64,000 nucleotides of DNA from an uncultured Planctomycetaceae bacterium (lineage in GTDB: Bacteria > Planctomycetota > Planctomycetia > Planctomycetales > Planctomycetaceae): contig CAWFGE010000015.1 of NCBI GenBank assembly GCA_963815195.1, forward strand, positions 320,001 to 384,000, in the 5' to 3' direction. A program made the position numbers and the translations under genes. Shown one piece after another: positions 1-64,000 of the stretch (its first letter is position 1; each line of letters opens with the position of its first letter). Under the pieces are notes generated by a model. It saw only the letters and a program-made list of their open reading frames with translations. It was not told the DNA's origin and searched no databases.

Positions 1-512
1 CCTTCAAGTGCGAACGAAAACTCATCGAGCAGGCGTTTAGTCTCAACCACGCCGGCAAGTGTCTGACCACGATCCTCGACGATGCCCATCTGATGGACTT
101 GGCCAACCTGCGGAAGCTGCGGTTGCTCTTTGAGGACTTTCCGAAGAATCACAACCTCGTGTTGATCGGCCAGCCCAGCCTGCTCGCCAATTTGGACCTG
201 GGCGTCAATAGCGACATCAAAAGCCGCGTCACCTATTCGGTGATCACCAAACGGCTGAACCCCGACGACCTGCGGGAGTTCCTCCTTCGCGAACTCGACC
301 GCGTCGGCCTGGGACACAACACCTTGACAGCCCCGGCCATCGACCTCATCATCCGCTCGGCCGATGGCGTCCTCCGCAAAGCCCGAAACCTCTGCGTGGG
401 CAGCCTGATCGAAGCGGTCCGGTCAGGCGAGAAGACCATCGACATCGACAACGTCAACCGCGTCTTGCGGCAACCCCATTGGCAAAAGGAAAGCGACCTG
501 ACGGATTTTTGA
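1..512 (+). CDS. ExeA/TnsC-like AAA+ ATPase of a transposon (5' part outside the window)
   Basis: Frame is open from the window start. It contains a Walker B-like TILDDAHL, LVLIGQP and an ExeA-type C-terminus (GVLRKARNLC...IDIDNVNRVL). Confidence 0.75.
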   Translation, partial: FKCERKLIEQAFSLNHAGKCLTTILDDAHLMDLANLRKLRLLFEDFPKNHNLVLIGQPSLLANLDLGVNSDIKSRVTYSVITKRLNPDDLREFLLRELDRVGLGHNTLTAPAIDLIIRSADGVLRKARNLCVGSLIEAVRSGEKTIDIDNVNRVLRQPHWQKESDLTDF

Positions 513-580
513 TCTGCCCCGTGACCCATCCGTAAACCCAAACCCATCGGACTCTCCCACGCTCCGCCATCACGGATGGA

Positions 581-955
581 GTGTGGGAAAGTCGATCTCA
601 TCTCACCCTGGAACCCGCCATGATTCCCGCGAACTTGCTGCGTCGAATCCGCAACGATCTGCCCATGCCGGTGACGATCGCCGCCCTCGGCCCCGAGGCC
701 CCGCCGTTCAAACACGTTGAGGGCTACTTCCGATTCCTCTGCCCCAACTGCGGCGAGATGAAAGCCACTGTCAATCCCCGCACCAACTTGGCCCACTGCT
801 TCTGCTGCGGTGAGAACCTCAACAACATCGACCTCTTGATGCAGCTCGGTTACAACTTCCGCTCCGCCGTCGCCCTGCTGGAACAATGGCTGCTCCGCTA
901 CCAAACCCAACAAGCCAAAAAGACCAATCCGACCCCGCCCACCACGCCGAAGTAG
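581..955 (+). CDS. CHC2-type zinc-finger protein (transposon passenger), copy 1; start may be ATG at 620
   Basis: CPNC...AHCFCC...NNIDLL resembles primase CHC2 zinc-binding domains; near-identical copy at 1623-1991. Confidence 0.7.
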   Translation: MWESRSHLTLEPAMIPANLLRRIRNDLPMPVTIAALGPEAPPFKHVEGYFRFLCPNCGEMKATVNPRTNLAHCFCCGENLNNIDLLMQLGYNFRSAVALLEQWLLRYQTQQAKKTNPTPPTTPK

Positions 956-1227
956 CCGCCCACTCCCATCTCAACCCCATCGGCTCCCAGGCACCTCGGA
1001 CTGTGCCTCGACATTTACCTTCCATCACCCCCAATCATCCGCACCGCAAAATGCCCCTCCTCCAAAGCCATCGCACTCAACCAAGGAAGGCGAGAGGCAA
1101 ATTGACCGAAACCATCGCGCGCCCCCTCTCCAGAATTCCCAACAATTCGGCAAAACGACCGTTAGCAAGCCAAAATCGATACGGCCTTAATTTGGCAACG
1201 AATGCGATCAGAATTTGGACGGGCACA

Positions 1228-1566
1228 CCCAGCCTGCTCGCCGCTTTGGACCTGGGGGTCAATAGCGACATCAAAAGCCGCGTCACCTATTCGGTGATCA
1301 CGAAGCGCTTAAACCCCGACGACCTGCGCGAGTTCCTCCTGCGCGAGATCGACCGCGCCGGGCTGGGACACAACACCTTGACCGACCCGGCCATCGACCT
1401 CATCGTCCGCTCAGCCGACGGCGTCCTCCGCAAGGCAAGAAACCTCTGCGTCGGATGCCTGATCGAGGCGGTCCGTTCCGGCAACAAGACCATCGACATC
1501 GACAACGTCAACCGCGTCTTGCGGCAACCTCATTGGCAAAAGGAAAGCGACCTGACGGATTTCTGA
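1228..1566 (+). pseudogene. 3' fragment of second ExeA-like ATPase copy, interrupted by element copy 1
   Basis: Highly similar to 174-512; begins exactly at the terminal ACA of copy 1. Confidence 0.8.
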
Positions 1567-1622
1567 TCTGATCCGCGACCAATCCAACTCGAACTCTCCC
1601 ACGCTCCGCCATCACGGATGGG

Positions 1623-1991
1623 GTGTGGGAGAGTCGATCTCATCTCACCCCGGAGCACGCCATGATTCCCGCGAACTTGCTGCGTCGAATCCGCAACGAC
1701 CTGCCCATGCCGGTCACCATTGCCGCCCTCGGCAACGAGGCCCCGCCGTCCAAGTACAGTGAAGGCTACTTCCGATTCCTCTGTCCAAACTGCGGTGAGA
1801 TGAAAGCCACCGTCAACCCCCGCACCAACTTGGCCCATTGTTTCTGCTGCGGTGAGAACCTCAACAACATCGACCTCCTGATCCAACTCGGCTACAACTT
1901 CCGCTCCGCCGTCGTGCTCTTGGAACAATGGCTGCAACGTTACCAAACCCAACAAGCCCAAAAGCACAATCCGCCCACCGCGCCGAAATAG
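1623..1991 (+). CDS. CHC2-type zinc-finger protein, copy 2
   Basis: Paralog of 581-955 with the same Cys pattern. Confidence 0.7.
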   Translation: MWESRSHLTPEHAMIPANLLRRIRNDLPMPVTIAALGNEAPPSKYSEGYFRFLCPNCGEMKATVNPRTNLAHCFCCGENLNNIDLLIQLGYNFRSAVVLLEQWLQRYQTQQAQKHNPPTAPK

Positions 1992-2270
1992 CCGCCTGCG
2001 CAAATCTCAACCCCATCTCCCATCGACTCCAAGACATCGGTCGGACGACCCGGCGCTCACCTTCTCGCCGCGCTCAACGATCCACACCGAAAAATGCGCC
2101 TCGTCCCAAGCCATCGCGCTCAACCAAGGAAGGCGAGATGCCAATTGACCGAAACCATCGCGCGCCCCCTCTCCAAAATTCCCCACAATTCGGCAAAACG
2201 TCCATCAAGAAGCCAAAATCCCTACAGCCTGAATTCGGCAACGAATGCGATCACAATTCGGACGGGCACA

Positions 2271-2371
2271 GCTACCGCTTGGAAGAATCCCGCCAAAAAC
2301 GTGCCCGCCAAAAAGCCAAGCGAAGCCGCCGCCGCAAACGCCAGTAACCCCTGGCTGAACCGGACGCTTAC
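2271..2371 (+). mobile_element. Remnant IS 3' end: short C-terminal peptide (SYRLEESRQKR..., IstB-like tail) followed by an IS66-type terminus ...CCGGACGCTTAC
   Basis: Stop at 2347. The reverse complement of 2360-2371 is GTAAGCGTCCGG, the typical IS66 terminal motif. Family assignment is ambiguous. Confidence 0.45.
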
Positions 2372-2413
2372 GTTAATTCGGCAACGAATGCGATCACAAT
2401 TCGGACGGGCACA
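2372..2413 (+). repeat. Third isolated copy of the transposon terminal repeat (...TTCGGACGGGCACA)
   Basis: Near-identical to 2232-2270 and 1189-1227. Confidence 0.85.
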
Positions 2414-2610
2414 GGTCCCACCGAGAAAACGTCCACGGCCTTGGGATACTTTCAGCGGCTGTTTCTGATCGAAGACGAGCTTCTCGAACTCTCCGACGAA
2501 GACCGTCACGAGCAGCGGCAACTGCGTTCGCGGCCTTTGCTCGAAGACTTCAAAGCCTGGCTGGACGTGCAACTCGAATCGCTCAGGCCCAAACACGAAC
2601 TTCGGGCTGT
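2414..2610 (+). pseudogene. IS66 TnpC transposase internal fragment
   Basis: ALGYFQRLFLIEDE...RHEQRQLRSRPLLEDFKAWL...LRPK matches the conserved IS66 TnpC segment. Confidence 0.7.
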
Positions 2611-2643
2611 CAACGGTCACGCAGCAGTGACTTCTTCAACGAG

Positions 2644-4512
2644 TCATCGAAATGCCACGGAGACGGGTTCACTTAACGTTTGCTGAGAAATGACGATATT
2701 GGTCGCCTTCTTATATTCCATTGGATTAGCGGTCGCCGCTTGTTGAATTGAAGTTTCGACAATGTCTATTAGGAGTTTGCGGATGATGCGGCCGCCTTCT
2801 TGGCCGTTGACGTCTTCATTGAGTTGATGGCCACGTTGACCGACCCGTTGGATGAGTGTATCCGGTACAATAAGATTCTTCTCGCGTTTTCGTTTCCAAG
2901 TCATCTTCATCTTTTCGATTTGTAGCTGAGCGATGCCGATCATGGCGGCTTCGTTCAAAGGGCGGAATATCAGGATTCGTGAAATTCTCGCCAGGAATTG
3001 TGGCGCAAAAACCGGCTGGCTGGAGCGTTCGTGGCGGATGCGGGAGAGGGATTGTTTCACCCGGCTGATGATCTCCTCGTCGCTTTTGCCTTGTCGACTC
3101 ATTTGGGCGATTTGCTGGTCGCCCGCGTTGGTAGTCAGGATAAAAATCGCCCGGTCCGCGTGGGCCTTGACGCCGCGTTGATCAACCAGCCAGCCCTCAT
3201 CGAACAGGTTGAGGAACGGTTTCCAGACGTTGGGGTGGGCTTTTTCCGCTTCATCTAGCAAGAAAACTGAGTAGGGGTCCGCATTGAGTTCGTTGACCAG
3301 CCGACCGCCTTGGTCGTGGCCCACGTAACCCGGTGGCACGCCGATGATCCCTGAGACTGTATGTGGTTCGGTGAAGTTGCCCATCGAGTACACTTGTAAT
3401 CGCCCCGTGGCCGAGTACAACCGGGCCAAGGCTTTCGCCAGTTCCGTTTTGCCCACGCCCGTCATTCCGGCGAACAGGAGCACCGACGCCGGGCGGTCCG
3501 GTTCGGTCAGGCCGGCTTTGATCAGCTTGAGTTCGGTGGCCACGACCTCGACCGCCTCCGTTTGGCCCACGACCGAAGCTGTTAAAGCCGCTTCGTAATC
3601 TGTGCTTTTGGTCTCTCCCGAAAGGGTTTCTTTCGGAATCCCGGTACGGTCCGAGATTACTTGCAACAGATCTCTAACTTCAATCGCTTCCCGAACAATA
3701 TTCAACTGTTGTCGCTCAAAGCGAATATCTTCGCAAATCGTTTCGAGCACGCGGATTGACTTGGCGGGATGGCATTCATTCAGGATGAAACTTGACGACA
3801 GTGTCATAACTCGTTTTACGACATCATCATCGATTGCCACTTTATACTCTTGCGAAAGTAACCTCGCGTGATGCCGGGTAATCTCCAGTGCAAGATCTTC
3901 AGACGGTTCTTCGACTTCGATTTTGGTAAACTGGTCGAGCATTCCGGCATCGCCGCTGATCAGGTCATCATAGTCCCACTTATTCAGAATACCGACAACG
4001 TGGAGCCCCGGTCGTTCAGCCGCTGATCGTATCAGTGGCTTATTGCTGCCTCCTTGAGGCCTTCTCAGCAGTGCATCGAAACCATCGAGACAAAGGACGA
4101 CCTTTGAACTAGTTTCCCTGGCGACCTCGAGTATTGTCTCCAAACAGGCTCGGCTATCTTCGGGACCGACATTTTTGCAATCCATCCACAAGAACTGATG
4201 ATCCTTGAGAAACGGATAACCTCCCAATGCAACCCTCCGTGCGAATTCTCGGACAGTCGTTGTCTTCCCAACACCACGATTCCCCGTAATCAGTAAATGG
4301 GGGGCGGACCGATGGTGTAGCCCGCGGGCAAACGGTTTAAAAATCGGATCACATTGTCCGTCGGAAGGATAAGGTTCATTGAATTTCGTGGGAACAAGTT
4401 TGCCCGCATCAAGTGTCAGGTTTTGTAACGGCAGTATGTTGGCTAAGAACTGCCATGCGGTACCATAACGGGGTTCGTCAAAGGAGGCTGAATGAGGATT
4501 CGTTTGGGACAT
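2644..4512 (-). CDS. Clp/Hsp100-family double AAA+ ATPase (ClpA/ClpV-like), atypical
   Basis: NBD1 Walker A GNRGVGKTT with degenerate Walker B CLDGF. NBD2 GMTGVGKT, pore loop PPGYVG, Walker B FLLDEAEKAHP, IFILTTN. No Clp N-domain or ClpB coiled coil seen. Confidence 0.85.
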   Translation of the reverse strand: MSQTNPHSASFDEPRYGTAWQFLANILPLQNLTLDAGKLVPTKFNEPYPSDGQCDPIFKPFARGLHHRSAPHLLITGNRGVGKTTTVREFARRVALGGYPFLKDHQFLWMDCKNVGPEDSRACLETILEVARETSSKVVLCLDGFDALLRRPQGGSNKPLIRSAAERPGLHVVGILNKWDYDDLISGDAGMLDQFTKIEVEEPSEDLALEITRHHARLLSQEYKVAIDDDVVKRVMTLSSSFILNECHPAKSIRVLETICEDIRFERQQLNIVREAIEVRDLLQVISDRTGIPKETLSGETKSTDYEAALTASVVGQTEAVEVVATELKLIKAGLTEPDRPASVLLFAGMTGVGKTELAKALARLYSATGRLQVYSMGNFTEPHTVSGIIGVPPGYVGHDQGGRLVNELNADPYSVFLLDEAEKAHPNVWKPFLNLFDEGWLVDQRGVKAHADRAIFILTTNAGDQQIAQMSRQGKSDEEIISRVKQSLSRIRHERSSQPVFAPQFLARISRILIFRPLNEAAMIGIAQLQIEKMKMTWKRKREKNLIVPDTLIQRVGQRGHQLNEDVNGQEGGRIIRKLLIDIVETSIQQAATANPMEYKKATNIVISQQTLSEPVSVAFR

Positions 4513-4643
4513 AGTAAAAACGACCTGTGCTGCTTATCGATATCTAACCTGCTCCAGGAATTTCAACCAAGGACAATGAGGGTTTAGGTGATTTGCGATC
4601 AGCATGGTCGAGATCCATCCAAACCCGACTTCCACGCTCGTTT

Positions 4644-6008
4644 TCAATAGATCCCACACTCAGGCAACAACTTTTGCAGTCGTTCACGACTACTCAGGGA
4701 AATATTGGTTCGTCCAAGATAGAGTTCTCGCAGAGTCGTCATGGTGGCCAGATCATCAATGCACTTATCTGTTACCTTGTTGCCCCATAGACTGAGGGTC
4801 TTCAGGTTTTTGAGCTTTGCAATGTGCTTCACCCCGGCATCCGAAATCGAGACACGTGGAATCCAAAGGTTAGAAAGATGTTGCAGTTTGCCGATGCCCT
4901 CAAAACTGTCATCAGTCAACTCTTTACAGGATCCTAGACTGAGAGATTGCAATTCTCGCAAATTCGACAGCGGGGGTAAATTAGTCAACCGCGTACACCC
5001 CGTGAGGTTTAGGGTCCTCAACTGCGGGAGTTTCGCCAGCGATCGCATATCGGAAAGTCGTTCGCATTCTGTTAATTTGAGGGTCCTTAATTGCTGAAGA
5101 TTGGCCAGCGAATGCAACCCATCGTTGGTGACCTTTGCCGCGCCAATGTCCAAATGACGCAGTTTCTCGAGACGGCCAATGCCTTTGAGACCATGGTCCG
5201 ACAGTTGGCTACAGTTGATTTCGAGCGTTTTCAAGTTGGGCAGATTCCCAAGTTTGGAAATTCCCTCATCAGTACACCTGAGAATGCCTGGAATTTTAAG
5301 TATTCTTAGGCCATCTAACTTGGCAACGCACGCCAAGCCTTCGTCGTTGACACTCTCAGGCAAAATCAGAATCGAAAGCTTTTGGAACTTCTGAGCGTCT
5401 GCGAACCCTGTTCCTTTCACCAAATACTGCCCAGACCCCAGGTCTAACGCTTTGAGATTTTTCAATTCCCCAAGTTTGGAAATTCCCTCGTCGGTCACAC
5501 GAGAATAATCCAAATCCAACGATTCTAGGGACTTCAGCGTGGCCAGACCGGTCATGTGGTGATCTTCCAGATACGCTTGGATTCGAAGATGTTTCAGGTT
5601 TTTGAACTGCCAGACTTGCTCAATGATTTTCTTGCCGGACTGCCCTCCCAAGTCCAACGACAAATTCGTTAAGTTCTCAAGATGCAGAAACGGTGTGAGA
5701 TCCGCCCCAGTGGGGGTCGGGTTAACCGGGAGATTGGAATAAAACATCTCTCGACTCAGGGTTAGTCCGCACGGAACTGGAATGCTAGGCAATTTGCGTG
5801 TAGGAGCGCTGCTGAAATGAAATCCTGGCACTTGACCGGGAAGATCGGAGTCTACTCCAACCCCATTCCAACCTCGGACCATTCGCGGAATCCCCCCGGC
5901 TTCCACATATTCTTGAGTGATTTCCTTGCCAATGGAATCCTCTGCGTCGGCCGAATTACCAATAAGCGCAATAATGGAAAAACAAGCGAAAAAACGAAGA
6001 GTCAACAT
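4644..6008 (-). CDS. Secreted leucine-rich-repeat protein (Planctomycete-type LRR), candidate Rhs immunity/partner protein
   Basis: ATG at 6008 with upstream AAGGAG. Signal peptide MLTLRFFACFSIIALIGNSADA, then repeated LxxLxxLxLxxxxVTDxGL units. Lies 41 bp downstream of the Rhs stop. Confidence 0.85.
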   Translation of the reverse strand: MLTLRFFACFSIIALIGNSADAEDSIGKEITQEYVEAGGIPRMVRGWNGVGVDSDLPGQVPGFHFSSAPTRKLPSIPVPCGLTLSREMFYSNLPVNPTPTGADLTPFLHLENLTNLSLDLGGQSGKKIIEQVWQFKNLKHLRIQAYLEDHHMTGLATLKSLESLDLDYSRVTDEGISKLGELKNLKALDLGSGQYLVKGTGFADAQKFQKLSILILPESVNDEGLACVAKLDGLRILKIPGILRCTDEGISKLGNLPNLKTLEINCSQLSDHGLKGIGRLEKLRHLDIGAAKVTNDGLHSLANLQQLRTLKLTECERLSDMRSLAKLPQLRTLNLTGCTRLTNLPPLSNLRELQSLSLGSCKELTDDSFEGIGKLQHLSNLWIPRVSISDAGVKHIAKLKNLKTLSLWGNKVTDKCIDDLATMTTLRELYLGRTNISLSSRERLQKLLPECGIY

Positions 6009-6049
6009 CTCAAAAAGTCTCCTTTCCAACAATGTCCCCCCGATGGTTT

Positions 6050-9000
6050 TTAAGGTGAACAGGGGGGGCCAAGTGGTCTCTCTGCTACGGCGGGGGGAAT
6101 CTCGGGTTGCGGGAACACGATCGGTCTCTGTGCTATGGCCGGAGGGGGGCCTTGGAGTTTGATTTCATATCTGTAAAACTGCCGCGCGTCTTGAGGGTTT
6201 AAGGCACTTGGGCCTATAACCCTGTCAACCGTTGCATAGAGACCGTTAGCACTACTATTAATCTGCCTCGTGATTTGGCATATAATATGACCTCTGCTCG
6301 TTCTATCGCACCGGTTATTTTCAGGAGGTGGATAAAGGACATATACGCTGGTCGTATCAATCCCATTTGGATCCTGACTTAAGATACGTATTACTATGTT
6401 GGTAAAGACCGATACTGGTACTCCTTCAGAGCCAATCGATCTTTCAATGTAGAGGATGTCGATGTTTGCTCCACAGACGGCTTCCGGCAACTTGTCTAGA
6501 TCGTCGTTGTTACCTTTGTAAAACCTCGGGATTAGCTCACCTTGCGGATCGGTAGATGTTTTAGTACCCAGTCGAATGTTGAGGTTAATTGCATCTAAGT
6601 GTTTTCCCTCGCCGCCAATATCCACTTTAACCGGTTTTAGTGTATAGCCCGACTCATCCATTTCCGCTTGCCAAGCCTTTTTGATACACTTGAGTGTATC
6701 TTTTCCAATAGCAGCTTCTTCCCCGCTTGGAGTGATTATATTTGATTCCCAACACTCATACGTTGTCGCTCCCGAGGCACGCATGAATTTATTATACGGC
6801 TCAGTAAAGGGGTAATGTGCTCTTGCGTAATCGGACAGTAGTATGGCATCCCTCTCATCTGTGTGAATATACCACCATCCACAACACTCCTTCTTGAACA
6901 CATGCTGGAACTGTTCGCGGCAATCTTCACGCAGCCTTCCCTTGAAATCCTTGAGTTTCTCTTCGAAATCTTCTGCTTCATCCTTGTCTTTGGTGACAAA
7001 GATGTTCCCGCTCGGGTCGATTAAGTTAATCGGGTTATTGGCCACATACCGATAGAGATTCTCTTCATCAGCCCGAATAGGATCTTCGCTGAGAAATCGG
7101 CCCGTTTCCGAGCAAAGTGGACGGGCTCGCAAGAGATAAAGACCACTTTCGGCATCGTGGTAATACCCCATTTCACCAACCCACTGATAAACATTCTCGG
7201 TGCTGCCACTCGATGTCGCCGGCTCGCCGAAGGCGTAGTACGAGTACTCGTCCGTTGCAACTTCGGCTGTATCGGTCAGACTGCGTGTGCTGCCCAGCGC
7301 GTCGTAGTGGTAGTAGCTGGATTCCGTGTCGCGTTTTTGGGAAATGAGATTCCCATAGGCTGCCGGCTCCAAAGTGTATTCGGCATTCGGCAAACCGCCG
7401 TCATCCAATTCCGCGATAATACGGTCTTCATCCCAGACAAATCGGACGAATGCCGTGCCGTCATCCTTGGTGATCCTCTGCTCGGTGTCATCGCGTTTGA
7501 CCAACGCATACGTGTATGTAACTGATTCAGCCGTTGGCTGTTCGACACCGATCAACTTGTTTTCATACGACCAAATTTGCGTTGTCAGGTCACCGTTTGG
7601 TTGTTCGACACTTAGTTGATTGCCGTCGGCATCGTAGCTGAAAGTGGTGAGGGCGCCTATGGAGTCCTGGGTGGCCTTCAGCTGATTCGCCACGTCATAG
7701 GTATACGTCGTCGTAGAACCGTCTTCGACTTTCGTCAATCGATTGCCGACGGGATCATACACGAAAGTATGAGCGTAGGCGTTTATCCCACTTCGCTTCT
7801 CCGTCAGGAGTTGATACGTATCATCGTAGGTCCACGTCACCCGATCGCCATCGGCTTCGACAACACTGGTCCGATTTCCAGCGGCGTTATAGGCGTACCT
7901 AAATGACGAAACAACCGTCAAATCAGCCTTGAAATCGGTCAGGAATGTGAGTTTGCCAGCGGCATTGTAAGTGTATGATGCGCGTGTGCCGTTGGCAAGC
8001 TGTTTCATCGTGCGCCGTCCGGCAGCGTCGTAGCTGTAGGTGGTGAGGTCACCATCGGGGTTGATGAGCGAGTTGATTCTGTCTGCATCGTCGTACGTGT
8101 AGGTCGTCAACCCGCCTTCGGTGTCTGTCAGGGCTCGACGCCGTCCAGCGGCGTCGTAGCTGAATGTGAGAATGCCTGCATTGGGTTCGCTGACCGTCAC
8201 AACGCGGTTGAGGTCGTCGAACGTGCGCGTCCAGTTACCATCGGCTTGGGCAACCGAGGTCGGGTTGCCGTTGGCGTCGTATGTCCACGTGATTCGACTT
8301 GCATCCGGATAGAGCCGCTGTTTGACTCGACCGGCCCCGTCGTATGTGTATGTCGTGCGGTTGCCGCGGGCATCGATCCGCAAAGTCGCGCGTCCAGCGG
8401 CGTCGTAACCGATGGTAACTATGTTGCCCAAGGGATTGATGGTGTGGATTGGGCGTCCAGCGGCGTCGTAAACTGTCGTGGTGCGCTGATCGATGGCGTT
8501 CACGGCAGAAATCAGCCTACCGGCGTCATCATAAAGGGTGGTAGTCCGGTTTGTCAGCGCATCGACTGTTACAATTGTTCTCCCGGATGCATCGTAAACT
8601 GTGGTGGATCGGTTCGCCAACGGATCAACGGAGGCGAGCACACGGCCGGCCAAGTCGTAGACAGTCGTTGTTCGCTCCCCCAAGGGGTTGACGTTTGCAA
8701 TCGACTGCCCAGCCGCGTCATAGAGGAAGGTTGTCCGGTGGGTAAGTGGGTCGATCCTTGCAATCGTTCGGCTCGCGTTGTCGTAAACGGTGGTCGTAAT
8801 CTCCGAGAGCGGGTTTATCGAGGCAATGCCACGTCCGTTAGCGTCATAGGTTGTCGAATTACGCAGACCAAGTGGGTCAATCGTGGCGATCTGTCGTCCC
8901 GCGTCATCGTAAATTGTTGTTGTGGTTTCACTGAGCGGATTGATCTCGGCTACGACCCTGCCTGTAGCGTCGTAACTCGTCGTGTGCCGCAGAGCAAGCG

Positions 9001-12000
9001 GATCGATGCTAGTGATCGTTCGGCTGGCATTGTCGTAAACGGTGGTCATGATTTCCGCAAGAGGGTTTATCGAGGCAATGCTACGTCCAGCCGCATCGTA
9101 AATGGTAGAGGTGGTTTCATTCTCCGGGTTGGTCCTGGCGATGGGCCGACTGGCACCATCGTAGGCAGTGGTCGTTCGCAGGCCCAGGGGATCAATGTTG
9201 GCGATGGATCGGCCCGCCGCATCGTATACCACAGAAGTGGTTTCGTTCTCCGGATTAGTACTGGCGATGGGCCGACCAACGCTATCGTAGGTGGTGGTCG
9301 TTCGCAGTCCCAAAGGGTCGATGCCGGCGATGGTTCGTCCTGCCGCATCGTAAACGGTGGAGGTGGTTTCGTTCTCCGGATTGGTGTTGGCGATGACCCG
9401 GCCTGCACTATCGTAAGCGGTGGTCGTTCTCAGGCCCAGGGGATCAATGCTGGCGATGGTTCGTCCTGCCGCATCGTAAACGGTGGAAGTGGTTTCGTTC
9501 TCCTGATTGGTGTTGGCGATCGGCCGCCCGGTGCTATCATAGGCCGTGGTCGTTCGCAGTCCTAAGGGATCAATGCTGGCAATGGTTCGGCCCGCCGCAT
9601 CGTAAACGGTGGAGGTGGTTTCGTTCTCCGGGTTGGTACTGGCAACGGGCTGACTGGCACTATTGTAGGTGGTGGTCGTTCGCAGTCCCAATGGATCAAT
9701 GCTGGCGATGGTTCGGCCTGCCGCATCGTAAAGGGTGGAAGTGGTTTCGTTCTCCGGATTGGTGTTTGCAATGGGCCGCCCGGTGCTATCGTAGGCGGTG
9801 GTCGCTCGCAATCCTAAGGGATCAATGCTGGCAATGGATCGGCCCGCCGCATCGTAAACGGTGGAGGTGGTTTCGTCCTCCGGATTGGTGCGGGCGATGG
9901 ACCGGCCTGCGCTATCGTAAGCCGTGGTCGTTCGCAGTCCGAGAGGGTCGACGCTGGCAATGGATCGGCCCGCCGCATTGTAGACGGTCGTGTTGCGGTA
10001 GCCAATAGGGTTGATGCGAGCGACGGTTTGACCTGCCGCGTTGTAAATGTTTGTGTTGCGATTTCCCAGCGGATCAATGCTGGCGATGGTTTGGTTGGCA
10101 GCGTTGTAAACTGTCGTGCTGCGGTTGCCCAAGGGGTTAATGTTTGCAGTACGTCTCCCATCCTGGTCGTAGATGGTGGTGTTGCGATCGCCCAATGGAT
10201 TGACACTAGCCACTGTTTGCCCCGCCGTATTGTAGATTGTGGTCGTCCTTTCATTGTTTGGGTTGATTTGGGCGATGGTTCGGCCGCTGGTGTCGTAGAC
10301 CGTGGTGCTGCGATTGCCCAGTGGGTTGATGCTCGCGATGAGTTGGTTTTGGGCGTTATAGACATTCGTGCTGCGGTTGCCCAACGGATTGATTCGGGCG
10401 ATGGGGTTGCTGTTGACATCGTAAATTGTAGTGCTGCGATTGCCCAGTGGATCCACTTGGGCGATGGGGCGGTAGTCCTCATCATAGACTGTCGTGTTGC
10501 GTTCCCCGGCGGGGTTGATCTGGGCGATGGGCAGATTGCTTTCATCATGGATGGTGGTGGTCCGCTGACCGAGTGGGTTGATGCGAGCCACGGGACGATT
10601 GGCCGCGTCATAGACCGTGGTCGTGATGTTCCCGAGGGGATTTTCCTTCCGGCGGAGACGACCTACCGCGTTGTAGGTGTAACTGGTGCGGTTTCCCAGC
10701 GGGTCGATTTTGGCCAAGGGGCGGTTGCCTGGGTTGTAGATTGTCTCGGAGGTGTGGCCGAGGGGGTTGGTGGAGGTCAAGCGGTTGCCGTTGGCATCGT
10801 AGGTGTAGCTCGTGCGGTTCCCGAGCGGATTGATGGACACCGTGGTCAGATTCAGATCGTTTTTGACCAGCGTGGTCCGGGCTCCCAAGGGAGAAACCGT
10901 GCCCTGAAAAACACCGTTGCTGTTGTACGAATAGGTTAGCCGTTCGCCCAAGGGATTGATGCGGGCCACGCGTTGGTCGCTGGCATCATAAACGTAAGTG
11001 ATGGTTTCGTTTTGCGGATTCGTGACCGATTTGAGTTGCCCCTTGGCGTTATAGGTCATGGAACTTCGATTGCCGAGCGGATCGATCTGGGCGATCCGTT
11101 GCCCGTTGCTATCACGAAGCACCGTATACACGTCTTGGCCGGGAAGTTTCAGGCCCGTGAGACGCTTGTTCGCATTGTATGTATAGGTGGAGATTGTCCC
11201 GTTGGGGCGAGTGGCGGTTTTGAGTTGGTTCCCGTCATAGGTGTAACTCGTCCGCCGTCCCATCGCATCTTCCAACGAAGCCACCTGTTTTTTGTCGTTC
11301 CAGGTCAGCTTCGTTTCGTTGCCGAGCGGATCGGTCAGCTTGGTCACGCTGCCGTCCAGGTTGAGTTCCACTTGGGAGGTTTTTCCTTCCGGGTTGGTGA
11401 TGCTCACGGACGACAGATCGAAGGAATAGGTTGTTGTATTTCCCGCCGGGTTCGTGCAAGTCTGCACATTTCCGGAAGCATCGTACGTGATGCTCGAGCG
11501 TCCCCCGTTCGGGTTGATTTGAGTCTGTCAATCGTCCCTGGGCATCGTATTCGTATTCCGTGACGCACATCTCTGGCCCGGTGATCTTGCTAAGGTTGTC
11601 CCCATCGTACTCAAAGGTTGTTTCGCGTCCGCCGGGTTCGGTGATTTTGGTCAATCGTCCTGCTTCATCGTAGGTGAAGGTCGTGGTTTCCCCGGCGGGA
11701 TTTGTGATTTGCGTAATATTGTGATTGGCGTCGGTCGTCACATTCCAGGTCGCACCCGCCCCATTGGTGAAGGAAGATAACAAACCCAGGCTGTCTGTTT
11801 GCGTGTAATGAAACTCGTTGCCGTCATCATCGGTTTCCGTCCAACCAGGCGGGCTTGTCGAATGAGTGAGTTCGCCCGGAGCGCCATCGGGCCGCACGTA
11901 TTCTCCTGAGTTTTCATCCCATTCGTAGCAGTAGACCTCGCCGGTTCCCAGGAAAAGAATGACATTCCCATTGTCGAGTTCTTCGACATACCGCTCAAAC

Positions 12001-13160
12001 GATCCCGTCCAACCGCCGGGTTCGGAGGATTGGGAATTGTAAAACAGCCCCAAGTCGGGAGTGAAACTGGCCCCGGTCGGCAGCCCGTACCCGGCACTGA
12101 CCGCCCCGGTCCCCACATCGACCCAGAGATTGCCGCACCGTCCCAGATTCCGGATCGAATCCAATTGATCGTCCGAGGTATCCGCCGGAGGCAGACATTG
12201 CGTGTCGGCTGAGGTTTCGCTCTCCAGCGAGATCAACGGCGGCGGCTCGCAGGTGATGCCATCGTCACATCCGCAACTGCCCTCCGATTGGGTCGAGTCA
12301 CCGTCGGCTTCCGAATCGCAACTCGAACATGAGGTGGTACAAGAGTCGGTAGGCGTTTCAGGCAGTCGGCACGAACTGCCGGGACGCCTTGGCCCCGTCG
12401 ATTGGCACAACTCGACAAGACTGGACTCACTGCTGGCCGACGATTCGCTGCTGGAGGACGACGAACTGCTTGACGAGGAGGCACTGCTCGGGGAACTCTC
12501 CGAGGACGAACTACTGGACGAGGAGAGGCTGCTCGCGGAGGATGCGCTGCTCGCCGAACTGGCTGACGATTCGCTGCTTGAGGAAGATAAACTGCTCGGG
12601 GAACTCTCCGAAGAGGAACTGCTTGCCGAGGACTGGCTACTTTCCGAGGATGCACTGCTCGGGGAACTCTCCGAGGACTCACTGCTTGCGGAGCTTTCCG
12701 AAGACAAACTGCTTTCCGAGGATTCACTGCTTGCGGAGCTTTCCGAAGACAAACTGCTTTCCGAGGATTCACTGCTTGCGGAGCTTTCCGAGGATTCGCT
12801 GCTTGCGGAGGAGGGGCTGCTTTCCGAGGATTCACTGCTCGGGGAACTCTCCGAGGATTCACTGCTGGGAGAGCTTTCCGAAGAGAGGCTACTCGCGGAG
12901 GACGCGCTGCTCGCCGAACTGGCCGACGATTCGCTGCTCGGGGAAGACGAACTGCTGGGAGAGCTTTCCGAAGAGAGGCTGCTCTCAGAACTGGCCGACG
13001 ATTCGCTGCTGTTTGAGGACCGACTGCTCGCCGAACTTTCCGAAGAGAAACTGCTTGCGGAAGATTCGCTGCTGGGAGAGCTTTCCGAAGATTCACTGCT
13101 GGGAGAGCTTTCCGAAGAGAGGCTGTCACCTGACGAGAAGCTACTTTCCGAACTCGGCAT
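6050..13160 (-). CDS. Large Rhs/YD-repeat protein (~2,370 aa) with Ser-rich N-terminus and C-terminal toxin-like domain; one frameshift at ~11525
   Basis: ORFs 11235-13181 and 6050-11467 join at QGRLT/TQINPNGGRSSITYDASGNVQ. Many YD repeats; Rhs-associated core YYHYDALGS...YQWVGEMGYY...RFLSEDP...YRYVANNPINLIDPSG. Confidence 0.9.
9050..9932 (-). repeat. About seven tandem 126-bp (42-aa) near-identical YD double repeats within Rhs
   Basis: Unit TTTAYDSxGRxIAxTNPENETTSTVYDAAGRTIASIDPLGLR, recurring at 126-bp spacing. Confidence 0.85.
12423..13157 (-). repeat. Low-complexity (Ser-Ser-X)n coding repeat, X mostly E/A/P/L/S
   Basis: Translation SSESSPSSESSESSASSASS...; built from 9-bp codon triplets reassorted into 27-39-bp blocks. 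Confidence 0.9.
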
Positions 13161-13387
13161 GAAAAGCTCCCAGCATTTCAAAGATCAGCGGGAAGAAAGG
13201 ACAATGGAATCGGGAACCCCCACTGTAGACATCCAGCCAGAATCTGTCCATACTGCCAGGTGAAAAAGCAAACAAACCCGCATACCTCCTCCTCATCGGT
13301 AAAGGTTCAAAATCGCGCCGTTTTTCGAATATCCCCAACCTGGACACACCTCTTGTCCGCCAGCCTCAGCCCTCTGCACCAAGCCAC

Positions 13388-14027
13388 ATGCCAAATCGCT
13401 TACAATATCTGATCACGGGCACCGGCCGTTGTGGAACCGGGTTCATGGCCCAAGCTTTTACCAGTGCTGGGCTTTCCTGTGGACACGAAGCCGTCTTCGG
13501 ATTCCACAAAGTGAATGCGGCTCACGTCGAGTCTGGCGACTTGGTGGCCGAGTCCAGCTCGGTGCGCAGTCCCCCGCTTGAATCATCCTCTCTGCCGAGA
13601 GGCCGTGGTGATTCACCTGGTGCGGAATCCGCTCAAAGTTATTCGTTCTTTGCTCGCGGCGAACTACTATCAGGATCCCCCCAAAGCTTGGGATCGCTTG
13701 CTGGTGCAGTGGCTGCCGAAGTTGACGGAGAAACGGACAAAACTTGCCAAAGCCCTGCATCACTATGTGCATTGGAACTTGCTCGTCGAATCGCTGTGCC
13801 GCGATCGGCAATTGGTGCGTTTTCGGATCGAAGACGACGTGAATGACCTCTTGAAAAGTTTGGGAGAAGAGCGAGTCGCCACATTCGAGGATCGGGACTA
13901 CAATACAAGACGTCACCGTCGACCGCGGGCCTACGATGGTTGTCTCACGGTCTGCGAACTTCCCTCCGGTGAGGATAAGAATGCTTTAATTGATTTGGCG
14001 GAGCGTTATGGCTACCAATTGTGGTGA
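13388..14027 (+). CDS. Sulfotransferase-like protein (frameshift at ~13560)
   Basis: N-terminal YLITGTGRCGT (5'-PAPS-binding loop type) and GHE; in the next frame IHLVRNPLKVIRS (3'-PB motif type). Confidence 0.7.
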
Positions 14028-14118
14028 ATGAACGCCGAATAGGTCATTTCATCAATCCTTACAGGAAAAGCAAATCATCAACGACTCGACACCTCACGAA
14101 AAAGTGAGAACCTCTTAG

Positions 14119-15612
14119 TTCGAGTTTCGCACATTTTGGAGTGAAGATTTGTCTCGATAAAAGGCGGCCTGCCGTGCAGAATCTAGGAAAGGAAAACGCC
14201 TGGATTCTGAAACTCACGGAGGCCGCACATGGAAGGTATCACAACGTTCATGGTTTTGCTCGATGTTTTTCAACCGGTTTTCACTCAGCCGAGTTTCGCC
14301 ACGTTTCGTTTGTTGATGACGGGCTGGATTCTCTCGCATCGGCATCGCTACGTCACCGATTTGATTCTCTCCAGCGACTCGGTCGGCAACGGCCACTTTT
14401 CCGATTACCACCGCTTCTTCAGCCACGCGAGTTGGAGCATCGACCAGCTTTGGCGATTGCTGGCGGGACTGTTGATCAAAGGCTTGATCGGCTCCGACGC
14501 CGTGATTTTGCTGGCGGGCGACGACACCCTCTGCCGCAAGCGCGGACTGGGTTTGTTCGGCGTGGGCATGCATCACGATCCGCTGATTTCCTCGAAGGCC
14601 AAGAAGCTGGTGAGCTGGGGCCACGATTGGGTGACGCTGTGTCTGGTCATCGTAAAACCCTGGTGGGCGCCCACCAAAGTGTTCTCGTTGCCGATCTGCA
14701 TGCGGTTGTATCGCAATCGGCAAGGGCTGACCAAGGGGAAGAAGAAAAAGCTCACGAAGCCCAAAGCGAAAAACCCGAAGCACCGCACGCGACCGGAACT
14801 GATGCGCGAAATGCTGAAACTTGTGGCGGGCTGGTTTCCCGAGCGGCAGTTCTTGTTCGTGGGTGACAGTCTTTACACTGGCGAGAGCGTGCTGCGTTAC
14901 CTGCCCGAGAACACGCATATGATTGGTCAGGTGCATCCCCAAGGCGCGATGTACGAACCTGCGCCGGAGAAAAAGCCCGGTCGCGGCGCGCCGCGCAAAA
15001 AGAGCGCGCGGCTCTCCACGAAAGAGGAGTGGGCCAACGACGGTTCCGCCTGGACCCGGTTGACGTTCAACCAGTACGGACTGCACACGACACTCGAGGT
15101 CAAGACCCGCCAGGGGTTGTACTACAAAGCCGGCAAGGACCGCTTGCTCACGTTCGTATTGACACGCGACACCCAAGGCAATGCCCGATGCAAATTTTCT
15201 ACTGTACCGATTTGACGAGGGACGCGCGCAGCATCCTGTCCGCCTATGCTTGTCGGTGGTCGATCGAAGTCACGCATCATGACGCCAAACAGTATTTGGG
15301 TTTGGAAGACCCGGCCAACCGCCTGCCTCTGGCGGTGGAACGCACGGCCCCGATGGCCATGTTCTTATATAGCTTGACCGTCTTGTGGTATGCCGAGCAC
15401 GGCCACGCGCATGTGCGGTTTCCGAACCGTCCTTGGTACACGCGCAAGCGCGAGCCGAGTTTTGCAGATATGCTGACCACACTCCGCCGCTTAACCTGGG
15501 AAGAGAAATTATCGACAGTGCCGCCAGGCAGCAGTCTCCAAAATAAAAACATAAACCTGCTAACGTACCTGGCCACCCTCACCGGGTAACGCCGGAATGT
15601 GCGAAACTCGAA
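14119..15612 (+). mobile_element. IS701/IS4-like insertion sequence, copy A
   Basis: 17-bp terminal IRs TTCGAGTTTCGCACATT / AATGTGCGAAACTCGAA; CTTAG on both sides. Confidence 0.9.
14229..15589 (+). CDS. DDE transposase (IS701-like, ~453 aa), frameshift at ~15185
   Basis: LAGDDT, VGDSLY and YACRWSIEVTHHDAKQYLG motifs. Confidence 0.85.
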
Positions 15613-15617
15613 CTTAG

Positions 15618-17108
15618 TTCGAGTTTCGCACATTTTGGAGTGAAGATTTGTCTCGATAAAAGGCGGCCTGCCGTGCAGAATCTAGGAAAGGAAAACGCCT
15701 GGATTCTGAAACTCACGGAGGCCGCACATGGAAGGTATCACAACGTTCATGGTTTTGCTCGATGTTTTTCAACCGGTTTTCACTCAGCCGAGTTTCGCCA
15801 CGTTTCGTTTGTTGATGACGGGCTGGATTCTCTCGCATCGGCATCGCTACGTCACCGATTTGATTCTCTCCAGCGACTCGGTCGGCAACGGCCACTTTTC
15901 CGATTACCACCGCTTCTTCAGCCACGCGAGTTGGAGCATCGACCAGCTTTGGCGATTGCTGGCGGGACTGTTGATCAAAGGCTTGATCGGCTCCGACGCC
16001 GTGATTTTGCTGGCGGGCGACGACACCCTCTGCCGCAAGCGCGGACTGGGTTTGTTCGGCGTGGGCATGCATCACGATCCGCTGATTTCCTCGAAGGCCA
16101 AGAAGCTGGTGAGCTGGGGCCACGATTGGGTGACACTGTGTCTGGTGCTCGTAAACCCCTGGTGGGCGCCCACCAAAGTGTTCGCGTTGCCGATCTGCAT
16201 GCGGTTGTATCGCAATCGGCAAGGGCTGACGAAGGGGAAGAAGAAAAAGCTCACGAAGCCCAAAGCGAAAAACCCGAAGCACCGCACGCGACCGGAACTG
16301 ATGCGCGAAATGCTGAAACTTGTGGCGGGCTGGTTTCCCGAGCGGCAGTTCTTGTTCGTGGGTGACAGTCTTTACACTGGCGAGAGCGTGCTGCGTTACC
16401 TGCCCGAGAACACGCATATGATTGGTCAGGTGCATCCCCAAGGCGCGATGTACGAACCGCGCCGGAGAAAAAGCCCGGTCGCGGCGCCGCGCAAAAAGGC
16501 GCGCGGCTCTCCACGAAAGAGGAGTGGGCCAACGACGGTTCCGCCTGGACCCGGTTGACGTTCAACCAGTACGGACTGCACACGACACTCGAGGTCAAGA
16601 CCCGCCAGGGGTTGTACTACAAAGCCGGCAAGGACCGCTTGCTCACGTTCGTATTGACACGCGACACCCAAGGCAAGCGCCCGATGCAAATTTTCTACTG
16701 TACCGATTTGACGAGGGACGCGCGCAGCATCCTGTCCGCCTATGCTTGTCGGTGGTCGATCGAAGTCACGCATCATGACGCCAAACAGTATTTGGGTTTG
16801 GAAGACCCGGCCAACCGCCTGCCTCTGGCGGTGGAACGCACGGCCCCGATGGCCATGTTCTTATATAGCTTGACCGTCTTGTGGTATGCCGAGCACGGCC
16901 ACGCGCATGTGCGGTTTCCGAACCGTCCTTGGTACACGCGCAAGCGCGAGCCGAGTTTTGCAGATATGCTGACCACACTCCGCCGCTTAACCTGGGAAGA
17001 GAAATTATCGACAGTGCCGCCAGGCAGCAGTCTCCAAAATAAAAACATAAACCTGCTAACGTACCTGGCCACCCTCACCGGGTAACGCCGGAATGTGCGA
17101 AACTCGAA
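15618..17108 (+). mobile_element. IS701/IS4-like insertion sequence, copy B (head-to-tail with copy A)
   Basis: Same IRs; separated from copy A by CTTAG (15613-15617) and followed by CTTAG (17109-17113). Confidence 0.9.
15728..17085 (+). CDS. DDE transposase copy B, indels at ~16459-16500
   Basis: Near-identical to copy A with a few substitutions (VLVNP vs VIVKP). Confidence 0.85.
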
Positions 17109-17293
17109 CTTAGAAACGCGATAGGAATTTGGCAGGTCGCGCAAATCGGAGTCGTGTTGCCACACAAGGGGCACGATTGAAAGGGAATCTATCTTTTGCC
17201 AACGAATTGGCTTTGGCGGCGGGCAAGGATTAGGTCAACTTTGAACAAACCGCATATCTTGTTCCCGTCTATGAGGAAAGAGGAGTCACCACA

Positions 17294-17926
17294 ATGCGAA
17301 ATGAGAGCCAAGGAAATCTTGAAACCGAGTTGGACGGCAAATTCAGGTTCCCGATCCTGGGGCCTTCTCAAGTCCAACTCGCCTCTCGCAACAACTTTAC
17401 CGGTCTCGTTTGTGATCGAGGTTTTCGTCAAGGCGTCGAAATCGGCGTTTATCGGGGACGGTTTGCTTGGCACTTACTCAACTCTTGCCCGGAACTTTCC
17501 CTGTATTTGGTCGACCCCTGGGATGGATCGGCCATGACCGGTGGCTATGATGCCGAAGAGGTCTTCCGGGAGGTGCAACAGTTGCCGTGTCAGTTTGGTG
17601 TCGAACGCGTCAAGCTTTTGCGGGAACGGAGCCCCGAAGCAGCGAAGCATCCCTCCCTGTGCAAGTGCCAGTTCGATTTTGTCTATATTGATGGGGATCA
17701 TAGCTTCGAGCAAGTCCTCACCGACGTTCGCGCTTGGTGGCCTCTGCTCCGTCCCGGTGGGGTCATGGCAGGACACGATTACAATAACCGCGGTAAAAAA
17801 CGCGTAAAATCCGCCGTCGATTCGCTTTTCCCCCATGTGAATACCACCCAAGAGCGTTGTTCGTCGTGGTGGGTGGAGAAGGCCGGAAGCTGTGCCGATC
17901 CCGCTTTGCAAGACGAATCCGATTAG
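17294..17926 (+). CDS. Class I SAM-dependent methyltransferase (Methyltransf_24 type, glycan-associated)
   Basis: GVEIGVYRG, YLVDPW, FDFVYIDGDHS, LRPGGVMAGHDY. Confidence 0.85.
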   Translation: MRNESQGNLETELDGKFRFPILGPSQVQLASRNNFTGLVCDRGFRQGVEIGVYRGRFAWHLLNSCPELSLYLVDPWDGSAMTGGYDAEEVFREVQQLPCQFGVERVKLLRERSPEAAKHPSLCKCQFDFVYIDGDHSFEQVLTDVRAWWPLLRPGGVMAGHDYNNRGKKRVKSAVDSLFPHVNTTQERCSSWWVEKAGSCADPALQDESD

Positions 17927-18681
17927 CAGCGGGAGTCTTTTTCGGCTTGCCGACGGACAAACTCGACATAATCTTGCGGGGTATCGATTCCCACAGCGTA
18001 GTGATCAACAACCGCGACCTGAATGCCGGCCCCCGATTCCAAGGCACGCAATTGTTCCAATTTTTCCAGTCGCTCCAGAGTCGAAGGCGGCATTTGAGCC
18101 CACTGCAGCAAGAACTCTCTGCGGTAGGCATAGATCCCCAAGTGCAGTTTCCAAGGAGACGATTCCGCCATCTCTTCGGCGAGATTCCCATCACGGCAAT
18201 AGGGAATCATGGACCGGCTAAAGTAGAGGGCTCGTCCATCCGACGTACAAACGACTTTTACGCAGGAGGGGTCGGCCAGCCGTTCCATTTCAAGGAGGGG
18301 AGTTGCCAAAGTTGCCATTTCGGCCTCCGAGCCTCGGAGTGTCTCGACCAAGAGATCGACCTGGCTGGGATTGACTTCGGGTTCATCACCTTGAACGTTG
18401 ACGACAAATTGACTGCCTTGACAACATCGGGCGGCGACTTCGGCAACACGGTCCGTGCCGCTTGCATGCTCTCCCGTCATTTCGACACGCCCCCCAAAAA
18501 CCCGCACGGCGTCCGCGATCTGCTCGCTGTCGGTCGCGACAATGACTTCGGATAGCGATGTCGCGCGGCACGCAGTTTCCCACGTGTGCTGCAGAAGAGG
18601 CTTTCCCGTATCCGCCAAAAGAAGTTTCCCCGGCAATCGGGTCGAGGCCAATCTTGCGGGAATGATACCGACCGTCACCAT
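17923..18681 (-). CDS. kdsB: 3-deoxy-manno-octulosonate cytidylyltransferase (CMP-Kdo synthetase)
   Basis: Start MVTVGIIPARLASTRLPGK; SGTDR, NVQGDEP, ALYFSRSMIP, HLGIYAYRR, EKLEQLRALE, GIDTPQD. Confidence 0.92.
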   Translation of the reverse strand: MVTVGIIPARLASTRLPGKLLLADTGKPLLQHTWETACRATSLSEVIVATDSEQIADAVRVFGGRVEMTGEHASGTDRVAEVAARCCQGSQFVVNVQGDEPEVNPSQVDLLVETLRGSEAEMATLATPLLEMERLADPSCVKVVCTSDGRALYFSRSMIPYCRDGNLAEEMAESSPWKLHLGIYAYRREFLLQWAQMPPSTLERLEKLEQLRALESGAGIQVAVVDHYAVGIDTPQDYVEFVRRQAEKDSRC

Positions 18682-18914
18682 GCCTTGCCTCATCGTTTCA
18701 ATTGGAATGGTTATCCCGGACGATTTTCCACGTTGACAAACTTGGAAAGAAATTCCAAACGAAAAAGTTGCGAAAAGCCAACATACCTGTATTATATCTC
18801 CTTTCTGAACAGAAGTTCTACCAGACATTTTCTGAGAGGTGAAACGAGGACATTGTTGTTCGTCCGAATTCCCCATGTCCATTGGCATAAAACTGAATTG
18901 CTCGGAATCCCGGC

Positions 18915-21178
18915 ATGAAACGCGACAGCGAAAATCCCAAGCCATTGATTGCATTCGGCCCCAAGGTTCCTGGGGCGGGGTCGTGGGAGTGGTTGGGTGA
19001 AGATCTGGCCCGTGGTCTGTCGGAGACATTTGAAACGGCCACGTTTGGCTACGAGGTGCCGGATTGCGATGTAGTCGTGTTTATCAAGTATCTTCCTCCC
19101 GTTTCGGTTTTGCGGGAGATCTCCGAACGGACCGCCGTTGTCTATTGTCCCGTGGATGTGTATGGCAGTGCGGCCGAAATTGATGCGGATGAGGGTTTGT
19201 CATGGTGCGATCGGATTGTTGTCCATTGCGCAAAACTTGCCAAATACACGCGGTCGTATGCTCCCACCATTTCGATGGATCACCACTTGAAATTCGCGGC
19301 ACCGATCCGAACAGGTTTCGTTGCTGAAGGGCCATTATTATGGGTGGGAGTGCGGACCAATTTGCCGCCCGTGGTTGACTGGTTGGCGAAACAGCGATGG
19401 AAGGATGAGATCTGGATTCTCACCAATCCGGAACAACCGGACGATCTTCACTCCCCAAAGCGTTTGGGGTTGCCGGAGGGGCTCTCATTTCGGTTGGGGG
19501 AATGGACGCCGGAAAGACATGCCAAGTGGATTGCCGAAGCTCGGGCGGTCTTCGACGTCAAGGGCGCGATTTTCGCTCCCGCCACAAGCCGGCGGCCAAA
19601 GCGATGGACTTTCTGGCGTCGGGCCTGCCCTTGGCAATGAACCGCGATTGCAGTTCCGTGGAAGCGATCCAAGGCCTGGGTTTTGAGATTGCGTCCCTTG
19701 ATCACCGTGAGCATTGGCTTTCCGAGGACTATTGGGAACAAACCCGTTCCTTCGCAACACCATTAAGAGAGCGTTTTTCGCTGTCTCAGATGATCCCCGC
19801 CTGGAGTCAACTCTTACGGGATGTTATTGAAGAAAAGAGAACATCCTCGGTCACCATTCGAAACCAACTTGCGGTTTCATCGCGTTTTGCCCCTGGAAAT
19901 GGAACCACCGTTTTCCCATCGGTCAAGTCCTCACGACGGACGCGGGTGGCGATTGTCAGCCTGCTATTCAATTGGCCGTCCACGGGCGGCGGCACAATTC
20001 ATACGTTGGAAACGGCCCGTTTTTTACAGCGGGCGGGTTATCAAGTGAGCCACTTCTACGTCAAATCCGCCGCGTGGGACGTGGGCCGGATGGACGAACC
20101 GCTCGACTATTCCACACAACCCATTTTGTGGGAACCCTCTGAGGACGGTCTGGCCCAATTGCAGCGCCAATTGCGAAAGGGCATCGAGACGTTCGCTCCG
20201 GATTTTGTCATTCTGACGGATAGTTGGACCATGAAACCGCGTTTGGCCGAAGCGGTCGAGGGTTATCGCTTCTTTCTGCGGTTGGCGGCCCAGGAATGTT
20301 TGTGCCCCCTCAACAATGTGCGAATGCTGGTGGACGACCAGGGTCGCATCAGCCGTTGCCCGCGGCACCAATTGGCCACCCCCCAGATTTGCCGGGATTG
20401 CATAACCGCGCGGGAAGGACTTTCCGGAGTGCTCCATCAACGGGAACGGGAATTGGCCGGTTTCGGCACTCCCGAGTATGATCGGGCACTCCGATGGTCC
20501 TTTTCGACAGCCGAAGCGGTTCTCGTCGTCAATCCGCTGATCGAAGCCATGGTTTCCCCATTCGCCAAACGAACCCGCGTGGTCCCCAGCGGGTTTGACC
20601 CGGATCGCTTTCCCTGGCCATGGCCGGAAGAACAACAGACGCGGGACAACGAGCGCATCAAGATTCTGTTCGCAGGTCTGCCGCAGGAACTGATGAAGGG
20701 CTTTCCGATCCTGCATGCTGCGTGTGAAAGACTGTGGGAAATCCGGCAGGATTTTGAATTGTGGATCACCGACGATCCGGTCGGGCAACGCGATCACTTT
20801 ACAAAGGCCATCGGCTGGCAATCTCAAGCGGACTTACCCCAAGTGCTCCGGCAATCTGACCTGTTGGTGTTTCCGACCGTGGCGGAGGAAGCGCTGGGAC
20901 GCACGGCTGTGGAGGCCATGGCCGTAGGCCGCCCCGTGGTGGCCAGTCGGATCGGCGGGCTTCCCTGGACGATTTCGGATGGGGGGACGGGTCTACTCTT
21001 TGAACCGGGGAACGCGGTCGATTTGGCAGAAAAACTGACCCAACTGCTCGATGATCCGGTACTCCGGGAGCAACTGGGCCGAAATGGACGACAACGGTTT
21101 GAAACCGAATTTGTTTGGAAAGCGATCGTGGATCGGCATTATCGACCGCTTTTGGGAGAGCCGGTCCGAACTGGCTAA
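18915..21178 (+). CDS. Two-domain GT-B glycosyltransferase (C-terminal GT4), frameshift at ~19565
   Basis: N-domain ends with KPAAKAMDFLASGLP. C-domain has PSTGGG, KGFPIL and EEALGRTAVEAMAVGRPVVASRIGG. Confidence 0.8.
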
Positions 21179-21204
21179 ACTCCTTTGAAAGAAGGTTATA
21201 ACGA

Positions 21205-24200
21205 ATGAGCATTCGTCGCATAGCCGTCGTGTTCGATAATACCCGCCGTCCAGAAACTACGGGCTTTTATTGCCGCCGAGCCCTGGCCGAACTTGTCGGT
21301 CTGGGGAAACTTGCGGACGTGGAGCACCTTCTACCGGAGGAACTCGACCGAGTTCAAAGGGGCGAGTTTGATCTGTTTTTGGCGATCGATGATGGCTTGT
21401 CCTATCCGTGGCCCAAGCCACTACGCCCCACCGCATGGTGGGCGATCGATACGCATCTGGATTTCTCGCGGACACTCGAACGGGGTTGGCAGAGTGACTT
21501 TGTGTTTGCCGCTCAACGCAACGGAGCCGAGCGTCTCAGGCGGGAGGGAATTTCCGATGCGGCATGGTTGCCGCTCGCCTGCGACCCGAGGATTCATCAA
21601 CGACATGACGTCCCGCAGCAATTCGACATCGCATTCGTGGGGCATGAAATCCCGGGGGAGAGAACAAGACTGCTCGATCTGATCCGCGATCACTTTCCGA
21701 ATCATTTCATCGGTCAAAAGTACCGGAAGGCGATGGCAGCCACCTATTCCTCGGGCCGGATGGGATTCAACCGCAGCGTGAAAGATGACATCAATATGCG
21801 GGTGTTTGAAGTACCCGCCTGTGGGGCGTTCCTGCTCACGAACGATCTGGCGGAGAACGGTCAATTGGAATTGCTCATCCCCGGGCAACACATCGAGACT
21901 TACGGGTCTGATGAGGAATTGCTGGACAAAGCGCGATTTTATCTCACCAACGATGAGCAGCGAGAGCGAATCGCGCGGGCGGGGTCGTGCACGTCCGATC
22001 TTGCCACACCTACCGGCACCGGATAGACACACTGCTTCATCGGGTGGAAAATTCCGACAAATCCCCGTTCGTTTCCGTGCCGGAGTGTATTCCTTCGAAG
22101 AAAGCCCCTTCCTCCCCGCAAAGGAAAGATCCTCTCTATTTTGAGTTTTCGCGGCCGGAGATTTTGGAGTTGATTCCTCGCACCGCTCAGCGGGTGCTGG
22201 ACGTGGGATGCGGAGCGGGTCGATTGGGAGAAGCTCTCAAACAGAGACAAAACGTCGAGGTGATTGGAATCGAGCGAAATCCCGCGGCAGCCATGAGTGC
22301 GCGGAATGTGTTGGATGCTGTCTCTGAGATCGATCTCACCGAGGATCCGGCAGAGTATCCCTCCGGTCCGTTCGACGTGATTGTGTGCGCGGATATTCTG
22401 GAACATCTTCCGCAACCACGTTCCGCGCTTGAAAGACTGCGAAGCCTTTTGGCTCCGGATGGGATCTTGGTGGCCAGTCTGCCGAATGTGCAGCATCATT
22501 CGGTGGTGCGTTCGCTCCTCGCCGGAAATTTCACGTATGAGCCGGCCGGCATTTTGGACGAGGACCACAAGCGATTTTTCACCCGCCGGGAAATGGAAAA
22601 ACTCTTTTACCGTGCCGGGTTGACTGTGGAACATGTCCGGTTTGCCCCGGATGCAGCGCATCAACAGTGGCTATCGGAGGGGCGACCGCCCACGTTGCAG
22701 TTGGGATCGCTCCAGATCCAAAGCGAAAGCCCTGACGAGATTGAACCGTTTTATGTTTACCAGTATTTGCTGGTTGCAAGACCAACTCCACCGCCGGCGT
22801 GGGGCCTGACTTCGATCATCCTGGTCACCCATAATCAATGGGACTACACGCGGCTGTGCCTGGAAAGCTTGCGGTTTGTCACCGATGAACCCTATGAACT
22901 GATTGTCGTCGACAATGCCTCCACGGATCAGACGTTGCCTTGGCTCCGCTCCCAGCCGGACATCCGCTTGATCGAGAACCCGGAGAATCGCGGCTATCCG
23001 GCGGCGGTCAACCAGGGTCTGGCCGTTGCCCAGGGGAAACAAATCCTCCTGCTCAATAACGATACCCTGCTGACAACGGGCTGGCTCGGGCGATTATTGG
23101 AAGCCCTGCATTGCGATTCCCGGATCGGGTTGGCCGGGCCGTGTTCCAATCACGTGAGCGGTCCTCAACAGATTGCCGTCAACTACCAGAGCATCACAGA
23201 ACTCGATGGATTCGCCTGGGATTACACCCGCCGCCAAGCAGTTCGGTCGATGGAGACCAATCGACTTGTGGGATTTTGTTTGCTGATCCGTCGTGAAGTC
23301 GTCGAGCGCATCGGCACGCTGGATGAGCGGTTTGGCATCGGATGCTACGAAGACGATGATTTTTGCCGCCGAGCGATTCAAGCCGGGTTCCGTTGCGTGA
23401 TCGCCCAGGACGCTTTCGTGCATCACTTCGGCAGCCGGACATTTTTGGGAAGCGGGCAGGATCTGGGTCAAATTCTCGAAGCCAACCAAAAAATCTATGA
23501 TGCGAAATGGGAAACCGATTCTCGGCATTCTGCCTCATTGGAACGGGAAGTCTCACATGATCGCCCCCGATTGTCCCTGTGCATGATTGTGCGCGACAAC
23601 GAACAGACGATCCGTCCCTGTTTGGAGAGCATCCGGCCTTGGGTGGATGAGATGATCGTTGTCGATACCGGTTCGACCGATCGCACCCCGAAAATTTGCG
23701 AGGAATTGGGAGCCCGTGTGGAGCATTTTCCCTGGTGCGACGACTTTTCTGCCGCCCGCAACGAATCGCTCCAGTACGCCTCAGGGGAGTGGATTTTCTG
23801 GATGGATTCGGATGACACGATTCCCGTCGAATGCGGACGGAAATTGCGCGAACTCGCCGATGGAGACCACTCCCTGGAGATCTCGGGCTACGTGATGCAG
23901 GTCCATTGCCCTTCCGCCCCAAATACGAGCCCGCAGGATGTCACCATCGTGGATCATGTGAAACTCTTCCGCAACCGCCCCGAATTGCGGTTCGAACATC
24001 GCATCCATGAACAGATCCTGCCCGCCATTCGCCGGAGGGGTGGGAAGGTCGAGTTTACCGACATCTTCGTGGTGCACTCGGGATCTGAGCACACGGAAGA
24101 AGCCCATCAGCGAAAACTGGAACGGGATTTTCGCATTTTGAGATTGGACCTTGCGGAGCGGCCCAATCATCCGTTCGTGCTGTTTAATTTGGGTATGACC

Positions 24201-25199
24201 CATGCGGATGCGGGAAACCATGAGGAGGCGGTCGGCTGTCTGCAGAAGTCCATTGAGGTTTCCTCGCCTGGAGATTCTCATTTGCACAAAGCCTACTCGC
24301 TTTTGGTCGGTTCGCTGACCCGACTGGAGCAGTGGGAGGAGGCCGAATCCCAATGCCGCAGAGGACTCGAGCTGTTTCCCCAGGATACGGAATTATGGTT
24401 CCGCTTCGGGATTGTGCTGCATCATTTGGGGCAGCTTTCGGAGGCGGTCCAAGCCTATCAACGGGTCCTTCATCCCCCAGAGGATCGCTATTTCAATAGC
24501 ATGGATGCCGGGATCGCGAACTACAAAACCCGTCACAATCTTGCACTCGTTTATCAAGAAATGGAAGACTGGTCACGCGCTGAAGCGGAGTGGCGACGGG
24601 TTGTTGCGGATCAACCGACCTATCCCGCTGCTTGGGAGGCGTTGGGTGAACTCCTCTTGAAAACGGGGCGAATGGAGGAGGCGGTACAAATCGGACACGC
24701 CCTGTCCCAACATCCCCGGCTTTTGGACATTGGAACCATGCTGGAGGCAGAACTTTCGGTGCAGCGAGGCGAGGCGGCGGCCGCAGCCGAAATATTAATG
24801 CGGGCGTATGAACGCCGGAGCGATGTGAACGTCTTGCAGAAACTCTGTCGGATTCAGTTTGAATGTTTGGGCCCACTTGCCGCGGAAACGAGCCTGAGCA
24901 AATTGGCTGAACGGGTTCCCGATGATGCTTCCGTTTGGCACAACCTGGGTACCATTCGTCGTCTGCAAGGGCGATTACCGGAAGCCATTGAGAACTACGA
25001 ACGTTCGGTAAAACTACGTGCGCACTCGCCGGACACCCTCGTCGAATTGGCTTCGGCACTTTACGAGCATGGCGGTTTGGATCAAGCCATCATTGCTTGT
25101 AAAAAAGCACTTGAACATTCTGTCAGCCACGCAGGAGCAAAACGACTTCTCCGACAATTGGAAAACACCACGGCAGAAGAAGAGAACTCGTCCGATTAG
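21205..25199 (+). CDS. Multidomain glycosyltransferase: CgeB-like GT-B + SAM methyltransferase + GT2 + GT2 + TPR (frameshift at ~21985)
   Basis: NMRVFEVPACGAFLLT...RIARAG/HTYRHR; VLDVGCGAG; SIILVTHN...LLNND...EDDDFC; SLCMIVRDNE...DDFSAARN...WMDSDD...IHEQ; TPR helices at the C-terminus. Confidence 0.85.
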
Positions 25200-25361
25200 C
25201 GGACGCAGACCGATCGGATGGGACGACGATTTCAATCCCACATCCGGAACCATGTGCTGGTGTTTGGGGATTGGTCTCGAATGCAGGGACACGGTGCAAA
25301 TCGCTTCTGAAGTGAAAAGTCCCGTTTTGGATACGTCCAGCAATCGTTCCCACCTCGACGA

Positions 25362-26087
25362 TTAAAGTTGAATATCGTGGTTTTCCCGTCCGCAGACCGA
25401 GTGTCGGATGCGAAAGAGATTCGGAAGCTCCACCCGTCTCCAACCGCTTGAGGTGAAGTTTCGGATCGTTTTGCGAAAGGCCACATCGCAGGTGCAGCGT
25501 TTCCAGCGAGCGGCCGGCCGTTGCCAACGGGTGTCGCGACAATATCCACCCAGGCGGGCGATCGTCCCACGCACAATCTGGACGCCTCCGATAGCTCTCG
25601 GATAGCGGATGGGTTCGAAGTCCTCAGGTGTCACATCGATGATTCGAGGTGAGCAAGGATCAAGTCGTTCAATGGCGGAATCACCCGACTGATGCGTCTT
25701 CGAAGTCCAGGCGGCGTTGGGAAAGAGCAAATCCTCGGTGGTGGTATCGACCGCAGCTTTAACTGCATCCAAGGTGCCTTCTCGAAAGCACAGATCGCAG
25801 TCGGCAAACCATAACCAATCGGCCCCGGTTTCTTGCGTTGCCAGTTCTCGGCCGATCGCGCGACGAAATAACTGGTTCTTGGGCAGCACGCGAGGATGCC
25901 AGATGATCGATGGAATTTGGTGTGACCGAAAGTAATTCAACACCGCGGTTGTTTCCGGATCCTCATCCGAATAAAACACCGTCATTTTGATGGAGACGTT
26001 TCGCGGAGGAAAGAGAACCAGCGAACTGAGTTGATACGTCAATAATCGCGAGTAACGCCAACAGTGGCTGACAATTTCGAGTTGCAT
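25362..26087 (-). CDS. Putative GT-A glycosyltransferase
   Basis: Start MQLEIVSHCW; RAIGRE...DWLWFADCD (DxD); glycan-cluster context. Confidence 0.65.
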   Translation of the reverse strand: MQLEIVSHCWRYSRLLTYQLSSLVLFPPRNVSIKMTVFYSDEDPETTAVLNYFRSHQIPSIIWHPRVLPKNQLFRRAIGRELATQETGADWLWFADCDLCFREGTLDAVKAAVDTTTEDLLFPNAAWTSKTHQSGDSAIERLDPCSPRIIDVTPEDFEPIRYPRAIGGVQIVRGTIARLGGYCRDTRWQRPAARWKRCTCDVAFRKTIRNFTSSGWRRVELPNLFRIRHSVCGRENHDIQL

Positions 26088-26139
26088 CAAAACCTTCCTA
26101 TCCACACCCGTCCTTGGATGAACCCCGACGCCCATTGTC

Positions 26140-28790
26140 TCATTCCTCAAGAAGCAAATTTGCTTTAAGGTGCTTACGGAGTCGTCCGTCTCCGGCGGGC
26201 GTCCAAGCCTGGATGTGGCCCAAATTTTGGTCATAGACGCTTCGATACTGTTCAATCCAACGATAACCGGACGGTGCTTCACCGTTGCGATTCAGATGGC
26301 GACCCCCATGAAAGTGAATAATTCGAACGTCGGGGGCGTTCGGATTGCCGTAGCGGGGAGAGCAATTGAACCGACCATCGAGAATGACATGGGGGTAATG
26401 AGGGACCAAGAGCTGCATGGCCAATTCATCAGGGATGAAATGTTTCCGACCTTCCTCGGCGACTTGAGACCAGCGTTCGAAAATCCGAGAGTGTCTCGTA
26501 AAGGCGAATACCCCGGTATTGATCGCCGGTCCGAAGGCGAGGGCGGAGGGGACGAGGTCGGGATGGGTGTCCAGCCAGGATCGAATCCGTTTGCTGATCG
26601 TGCGGCCTTGCGATTTCCAGTTGCAAAATTGTGTTGCCATCACGTATTCGGGATTCGGAAATTCCCAAAGCGGAGATAGATCTCCCGCGATGAGCGTATC
26701 GCAATCCAAGTAAACTGTTTCCTCGTAGGGCGTATAATCGCGAAGGCGAGTTTTGAACAAGTAAGACCCTTTCTTGCCGCCCTTGGTTTGGCTGGCATCC
26801 AGCGGGGTGTGTGAGAGATTCAGTGCGCATCGGTTTGAATATGTTCGCAGATGCGGCTCGCTGCTTGATCCGTGGAAACGACGGTGACGGGACCTTCATA
26901 GTATTTTCTGAGGGACGACAAAGAGACCAGAAACCGCACGGCATGCTTGTCACCGGAGAGAAAATACAAGACCCCGCGCATGCCAGAGGCTCGTGGTGAT
27001 GCCGAAGACCGGGAGGCTTCCGCAGGGAGAGAATTTGTTGATGGCTCCTTCAAGAGTTCACGGCAAGTCCTCGCGAGGCGGCGAAATCGGGAAACGTGCT
27101 TCCACCCGCGATGCGACATTTTAGCCCGGACAAAGTAGTCGTTCCGGCGGGCAGCGCAATAAAAAAGGTAGGTGTCCTGCGATGGGACGGGGAGTCGACC
27201 GGGGGCATAGGCCGCCACGGTTTTCGTCCACTGCGTGTTACCGAAGAAACACCAAGAAATAATCCGCGGATGTCGAACGAGACGGCTTCCCGGTTCGTAA
27301 GAAATCGTCAAGCGAGGGTGCTCTTGGAGTTCCGGGACGCTGTCACCCCAATCATCCAATTTCGCCAACGCGTCCGCAGGTTTGGTATAGCCCCAGGGGC
27401 TGGCAATGAAGGCGGGTAGGCGACCTTTGTCATCCGGTGCAAACCAAGCGGGATCAATCCAATCGGATTCCTCCATCGCCACGACGTCGCAATCCAGTTT
27501 CAAGTACCAAGCGGTTTGGATTTCTTCGGCGGCCACCCGAACAAAGGCCGTCAACATTTGCTCGCGTTGAGACTCCGCCTCCGGGAGGCACCATGGGACA
27601 AAGCGAATGTTCGAATGCTGGGAAAGTTTTTCAAGCGGCGTATTCATGGGATCAAATCGATGATCGTGGATGACCACCACGGGAATCCGCTTGATCTCAG
27701 GACGAAACTTCAACCACGTGTCCCAAGTCAATGCCAATTGCTTGCTGGAGTTGTCATCCACAGCAATCAGTAGCGTGAGATTCGCGAGGATCTCTTCGCG
27801 AGGAGGCCCGGAGGGTTTGGGGTTGTTTGGATTTTCCTTCTCCGCATCTTTCAGCCGTTGTTTTCGATCGTACATTCCTGCAGTCAGGATTTGTTGGGGA
27901 ATGATGGCCGTGGCATTGGCCACCGCATCTTCATAGGGAATGTGGGGAAAAACCGTCAAGCCGCTTTTGGGAGTGCAATTGAAGACCTGGAATCCCTCGC
28001 GGTCAAAGTGAGGTTTGAGATGATTTAATCGGACATTGAGGATGCGGTAACTGCTATTATTCCCCCGGACAGCGGCGCGCGAGCGATCCTGGTCGAAAGC
28101 ATAGTTTTGTCGGCCATGAACCATCTTGAAATCGCAGCCTAACAGGTAAACCTGCCTCACGCCCAGATGAAATAGTAATCTCAGCGCGATGTACATCACA
28201 GAACGGGAGCCTTTGTTTCCATAGGCATCCACACGCTCCGAGTGATTCCCCCAATTGAAGGTATCCTCGTACAGCCACTGCTCAGCGCAAAACGCCTCAT
28301 TGCGGCGGTAACCGAAAACCGCCGGCATGTCCCCCACTCGCTCCTGGGAAGGCACGAGTTCCCCTTGGTCGTCTCGCACGATGAATGTTTTCTCCATATG
28401 ACAGAGCGGGACGAACTTGAGAATGCCGGGATCATACCATATGGCGTCCGCGAAGTTGCCTGGATCGTCCACGCTGCACCACAACTGCGGACGGACGACG
28501 GTCGCCGCATTGTTCAGAGCCAATGTCAGGATTCCCCGTTGATTCAATTTGGAAAGATCGTGGTCTTTTAGGGAAGGACCGGAGCACAACAGGAAGGCCG
28601 TGTGGCCTCGGTACATGTCGCCGAGAAAGACATTATGGCCGTCTCGCGTAAACAACATCGGAGGCGTTTGTAAAAACCGCCCGACGGGAAAACCGTCGTG
28701 CTGTTCGCGCACGTGTCGCAGTCGGGCAAAATCTCCCCCGTCACGATTGGGACCGCCTGGGGCACGGCGATAAAGCGGATCAGTGGCCAT
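26140..28790 (-). CDS. Multidomain glycosyltransferase: Maf/DUF115(MptE-like) domain + GT-A domain + GT8-like domain (frameshift at ~26822)
   Basis: AFLLCSGPSL...LALNN...WCSVD...SVMYIALRLLFHLGVRQVYLLGCD; WYLKLDCD; after the frameshift TVYLDCDTL...NTGVF...IIHFHG. Confidence 0.7.
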
Positions 28791-28883
28791 GGTCGTCTCG
28801 TATGAGTTTTTTTGAAGAAGTGAATCAAATGGCGAGGTTTCAATTCCCAAACGAGCGTATGAACCTATAATCAGTAAGTCAAG

Positions 28884-28981
28884 TGTGGTGAACAGAGCAC
28901 ATCACCACATCCCCAAAACACCATTGAAAAGTGTTCGAGTCTGTCTCAAGACCAAATAGAAGATTTGAAATCGGTCTTGAG
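28884..28981. promoter_or_regulatory. Two inverted repeats in a divergent intergenic region (possible operators)
   Basis: TGTGGTGA-N10-TCACCACA (28884-28909) and CTCAAGACC-N19-GGTCTTGAG (28945-28981). Confidence 0.3.
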
Positions 28982-29028
28982 TACCACGGCGAACAATCAG
29001 ATTTCTGATCGTGAAGGAGCCATCGCAC

Positions 29029-29388
29029 GTGTCGCGATATTCAGACATCGTTCTGGACCACTTTTCCAATCCACGCAACTACGGAAAAATCCCCGATGCG
29101 GATTATGTGGGAACGGCCGGCGTTCCCGGCAGAGGACGGTTTCTTGTGCTGTACCTTAAAATGAGTGGGGATCGCATCGGTCAGGTCGGATTCGTGACCC
29201 ACGGGTGCGGCGCGACGATTGCTTCCGGCTCCGTATTGACTGAGCTAATTTCGGATTGTTCGGTGGATGAATGCCGCGAATTGTCCTCGGCGACCCTTCT
29301 AGAGGAACTCCATGGATTGCCTCCCGATAAGGTTTATTGCGCGTCTTTTGCCTTGGCGGCCTTGCGCAACGCGCTCCCAGACGCGTGA
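29029..29388 (+). CDS. IscU/NifU_N-like Fe-S scaffold homolog, degenerate ligands
   Basis: YSDIVLDHFSNPRNYG, GCGATIASGS, GLPPDKVYCA; GTG start with upstream GAAGGAG. Confidence 0.8.
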   Translation: MSRYSDIVLDHFSNPRNYGKIPDADYVGTAGVPGRGRFLVLYLKMSGDRIGQVGFVTHGCGATIASGSVLTELISDCSVDECRELSSATLLEELHGLPPDKVYCASFALAALRNALPDA

Positions 29389-29453
29389 ATCATTAGAGAA
29401 TAAACCGGGGTTTGGATATCCGGATAATGTCCCGCACATGGGAGTCGAATTTG

Positions 29454-30188
29454 ATGAAACGAGCGATTGTTTATGTATTGTTTGGAGACCAGTCCGATCC
29501 AAATTCTCGCGTCCACAAAATCTTGCGCAAAGTTTCGAAAGCCAGTCAGTGGAAAGGGAGTTTGGGGCATCCCATCGTGTTCGTATTTGGCGAAGAGAAC
29601 CTGACAGCCGTTCAATCTCAGGGATTTGAAGCCCGTTTGGTTGACGCTCGACCGCTCGTCCCTCACAACTCGGACCCAGAAATCCGATGCTCGACGTGGA
29701 TCCATAAGCCCTTAGGCTGGTCTGCCGCGCTTCAGGAATTCGATGAGTTGATTGCCTTAGATTGGGATATTCGCCCGGCACGAAGAATTGAATTGGATAA
29801 CTTGTTTGGACGTCTGGGAGAAAAATCCTTTCTCCAGGCAAATCTCCTTCAATACCGGCACGTCAAAGCTCTCTACCGAAAGCAGATGATCGGTTCTATT
29901 TCCAACCCAGCGATCCGGGCGATTCCCTCTGCAGCCTTTGTCTATCTGCGAGGCCACGATGGACAACACGCCATCGAACGCATTCTTCACTTGATGGAGC
30001 GGTTCCCCTCCATGACGGAGGAGCAAGCGATGGCTCGCTTTGTGGATGAACTTTATGGAGGATGGAAAGGAATCGAAAACTGGTGGCAGCATCATGAGCC
30101 ATATTGCTGCGGTATGCCACAACAACGTGAAGCCGTTTCGACCGGTGGCCGCACCCCGCGTGAGAAAGAACATCTTTTCCTTTATTGA
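29454..30188 (+). CDS. Hypothetical protein, possible GT-A glycosyltransferase
   Basis: MKRAIVYVLFG...K...LIALDWDI (DxD after a beta strand); glycan-cluster context. Confidence 0.5.
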   Translation: MKRAIVYVLFGDQSDPNSRVHKILRKVSKASQWKGSLGHPIVFVFGEENLTAVQSQGFEARLVDARPLVPHNSDPEIRCSTWIHKPLGWSAALQEFDELIALDWDIRPARRIELDNLFGRLGEKSFLQANLLQYRHVKALYRKQMIGSISNPAIRAIPSAAFVYLRGHDGQHAIERILHLMERFPSMTEEQAMARFVDELYGGWKGIENWWQHHEPYCCGMPQQREAVSTGGRTPREKEHLFLY

Positions 30189-30940
30189 TTACGGCAATCT
30201 CACTCGGTTGGCCTGTAACGTTTTGAGGATTTTATGGAACCCAATCGAGCAGGTGTTTCTTCCGGCGTCAAATATTGAGGAGTGCAGTTCCACCTTCGTC
30301 TGATGGTCTCCACTCAAGAGCCTGTTCACCCCGTGTTTATCGCCCTCGACATGTTTTAACGGGCATTTCGGGCTCAATCCCCTGTCTGACGAGTGTTCAT
30401 CTAAATTCAGGCAAAAAACGTGGCAATATACATAGGGGATCGCTTAACTCTCAGCCCACCAAATCGAGAGCAATTCCAACTTCGTTACTGAGGAAGGAAA
30501 GAGCAAAATCTCCCCACCACCAGCAACGACGTGCTTGGGTTTTTTGGTCTTTTGGCTTGTTGAGTTGAGAGGAGAAATGCTGTGTCACAATCACGGGATT
30601 CGAAACATGAAAATGAGAAAACAAAACGATTCGAATTGGCAAAGCTCGTGGGGCTTTTACTGGGACGAGCTTGGATCAAGGGAGGAGATCGAAACAAGCA
30701 GTCCAAGTAACGCCACGATCTTCTTCTTTCCGGATTGGGCTTGCCAATCCGCATCCAATCATTTCAGAATAATCTGAACCATTTGACGATTCACCCATTT
30801 TTTAGGAACAATCGAACCATCACTTGCGATCCTTATCGAGATTGAAGTACAAAGGGAATCAAATCCGAGAAAAAGTGAAATCCGATTTGATCGCCCACAC
30901 CATGTTTCTTTCTTGATTGCCCAACCCGTCGGAAAACGAT

Positions 30941-32093
30941 ATGCCCAACCCAACTCCTCCTGATGATATCCGTGCTCCGGGTGATGAGCATTGCGGGCCC
31001 GTCGCAAGGCCACCATATCAATTGCGATCTCTTCCCATTCCAATCCGATGGGAGGTCACGCGGCGGCATCCATATTATCTGATGTTTTGGAAAACTGCCC
31101 GTCGGCACATTCGTGGAGAGTTCACTGAAAATTCTGTTGAATCACTTATGGGGCAAGCCGCCTGCACGTTTCTTACGACCATTGGTGTTTCGGGGGAACC
31201 GATTGATCCCGGAACTTCCTTTGAAGATTTAGGCGAGGACGAGCTTCATAAAGCGTGGATGTCTGGAGCGGTGCATCCCATCACCTGCCGAGGTTTGGTG
31301 GGCCTCTTGTTGGCAGCCCTTCCCAAGGAAACGCTCGGGAAACTCGGAGACATTCTTAAACAAGCAAGCTGTGACGATCCCGAGGATGGAAGGCCTCATT
31401 TGATCGAGGCTTTTCAATTGCTTCAACAGGCGAACAACGCCGGGTTCGACGATTACGTTGATGAGCCGATTGTTTCGGTCAACCCTGCTGCCTCTGCAGG
31501 GCAAATTACCACCGCGATTGGTGAAATGTTGAACGATTGGAAATCGGAACGCGACCTCTCTGAACGACGGGATCGATCCGATAAATATCCCAAGTATCTG
31601 GAGGTTTGGGATCTCCGGGAAGGGTGGACAGGGAGCGACTATGATCCGCTTGCCGAGCAAACTTTTCAAGAAATTGCTCAGGCGATTGGCGAAAGCCCTT
31701 CCACGGTGAGCAAACATTACCGCCGGGCTTTTGAGTTGATTACGGGGCATCCGTATCGTCCGGGGTTGTGGTATCGGATTGTTATGCCCCATAAAATCGG
31801 CATATTGGGGTTTGAAGAAAGTCCAGTCAGTCGGAGGCGTCCTTCGACCTCCCCATCCCGTGCTCCTGTGCCTGAATCTCGATTGGGAGTGGATCTTGAT
31901 GTAATTGCAAGCTCTCGAGGTCCCACGGATTCCACATCTGGCCAGGAAGTGTCGGGAGCTGATGGGCAACATCAGAAATCTCATTTGTGAAGGGAAGTCT
32001 GACCAGGAAATCATGGAAACACTGGAAATGATCGATCCCGTCCCGTCAAGGCAGTTGATTTCGTACTTACGCCGTCGCGACGATAAGGAATGA
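30941..32093 (+). CDS. Hypothetical island protein with a C-terminal HTH (probable frameshift at ~31950)
   Basis: TFQEIAQAIGESPSTVSKHYRRA is sigma-region-4-like; ORF 31905-32093 plausibly continues it. Confidence 0.55.
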
Positions 32094-32193
32094 CCTCCGA
32101 AAAATAACGTCCTCACTATTTGGCAACAGGGAGAAGTTGTCGCCCCTTTGTGTTTTGGGGCGGGAACTTTTTCTTTTTTGATGCCCAGTTGCC

Positions 32194-32487
32194 ATGACCG
32201 CTTCCCCGCCCGAACCGCAACGTTTGTACGTGTCCCCTTTGGAATACGTTCAGCTCAGCGGACTTTCTCTTTCGACTGTTCACCGGTATCTCAAATCCGG
32301 TCGGATTCCCTTCGAGCAGCCGGGTGGGCCGCGGAGTCGGATTCTCATCCCTGTCAACGCCCTCCAACAAAGGCCTTCATCTCACGATTCCGCTGAGGAA
32401 CCGTCTGCGGATGCGCCTCTCACTTCGCAGTCCAACCAACGGCCATCTTCGGGTCCGCAGCCTCGCTGGATGAACAAAAGAACCTAA
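32194..32487 (+). CDS. Excisionase/recombination directionality factor-like HTH protein
   Basis: LSGLSLSTVHRYLKSGRIP MerR-like HTH directly upstream of the integrase. Confidence 0.75.
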   Translation: MTASPPEPQRLYVSPLEYVQLSGLSLSTVHRYLKSGRIPFEQPGGPRSRILIPVNALQQRPSSHDSAEEPSADAPLTSQSNQRPSSGPQPRWMNKRT

Positions 32488-32522
32488 AACGTCTGTTGTC
32501 TACCAATTTGGGATAAATCATC

Positions 32523-33776
32523 ATGCCCAAACGAAGAAAATATGAACTGATTCAATGCCGCTATTTTCGCTGGCGTCTCAAACCGCGAAACGGGATTTGG
32601 CACGCCGATGGCCGATCCAACGAAACGGATTTGGGTCGCCATTCTCTCGGAACGCGCGATGCCAGCGAAGCAAAGCAACGGCTTCAAGAACTCGATCTTG
32701 TCAAAGCCGTGGAACATGGGTTGGCGAACTCCAACCAACTCAATCAAATTCCGGACGCCCCGCTGTCTCTGGAAAAGGGCCGTTTTCTCTACGAACAGCA
32801 CGTGAGCCGCCCGCAGATTGTCGGGGGAGCCCGCCCCAAAACCGTGCAGCGTTACAAAGCCGTGTTGGATAAATTCTTGCCCTTTGCACTCAAAAATGGC
32901 GTTCGCTGCTGGAATGATGTGGATGGGCGACTCCTGGAAAAATACGCCAAACACCTGGAAAAAGAGGAATACGCGTATCGCACGATCTATTTGGAACTCA
33001 ATACGATCAAGCAAATCGTGAAATGGCTGATTCGGGAAGGTCACTTGAAGGGCAAGACCCCCATTGATCTTCCGGTCGAAAAAGCCGACGGAACTCCCAC
33101 GTATTGTTGGCGTGCGGAAGAAGTGGAAGCCATGGTGGAATGGTGTGCCAACCATCCCGAATTGGCTTGGTTGGGCCACATCATTATTGCCCTGGCCTGT
33201 ACCGGACTTCGGATCTCGGAACTCGCATCCTTACGATGGACCGATTTAGATCTGGAGAACGAACGCGTGCGACTGACCGATGAAACCGCGGCGTCGCGGC
33301 GACAAACTGCCGACCGACGGACGACCAAAAGTGGCCGTGGACGGACCTTTCCGATCCATAGCGACTTACTCGCTGTGCTGAACACGCTGCCGAAATCCGG
33401 GCCGTTTGTCTTTTACGGGCCTCGGGGCGGTCGGGTGAAACCCGATACCATCCGCCGCATTCTGATCCGCGATGTGCTGACTCCGTTGGCTGAGCGTTTT
33501 CCCACCGCTGAAGGAGAAGTGGGTTTTGCGGAGGGTCGCCTCCACAGCTTCCGTCATTATTTTTGTTCGACCTGTGCCAACAACAATATTCCCGAACAGA
33601 TGGTGATGCAGTGGCTTGGCCACCAAGAAAGTGATATGGTGAGGCATTATTATCATTTGCATGACGAGGAAGCTCGTCGGCGAATGCGTGGATTGAACTT
33701 TTTGGGAAAGGCCGGTGGAGCGTCCACCGGCGCCCAACAACTCGAGAACGGAGGCTCCGAAGCCAAGGCGTCTTGA
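32523..33776 (+). CDS. Tyrosine integrase
   Basis: Catalytic motifs [27 protein letters not shown]; adjacent to a tRNA 3' end. Confidence 0.95.
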
Positions 33777-33783
33777 ACCAACT

Positions 33784-33859
33784 TTGGCACAGTGATTGGC
33801 ACAGTTGACTGTGCCAATTAAATTCGCCGCTGTAACTCGTTGTTATTTCAGCAGTTACA
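33784..33859. other. Putative integrase arm-type sites and palindrome next to the att core
   Basis: TTGGCACAGT direct at 33784 and 33796, inverted at 33808; TGTAAC...GTTACA at 33831-33859. Confidence 0.6.
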
Positions 33860-33874
33860 ACGGCGGCTCAAATC

Positions 33875-33965
<91 letters not shown>

Positions 33966-34089
33966 GAATTGGGGGATAGTCTAGCATACCAGACACAACG
34001 CGTCACGCGGAGGCTCGCATTTTTTCTGCGGGGCTCGCCGGATGGCTGAGGCTGTCCCCGTGAGAATCACGCCTTGCGTTTCCGCGGGT

Positions 34090-34839
34090 TTATTTGATCG
34101 AGCTGAACGCCAGGGCGGCCAGGAGGCCTCCGAGAATCGGGGCAAGGACCGGGATCGGGGCGTAGGACCAGTCGCTGTCGCGTTTGCCGGCGATGGGCAG
34201 CAGTGCATGGGCGATGCGAGGCCCCAGATCGCGGGCGGGGTTGATGGCGTAGCCGGTCGTGCCGCCCAGACTGAGGCCGATGGCGAACACGACCAGTCCC
34301 ACGCGGATCGCCCCGAGCGAGCCCAGGCCGACTTGGATGGTTTTGGTTTCGCCCGTCAGAGCGGGGAGTTCAAACGAAGGATCCGCCGCCAGCAGCACCG
34401 CGGCCACGAGGATGAACGTGGCCACGGTTTCGCAGAAGAAGTTTCTGGAAAACGCGCGAATGTTGGGAGCGGTGCCGAACGCGGCCAGTTTGAGGTCGGG
34501 ATCGTCCGTCGCGTCGAAATGATCTTTGTAACACAGATAGACCAGCCCGGCTCCGCAGAAGGCGCCCAGCATTTGGGCGGCGATGTAACCGGGCACGAGC
34601 TGCCAATCGAATTCTCCCGCAGCCGCCAAAGCGAGCGTGACCGCGGGATTGATGTGCGCCCCGCTGAACTCGCCCACGCAGAGCACGGCGACATACACCG
34701 CGAACCCCCAGCCGGCGGTAATCACGATCCAGCCGGATTGATGGCCTTTCGTTTGATGGAGCACCACGTTGGCCACGACGCCGTTGCCTAAGAGAATCAG
34801 AATCGCCGTGCCCACCCATTCCGCGACATAAGCGTGCAT
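34090..34839 (-). CDS. glpF: MIP-family aquaglyceroporin (glycerol uptake facilitator)
   Basis: SGAHINPAVT and GYAINPARDLGPR motifs. Confidence 0.9.
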   Translation of the reverse strand: MHAYVAEWVGTAILILLGNGVVANVVLHQTKGHQSGWIVITAGWGFAVYVAVLCVGEFSGAHINPAVTLALAAAGEFDWQLVPGYIAAQMLGAFCGAGLVYLCYKDHFDATDDPDLKLAAFGTAPNIRAFSRNFFCETVATFILVAAVLLAADPSFELPALTGETKTIQVGLGSLGAIRVGLVVFAIGLSLGGTTGYAINPARDLGPRIAHALLPIAGKRDSDWSYAPIPVLAPILGGLLAALAFSSIK

Positions 34840-34998
34840 TCGCAGCCATCCACTCGTTCAAGCGCCAAGAGATCAAAGATTTCCCGCGCTCAACACGCTG
34901 AGCCGGGCACACAATGTTTACCAAAACGGCCGGTCCCCTTAAACTATCCGCAGTGACGATCGCTGGTTTTTTTCCGGATTCTATTGATTGACCATCCC

Positions 34999-35976
34999 AT
35001 GATACGACGACCGCTTGGACAGACGGGGATCGAGATCACGCCCGTGGCGATGGGCTGCTGGCCGATTGCCGGGGTGACGAGCATCCACGTCACCGAAGCC
35101 GACAGCCTCAGGACCCTGGAAGCCGCGCTCGATGCGGGGATCAGTTTTTTCGACACCGCCTACTGCTACGGCTACGAGGGCGAAAGCGAACGCATGATCG
35201 CCCGGGCGCTCGGGCATCGGCGGGATGAGATCGTGATCGCGACCAAAGGCGGCATTCATTGGGAAACCGGCGCCGACGGCAAAAAAACGCAAGGCCGCAA
35301 CGGTTCGCCCGAAACCTTGCGGGCCGAATTGGAGGCCAGCCTCCGCCGGCTCGGCACCGACCGGGTGGAGCTATATTACCTGCATGCTCCCGATCCGCGG
35401 ATTCCGATCGAGGAATCCGCCGAAGCGATCAAGGCGTTTTTGGACGAAGGCAAAATCCGAAGCGCCGGCGTGTCCAATGTGAACGCGGAACAACTCGCAG
35501 GCTTTGCGAAAGTCTGCCCGCTGTCGGCGTATCAACCGCATTACAACATGCTGCAGCGCGAAATCGAAGACGCCGAACTCCCCTGGTGCCGGGCGAACGG
35601 CGTTTCGGTAATCGTGTATTGGCCGTTGATGAAAGGCCTCCTCGCCGGCAAGCTCGCCCGCGATCATCAATTCGACCCCAAAGACGGGCGGCGGAAATAT
35701 CCAATGTTCCACGGCAGCGAATGGGAAAAGAACCAGGATTTTCTCGATGAGCTGCGGCCCATCGCCCAAGCGCGGGGGAAATCGGTGGCGGAGGTCGTCA
35801 TCAACTGGACGATCCATCGGCCCGGGATCACGGCCGCCCTTTGCGGAGCCAAACGCCCCAGCCAAATCCGCGAGACCGCCGCCGCGATGACCTGGGAACT
35901 CTCCGCCGACGACACCCGGCAGATCGACGCCGCGATCAATCACCGCGGTCCGATCATGTCCCGCGGCGCGGTGTGA
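34999..35976 (+). CDS. Aldo/keto reductase
   Basis: FFDTAYCYG, IATKGG, SLRRLGTDRVELYYLH, GKIRSAGVSN. Confidence 0.92.
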   Translation: MIRRPLGQTGIEITPVAMGCWPIAGVTSIHVTEADSLRTLEAALDAGISFFDTAYCYGYEGESERMIARALGHRRDEIVIATKGGIHWETGADGKKTQGRNGSPETLRAELEASLRRLGTDRVELYYLHAPDPRIPIEESAEAIKAFLDEGKIRSAGVSNVNAEQLAGFAKVCPLSAYQPHYNMLQREIEDAELPWCRANGVSVIVYWPLMKGLLAGKLARDHQFDPKDGRRKYPMFHGSEWEKNQDFLDELRPIAQARGKSVAEVVINWTIHRPGITAALCGAKRPSQIRETAAAMTWELSADDTRQIDAAINHRGPIMSRGAV

Positions 35977-36000
35977 ATCGGCATCGCCGGAAAGCTCTCG

Positions 36001-36543
36001 CTACATTCCGCTCCAGGTGCCGATGACGTTGCCTTGGATCGGGTCCAGACGCTCGATTTGGACGACTTTCCAGACACCGGCTTCCTTTTGCCAGGTGAGA
36101 TTCCACCGCGTGGCGAAGTTGCTCGACAAGGTCTTTCGGAACGTTCCGCTGCCGTTGGCGTGGAAGTCGGATTGGGCCTGAGTTCCCTCGGGGTTCACCT
36201 CGACTTTGAGGCCGGTGATCCGCAGTTCCTCGAACTGGATGTCATCCACATGCGCGGCGACTTGCTGGCGGAGCGACTGGGCGTCGGCGGCGAAGTATCC
36301 CTGGACCTGTTCCTTCTCGCCGTGGCGGACGGCGTCGGCAAGCGCCAATACCCGCGATTGCACCTTTTCCGATTCGGTCTCGATCATCTCCTCGCCAACG
36401 AACACAGCGAAACCCAAGAACAGCATCCCCGCCGCCAAAAGCAAAAACACCTTGCGCCGCGTGGCATTCCAAGCCAACCCGAATACGACGGCAAACACCG
36501 CCAAAATCAACACCGGCGGCCAGGGATCTTCAGTAAACCACAT
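36001..36543 (-). CDS. Membrane-anchored hypothetical protein (two TM helices + NTF2-like domain)
   Basis: Two N-terminal hydrophobic helices; C-terminal WQKEAGVWKV hairpin. Confidence 0.6.
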   Translation of the reverse strand: MWFTEDPWPPVLILAVFAVVFGLAWNATRRKVFLLLAAGMLFLGFAVFVGEEMIETESEKVQSRVLALADAVRHGEKEQVQGYFAADAQSLRQQVAAHVDDIQFEELRITGLKVEVNPEGTQAQSDFHANGSGTFRKTLSSNFATRWNLTWQKEAGVWKVVQIERLDPIQGNVIGTWSGM

Positions 36544-36608
36544 GGAGGAAACCTTGCGAGGATGTTGAGAAGTGATGTGCCTTCAGTGTAGGCCCCGCAG
36601 AATCTCCT

Positions 36609-37262
36609 CGCAAGCGGATTCTGGATGTGAAAGACATTCCAGGTTAGAGGATGGAAGATACTCAAACTGTAAGGGGAGAGGGTGGCTGGGGCGTAAAGGA
36701 ACGGATCAAGCGAAGAACGCATTCCGAAAGCTGGGGCCATGGGATCTATTTCCCTCGCCCATCGCCCCAGGATTCGCTTGCCTCACTTTATTCATAGAGA
36801 AATCTGCCCCCAGCCACCCAACCGCAAGCGGATTCTGGATGTGAAAGACCTTCCAGGTTAGAGGATGGAAGATACTCAAACTGTAAGGGGAGAGGGTGGC
36901 TGGGGCGTAAAGGAACGGATCAAGCGAAGAACGCATTCCGAAAGCTGGGGCCATGGGATCTATTTCTCTCGCCCATCGCCCCAGGATTCGCTTGCCTCAC
37001 TTTATTCATAGAGAAATCTGCGCCCAGCCACCCAACCGCAAGCGGATTCTGGATGTGAAAGACATTCCAGGTTAGAGGATGGAAGATACTCAAACTTTAA
37101 GGGGAGAGGGGGGAGAGGGTGGCTGGGGCGTAAAGGAACGGATCAAGCGAAGAACGCATTCCGAAAGCTGGGGCCATGGGATCTATTTCTCTCGCCCATC
37201 GCCCCAGGATTCGCTTGCCTCACTTTATTCATAGAGAAATCTGCGCCCCAGCCACCCAACCG
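36609..37262. repeat. Three tandem ~214-bp units, each carrying a ~140-bp element bounded by GGGTGGCTGGGG / CCCCAGCCACCC
   Basis: Units start at 36609, 36823 and 37037 (CGCAAGCGGATTCTGGATG). Confidence 0.92.
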
Positions 37263-37344
37263 CTTACAGTTGTTGCATTTTGCAATCCTCTAACCTCCAT
37301 CCTCTAACCTCCATCCTTATGCTGAATGTCAGCCAGCGCGGAAT

Positions 37345-39012
37345 CTAGTTCCCGTCCTTCGCGCCGCCCAAGGTGACCGTGATTTTGTACTCGTTCTGCA
37401 AATGGGCGTGGGCCTGGCTGGCGTGGCCGTCTTTGGGATAGCGCTGGCAGACGCCTTGGAACTGTTTGATCGCCTGCTCTTTCTTCCCGGCTTGCTCCAA
37501 AGTGTAGCCGATTTGAAGGGCGGCCCACGGGGCGGTCGATTCCGAGCCGCCCACGATCTGGTTATAAAGCACGATCGCTTCGCCATATTCCTTCAAAGCC
37601 CGGTGACAGCCGGCCATCCGCTGATAGTTGCTGGGGAAGTTCGTGCATTGCCGATAGTGCCCGATGGCGAGCTTGTACTGCTGACTGCGTTCGTAATCGT
37701 AAGCGAGGTTCCACAACCATTTTTGCGTATTGTCCGCATCTTGTTTGAGGAGTTGCTGATAGACCTCGATCGCTTTGGGGAATTGGTTGTTCTCATCATA
37801 AGTCGCGGCCATTTGTTCGAGCCACTTCGGCGCGTTTTCGGGCTGATCGGCCGCCACCAGATTTTGATAGGTCCTCACCGCCAACTCGACTTTGCGCTCA
37901 TCGCGGTAGCTTCTGGCGATCTGGTTTTGGCTTTCGATCTTGTCTTGATAGAGGCCGTAAGTCTGCCGGGCTTTGTCGTACTGCTTGATCGATTTCCACC
38001 AGCCGGCATAGCGGCCCAGGATCGCATCGTCGCTGCCGAATTTTTTGAGCATCTCTTCATAGACGGCGATCACGTCTTGATCGCGGCCGGCGGCGGCATT
38101 GACATCGGCCAGATAATACCAATGCTCGATCACCTTCTGTTTTTCTTCCGGCGTCGTCTTGGCCTGCGGGATTTTCGTTTTTATATAGCCCAACGCGAAG
38201 TCGGCGAGCTTTTCTCCCTTGGCTTTGGTCTTGGAATCCGCGATCAGATTCCGCAGCACGCCGGTGACTTGTGAAACGGCGGTCCCGACGATTTGCTCTT
38301 GGTTATAGGTGGTTTCCAAGGCCTTGACGCCTTCGTTCAACGCCGCGTTTTCAAAATAGTGCCGGGCCAAATCCCGCGAGGCGCCTTCGCATATTCGGCG
38401 GATCTCGCGGTCGCTTTCGCGGTTAATATCGAAGGTCAGCTTTTTCTCTAGCTCCACGCATTCGTCGGCGTTGTTTTCCTGCGCGTTGATCTTCAGGAGT
38501 TGATCGAGCGCATACGCGGCCACATCCTGCTTGCCATAATCGGCTAAGAGTTTCTTATAAGCCTTCTTCGCCTTGGCGACTTCGCCGATGTCTTCATAGG
38601 TTTTGCCGATGTAATACGCGGCGGAGACGGCGTCCGCGGAATTGGGCCAATAATCCACCACGGACTGAAACCCGTCGGTGATTGCCGTGTGTTTGTTCTT
38701 GAGGCCCGACTGGCAAATGCTCCACTTGAGCTGCGCATAGGACGCGGCTTCGCTGCGCTCGTAAAGCGTGAGATATTTTTCATACTCCGCCGCCGCGACT
38801 TTCCAGTTTCTCTCCTTGTAGTATTTCTCGGCGATGTTGAGTTGATAGACTTCGACCTCGCGGAGTTTCTTCCAGCGGTCCACCGCCATCTCGTCCAACC
38901 GCCCCGCGCGGGCGGCCCCAACGAATGCCGTCACCAGAACAACGGTCGTCGCAAAAATCCGCCGCCAAAACCGGTGAGAGGAAAGGGCGGAAATGGTTTC
39001 GCGTTTGATCAT
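37345..39012 (-). CDS. Secreted TPR protein (BamD/CpoB-like repeats)
   Basis: Signal-like N-terminus; repeated YP...A..A...G TPR motifs. Confidence 0.85.
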   Translation of the reverse strand: MIKRETISALSSHRFWRRIFATTVVLVTAFVGAARAGRLDEMAVDRWKKLREVEVYQLNIAEKYYKERNWKVAAAEYEKYLTLYERSEAASYAQLKWSICQSGLKNKHTAITDGFQSVVDYWPNSADAVSAAYYIGKTYEDIGEVAKAKKAYKKLLADYGKQDVAAYALDQLLKINAQENNADECVELEKKLTFDINRESDREIRRICEGASRDLARHYFENAALNEGVKALETTYNQEQIVGTAVSQVTGVLRNLIADSKTKAKGEKLADFALGYIKTKIPQAKTTPEEKQKVIEHWYYLADVNAAAGRDQDVIAVYEEMLKKFGSDDAILGRYAGWWKSIKQYDKARQTYGLYQDKIESQNQIARSYRDERKVELAVRTYQNLVAADQPENAPKWLEQMAATYDENNQFPKAIEVYQQLLKQDADNTQKWLWNLAYDYERSQQYKLAIGHYRQCTNFPSNYQRMAGCHRALKEYGEAIVLYNQIVGGSESTAPWAALQIGYTLEQAGKKEQAIKQFQGVCQRYPKDGHASQAHAHLQNEYKITVTLGGAKDGN

Positions 39013-40616
39013 TAGTCAGCCTCTTGTGCTCTTCGCCATTTGTCGTGCTCTGCCAGAGCATAATTGATAACATTCGTTCCGAGTTGGTAGCAGGCGTCCC
39101 AGATTTCGGGCGGCACGCCGGAATGGTCGTCGGCCCAGGCGTCGCCGATGTCGCCGGGATGATAATACGCGACCCACCGGCCGTCGACTTTCCAGCCAAG
39201 GGCGACGTTTCCGCCGTGCGGGGCGACGTAGGGCAGGCGGGGAATGGGATAGGGCACGCGGTGGATGATATCGTCGCGGGGAATCTCGACGGGGCGAACC
39301 TCGGGCAGCACGCGGTTCATCATTGCGATCAGCTGATTGTGAAAATGCCCGCTGCCGCCGTTGTCGATGAACAACATCCCGTGCTTGTCCAACAGGTATT
39401 CGCGGAGGATGGCCGTCTCGCTCTTGGACAGCGAGATGTTCCGCTGGCCGGTCATAAAGACGAAGGGCGGGCTTTTGAGCGGGGCGAAGTTTTTGAGCTG
39501 GGCGACGGTGCGGGATTCGGTTTTGTCGGCGACTTTTTGCTGCGTGCGGATGCCGTACTCGATCAGCATGTTGAGGTCCGCCCCGATGCCGAAGTCCTGG
39601 TCCCAATCGCCGCCGGTGTATTCCAGGCGGATAAACCGCACCTTGCCGGATTTTGTGCCGCTGGCATAGCCCGCCCCTTCGCCCGCTCCCTGGCCGATCT
39701 TATATGCGTGCTTGGTGACTTCCAAGAGTTGCAGCTTGACCTCGTCGATCGGCGGCACGCGGAAGTTGATCGCGCTGAAGGGGTTGACCACGAACTTCTT
39801 TTTGATGATCTTTTGGACCTTGACGACCTGGGCGAGTTGTTTTTGCTCGCCGCCGCCGGCGGGCATTTCGTACATTTCCTCGCAGCCGCCGATGTTCGAG
39901 AGCACCAGAAACATCAACAGAAACGCGAGGCTATACCCCGCGAGACCGGACAGCGATTGATTGAGTTTTCGCTGCGGGCGAGTCTGGGCGTCGGCGTTCC
40001 GCGCGGCGAGTTCCGAAACCAGCCGCGGCCAAAGGCTCGGCGAGATCAGATCGGACGCCTGCAGGTTATAGTACCAGGCATTGAGATCGAGCGGGTTCCA
40101 GATCGGCCGATCATGATAGACGACCGCAACGCCGGCTTGCACGGCCCCGCGGCTTTTGCCCGACGGCTCATCGCCTAAAAGTTTTTTCAGCCGGCGGTCG
40201 TCGTAGTCCCGGGACCTGGTTTCCATCAACCAGATGGTCCATAACAGTCCGAGAACGAAAAACCCAGCGGTGCCCAGCCGGGCAAGATGCGTCCGCAAGA
40301 CATCGAAGCCGGCTTCATCCGCGACAAACACCCCGAACTGCCAGAGGCAGGGATAAGACAGGCTGCCGACGACAATCACCCAAAACACCCGCCGGCCGGG
40401 TCTCCGCATCGCCCACACGAGCCACGCCAAACAAATCCCGGCAGCGAGCGGAAACACCAGCCAATACAGGAGGGGGACTTCGACGGGGCGATCGTTCAGC
40501 GGCAGGGCGAGGCGAATCTGCGCCAGGCGGAAGAACCACATCCAATCCGCGAGGCAGACCAGCCAGATCAGCCCGGCGAGTCCGGTGAGTATGCCCCCTA
40601 TTTTCGCGCGGTTCAT
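39012..40616 (-). CDS. Membrane protein with C-terminal DUF4159 domain
   Basis: Several N-terminal TM helices; RLEYTGGDW, PFVFMTG, LREYL..GMLFID, DIGDAW, LGTNVINYAL. Confidence 0.8.
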   Translation of the reverse strand: MNRAKIGGILTGLAGLIWLVCLADWMWFFRLAQIRLALPLNDRPVEVPLLYWLVFPLAAGICLAWLVWAMRRPGRRVFWVIVVGSLSYPCLWQFGVFVADEAGFDVLRTHLARLGTAGFFVLGLLWTIWLMETRSRDYDDRRLKKLLGDEPSGKSRGAVQAGVAVVYHDRPIWNPLDLNAWYYNLQASDLISPSLWPRLVSELAARNADAQTRPQRKLNQSLSGLAGYSLAFLLMFLVLSNIGGCEEMYEMPAGGGEQKQLAQVVKVQKIIKKKFVVNPFSAINFRVPPIDEVKLQLLEVTKHAYKIGQGAGEGAGYASGTKSGKVRFIRLEYTGGDWDQDFGIGADLNMLIEYGIRTQQKVADKTESRTVAQLKNFAPLKSPPFVFMTGQRNISLSKSETAILREYLLDKHGMLFIDNGGSGHFHNQLIAMMNRVLPEVRPVEIPRDDIIHRVPYPIPRLPYVAPHGGNVALGWKVDGRWVAYYHPGDIGDAWADDHSGVPPEIWDACYQLGTNVINYALAEHDKWRRAQEAD

Positions 40617-40627
40617 GCTTGGGCCTG

Positions 40628-41140
40628 TCAGTCAATCCCGTCCAGAAGTTTGTCGATGTCCGAGCCGGAATCCAGCGGGTTCTTTTTGGGGTCGGCCGCT
40701 TTGGTTTCGCCGATGCCCAGCTTGTCGGGGAGCGTGTCCACGGGATTCGCGGTTGCCGGTTCCGTGCCGGCCTGGGGCGGCGCGGCGGCGGCTTGCTTCG
40801 CGGGCGAGTCGGGTTTCTCCGCGGGGGCTTCGGCCTGTTGGGTTTTCGCCGGCTTCGCGGACGCCGCGTCCGCCGAGAGTCGATTGAGCGCATAGGGGAT
40901 GACCGAGCCCACGACCAACAGCACGATGCACCCGATCGTCGCCAGCACGATTCCCGAGGCCAACCCGCTTTGGGCCACGACGCCCAGGACCTCCTGCGGA
41001 CTCTTGCCTTGGACGCTTTTGAGAAATTCGCGAATCTCGGCCGCCGACGCCTGGCCGTTTTGCCGCAAGTGTTTCAGTTCGCCGCCGACGCCCGGCCGCG
41101 TGGGTGCCGGCTCGTTCAAGCGGTCTTTAATGCTCGACAT
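40628..41140 (-). CDS. Single-TM hypothetical protein with Pro/Ala/Lys-rich periplasmic linker
   Basis: TM GIVLATIGCIVLLVVGSVIPY, then an extended linker ending DIDKLLDGID. Confidence 0.7.
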   Translation of the reverse strand: MSSIKDRLNEPAPTRPGVGGELKHLRQNGQASAAEIREFLKSVQGKSPQEVLGVVAQSGLASGIVLATIGCIVLLVVGSVIPYALNRLSADAASAKPAKTQQAEAPAEKPDSPAKQAAAAPPQAGTEPATANPVDTLPDKLGIGETKAADPKKNPLDSGSDIDKLLDGID

Positions 41141-41257
41141 GATGAAATACTTCCTCGGTGGGATGGTTTTCTTTTTTCTTCAAGATGGGGGATCCAATTT
41201 TGTTGGATACGATCATAGGGCTTACGCGGGCACCGACCGTAGGTTGGTCGGCTCGCC

Positions 41258-41658
41258 TTATTTCTCTTCATCTAAAATGTGCACGATTTCGCCGCCGGCT
41301 TCGCTGACGGCTTCGATAATCGGCTCAAACCGCTGGGCCTGGGCTTCCTTGTGAATTTTGAGGAGCACGGTGCGGTCGCCCGCGGGCTTGTTTTTGAGGA
41401 GGTTGTCGATCCGGCCGCTGAGCTGGGCGATGCCCAGTTCCTTCCCGTTGAGGTACAGCCGATTGTCCTTGTCCACGACGATGCTCACCAGCGAATGGCC
41501 CGCGCTTTCCAGATCGGCGGCCTTCGCGGGGTTCCATTTCAGATGGCTGTCGTCCTGGCGCGGGCCAGGATCACGAAAAAGATCAACAGGTTAAATGCAA
41601 TGTCCCCCATCGCCATGCTGGGCACTGTCGCCTGGGAGGTTCGCCGTTTGATTTTCAT
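41258..41658 (-). CDS. exbD: ExbD/TolR-family protein 2 (frameshift at ~41560)
   Basis: MGDIAFNLLIFFVI (TM Asp); C-terminal SIVVDKDNRLYLNG...VLLKIHK. Confidence 0.85.
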
Positions 41659-41698
41659 GGGACTGATGTGGTTAAGCGTTGAGACTGAAGCAAAAAGA

Positions 41699-41740
41699 GG
41701 ATTAAGATTAAGAGTATGATTAAGATTAAGATTAACAGAT
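41699..41740. repeat. GATTAA/GAGTAT hexamer microsatellite between the two exbD genes
   Basis: GATTAAGATTAAGAGTATGATTAAGATTAAGATTAA; related tracts at 59988-60002 and 60155-60190. Confidence 0.8.
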
Positions 41741-42169
41741 TTACTCAGGCAGTTGGACGGTGCGTTCTTCTTCGAGTTGGAGGGTGATGATCCCGCCCGC
41801 GTCTTCGATTGAGGACGTGACTTTGATCCAGTGGTCATAGGGCACGTCGGGTTTGCTTTTCACAATCACCACGCGGTCGTCGGGCCTGGTTTTGCCCGCG
41901 AGCTTCTGCTGAATATAGGCCTGGAGCCGATCCACGGGCACGGGCTCGGCGTTGACCGCGACGGTGGTGCGGGTGAGATCGACCTTCAGGTTTTCCGTCT
42001 GCTTTTGCTCTTCGACCGTTTCGCTTTTGGGGAGCGTCTGTTTGCGGCCCGTGTCCGGCTGGACCGAGGCGCACACCAGAAAGAACACGATCAGGTTGAA
42101 TGCAATGTCCCCCGTCGCGCTCGCGGGCGATTCGATGAGCAGGTTCTGCTTGCGTCGGCTGCGCTTCAT
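41741..42169 (-). CDS. exbD: ExbD/TolR-family protein 1
   Basis: TGDIAFNLIVFFLV; VVIVKSKPDVPYDHW. Confidence 0.88.
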   Translation of the reverse strand: MKRSRRKQNLLIESPASATGDIAFNLIVFFLVCASVQPDTGRKQTLPKSETVEEQKQTENLKVDLTRTTVAVNAEPVPVDRLQAYIQQKLAGKTRPDDRVVIVKSKPDVPYDHWIKVTSSIEDAGGIITLQLEEERTVQLPE

Positions 42170-42172
42170 GGA

Positions 42173-43083
42173 TTACACCGCGGACGTGGTTTCGGCGGGC
42201 GAGTGATTGCCGGCGTGGGCCGCGTCGGCCTCTTTGCAGCGCCATTTGCAGGGTCACGGTTTCGATCAAGTCGGTCGCGGATTCCTCCACTTCCAAGACG
42301 AAGCGGTTAATCACGCTGGAGAAATAATTGAAGGCGATAAACGCGGGGATGCCGACGATCAAACCGAAGCAGGTCGTTAACAAGGCGACGCTGATCCCCG
42401 CGGCGGCGGCTTCGACGATATTGGTTTCGCCCAGCTTGGCCACGATGTCGTCGAACGACACGATCATGCCCTGCACCGTGCCCAAAAAACCGAGCATGGG
42501 GGCAACGCTGGAGACGGTTGCGAGAATCGGCAGATGGCGTTCGAGGGCCGCGACGATGTGGATGCTGTAATCGTCCATCGCCTTGACGACTTGCTCCTCG
42601 ATGCGGGCCGCATCGTAATTCAGCCGCCGGAGCACGAGATACTTCCTGAGCCCGGCGCTCAAGATCGCGGGCACGGGGCCTTGTTCCCGGTCGCAGAGGG
42701 CGAGGGCCTCTTCGATTTGATCGTCGGCGAGCAGCTCGTGCACCTGCCGGCGGACGGCCGCGTTGTCGGCGGTGAGGAGTTTCAAACTGCGGTAGCGTTC
42801 GATGATCACGCCGGCGGCGATGATGCCCATGATCAAAATCGGCCACATGAAAAACCCGCCCTCGAGCAACAGCCCGATCGCGCCGGAGTGCAGAATGCCC
42901 TCCACCGGTTTGGCGGCGTCGTCTTTGGCGGCCGGCTTTTCCGCGGGCTGTTCGACGGCTGGTTCCGGCGGAGCGGCTTGGGGTTCGGGCGGGTTTCGCT
43001 TCTCCCGCGGGTTCCTGTGCCAAACCGGCGGAACATGAAAAGGCGAACGTCAATGCGAGTAAACAAACGAGTGGTTTCATCAT
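42173..43083 (-). CDS. exbB: MotA/TolQ/ExbB proton channel protein with N-terminal signal-like extension (frameshifts at ~42985 and ~42232)
   Basis: GGFFMWPI, APMLGFLGTVQGMI, GISVALLTTCFGLIVGIPA. Confidence 0.88.
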
Positions 43084-43144
43084 TAATCGGTTGGGCTATA
43101 TTGCGATAATCGGGGTGCGCGAGTTTCAATCAACCGGGGCGGAC

Positions 43145-43245
43145 CACCCTGCGGGCGGTGCCCCCCTGCGGGCGGGGTGGGCGACCCCCTGCGGGCGGTG
43201 CCCCCCTGCGGGCGGTGCCCCCCTGCGGGCGGTGCCCCCCTGCGG
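43145..43245. repeat. Tandem ~17-bp GC-rich repeat (CCCCCCTGCGGGCGGTG), about six copies
   Basis: Directly visible in the intergenic sequence. Confidence 0.85.
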
Positions 43246-43252
43246 CTGATCC

Positions 43253-46200
43253 TTAGTTGTCATTATCGAGGCTGTTCACCTCGGCTTCGAATTGTTGGAG
43301 CATTTCCGGAAGGGCCAGGCGGCCGCGGGCGTATTTGGCCGCTTCGCTGGCGGGGAAGTCCCAGCGGCAGCGGTTGTAGCGCTGGAACGCCAGGCGGTTG
43401 TTTTTCGCCATGCGGAAACTCTCGCCGGACCAGAACAAGGCGTCCGAACACAGTTCATCGTCCGGGAACCTTTTGGCGAAGCGGTCGAACGCGTCCCCGG
43501 CTAGGGCATAAGTCTTGTCCTTGTAAAAACATTGCCCGATGCGGAACGCGATCCGCGCAGGCGTATTTGTGGCTCTCGAATTTCTCCAAGAACTTCTCGC
43601 CCACCTGGGCCGCGACTTTGAAGTTTTCCTTTTTGTAGAAGTGGTCGCAGATGCGGATCATCACGCTGGCGATCAAGCGGGCTTCGCGGGATAAGTCGCC
43701 GCGAGCGTGACGTAGGCTTCCAAGGCCTGGTCGAAGTCGCCCGCTTCTTCATAGCTTTGGGCCAGCTTGTATTGGGCGTCGGGAGCGAGCGAGTGTTCGG
43801 GATAGCGGCGGATGATGATTCGTAAGAATCGATCGCCTCGTCCCATTGCCCGAGTTCCTGGGCGAACTGTCCCAACAGATACGCCACGCGCGGCGCATAT
43901 TTGGGGCTGGGATAGTCTTCCATCACTTCGCGAAGAATCCGCCGGCCCGCTTCCAGGTCGGCTTTTTCTTCTTCGGATCGGCCCAGCGTCTTATGGCTTT
44001 TGAACAGCTCGAAATAGCTCTCGGCGATGTGGAATTTGGTTTCCACCGCGAGCGTTTCATCGTTGAAGGTCTTGCTGAACGCCGTCACCAGCCCGTCGGT
44101 GCCGATGACCACGGGAATATCCTGCAGGATCGTCAGATTCGCCGGTCTCGGTGCCCGCGGCGGGGTCGGCGTATTTCACATGCAGCGTATCGCCGAAGTA
44201 GCATTCGATGGCAGGCTCCGCCGGGTCGAATTGTTGGGCTTGGGCTCTGCGTTGGATTTCAAAGTCAGCGATCCGGAAAACTGCCCGCTGTGGGCGAGCG
44301 TTTCCTCGAGTTTGACGGATTCCTTTTCACCGAATTCGGAGGTGATTTCCACGGTCACGGTGTCGCGGTCGTCGGTGCGGTCTTGGTCGGCATCGGCCAC
44401 AAGCAGAAACAACTTCTCGCCGACGTGCACGCGTTCGATCTTGTTGTCGTAATTGCGATCGGTGCACGCGAGGACGCCGTTGGTCACCAACCGGCCCGTG
44501 GAAGTCAGATTTGTCGCCGGCCCGCTGCTGCGGAGCTTGTCGGCATAAGTCGCCGTGACCACGTCCTTGCCGGCGATGATTCAAGACCCGCGTGACGAGG
44601 TTGCGGTTCAACGGCGGAGGCGGTGTTTTTTTCCTCGGCGTCGGGATCGAACGGTTCGCCGAGAGGTTCCGGGGCATGTCGATCGTGACGGGCACCAAGG
44701 AGGTGCTGTTTTTGCTGCCGAGCTGCATGACGACCTGCCCCATGAACCGCCCTTCGGCGAGAGCCCAATTCTGAACGCCCGCGGGGGCCGGGTTCTGCGA
44801 GAAGGCCGGCGAAATGTCGCATCGCACCGCGACGTCGGCCCCATCGGTGGTTTTGAGGTTCACCGTGACGGAACTGCGGCGTCCTTGGCGGCGTCGGGGT
44901 CGATGACTTCCATGGTCAACGGGGCTTCAAACGCCACGCTGGCTCTGCTTTGCGGTTTCATCATTCGGCAGATACACGGTGCGAGCGGGGGTTTTGGTCT
45001 CGGGGTCGGCGGGGATTGTGCGGGTCTCCAGAATCCGCACCCGCCCGTCGGCCGGCTGGTTGACATACACGACGGCTTCACGGGCCACCGCATGGCCGGG
45101 GAAGGTGTTCTGCAGATCGAGATACCGCAGGAACACCTGGTCGCCCTTTCGCACGGTCAGCTTGCCTTCTTCCTGGCCGGGGGTGGTGTCGATTTCCTTG
45201 GTGAAGGTGCCGGAGTAGTTGTCGTTCTCGGTCGCTTCCAGGAAGACCGGTTCGCCGTCGTTGACGATGACTTCAAACGGGACCGTGTCCGGCTTGTTGG
45301 ATTGATCGCGGTCGTAGTCCACGATCTCGACGATGATCCGCTCGCCGGGATCGATCCGCATGAGTTCCTTGCGGGTCCGGTTAACGCCCCCGCCAGAGAG
45401 CCGCTCGAAGTCGTACGCGATCGGCGAGACGACGGCGTTGTAATAGGTCGCGGTGAGTTCGCGGGTGAGCAGCCGGCTGGCTCCGCTTTGCAGTTGGGTG
45501 AACTCGTCGGTGTAGGTCGCTTCGACCATGTCGCCGCCGGCGATTTCGAGGGTGGTGTTGTTGGCGAGCGAGAGCACATCCGCCTTAGTGGGGATGTAGA
45601 ACAGCCCGGGTTCGGTGCCGCCGATCTCGACGTTGTTGACCGCGACCGCTTCGCCCAAGTACTCATCGATCACAAAGCGAACATACCGCAGATCGTGCGG
45701 GGCGAAGGTAAAGTTCCATTCGGTTTCGCTGAGTTCCGCCTGGGCCGGTTCGCGGGCGATCGCGGGCTTCGCGGTGGGGGCGGTCAGGTCGAAGTCGGAT
45801 TTCTGGAAGGGAATCAGATTGACTTGGGCCGAGTTGTGATCCGCGCGGGCGATGCGGGCCGAGACAGTCTGATTGGCCGCGGACGTGGCGGCGAAGATCG
45901 TCAAATCGTGCGTGCCCTGGTCGAGCCAAACATCGGCCGTGCGGTTGCCCGGTCCGACGTTCAATTGCAGGATGCCGTCGATCGCGAGCGCCGTCGTGGT
46001 GGCCGAGATCGAAATCCGCGCGGCCCCCGGGCGAGGCTGCACCAGCTTGCCGAACCACACCGCGGCGAACGGCGTCTTTTCGTTTTTCTGCTCGGTCTCG
46101 TTGTCCTCGGCGGCCGGCTCGGGCAGCGTGTAGGAGAGTTCGCTCGCCGGGCTCTCGGCGTCGGGTTGGCTGTTTTTGACGAGGTTGACGACCTGGTCCC

Positions 46201-49200
46201 AATTGGAAAACCGCCAGCGGTTGCCGCGGTAGATCCGCTGGGTCATCCGCCCGTAGTCTTCCGCCACGGGCTCGGCTTTAGGCAAGGGCGGATTGCTCGC
46301 GAGCGGGAACCAGAACCGGCCGTCGTCGCTGCCCAACAGCTGCCCGCGGACAAACGCCCGCCGATCGGGTTCCGGCGTGGACAACTTGATCCGCGCAACT
46401 CGCTTGAGGTCTTTCATGTCGATGGTGAGCGACTTGGGCGTGGCCCCGTCGGGCTCGCAGAGCCAAAAGGTCGTTTTGTCCTGATCGATCGCCATCAGCG
46501 GGCTGTGCTCGATCGCGGTGTCGCTGGCAAGGGCTCCCGCCGGCAGTTCGCCGGTCTGGGCCGTGCCTTCGAACACGCCGGTGTGGGTCCCCGTCTCGGT
46601 GAGCTTGACCTGCACCTGGTCGCCGCTTTCGGCCGCGAGCTTGACGATGACTTCATCCGCCTTCGGGCCCAGGTCGCGGTCGGCATCTTTCACGCGGAGG
46701 TAGACGAGGTTCCCCGGCTTGATCTGGTTGGCCGGGCGGAACTGCGACACCCGCTGGTCCTCATCCTCGGCATTGGCTTCGTTCTGCAATTGCGTGGTGA
46801 TGGTCTGCTCTTTCGCGTCCACAATCAGGCTGCTCGAAATCTCAAACTCGCCGTCCGAGGCGATGCGGATATCCACATCCGAAAGCGGCACGCGGTGGAA
46901 CTCTTTTTTGAAGTCGTCGGGGTAATCGCATTTGATCGTCTCCCGCCCCGTGAGCTGCAAGACCCCGTCGCGCGGCACGACATCGCCCAGGCGGGTATCC
47001 AAATCGGCCCGGAACAAGCCTTTGCCCGCGCCGCCGCTGGTGAGTTTGACTTCTTCCACATCGCCGCCGGGCAGCGTGGTGACGATCACGCGGATCTCGC
47101 TGCGGCCGCGGCTGATGCCCAGGTCGCTGTCTTGCACGACGATCGAGAGCGCCTGCCCCGGGCTATGCCAGCGTTTGCTCCGCCGGCCCAATCGGCCCAC
47201 GGTCCGGAGCAGATTCAACTGATCGATATAGCGTTCCTCGTCGCCGAAGACTTCCGCGAGATTAAACAGCGCCCGGTTCGCAAGTTCGATGTCGGGCACG
47301 CGCTCGAGAACGCCGCGGAAGATGTCGCGGGCTTCGTCGCGGTCGCCCCGGCGATGGGCGAGGACGCCCCGCAGAAACTCCGCCCGCACGACGACGTTCG
47401 CGTCCCGGCTGCCCGCGAGCTTCTCGAACACGACCTCCGCCTGGTCGAAGACTTTTTGCTCCATCAACGTTTCGCCGATGCCGAACTCCGCTTCGAGGGC
47501 CTGCGGCGTTTCGGGATAGCGGTTGAGGACCGTGGTGAACTCGCTGCGGGCCACATCGTACCTTTGGGCCTTCGCGAAGTTCCGCGCGAGGAGCAGTTGC
47601 ACCTTGGCTTTCGTTTTGTCGTCATACTGCTTGGCTTCGCTGTGCTTGATGATCCACGCCCGCAGGATGTCTTCCACGCGCTCGAAGTTCTCGTCCCCGC
47701 CCGCGGCCATGTGGCTTTCGCAAATGAACAACAAGAGATCGACCGGCACTTCCTCGCGGTGCTCGTCGAACAGCTTCTTGTTCTGAAGATAGGTTTCGTA
47801 AGCGATTCGCTTATCGCCCAACCGCAAATAGAGCGCGGCCTGGAGCAGCGGGGCGATCTCGCTTTCGCTGTCGATCGTCAAACCCACCGCTCCCATGCGG
47901 GAATAACTCTGGGCGACCATCTGCCGGCCCGTTTGCTTGCGGCTTGGATCGGCGCCGGGAATGTTTTCGAGCATCCCCGAGAGCAGCGTGGCCGCGACGA
48001 GATAGTCGTCCCGGCTGAGGGCCGCATCGACATACGGCCGAATCCGGTCCCAATCGTAAGAGCCGTCGTCCACCATACAGGTCGCCGTCTGATAGGCGAT
48101 CAACCGCTCGACGGGCGGGCGTTTGTCCGCGGGCTCCAATTCCAACAGCGCCAACCGCGCGGCGGCGGAAGCGCGGACGATGTCCAAATCCTCGACGACG
48201 GAGAACACCTTTTGTTTTTGCTCCGGCGTGGCGTCTTCCTTCGCGCGGATTTGATCGACCCATTGCTGCGGCGGGTACTCTTCCATGCCCCAGGTGCGGA
48301 AGGGGCGTTCGTTCTGAAGGGCCCGGCTCTTCTGGAGCGTCTGCTCGAACGCGTCCCATTGCCCGGCCGCGTAATATTCGTTGGCGAGCCACATCGCATA
48401 CGTGCCGTGGTAGTCGGTGGGCGTCTTCAAGAGGTTTTGGAGGAACGAAATTCTCGCCGGCCCTTCGAGCGGTTTTAAAAGCCGCTCGGCACAACTCCGC
48501 GCATCGTTGTGGCCGGGATCCATCTCCAAATGCGACCGCCAATAGTCGGCGGCCTCTTTTTCCATGCCGTACTTCGCCAGCACATCGCCGATGTAATACG
48601 CATAGCCCAACTGCCGGCTGTGCTTTTGCTCGGCCTTTTGGATCCAGGCGAGGGCCTTCTTCGCGAGGTCGGCGTTTTTCTCTTCTTCCTTCGTGAAGTC
48701 CGCCGTGAGCATCACCCGCCGGAGCAAATCGTAATAGGCGGTGGGCGGATCGAATTTCATCAAATGCAATGCCGCTTCCTGGGCGAGTTCCTTGGGGCCG
48801 TAATCGGTCGCGGCTTGGAGGTAATCGAGCGCGGCCTGCTCATCCTGCGGGAAGCGCTTGATCATGCGGGCATAGATCGCGGACGTCTGCGACCGCTGAT
48901 TGCCCGGCCCATAGTGCCGATAGTAATAAGCCTGCGAAGACAGCAGCTGCCGGGCCGCGTCGTCGCTGAGCCCGTTGAACGTCGCCGGTTGCAAAAGTCG
49001 TTCTCGCGACTGGGCGGCTTGGGCGCTCGACGTGCTCGCGGAAGCGGCGGCCCAGTCCTGGAAGTATTGGTCGGCGTCTTGTTTGTCGGCGGCGGCTTTG
49101 GCGAAATCGGCATGGGCTTTGAGGTTCTTGTCCCGCCGGGCCGACTTGGCCCACGCCTCGAGCATGTTGCGGAAACTGGAGAGATGAATGTAGTCCCGCC

Positions 49201-50593
49201 GGGCTTTGAGGATCGCCGCGACATCCGCCTGGAACTCCGGCTCGGTCTGGGCGTTCGACAACAGCCAGCTCACCGCGTTCTGCGTGTAGCCGTCGTTCGT
49301 GGGCGACTTGGTGATGAGTTCCAACAGCGTCTGCCGGGTCTTGGCGGGGTCTTTCATGCGGTCCCGCTGGACTTCAAACGCCAGCACATAACGCAGGTAG
49401 TTCGCGTCTTCCGGCAGCTTGGCCTGGCCGACGGCGGCTTTCAGAGTTTGCTCGATGCCGGGATAGGTTTTCTCATCGGTGGCGCTCAGGCGGACCCACT
49501 GCGACGCGTTACTGTTCTCGCGCGGAGCCGTCGGCAAGAGGGCCTTGAGTTGATTGAGTCCGCTGGCTTTCTCGCCGGCGTTTTCGCTTCGCAGAGAGAC
49601 CCACGCCAGGTGACTTTGAGCCGTGAAGCGGTCGTTTCGCTTGGGATACTTCTGGACATAATCCGCGACGACCGGGGCGAGTTCCGCGGGCTTGGTCGCG
49701 GTGTTCTGGTACATGGCCTGGATCAACTGCATGTGCACGTCGGGCGTGGCCCGAAGCTGATGGGCCGCACGGAAGCTGGCGACGGCGTTCGACCATTGGC
49801 CGAGGTTCCGGTAGTTCTCGCCCATGTAATAATGCAGTTGCCGCTGGCGTTCGGGATCGAGCGGGAGCTTTTTCGCGAGCATGCGGTTGCCGGTGAGGTT
49901 GCTCTTGGCCCATTCGCCGCCCCGCCGCCATTGATGAAACCCCTGCCAACTCGTCTCCGCGAGGTAAGAGCCGGCGGGCAGTTTTTCCAGAAGCAGATCG
50001 GCGAGTTCGGCGGCTTTTGTGTAGTCGGCTTTGTTGTTGAGCCCTTGATACTGCCGGATCGCGAGTTCCGCGTGCTTTTTGCCGATGTCGCTGGCGGGCT
50101 GGCGGAGAGCGATCGCGCGGTGGGCGTCGGCGGAGGCCCGGCGGTCGGGCATTTGATCGAGCGTCTTCGCGAGGCGGATTTCAATCGCCGGAACTTGCGG
50201 AGCGTTCGGGTAGCGGTCCAAGAACTGCCGGCAGGCGGCGGTCATATCGGCGTTTCGCGACGTCGCTTCCAGGCCGTCGATGTACTGGAGCATCACGGCC
50301 GCGTGCCGTTTGTCCGTGGGGTGCGAACTCACGAACCGCTGGGCGATGCGGACCAATCCGAACACCCGCCCGTGCTGATGATAGAGACCTGAGAGCTTGA
50401 CCATCACATCGGCCGCGACGGGATCGGTGTCTTTATATTTGCCGAGCTCCCCTTCCAGCCGGGATGCTTCCTGGTTGATCTGGTCCACGGCGGCTTTGGC
50501 GTTCGCCGCATCGTCCTGACCGAAAACCGGAGCGGCGAGCAGCGATAAACACAGGAGGGGGAGGAAGAAATCTTTCATGATGGGATGACTCAT
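43253..50593 (-). CDS. Giant secreted TPR protein (~2,440 aa) with Ig-like repeats and discoidin/PA14-like domains; several frameshifts in the 3' 1.7 kb
   Basis: Signal peptide FFLPLLCLSLLAAPVFG and an 1888-aa ORF. Fragments 44860-45093, 44327-44863, 44176-44562, 43501-44112, 43455-43676 and 43253-43438 continue the same motifs. Confidence 0.8.
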
Positions 50594-50630
50594 CGAAAGT
50601 TGATAAGCTGAGAAGCGATTGCTGTCGCCG

Positions 50631-50710
50631 CTTCGCGGCTTATTGGATTTTGGGGGTCCGGGTTCTGCGGGCTGACGCCCGCAGCGATCTGCTGTCGCCG
50701 CTTCGCGGCT
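50631..50710. repeat. REP-like element with two GCTGTCGCCGCTTCGCGGCT copies flanking a hairpin
   Basis: Direct repeats at ~50621 and ~50691; CTGCGGGC-TGAC-GCCCGCAG hairpin. A related element lies at ~57250-57325. Confidence 0.65.
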
Positions 50711-50712
50711 AT

Positions 50713-53118
50713 TTAATTGCCCGCCTTCGCCAGCGCGTCGGAGATTTTCTTGGCGTCCGGGGCGAGGGGGCTTTCGGGGTAGTCGGCGATGAGCTGGTCG
50801 AACCGCAGCCGGGCCTGGTCCCGGCGGTTCATGCGGTACAGGCAGCGGCCGTAGTTGAACAAAATCACGTCCAGGAATTTCGCGTCAGGATGATTGGCGA
50901 GCACGGTTTCAAACGTGTCGATGGCCCGGCTGAAGTCTTTCTGCTGGTAGTAATAGTTTGCCATCTTCGCGACCGCTTCGCCGACGCGGCCACTTTCGGG
51001 GAACTGCTCGTAGACTTTTTGATATTCCTGAAACGCCCGGTCGTAAAGCTGCGAGGAATTGTTGGCCGGGGCATCGACGGCCATTTGCTCGTAGCATTGG
51101 GCGATGCCGAACTGGGCTTCGCCGCGAAGTTGGCTGTCCTTCATGTTGACGAGCCGGGTATAAATGCCAATGGCCCGGCGGAGGTTGTTCTGTTTCCGCG
51201 CGACGTCGGCCAACTGCAACAGGGCATCGTCCACGAAGCCGCTGTTGGGGAACTCGCGCTCGAGCCGCTCGGCCATCGCCGCGGCGAGTTCCAGGCGGTC
51301 CATCTGGAAATAGATCTGCCAAAGCTGCACGTAAGATTGCTCGAGCAGCGTCCCGCCCAAGGCCCGCGCGTCCCGCATCACATCTTCGCAGATGGAGAGG
51401 GCCTGCCGATACTTGGCGTCGGCGTTGTCTTTGAGGCCGAACTCTTTGTAGCGGTTGCCGATGTTGGTGAGGGCGTTCGCACTTTTGAGGGCGGTCTGGA
51501 TTCGCAGTTCCTGGTCGTTGATCACCGCCCGCGTCACGCGGACGTTGCTGAGGTCGCCTTCGATCGCGCGGGCCTCGGCCTGAGCCTGTCGCACGCCTTC
51601 GCCGGTATTCTTCTCATCGAGATAGGTCACGCGGATCACATCCCCGGACACGGCTTGCAGCATGTCATCATTCGCCACGGCAGTTTCCAATTTCGCCAAC
51701 GGCACGCTCGCGCGGAACACGCCGGTGTGGACTGAATCGTCCTTCGACTGGGCGGCGGGCGGGTCGGACTTCTTTGAAGACTCGGCCTCTCCGCCCGGTT
51801 TGGATTTCGCTTCGCTGTTATTGGGATTGCCAGCTTCGGTTGCTTCTGCTTTCGGTTCGGCTTTGTCTGCTCGAGGGCCAACCGCGGCGTCTTCCAAACC
51901 AAAGCGGCGTTCCTGGATTTGGGCTTCCGTGAGCACGACTTCCACGCGGTCCACGAGCTTGAATTTGTCCTGCTCGGTTTTTTCCGCCGCGGCTTCTTCG
52001 GCCGTTTTTGGCGTTTCGCCTTCCTTGACCGCGGCATCGACCAGCTCGGCTTGGAGTTCCGCTTCGGTTTTGCGGCGGTAGACTTCCACGACGGCTTTGA
52101 TCACGTCGGCTTTGGGGGTCAAATCGCGGTCGGGATCGGTGATCTGAATGTTGACGACTTTCCCCAACACCGCCCCGCCGATGGCTTCGCTGTAGGCTCC
52201 ATCCGTCACCGCGGCGAGGGCGTCACCCACCACGGTCGCGTCGAAACTCACCGGCTGATCGAACTTGCGGTCCGCGGTGTGCTTGTCGATATACGTGACT
52301 TTGACCTTGTCGTCGCCTTTGACTTCGAGCGTGCCGTTGTAGGACGCGGGCGTTCCCAGCCGGGTGACGATGCTCCCGAGCACGATCCGCACGTTCCGGC
52401 CGACGGGATAACATTTGACGGTCTCGGTGTCGCCGCTGGTGGTTTCGCATTGGACCTCGACGGCTTCGCCCGGCTCCAGGACGGCGAGGTCGGCGTCTTC
52501 GATCTTGACGAAGAAGCGTTTGCCGGCTTCGATCTTGTCGACGCGGCTGTCGTCGGCCGAGAGGGTGGTGCCGACTTTCTCCAAAGCCGCGATGGCCCGG
52601 CTGTAGTGCCCCAACTGAAAATGCCCCAGGCCGATGTAATAGTAGGCTTCGTTGACGTGTTTTGAGACGGGAAACTTCTCGATCACGTCCCGCATCACCT
52701 GGAAGCATTTGCCGTAGTTGTGGGCGTGATAGAAACAGGTGCCGATTTTGAGCGTGGCCTGGGCCCTTTGGTCTTCGTCGCGGTTCTCTTCCGAAGCGAT
52801 GGCTTCGAACTGGGCGCGGGCCCGGTCGTAAGCCCGCTCGCGGTCCAGAAAATAATTCCCCAGCCGCATGTGCGCTTCAAAGCGGACCCGGCTGCGGGGA
52901 TAGCGCTCGATGACCGACTGCCAGATCTCGACGGCCTTTTTGGTTTCCTCGGCTTCGATGCGGGCATCGCCGGCTTCGATCAGTTTTTTCGCCGCCCGGT
53001 CTTCCACCAGCGATCCGCGAAGCGGAGCCGGGGCCGGGGAATCCTGTGCGAAAGTTCGAGAGCCCACAGCAGCCAGGGGAAGGATGACAGCGGCGGCGAT
53101 CAGAAAGGATTTGCGCAT
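50713..53118 (-). CDS. Secreted TPR protein with central Ig-like repeats
   Basis: Start MRKSFLIAAAVILPLAAVG; N- and C-terminal TPRs; central EDADL/DPDRD...TGVF...GDVIRVTYLD motifs. Confidence 0.85.
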   Translation of the reverse strand: MRKSFLIAAAVILPLAAVGSRTFAQDSPAPAPLRGSLVEDRAAKKLIEAGDARIEAEETKKAVEIWQSVIERYPRSRVRFEAHMRLGNYFLDRERAYDRARAQFEAIASEENRDEDQRAQATLKIGTCFYHAHNYGKCFQVMRDVIEKFPVSKHVNEAYYYIGLGHFQLGHYSRAIAALEKVGTTLSADDSRVDKIEAGKRFFVKIEDADLAVLEPGEAVEVQCETTSGDTETVKCYPVGRNVRIVLGSIVTRLGTPASYNGTLEVKGDDKVKVTYIDKHTADRKFDQPVSFDATVVGDALAAVTDGAYSEAIGGAVLGKVVNIQITDPDRDLTPKADVIKAVVEVYRRKTEAELQAELVDAAVKEGETPKTAEEAAAEKTEQDKFKLVDRVEVVLTEAQIQERRFGLEDAAVGPRADKAEPKAEATEAGNPNNSEAKSKPGGEAESSKKSDPPAAQSKDDSVHTGVFRASVPLAKLETAVANDDMLQAVSGDVIRVTYLDEKNTGEGVRQAQAEARAIEGDLSNVRVTRAVINDQELRIQTALKSANALTNIGNRYKEFGLKDNADAKYRQALSICEDVMRDARALGGTLLEQSYVQLWQIYFQMDRLELAAAMAERLEREFPNSGFVDDALLQLADVARKQNNLRRAIGIYTRLVNMKDSQLRGEAQFGIAQCYEQMAVDAPANNSSQLYDRAFQEYQKVYEQFPESGRVGEAVAKMANYYYQQKDFSRAIDTFETVLANHPDAKFLDVILFNYGRCLYRMNRRDQARLRFDQLIADYPESPLAPDAKKISDALAKAGN

Positions 53119-53197
53119 GAAAGAGTTGTCACAAAGGAAGGCACCAAACGGGGCCGCATCCTGCGAGTGTTCCAAGCGCATCCTGACGCTGTTTTCT

Positions 53198-53260
53198 GTA
53201 GGGTCCGCTGTGCGGACCAAAAATAACGATTCCCATCGAACAAATGGTCCGCACAGCTAT
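53198..53260. repeat. REP-like palindrome GTAGGGTCCGCTGTGCGGACC with an inverted partial copy
   Basis: GTAG-led hairpin; TGGTCCGCACAGC at ~53245. Confidence 0.6.
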
Positions 53261-53326
53261 CTTTTCTAATCAATAGGCCGGGGTGGATGCTATTGATCGA
53301 CCCCGGCCTGGGAAATCTTTTCAATC

Positions 53327-54589
53327 TTAGGAGAACAACTCCGCGATCGGCTTGCCGTTGTCCACGAGTTTCATCGGCCGTTGCAGCGGCGTGAGGACTT
53401 CGGTGTTGGGATCGATGCCCAGGGCCCGGCAGAGGGTGGCGTGGATGTCGGGCACCTTGACGGGGCGGTCTTTCGGTTGATAGCCGTCTTTGTCGGACGA
53501 GCCGACGACCTGGCCGCCTTGGATCCCGCCGCCCGCCAGGAAGCAACTGAAGCAGTTCGCCCAGTGGTCGCGGCCGGCGTTCATGTTGACTTTGGGGGTC
53601 CGGCCGAACTCGCTGATCATCACGATCAAGGTTTTTTCGAGGAGGCCCGACTCGGCGAGGTCTTCGACGAGGGCCGCGAGCGCGGGGTCCATGACGTCGC
53701 CGTGGGCCTGGAGAGCCGGGAAGTTGTTGCTGTGGGTATCGAACCCGCCGCGGTTGACCTGCACAAACCTGACGCCGGTTTCGACCAGCCGTTTCGCGAG
53801 AAGCGCCCCGCGGCCGAAGGTCGTGTCGCCGTAGCGGTTGATGGTCGTCGTGGGCACGGTGTCGAGTTCGAAGGCCTTGAGGGCCGGGCTCCGCATGAGC
53901 TCGACAGCGTCTTTCGTGGCGGTCTGGGTGTTTTTGAGCTTCGGCCCGCCTTTGCCCTGGTTGAACTTCTGATTGTACTTGGCGAGCACTTCCAACCGCC
54001 GATCGCCGCGGACTTTGGCGATGCCTTCGGGAAATGACAGATAAGGATCCTGCTCGCCGGGCGCGGGCACATAGTAGGCTTCGCACTCTTGCCCTAAATA
54101 AGAAGCCGTGCGAGCGCGGCCGCTCAAGGAAATGTACGCGGGCAAATCACCGAGGCGGTCGAGTTGATGGGCCACGACCGAGCCGATGCCCGGATGCACG
54201 AGGTTCCCCGCCTGGGTGTAGCTGGTCTGGAGATTATAAGTCGCCGGTCCGTGGGCTCCCTGGGTGCCGGCGATGGAGCGAATGAGCGCGGCGTGGTGCA
54301 TCTGTTGGGAGAGCATCGGGAAGATTTCGGAAATCTGCACGCCGTTGGCGGAGGTGTCGATTGGCGAAAACTCGCCCTGCGTGGGCCGGCCCGGTTTGGG
54401 ATCCCAGGTATCGAGGTGCGTCATCCCGCCGCCGTTCCAGAACAGGATCACATGCTCGGCCTTGGCTTTTTTGTCGCCCGTGCCCGCATAGGCGAGCAAG
54501 TGGCGGACCGGCAAACCGAGAATGGTGGCCCCGGTGGCTCCCAACAACGCACGCCGTGTGACACGGTAATCTTCGCATGAACTGAACAT
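53327..54589 (-). CDS. DUF1501 domain protein (Tat-like RR leader)
   Basis: TRRALL; GGMTHLDTWDPKP; YGDTTFGRGALLAKRLVETGVRFV; SEFGRTPKVN...GRDHW. Confidence 0.92.
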   Translation of the reverse strand: MFSSCEDYRVTRRALLGATGATILGLPVRHLLAYAGTGDKKAKAEHVILFWNGGGMTHLDTWDPKPGRPTQGEFSPIDTSANGVQISEIFPMLSQQMHHAALIRSIAGTQGAHGPATYNLQTSYTQAGNLVHPGIGSVVAHQLDRLGDLPAYISLSGRARTASYLGQECEAYYVPAPGEQDPYLSFPEGIAKVRGDRRLEVLAKYNQKFNQGKGGPKLKNTQTATKDAVELMRSPALKAFELDTVPTTTINRYGDTTFGRGALLAKRLVETGVRFVQVNRGGFDTHSNNFPALQAHGDVMDPALAALVEDLAESGLLEKTLIVMISEFGRTPKVNMNAGRDHWANCFSCFLAGGGIQGGQVVGSSDKDGYQPKDRPVKVPDIHATLCRALGIDPNTEVLTPLQRPMKLVDNGKPIAELFS

Positions 54590-54636
54590 AGATCGCTCCA
54601 TTTCGGGAAGTGAAACAAGTCACCGAGGTTTTCTGA

Positions 54637-54714
54637 GCGGTAGGCGCTAGCCTCCGGTCTCGATGAAGGGAAATCCCTCCAAATCAAAACCGGCAGCTAG
54701 CGCCGTGCCGCTCA
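54637..54714. repeat. REP-like inverted repeat
   Basis: GCGGTAGGCGCTAGC...CCGGT and ACCGG...GCTAGCGCC..GCCGC form an imperfect stem. Confidence 0.55.
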
Positions 54715-54752
54715 CTTTTGCAAAGGAATTCATTCTCAAATCGGCTGTCAGA

Positions 54753-56906
54753 TTAGGGCAGGAATCGGAATTCATTCGAGTTCAAAAGAACCCAACGCAA
54801 GTCGGCCATGCCCGCGAGCTGGTCTTCCGAGGCTTTGACGACTTCCTGGGCCATCTGGATTTCCTCCGCGGTCGGCCGGCGGGTGAGGATTTCCTGATAG
54901 GCCAGTTCGATGGCTTCCTTCAGGTCGGCGGTTTTGCCGGCGAGGAGACCATACATCGGCTCTTTCTCGCCGACGCGCGAGGCTTCGTTCACGAGCCGGC
55001 CGTTTAAGATCATGAGTTGCTGCCGCATGGTGGCGGATTCATCCCGGAAATCGCCCAACTCCGATCGGCCCGGCTGCCCGAACACGCGGAGAAAATGCTC
55101 CGGCGGCGCGGGCGAGGCCATCAAAAACGCCGAGGTGAATTTCGGGTTGTCGTCGATCACCGTCTTCACGAAACGGTCGAAATACTCGGCCTGGCGTTTT
55201 TGGCTTTCGGCCAGCATTCGCTCGGCTTCGATTTCCTCGGCGGACTTGGCCACCATCTTATCGACCATCGCCGCGTCGTCGCCGCCGTCTTTGAGGATCT
55301 GGTTGAAGTCCACTTCAATCGCCCGCTCCAAATCGTAGCCGGCCTTGGGCTTTGCGGGTTTCTTTCCGTTCGACATCGCAGGCTTCGCGGGCTTGGCCTG
55401 GGCGATTTTGGCGGTGTCCAGTTTGGTCCCGCCTTCGGCCGGGTTTTTCATCACGCGGGTCTGCTGCCAGACGACTTTCATGTTCTTGCCCGCGGCATGC
55501 TTCGCGTCGAACAGATGCCCCGCCGTCACGATGCTGTCGTAAAGCGTCTCGCTGATCATCCGCCGCATCGGCGTGGCGAGGAAGGCCTGCTCCATGTCCA
55601 ACCGGGTCGATTCATCGACACTCTCGGCGTGGCTGCGCTGATAGGCTTCGCTGGTGACGATCCTCTGGACCAACATCCGCAAATCGTAGCCGTTCGCGAC
55701 GAACTCCTCGGCAAGATCGTTGAGGGTCTCCGCGTGGTGCGGCGGGTTGCTGTCGCTGAAATCGTCGATCGGCTCCACAAATCCCAGTCCCACGAGTTCC
55801 TTCCAGACCCGGTTGACGAACGCCCGCGAGAAGTAGCGGTTTCGCGGATGCGTGATCAGCCGGGCCAACTCTTCGCGGAGTTCGCTCGGCTGATAGCCCG
55901 CTTCGTTCACGTTGATTTTCTGCACGTCCTTCTTGGCTTCTTCGAGGACGCCCAAACCGCTGTCGATGTCTCCGGCAGTCCGCCGCTCCGCCCGGTCCGC
56001 GGCCGAGGCGAGCAGATCATCAATCGAAGCCTCGGCCGGTTTCTCTGTTTTTTTCTTGGCGGAATTGGCTTTTTGCTTCGAAGCCCGCAGTTGGCGGAGG
56101 CGGTCGATGTAGGCCAGCGAGCGAGAATCATCGACGAGGGCGACCGGGAACTTGGGCGGGACGGGTTTGCGGTTGTCGTCATCGATGCCGGGCGGCGGCC
56201 AGAGCACGGCGGTCTGATTCACTTCGGTGGTGTACGTTGCGAGAATGCGGTTGTTGAATCGCCGCTCGATCCGCCGGGTCTTGCCGAAGTAGGCCGCGAA
56301 TCCGTAAAAATCTTCGCGGGTCCATTTGTCGAAGGGGTGGTCGTGGCACTCGGCACAGGCCATCCGCACGCCCAGAAACACCTGCGACGTAATCCCCGCC
56401 AAGGCCAGCGGGTCGGCATTGTCGCTTAAGATGTAGCCCACTTCGGGCACCGCCCCGGACTTGCCGCCCGCCGAAATCAGCCGGCGGGCCAACTCATCGT
56501 AAGGCATGCGGTCTTCGAGCGACTTGTGGACAAAGGCCGTCAGTGCCGCCCCGCCCTCGGCGTTCGTTCGCAGGCGGAGCATGTCGGCGAAGAACGCCGT
56601 CCACCGCACGGAAAACCGCTCGTCGGCGAGCAGTTTCTCGACCGCCTGCTCCCGGCGCGTGGCTTTAGGCCAGGCGAGATATTCGTCGATCTCGCCGGCG
56701 GTCGGGATGCGGCCGATCAAATCCACGGACACCTTCCGCAGATAAGCCAGATCATCCACCAGCGGAGCCGGCTGAACTTGGACGCCCGCTTTGGCGTTCT
56801 CGGCATTCAAGATCTGATCCAGACCCCGGCCCGGCATTTCCGCGGCTAAAGGAGCCGCCAACAAAAACCCCACCGCGGGGAACAAACACAACGAGAAGCG
56901 ATTCAC
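54753..56906 (-). CDS. DUF1549/DUF1553 (PSD1-type) secreted protein with CxxCH
   Basis: YLRKVSVDLIGRIPT, FLGVRMACAECHDHPFDKW, VNRVWKEL.G.GFVEPIDD, DLRWVLLNSNEF. Confidence 0.92.
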   Translation of the reverse strand: MNRFSLCLFPAVGFLLAAPLAAEMPGRGLDQILNAENAKAGVQVQPAPLVDDLAYLRKVSVDLIGRIPTAGEIDEYLAWPKATRREQAVEKLLADERFSVRWTAFFADMLRLRTNAEGGAALTAFVHKSLEDRMPYDELARRLISAGGKSGAVPEVGYILSDNADPLALAGITSQVFLGVRMACAECHDHPFDKWTREDFYGFAAYFGKTRRIERRFNNRILATYTTEVNQTAVLWPPPGIDDDNRKPVPPKFPVALVDDSRSLAYIDRLRQLRASKQKANSAKKKTEKPAEASIDDLLASAADRAERRTAGDIDSGLGVLEEAKKDVQKINVNEAGYQPSELREELARLITHPRNRYFSRAFVNRVWKELVGLGFVEPIDDFSDSNPPHHAETLNDLAEEFVANGYDLRMLVQRIVTSEAYQRSHAESVDESTRLDMEQAFLATPMRRMISETLYDSIVTAGHLFDAKHAAGKNMKVVWQQTRVMKNPAEGGTKLDTAKIAQAKPAKPAMSNGKKPAKPKAGYDLERAIEVDFNQILKDGGDDAAMVDKMVAKSAEEIEAERMLAESQKRQAEYFDRFVKTVIDDNPKFTSAFLMASPAPPEHFLRVFGQPGRSELGDFRDESATMRQQLMILNGRLVNEASRVGEKEPMYGLLAGKTADLKEAIELAYQEILTRRPTAEEIQMAQEVVKASEDQLAGMADLRWVLLNSNEFRFLP

Positions 56907-57597
56907 GTGATGGACTCCTTGATCTTCAGGACGGGCAGGCCTTCGAAAAACCCCTGCTCTCTGGAAACGGAGTAAACCGATCTACAACTACTTATTGGTT
57001 CGGAACACCAAAGGGTTTCGGCCAATTTTCGATCTTTTTGCCAATCCGCCGGGAAAACCTGTTGACCCCTGGAAAACCAACAAACTAAGGGATTTCCCTA
57101 TCGAGCATACATAAACAGCATTTTATTTCAACTCCAACTCCATTTTTCCCCTTCGAGGTCTTACGATCTTCGGTATTTTTTTGTTCAGTAAAATCAACTC
57201 CAAAATAACCCAAACGGCAAAGAGCCAGTTTTTGAAGTTCCGCCGTCTTAGCCACGAAGTGGCGACAGCATGTAGAAAGGACTTGTTAATACGCCCAAGG
57301 TTATCTGCTTCCGTCGCTTCGCGACTCCGGAAAATCGCAACTTCAAAACTTGCGTTTGGGGCTTAGGGAGCAATTTACCGGATAGAGCGTGGTGTCCTTC
57401 TTTCGAGCTTTGGGACTTATCCGCGCTACGCCCAGGTTTGGTTTGGCTTCGTTCTGGGCGGGATGAAATTTCGAGGAATCTTTCGCCAACACGCCGCGAC
57501 CGTTTGACGGGCGGCCTGTTTCGCGGATAATGGGCGATGTTGGAGGCCACCACGCGGACAACCCTTATTTTTGTTGCCTTCGGAAAGGGAGAACATC

Positions 57598-58701
57598 ATG
57601 ATCGCGAAACGTTTGGGAATGGTTGCAGTCGCCTTGGCCATGTGCCTCGGACGCACGGGATTCGCAGCGGATGATGGCTTGGAGAAGGGCACGCCGAAAA
57701 TTCAGTCGGCGGGACCGATGGCGTTCGGTCCCAATGGGATTTTGTTCCTGGGCGATCCGAAGTCGGCCGCCATCTTCGCCGTGGACACGAACGACACCTC
57801 CGGCGACGCCGCCAACGTCTCCGTGAACGTGCCGAAACTCAACGAAAAAGTCGCCTCGCTTTTGGGCACCAAAGCCGACCAGGTGCAGATTGAAGACATG
57901 GCCGTCAACCCGGCCAGCGGGAACGTGTACCTCTCGGTGTCCCGCGGGCAAGGGCCCAAGGCCCAACCGGTCGTGGTGAAAGTCGATGCCTCCGGCAACC
58001 TGAGCGAGTTCTCCTTGAAGAACGTGCGGTTTGCCAAAGCCGACCTGCCCAACGCCCCGGAAGACAAAGTCGTCGGCGAAGGCCGGCGGGCGCAGAACAA
58101 CCGCCTGTTCTCGATCACGGACATGTCCTACATCGACGGCCGGGTCGTGGTCGCGGGTCTCAGCAACGAAGAGTTCTCCTCGAACCTGCGGGCGATTGAG
58201 TTTCCGTTCTCCGACGTCGACGCCGGGGCCAGCGTGGAAATCTTCCACGGCAACCACGGCCGCCTGGAAACCCGCTCGCCGATCCGCACGTTCGTGCCCG
58301 TCATGCTCAACGGCAAACCGGAAATCGTCGCGGCCTACACCTGCACCCCGCTCGTGCGGATGCCGCTCGCCCAACTCAAATCCGGGGGCAAAGTCACCGG
58401 CACCACCGTCGCGGAGCTCGGCAACCACAACCGCCCGCTGGACATCATCGCCTACGAAAAAGGCGGCAAGCAATACCTGCTGATGGCCAACAACCCCCGC
58501 GGGATGATGAAAATCGACACCGACGGGATCAAGGCTCAGAAAATCAATGAGAAAGTGAAAGAAGAGAAAGCCGGCTTGAAGTACGAAACGATCGATTCGC
58601 TCAAAGCCGTGGTCCAAATGGATCGGCTCAACAAAGAGCACGCGGTCGTCCTCATGCAAACCGACGCCGGGACCGACCTGCAAACCATCGCCCTGCCGTA
58701 G
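57598..58701 (+). CDS. Secreted hypothetical protein (beta-propeller-like)
   Basis: Signal peptide; MAFGPNGILFLGD, DMAVNPASGNVY blade-like repeats; strong codon bias. Confidence 0.75.
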   Translation: MIAKRLGMVAVALAMCLGRTGFAADDGLEKGTPKIQSAGPMAFGPNGILFLGDPKSAAIFAVDTNDTSGDAANVSVNVPKLNEKVASLLGTKADQVQIEDMAVNPASGNVYLSVSRGQGPKAQPVVVKVDASGNLSEFSLKNVRFAKADLPNAPEDKVVGEGRRAQNNRLFSITDMSYIDGRVVVAGLSNEEFSSNLRAIEFPFSDVDAGASVEIFHGNHGRLETRSPIRTFVPVMLNGKPEIVAAYTCTPLVRMPLAQLKSGGKVTGTTVAELGNHNRPLDIIAYEKGGKQYLLMANNPRGMMKIDTDGIKAQKINEKVKEEKAGLKYETIDSLKAVVQMDRLNKEHAVVLMQTDAGTDLQTIALP

Positions 58702-58738
58702 TCGGCCGAAAACCGATTTGTGTCTGGTCTCACCATCG

Positions 58739-58767
58739 GCCCGGTTCCGCGCGGAGCCGGGCTTTTT
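58739..58767 (+). terminator. Intrinsic terminator
   Basis: GCCCGGTTCC-GCGC-GGAGCCGGGC followed by TTTTT. Confidence 0.75.
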
Positions 58768-58797
58768 GATGGAAATGTTCGCGAAAGGAAATCCACG

Positions 58798-59968
58798 ATG
58801 ATGCTCCGTCCCCGCGCCGCCTGCTGTCTTTCCTTCGTCGCCTTCGTGTTCGCCATCGCCTTTTGCCAATCGGTCTTTGCGGGAGACGATGACGCAGTTT
58901 CTTCGCCAAAGATCCTGATTGACCGCGCCGGATCAACCGGAAGACCGCACGATTGAAGTGCAAAACGTGCCGGCGGCATGGCAAAAGCAAATCCAGGCTT
59001 GGAAAGAAGACGATCCGCATTGGCGGGAATGGTTCGCCGTCTATGTGGGCCAGGCCCCCAAGCCCGGCCAGCCGGCGATGCTGGGATCGTTTGAACCTTT
59101 GAAAACCGGGTTCCGCTTCGTGCCCCGGTTTCCCTTGGAGCCGGGCACGACGTATTGTGCGAAGTTGAATCTGCCGGGCCAAAAAAGTCAGCTTGAAACT
59201 TTCGCGCTCCCCGCCGACAAACCCGAGCATCCCACCACGATCGCGGCGGTGTATCCGACCGCTCAAAAACTTCCCGAAAACCTGCTGCGGATTTACATTC
59301 ACTTCTCGGCCCCCATGAGCCGAGGCCGATCTTACCGCCATCTGCACCTGGTCGATCAGACAGGCGAAGAAGTCCAGAACCCGTTTCTGGAATTGCCGCA
59401 GGAATTGTGGAGCGCGGACCGCACGCGGCTCACGGTGCTGCTCGATCCCGGCCGCGTCAAGCAGGGGCTCAAGCCGCGCGAGCAATCCGGCCCCGTGCTC
59501 GAACCCGGCCATCGCTACACGTTCACGATCGATGAGGATTGGCACGACGCCAAGGGCTTTCCGCTGGATAAATCGTTCAAGCGAACATTCCTCACAACCA
59601 AAGCCGACATCACGCAACCGAACCCCGCGGAATGGAAAATCGCGCCGCCGAAAGCCGGCACCCGCGAACCGGTCTCCGTGACGTTCGATGAACCGCTCGA
59701 CCACGCGATGCTCGAGCACGTGCTGAGCCTCGTGGGAGCAGACTCCGCCGAGGTGGCCGGCGGCATCGAAATCGATCAACATGAAACCCGCTGGCGGTTC
59801 ACGCCCAAAGAGCCGTGGAAAGCGGGGCGGTATTCGCTCAAGATCCAAACGAGTCTCGAAGACCGCGTGGGCAACAGCATCGCCCGGCCGTTCGAAGTCG
59901 ATCTCAACGAACCCCAACCGGCAGAAGTGCCGAAGGTGTTGCTGCGGGGTTTTGAGATCAAGAACTGA
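58798..59968 (+). CDS. Secreted hypothetical protein with Ig-like (Big/SbsA-type) domains (frameshift at ~58915)
   Basis: Signal peptide in ORF 58720-58956; repeated F.P..P...G..Y and VTFDEPLD motifs. Confidence 0.65.
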
Positions 59969-60002
59969 GTCATCGAGCGATCCGGAAAGATTAAGATTAA
60001 GA

Positions 60003-60150
60003 CGGTTGGGTGGCTGGGGCGCCAGATTCCTCTCTGAATTGTGGGAAGCGAATACTGGGGCAGTGGACGCGAGAGAAATCACGCACATGGCCCCAGTTTT
60101 CGGAACGCGTTTTTCGCTTGATCCTTTTCTCTGGGCCCCAGCCACCCTCC
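60003..60150. repeat. Diverged inverted copy of the GGGTGGCTGGGG-bounded element found at 36.6-37.3 kb
   Basis: Shares ATGGCCCCAG.TTTCGGAA.GCGTT.TTCGCTTGATCC and both terminal IRs with the reverse complement of the 214-bp unit. Confidence 0.8.
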
Positions 60151-60233
60151 GGAAAGAGTAAGAGTAAGAGTAAGAGTACGATTAAGATTTAGACTCCGTT
60201 GATGATCGCAGCTTATTGTCCGAAGTTTCCGCC

Positions 60234-61186
60234 ATGCCCAACACTCTTGAAAAAATCCAAGTCATCGACAGCCACACCGGGGGCGAACCCACGCGGGTCG
60301 TGATTTCCGGCGGGCCGGATTTGGGCGGCGGGCCGCTGACCGAACGGCGGGCAAGGTTTCGGGAGGAGTTCGACGAGTTCCGCTCCGCCGTGGTCAACGA
60401 GCCGCGCGGCTCGGATGTGATCGTGGGGGCGATTCTCTGCCCGCCGACCGATCCCGCGTGCATCACCGGCGTCTTGTATTTCAACAACGTCGGCTATCTG
60501 CACATGTGCGTCCACGGCACGATCGGCTTGGTCGTGACGCTCGCGCATCTCGGCCGGATCAAGCCCGGCGAACACAAGATCGAAACCGTCTGCGGCATCG
60601 TCACCGCGACGCTGCACGAAGACGGCCGGGTCACCATCAGCAACGTGCCCAGCTACCGCAGCGCGAAAGATATTTCTCTCGATGTCCCGGCGCCGGCCGG
60701 ATCACGGGCGATGTGGCCTGGGGCGGGAATTGGTTTTTCCTGGTCAACGATCACGCGGAAAACATCGATCCCGCCAACGTGGAGCGGCTGACCGAAGTCA
60801 GTTGGAAGATCCGCAAGGCTTTGGAAGCGGCGGGCATCACCGGCGACGACGGCGGCGAGATCGATCACATCGAACTCTTCAGCCCCACCGATCTCGCCGG
60901 GGCCGACAGCCGGAATTTCGTGCTCTGTCCCGGCGGGGCTTACGACCGTTCTCCCTGCGGCACCGGCACGAGTGCGAAGCTCGCCTGTCTCGCGGCCGAT
61001 GGAAAACTCGAGGAAGGCCAAACCTGGCGGCAGGCGAGCATCGTGGGCAGCGTCTTCGAAGGCCGGGTGACGCCGCTCGCAGGCGGCCGGGTGATTCCGC
61101 ACATCACCGGCTCGGCTTATGTGAGCGCCGAGGCCACGCTGCTTCTGCAAGCGGACGATCCGTTCCGCATGGGGATTCGCCGATGA
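60234..61186 (+). CDS. Proline racemase family, probable 4-hydroxyproline 2-epimerase (frameshift at ~60692)
   Basis: [21 protein letters not shown] and DRSPCGTGT (two catalytic Cys). Confidence 0.88.
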
Positions 61187-62442
61187 CCGGCGAGCGCGGG
61201 CATGTCGCGATCATCGGCAGCGGCGTGATCGGGACGGCATGCGCTTATTATCTTTCCGAAGCCGGCTGGCGGGTGACGATGCTCGACCGCGGCGGCTTTG
61301 GGAACGGTTGCTCGCACGCCAACTGCGGGCTCGTTGTGCCCAGCCACATTCTCCCGCTCGCGATGCCAGGCGCGGTCCGCTCCACGCTGCGAACGATCTT
61401 TCAAAAAGACTCGCCGTTGGTCATCAAGCCCGGCTTGAACTGGGGACTGTATCGTTGGCTGTTTCAGTTCGCCCGCCGCTGTAAACATCGGCCGATGATG
61501 GAAGCCGGCCGCGCGAGGTCCGCGCTGCTCAATTCCTCCGTGGAACTTTACCAAGACCTGATCGAAAAAGAATCCCTGGACTGCGAATGGCAGACCGCAG
61601 GGGCGCTGTTCGTGTACCAGTCGAAACACGCCCTCGAGCACTTTGCCCGCACCGATGAAATGCTCCGCGAGCACTTCGGCATGGGAGCGAAGCGGCTCGA
61701 CGGCGAAGAGCTTCTCGAAATCGAACCCGCTCTCAAACCGGGTCTCGCGGGGGCCTGGCTTTACGAACGCGACGGCCACCTGCGGCCCGACCGTTTGCTC
61801 ACCGCCTGGCGAAACGTGCTCGAGGATCGGGGCGTGACCATTCGCGAGCACACGGAGGTTCTGCACTTTCGCGAAAACAAAACGTCGCTGACTTCGTTGG
61901 AAACCAGCCAAGGCGAAGTGGCGGCGGATGCGTTTGTGGTCTCGGCGGGGGCGTGGACGCCGCTATTGAATCGGGAGCTCAAATGCCGGATTCCGATTCA
62001 ACCGGGAAAAGGCTATTCGCTGACGATGCCCCGCCCCGCGGTTTGTCCGAAGCGGCCGCTGCTCTTGGAAGAGCATCGCGTGGCGGTGACGCCGATGCAG
62101 ACCGGTTATCGCTTGGGCTCGATGATGGAGTTCGTCGGCTACGACACGTCGCTCGATCCCCGCCGATTGCAGATTCTGAAAGACGGGGCCGCGGTGTATT
62201 TGAAGGAACCCTGCGCCGAACCGGTGGAGGAACGCTGGTTCGGCTGGCGTCCCATGACTTACGATGGGATTCCCATCATCGGCCGGGCTCCCGCTTATGA
62301 TAACGTAATGATCGCCGCCGGGCATAACATGCTGGGCCTGTCGATGGCTCCTGCGACGGGAAAACTCGTCGCCGAGCTGCTCGCGGGCGAACCGCCGCAC
62401 GTGGATGCGAAACCATACCGCGTCGAGCGGTTTTCCTCGTGA
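61183..62442 (+). CDS. FAD-dependent D-amino acid dehydrogenase/oxidase (DadA-like; possibly D-hydroxyproline dehydrogenase)
   Basis: [37 protein letters not shown] overlap with the epimerase stop. Confidence 0.88.
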
Positions 62443-62500
62443 GGAATTCGTTGAAGAACACGTCCCCCAAATCAAGGAACCCCAGCCAACGGTGACAAAC

Positions 62501-63880
62501 ATGATGAACCCGATCGGTAAGATTCTCCTCGCGGCGTTTTTGCTCTGCGGGGTGCCCAAGGCTTTACTGGCCAAGCCGCCGCACGTTTTGTTGATCATGG
62601 CCGATGATCTGGGGTGGAAAGATTTGCATTGCCAGGGGAACGCGGTGCTCTCGACGCCGCGGCTGGATGCGTTCGCGAAACAGGGCGTGCGGTTCACCAA
62701 CGCCTATGCCGCGGCTCCGGTGTGCTCGCCCACGCGGGGGGCTTTGATCACCGGCCTCGCGCCGGCCCGGCTGCACATCACGCAGCACGGGGCCGACGGC
62801 AAGCCGTTCTGGCCCGAAGACCGCCCTGTCCAGCCGCCGCCGGCATTGCACGAACTCTCCCACGACACGACCACGCTCGCCGAGCGGCTCAAAGCGGCCG
62901 GCTATGCGACGGGCTTTTTTGGCAAATGGCATTTGGGCGGCGACAAAAAGTTCTGGCCGACGGAGCAGGGTTTCGATGTGAACGTCGGTGGTTGCGGGTA
63001 TGGCGGCCCGCCCACGTATTTCGATCCGTATCGCATCCCCGCCTTGCCGCCGCGGAAGAAAGGCGAATACCTGACCGACCGCCTCGCGGACGAAGCGATC
63101 GCGTTTATGCGGCGGGAGAAATCCCAGCCGATGTTCCTCTGCTTGTGGACTTACAATCCGCACTACCCGTTCGAGGCTCCCGCCGAGTTGATCGAACACT
63201 TCAAAGGAAAAACGGGGCCGGGGCTCAAGAACCCGATCTACGGCGGCCAGCTGGAAGCGACCGACCGGGCCGTCGGCCGCGTGCTCGATGAACTGGATCG
63301 GCTGGGCCTCGCCGAGGAGACGTTGACGATTTTCACCAGCGACAACGGCGGCTGGTCGGGGGCGACCGACAACCGCCCCCTCCGCGCGGGCAAAGGTTTT
63401 CTGTACGAAGGCGGTTTGCGGGTGCCTTTGATCGTCCGCTGGCCGGGCGTGACCAAAGCGGGGACGGTGAACGACACGCCGGTGGTGAGCATGGACTTGT
63501 CCGCGACGATTCTCGATGCCGCGGGAGTGGGGCTCGCGAAGGAGGAATCCCTCGACGGCGAAACGCTGCGGCCTTTGTTTAAGGGCGGCAAACTCGAGCG
63601 GGATGCGCTGTTTTTCCATTATCCGCATTTCGCGTTTCACAAAGCGAACCGGCCGGGCTCCGCCATTCGCCGGGGGCAATATAAATTGATCCTGCGGTAC
63701 GATGACCAGTCGGTGGAGTTGTTCGATTTAGAAAGCGATCTGGGCGAAACCAAGAACCTCGCCGCCGCCCGGCCGGAATTGGCCCGGCAATTGAAAGCTC
63801 GCCTGGAACGCTGGCTCCATGAGACAAAGGCGAATTTGCCGACGGCTCGATCGGCTGAACGAGCCAAAACAGAACGTTAG
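62501..63880 (+). CDS. Secreted formylglycine-dependent (S1) sulfatase
   Basis: ADDLG, CSPTR, GKWHLG, SDNGG, GKGFLYEGGLRVP. Confidence 0.95.
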   Translation: MMNPIGKILLAAFLLCGVPKALLAKPPHVLLIMADDLGWKDLHCQGNAVLSTPRLDAFAKQGVRFTNAYAAAPVCSPTRGALITGLAPARLHITQHGADGKPFWPEDRPVQPPPALHELSHDTTTLAERLKAAGYATGFFGKWHLGGDKKFWPTEQGFDVNVGGCGYGGPPTYFDPYRIPALPPRKKGEYLTDRLADEAIAFMRREKSQPMFLCLWTYNPHYPFEAPAELIEHFKGKTGPGLKNPIYGGQLEATDRAVGRVLDELDRLGLAEETLTIFTSDNGGWSGATDNRPLRAGKGFLYEGGLRVPLIVRWPGVTKAGTVNDTPVVSMDLSATILDAAGVGLAKEESLDGETLRPLFKGGKLERDALFFHYPHFAFHKANRPGSAIRRGQYKLILRYDDQSVELFDLESDLGETKNLAAARPELARQLKARLERWLHETKANLPTARSAERAKTER

Positions 63881-64000
63881 CGCGGGTGGAAACGCGCCCG
63901 AATTCTTGCCGCTCGTGAAAAGGCGCTCGCTGCGCACCGCCCGCTGTTCCAGTCCCTTCTCGACGTTTCTGGCGATCGCCCCCCAGTTTCGCCGGCGGGT

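Follow-up and report, generated by a model that had tools for sequence, protein, structure and literature searches.

Few bacterial toxins are as widespread as the Rhs proteins. Among the enzymes that glycosylate proteins, GmaR is the O-GlcNAc transferase of Listeria flagellin, and SunS and ThuS are peptide S-glycosyltransferases. Within the Rhs/YD-repeat polymorphic toxins, LRR proteins are a named immunity class (Zhang et al. 2012, PMC3482391). The locus described here, located in a window of 64,000 nucleotides (the whole stretch of DNA that was analysed; Table 1), shares with these toxins the YD-repeat shell, a DPxG motif, a variable C-terminus, a downstream immunity-like gene and, in relatives, orphan cassettes (PMC3482391). 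Unlike them, the Rhs protein of the window is without PAAR, VgrG, a T6SS sheath or a signal peptide, and its kind has a Ser- or Cys-rich head and is firmly linked to a set of genes for protein glycosylation. A search of the genome (G000, 94.6% complete) for the T6SS families PF05488, PF04717, PF05943 and PF04984 was negative. With the accessory-Sec serine-rich repeat adhesins (PMC6973325) the locus has in common a long periodic Ser tract and several co-encoded cytoplasmic glycosyltransferases (GTs). It differs from them in that a long signal peptide and a wall anchor are missing, and in that the carrier is a planctomycete Rhs protein in which the Ser tract is optional. Like GmaR and SunS/ThuS, the product of gC-gD consists of a GT2 followed by TPRs; in contrast to GmaR and SunS it is fused to three further enzyme domains and stays below the SunS family cut-off (TIGR04195, E 1e-26, 93 bits; cut-off 350), and neither a flagellin gene nor one for a short glycocin precursor was recognised in the island. 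Finally, phage morphogenesis modules are known to encode GT genes, in mycobacteriophages with virion glycosylation (Freeman 2023, cited in PMC12619734), or polymorphic toxins, of the MuF type (PMC5576092). The present system resembles these but combines GTs with a toxin, which is an Rhs rather than a MuF protein, lies at the tail end rather than in the packaging module, and occurs also in virion-less islands.

Table 1. Features of the Rhs locus and of the adjoining integration module (positions within the window).
Feature	Position	Strand	Remarks
Clp/Hsp100 ATPase, distinct clade	2644..4512	-	
LRR protein, signal-like hydrophobic N-terminal segment	4644..6032	-	candidate immunity protein, inferred from position
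Giant Rhs/YD-repeat gene	6050..13160	-	PF05593 E 6e-157 and 9e-21
Rhs C-terminal domain, putative toxin, beyond DPSG motif	6050..7006	-	
Cys-rich Rhs head segment, after Ser tract	12191..12419	-	
(SSX)n serine tract, candidate glycosylation acceptor	12420..13160	-	247 aa, 171 Ser
Probable sulfotransferase	13388..14027	+	split near 13558 in this assembly
Two tandem copies of DDE_5 transposase IS, inside GT cluster	14114..17113	+	
Methyltransferase (PF13578)	17294..17926	+	
kdsB, CMP-Kdo synthetase, accessory	17923..18678	-	exceeds NCBIfam cut-off
gA-gB: conserved uncharacterised domain + GT4, cassette core	18915..21178	+	frame switch near 19570
gC-gD: Glyco_trans_1_2 + methyltransferase + GT2 + GmaR/SunS-like GT2-TPR, cassette core	21205..25199	+	
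gE: GT2-like ORF, weak match, accessory	25362..26087	-	
gG-gF: MptE/Maf-like + unassigned + GT8-like domains, accessory	26140..28787	-	break near 26822
Degenerate IscU/NifU-N protein, without first of three Cys	29011..29388	+	
gH: ORF without profile match	29412..30188	+	
HTH protein of the island's integration module	30917..31990	+	
Tyrosine integrase	32523..33776	+	
tRNA-Ser(GGA)	33875..33965	-	

The initial annotation had described a co-directional block of Clp, LRR and Rhs genes, an Rhs start of about 245 aa of (SSX)n and a divergent gap of about 230 bp to the GT cluster, and all three hold. The tract is strict: in one register SS opens 80 of 81 triplets, against 8 of 82 in either of the other two, and the gap between Rhs and the ORF at 13388 measures 227 bp. 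All six Ser codons are used in the tract, and a GGAG precedes the Rhs ATG at 13160. Neither a signal peptide nor a hydrophobic segment was found in the Rhs protein, which opens directly on the Ser tract. Its conserved core ends in DPSG at aa 1484, and the C-termini vary among relatives. For the C-terminal domain of the window no relatives were found in Pfam, in NCBIfam or by phmmer among 1.84 billion representatives, and Atlas matches reached 0.83 at most. Further Ser-rich candidate frames are present elsewhere in the genome.

From the roughly ten GT domains counted initially, seven have a profile match (GT4, Glyco_trans_1_2, two GT2, GT8-like, GT2-like and MptE/Maf-like). The last three of these matched at E 3e-5, 0.036 and 9e-5, respectively, and no GT profile matched the 18915 ORF, the second domain of the 26820 ORF or the 29412 ORF. 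Both methyltransferase domains, PF13578 and PF13489, were recovered, as was kdsB, of which a second, 68% identical copy is on contig C23. The GT4 of gA-gB carries four invariant Cys, and gC-gD is a single gene in relatives. Among GTs of solved structure, the best matches of the C-terminal GT2 of gC-gD were GmaR (E 2e-28) and SunS (E 1e-18), in support of a place for this GT2-TPR among the protein/peptide glycosyltransferases. Strongly hydrophobic 19-residue segments were not found in the GTs (maximum 1.43). The 13388 ORF combines sub-threshold Pfam matches (E 0.07–0.16) with a PAPS-type motif, which we take to be a sulfotransferase signature, and it is likely to encode such an enzyme. Searches with gG and with a relative of the sulfotransferase gave zero solved-structure matches.

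The locus is part of an island of about 80 kb, integrated at tRNA-Ser and reaching 46 kb left of the window. That the island is tRNA-integrated had been stated from the start and holds. The 3' end of tRNA-Ser(GGA) is repeated at C15:273911-273931, which is likely the other island end. A second Ser-tract Rhs, interrupted by an IS, lies on the same island (C15:296156-301405). The island is rich in IS elements and duplications. Frames are broken in the assembly near 11522, within Rhs, and near 13558, ~19570, 21986 and 26822. Four of the five breaks are absent from near-identical public contigs and therefore are probably assembly errors; the one in Rhs is missing also from the paralog, and for the break near 19570 the public contigs gave no resolution. 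A scan of the island ORFs, apart from transposase-like ones and a single AAA ORF that extends over two loci, found no Wzx/Wzy, ABC export or flagellin genes, in line with the initial annotation, and likewise no virion genes, no SecA2/SecY2/Asp genes and no GtfA/B pair. The genome contains two Flagellin_N genes, both outside the island, and terminase and head-like matches elsewhere in G000 are remnants rather than an intact tail operon.

On an island full of IS elements and duplications, where even the Rhs paralog is IS-interrupted, unrelated cargo might have accreted by chance in the course of decay. We regard this as very improbable, since the same gene set and order are found in dozens of loci from 25 genera plus one distant family, and the co-localisation counts largely refute it. 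Of 398 genomes belonging to the order, 52 carry the GT4 clade. An Rhs core is present in 44 of these 52 genomes versus 75 of the 346 others, although kin are not independent. In the eight closed genomes all GT4 loci (10/10) are located 10–21 kb from an Rhs core, a distance within which 0.5–2.2% of each genome falls by chance, and of the 16 Rhs clusters in these genomes 10 are linked to GTs. Every GT4 locus with 12 kb on both sides has an Rhs (14/14). Three loci were extended or added later, two with and one without Rhs, raising the overall number to 16 of 17; the exception (G108 C38) has the GT set without Rhs in 39 kb. Outside the one planctomycete family that otherwise carries the cassette, a single match was obtained (G509, 1/376), in which the order GT4, gC/gD, IscU-like gene, Rhs is kept. 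The remaining genes are linked less regularly: of 14 well-flanked loci, four have a Clp gene no more than 30 kb away, kdsB occurs at 2 of 60 loci, an LRR gene follows Rhs in 4 of 60, and the IscU/NifU-N-like gene recurs in 16 of 60. Thus, of the system suggested initially, and proposed there for a co-occurrence search in planctomycete genomes, the GT cluster with Rhs stands as a conserved unit, but not the Ser tract, Clp and kdsB as general parts. Clp, kdsB and the window's sulfotransferase are accessory to the cassette core.

The long Ser tract in particular is an occasional head type rather than a defining feature. Among 34 linked Rhs heads, four have tracts of 100 or more aa, two of these being the duplicates within the genome of the window, and 24 are without a Ser tract of at least 9 aa. 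In-frame tracts in other genera measure 151 aa (G213), 121 aa or more (G337) and 40 aa (twice, G093). Most linked heads are Cys-rich. Since the three readable Rhs heads away from the GT4 clade are Cys-rich as well (3/3), such a head does not depend on this clade, which weakens it as a mark of GT4-clade substrates; one of these three control Rhs genes is preceded by another GT-like ORF. In the window's island no acceptor other than the Ser-tract Rhs is evident. Elsewhere, other potential acceptors are found beside the GTs, such as a collagen-like tail fibre (G364), tail-like proteins (G207) and small Cys-rich proteins, modelled as an 8-stranded beta-barrel (pLDDT 78). For the latter family, which is absent from this genome, fold matches were middling (best Z 7.3) and the best viral match had an E of 0.013. 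Its profile did not match the window's Rhs head and exceeded shuffles in one of 37 heads (13.6–14.8 bits versus 7.9 for the top of 740).

We favour, with moderate confidence, a mobile, phage-tail-associated cassette whose GTs travel with the giant Rhs and likely glycosylate its variable head in the cytoplasm. For this reading speak the GT–Rhs linkage, the likeness of the GT2-TPR to GmaR and SunS, the GTs without strongly hydrophobic segments, the negative scan for export and virion genes, the Ser tracts recurring in other genera, and cassettes that follow tail genes. Priming of the head at Ser (or Cys) would fall to the GT2-TPR, and elongation of the glycan to the GT4, GT2 and Glyco_trans_1_2 domains, whereas interchangeable accessory genes (methyl-, sulfo- and Maf-like transferases, kdsB) would make it diverse. 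The glycosylated head may be exposed as a stalk or act as a tag for recognition, with the Rhs shell carrying a putative C-terminal toxin and the LRR protein as its predicted immunity partner. Against the head as substrate count the rarity of long Ser tracts, the Cys-rich heads away from the GT4 clade, the other potential acceptors, the locus without Rhs in G108, the divergent orientation of the window's GTs relative to Rhs, their interruption by IS copies, and the flagellin-domain genes in the genome, as GmaR-type enzymes act on flagellin. These latter genes, together with kdsB, the MptE/Maf-like domain with its WaaZ-containing look-alikes and, next to some relatives, genes of heptose and nucleotide-sugar type (GT9), would fit GTs that modify the host surface, that is LPS/Kdo, flagellin or other envelope proteins. 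The glycan would then be a shield or kin tag which blocks or admits cognate Rhs or phage, with Rhs as the weapon, and the tight GT–Rhs linkage would be explained without a conserved Rhs acceptor. We consider this possible but rather unlikely, because the island yielded neither a flippase, polymerase or ligase nor a membrane GT, the central enzyme is a GT2-TPR of a type that acts on proteins, and kdsB occurs at just 2 of 60 loci.

Five cassette loci adjoin phage terminase, portal or tail genes (G196, G207, G364, G374 and G168 C144). Two of the five are whole siphophage-type operons, and in G196 and G207 the cassette is downstream of the tail genes and co-directional with them. No such location in a morphogenesis operon was found among the ORFs scanned in the window's island. 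Clusters without a Ser-rich protein, or with phage genes, had been named initially as evidence against a glycosylated Ser-rich Rhs, and both are found in part: most clusters are without a Ser-rich protein, and one of the five phage-adjoining loci carries a collagen-like fibre. Furthermore, distant relatives of gC (25–38%) occur in 33 IMG/VR loci without an Rhs match, many of them, judged by eye, amid apparent head/tail operons, and gG look-alike clusters are mostly viral. Scans of viral contigs with GT4 (as a single protein and as an alignment), Clp and gG yielded no close relatives. Together with the mycobacteriophage precedent (PMC12619734), these observations could indicate a module for virion glycosylation, acting on tail fibres, capsid or small Cys-rich proteins, with Rhs as neighbouring cargo and the GTs of this island as leftovers. 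This appears unlikely, as in most well-flanked loci the scanned ORFs include no virion genes, although GTs and Rhs are both retained. Moreover, this island likewise is without virion genes, four of its five frame breaks resemble assembly errors, and the small Cys-rich family is missing from the genome.

For the cassette with Rhs as acceptor, it is likely that it arose as, or was captured by, the distal part of the tail module of temperate phages; it also rides ICE-like islands such as the one in the window. In a tree of the GT4 (58 rows, built by a quick method with 2 short rows set aside), Clp-linked and phage-linked loci were not convincingly clustered compared to shuffles (45 and 37 of 500), therefore we do not claim an order of events. 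A more speculative and doubtful extension is that planctomycete temperate phages bear, as cargo of the tail tip, Rhs toxins that are glycosylated. The Cys/Ser-rich head would dock Rhs on the tail, a variable glycan written by the GTs would set target range or self-recognition, and virion-less islands would keep the module, with a one-ring Clp motor added, for an alternative deployment. We found no description in print of such a cassette, nor of a glycoprotein Rhs with its own glycosylation genes. If our inference holds, the glycan adds a layer of polymorphism besides the toxin tip, polymorphic toxins become tied to phage virion glycosylation, and a delivery route is indicated for Rhs proteins without PAAR/T6SS. 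The presence of the cassette in closed genomes makes this directly testable.

The Clp protein resembles ClpV/TssH and ClpA/B/C as a two-ring Hsp100. In contrast to these it is far below all family cut-offs (279 bits versus a cut-off of 885 for the ClpV equivalog TIGR03345), and the N-domain, the M-domain and the ClpP-docking loop are all absent. Its first ring is without the Walker B Glu, the pore loop and the Arg finger, and judged by these residues is likely inactive, whereas the second ring is intact and has a GYVG pore loop. This protein may be an optional, ClpP-independent unfoldase, predicted to handle Rhs or its cargo.

Glycosyltransferase (GT) genes and an Rhs gene form a cassette that is real and conserved. 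It is a variant of Rhs polymorphic toxin systems, apparently undescribed so far, in which glycosylation of Rhs is putative. In the window (C15:320001-384000), Rhs is co-directional with an LRR and a Clp ATPase gene (2644-13160), as the initial annotation had it. The Rhs protein begins with 247 aa of which 171 are Ser, SS opening 80 of the 81 triplets, which agrees with the approximately 245 aa of (SSX)n read there initially; all six Ser codons are present. The tract leads into a segment rich in Cys and then the YD repeats; DPSG stands at aa 1484 of the second ORF, and for the C-terminal domain behind it no relative was found among 1.84 billion representatives searched. Tandem and inverted copies of a transposon unit (ATPase and CHC2 zinc finger; 1-2640) abut the Clp gene.

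Genes of the Rhs-LRR-Clp block (window positions)
Feature	Position	Strand
Clp ATPase	2644-4512	minus
LRR protein	4644-6032	minus
Rhs	6050-13160	minus

The Rhs reading frame is broken near 11522. A paralog (C15:296156-301405, contig positions) is open across the equivalent position, and the break is absent from near-identical contigs of the public sequencing runs X1 and X3. Likewise absent are the breaks near 13558 (X2), 21986 (X1) and 26822 (X1, X2), all these contigs being single and of low depth. The four breaks compared are probably assembly errors; the contigs did not reach the one near 19570.

Between Rhs and a divergent, probable sulfotransferase gene lie 227 bp, close to the 230 bp estimated before. 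Two IS copies, a methyltransferase gene, kdsB and the GT genes follow; kdsB is thus present as annotated, the sulfotransferase only probable. Since gA/gB (uncharacterised domain and GT4) and gC/gD (Glyco_trans_1_2, methyltransferase, GT2 and C-terminal GT2-TPR) are each often one gene in relatives, the cluster holds about five GT genes, the number first given. Seven of the roughly ten GT domains claimed have a profile match and three have none. Among solved GTs, GmaR (E 2e-28), SunS (1e-18) and entry 7msk (1e-17) are the best matches to the C-terminal GT2 of gD; GmaR is a GT-TPR flagellar glycosyltransferase (PMC3150276). For gB a GT-B fold is predicted (pLDDT 91.5), and four of its Cys are invariant. 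At 16 of 60 loci the GT genes are inherited together with a degenerate IscU/NifU-N gene (29011-29388 in the window). This GT-linked IscU-like protein, whose first Cys is absent in 18 of 18 aligned copies, may, speculatively, serve the Cys motif of gB.

Among 398 genomes of the order, 52 hold the gB clade, 29 the Clp clade and 119 an Rhs core. Rhs is present in 44 of the 52 gB genomes versus 75 of 346 others, and gB in 20 of the 29 Clp genomes versus 32 of 369 others; as related genomes are not independent in these counts, we placed weight on gene position. In eight closed genomes the distance from gB to an Rhs core is 10-21 kb at all ten gB loci, the share of each genome that near such a core being 0.5-2.2%; of the 16 Rhs clusters, 10 are linked to gB. 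A chance association of GTs and Rhs is highly improbable. The fetched DNA contains an Rhs core for 28 of 60 gB loci (most others are short contigs) and for all 14 that are flanked by 12 kb in each direction; two further gB loci with Rhs come from G137 and G509, and contig C38 of G108 is a counter-example without it. Companions of gB in the 60 loci are gC (52), GT2-TPR (45), gA (31) and the IscU-like gene (16), more rarely Clp (11), LRR (4), kdsB (2) and the MptE/Maf-like, GT2-like and GT8-like genes gG/gE/gF (2). The window-type sulfotransferase and gH (29412-30188) occur in one locus each; some relatives have other sulfotransferase types (two of six candidates confirmed by Pfam). Of the co-occurrence that the initial annotation proposed to look for in Planctomycetota, the GT-Rhs part is borne out, with Clp present in 11 of those loci. 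When 401 genomes were drawn from the phylum, the gB clade was found in six of the 24 that belong to the family and in one of the other 376, where the gene order of the cassette is kept. No description of the cassette was found in the literature that links Rhs to glycosylation, serine-rich proteins, planctomycetes or phage tails, as covered mostly by papers free of subscription. It is also absent from the passages covered of PMC3482391, whose supplements could list such neighbourhoods, PMC5576092, 10.64898/2026.07.13.738213 and 10.1101/2024.01.22.576637.

Both ends of these Rhs proteins vary. Among 34 heads (N-terminal front ends) from GT- or Clp-linked loci, Ser tracts of 100 or more aa occur in only four (two in the source genome, one each in G213 and G337), so that the Ser-rich Rhs proposed initially as the partner of the GT set is not the general case. 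Three heads have tracts of 24-40 aa and three of 9-11 aa. Because 24 of 34 have none of 9 or more, the tract is optional, one choice for a hypervariable, low-complexity head and not a defining feature. At least seven Cys fall within the first 400 aa in 26 of 34 heads; away from the gB clade, three of three readable control heads are Cys-rich (a fourth is unreadable from its start). For comparison, features of serine-rich repeat proteins are given in PMC6973325. A stand-alone Ser-rich protein with a terminal Cys-rich domain is encoded at G205:C1:5370839-5371999(-), beside a GT2 and 36 kb from a Clp-clade gene. The second Ser-tract Rhs of the source genome (C15:296156-307388, left of the window) is inverted and 92% identical to the window copy over 3.3 kb, its first ~0.9 kb being DNA-identical. 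Both an IS and a 1.68-kb element interrupt it; its C-terminal domain is a different one, and a HEAT-repeat gene follows.

A second copy of the tRNA-Ser 3' end, at C15:273911-273931, probably marks the far end of the element, which then spans ~80 kb, with an integrase at the tRNA end. On the left it encodes, besides the second Rhs, a serine recombinase, an AAA-subtilase pair, a DUF1257 protein, an AAA ATPase and a JAB/ThiF module, together with many IS. The run DUF1257/AAA ATPase/small ubiquitin-like/JAB-ThiF (C15:278336-286306) is also found next to the cassette in G093, G050, G132 and G108. A 13-kb satellite-like element with type I restriction-modification genes, primase and integrase (C15:260708-273931) shares the island's att repeat, integrated in tandem. 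Outside the island, a 214-bp unit occurs three times in tandem at 36609-37263 (96% match); contig C18 has a related stretch.

The island ORFs scanned include no gene for virion proteins, polysaccharide export or accessory Sec, which agrees with the initial reading for export and extends it to phage structural genes. Modification of the cell surface by the GTs is a rather doubtful explanation. The source genome (94.6% complete) yielded no member of the VipB, PAAR, VgrG-type or sheath families. In five loci elsewhere the GT clusters adjoin phage genes, in part the observation named at the outset as speaking against a glycosylated Rhs. In G196 and G207 the cassette comes immediately after co-directional portal/head/neck/tail genes, with Rhs last. 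A scan of 54 selected neighbouring ORFs gave a collagen-like tail fibre just upstream (G364), terminase and portal (G374) and a terminase fragment (G168 C144). Distant gC relatives occur without Rhs in 33 IMG/VR loci, and virion glycosylation is on record (PMC12619734, citing Freeman 2023). That the GTs glycosylate the virion, with Rhs as a passenger, appears unlikely. Many loci encode small Cys-rich proteins, predicted to be 8-stranded beta-barrels, between GTs and Rhs; the family is absent from the source genome. Tandem arrays of 120-165-aa Cys-rich proteins with an NPxxC motif at the start, without a Pfam family, lie between GT genes and Rhs at L189:6815-10626 and L127:16196-18046.

With moderate confidence we propose that the Rhs head is glycosylated in the cytoplasm, where the GT2-TPR would prime the reaction and accessory genes would diversify the glycan. 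Rhs and the LRR protein would act as a toxin-immunity pair, with Clp as an optional unfoldase.

Named relatives of this Clp are from Gimesia, Schlesneria and Planctopirus, which places the host in the Planctomycetales. Judged against ClpC, ring 1 has an intact Walker A and lacks the Walker B Glu, pore loop and Arg finger; ring 2 is intact and the ClpP loop is absent. Streptomyces, too, has members of this clade, next to a kinase gene and a gene which, from its N-terminal motif, we take to be DnaK-like; the clade is therefore not Rhs-specific. In Streptomyces and Melainabacteria (L012-L021) the N-terminus of the Clp is longer, and its gene belongs to a conserved operon that also holds a Ser/Thr kinase gene, a 1600-1800-aa ORF and the DnaK-like gene, apparently a chaperone-based conflict system in its own right.
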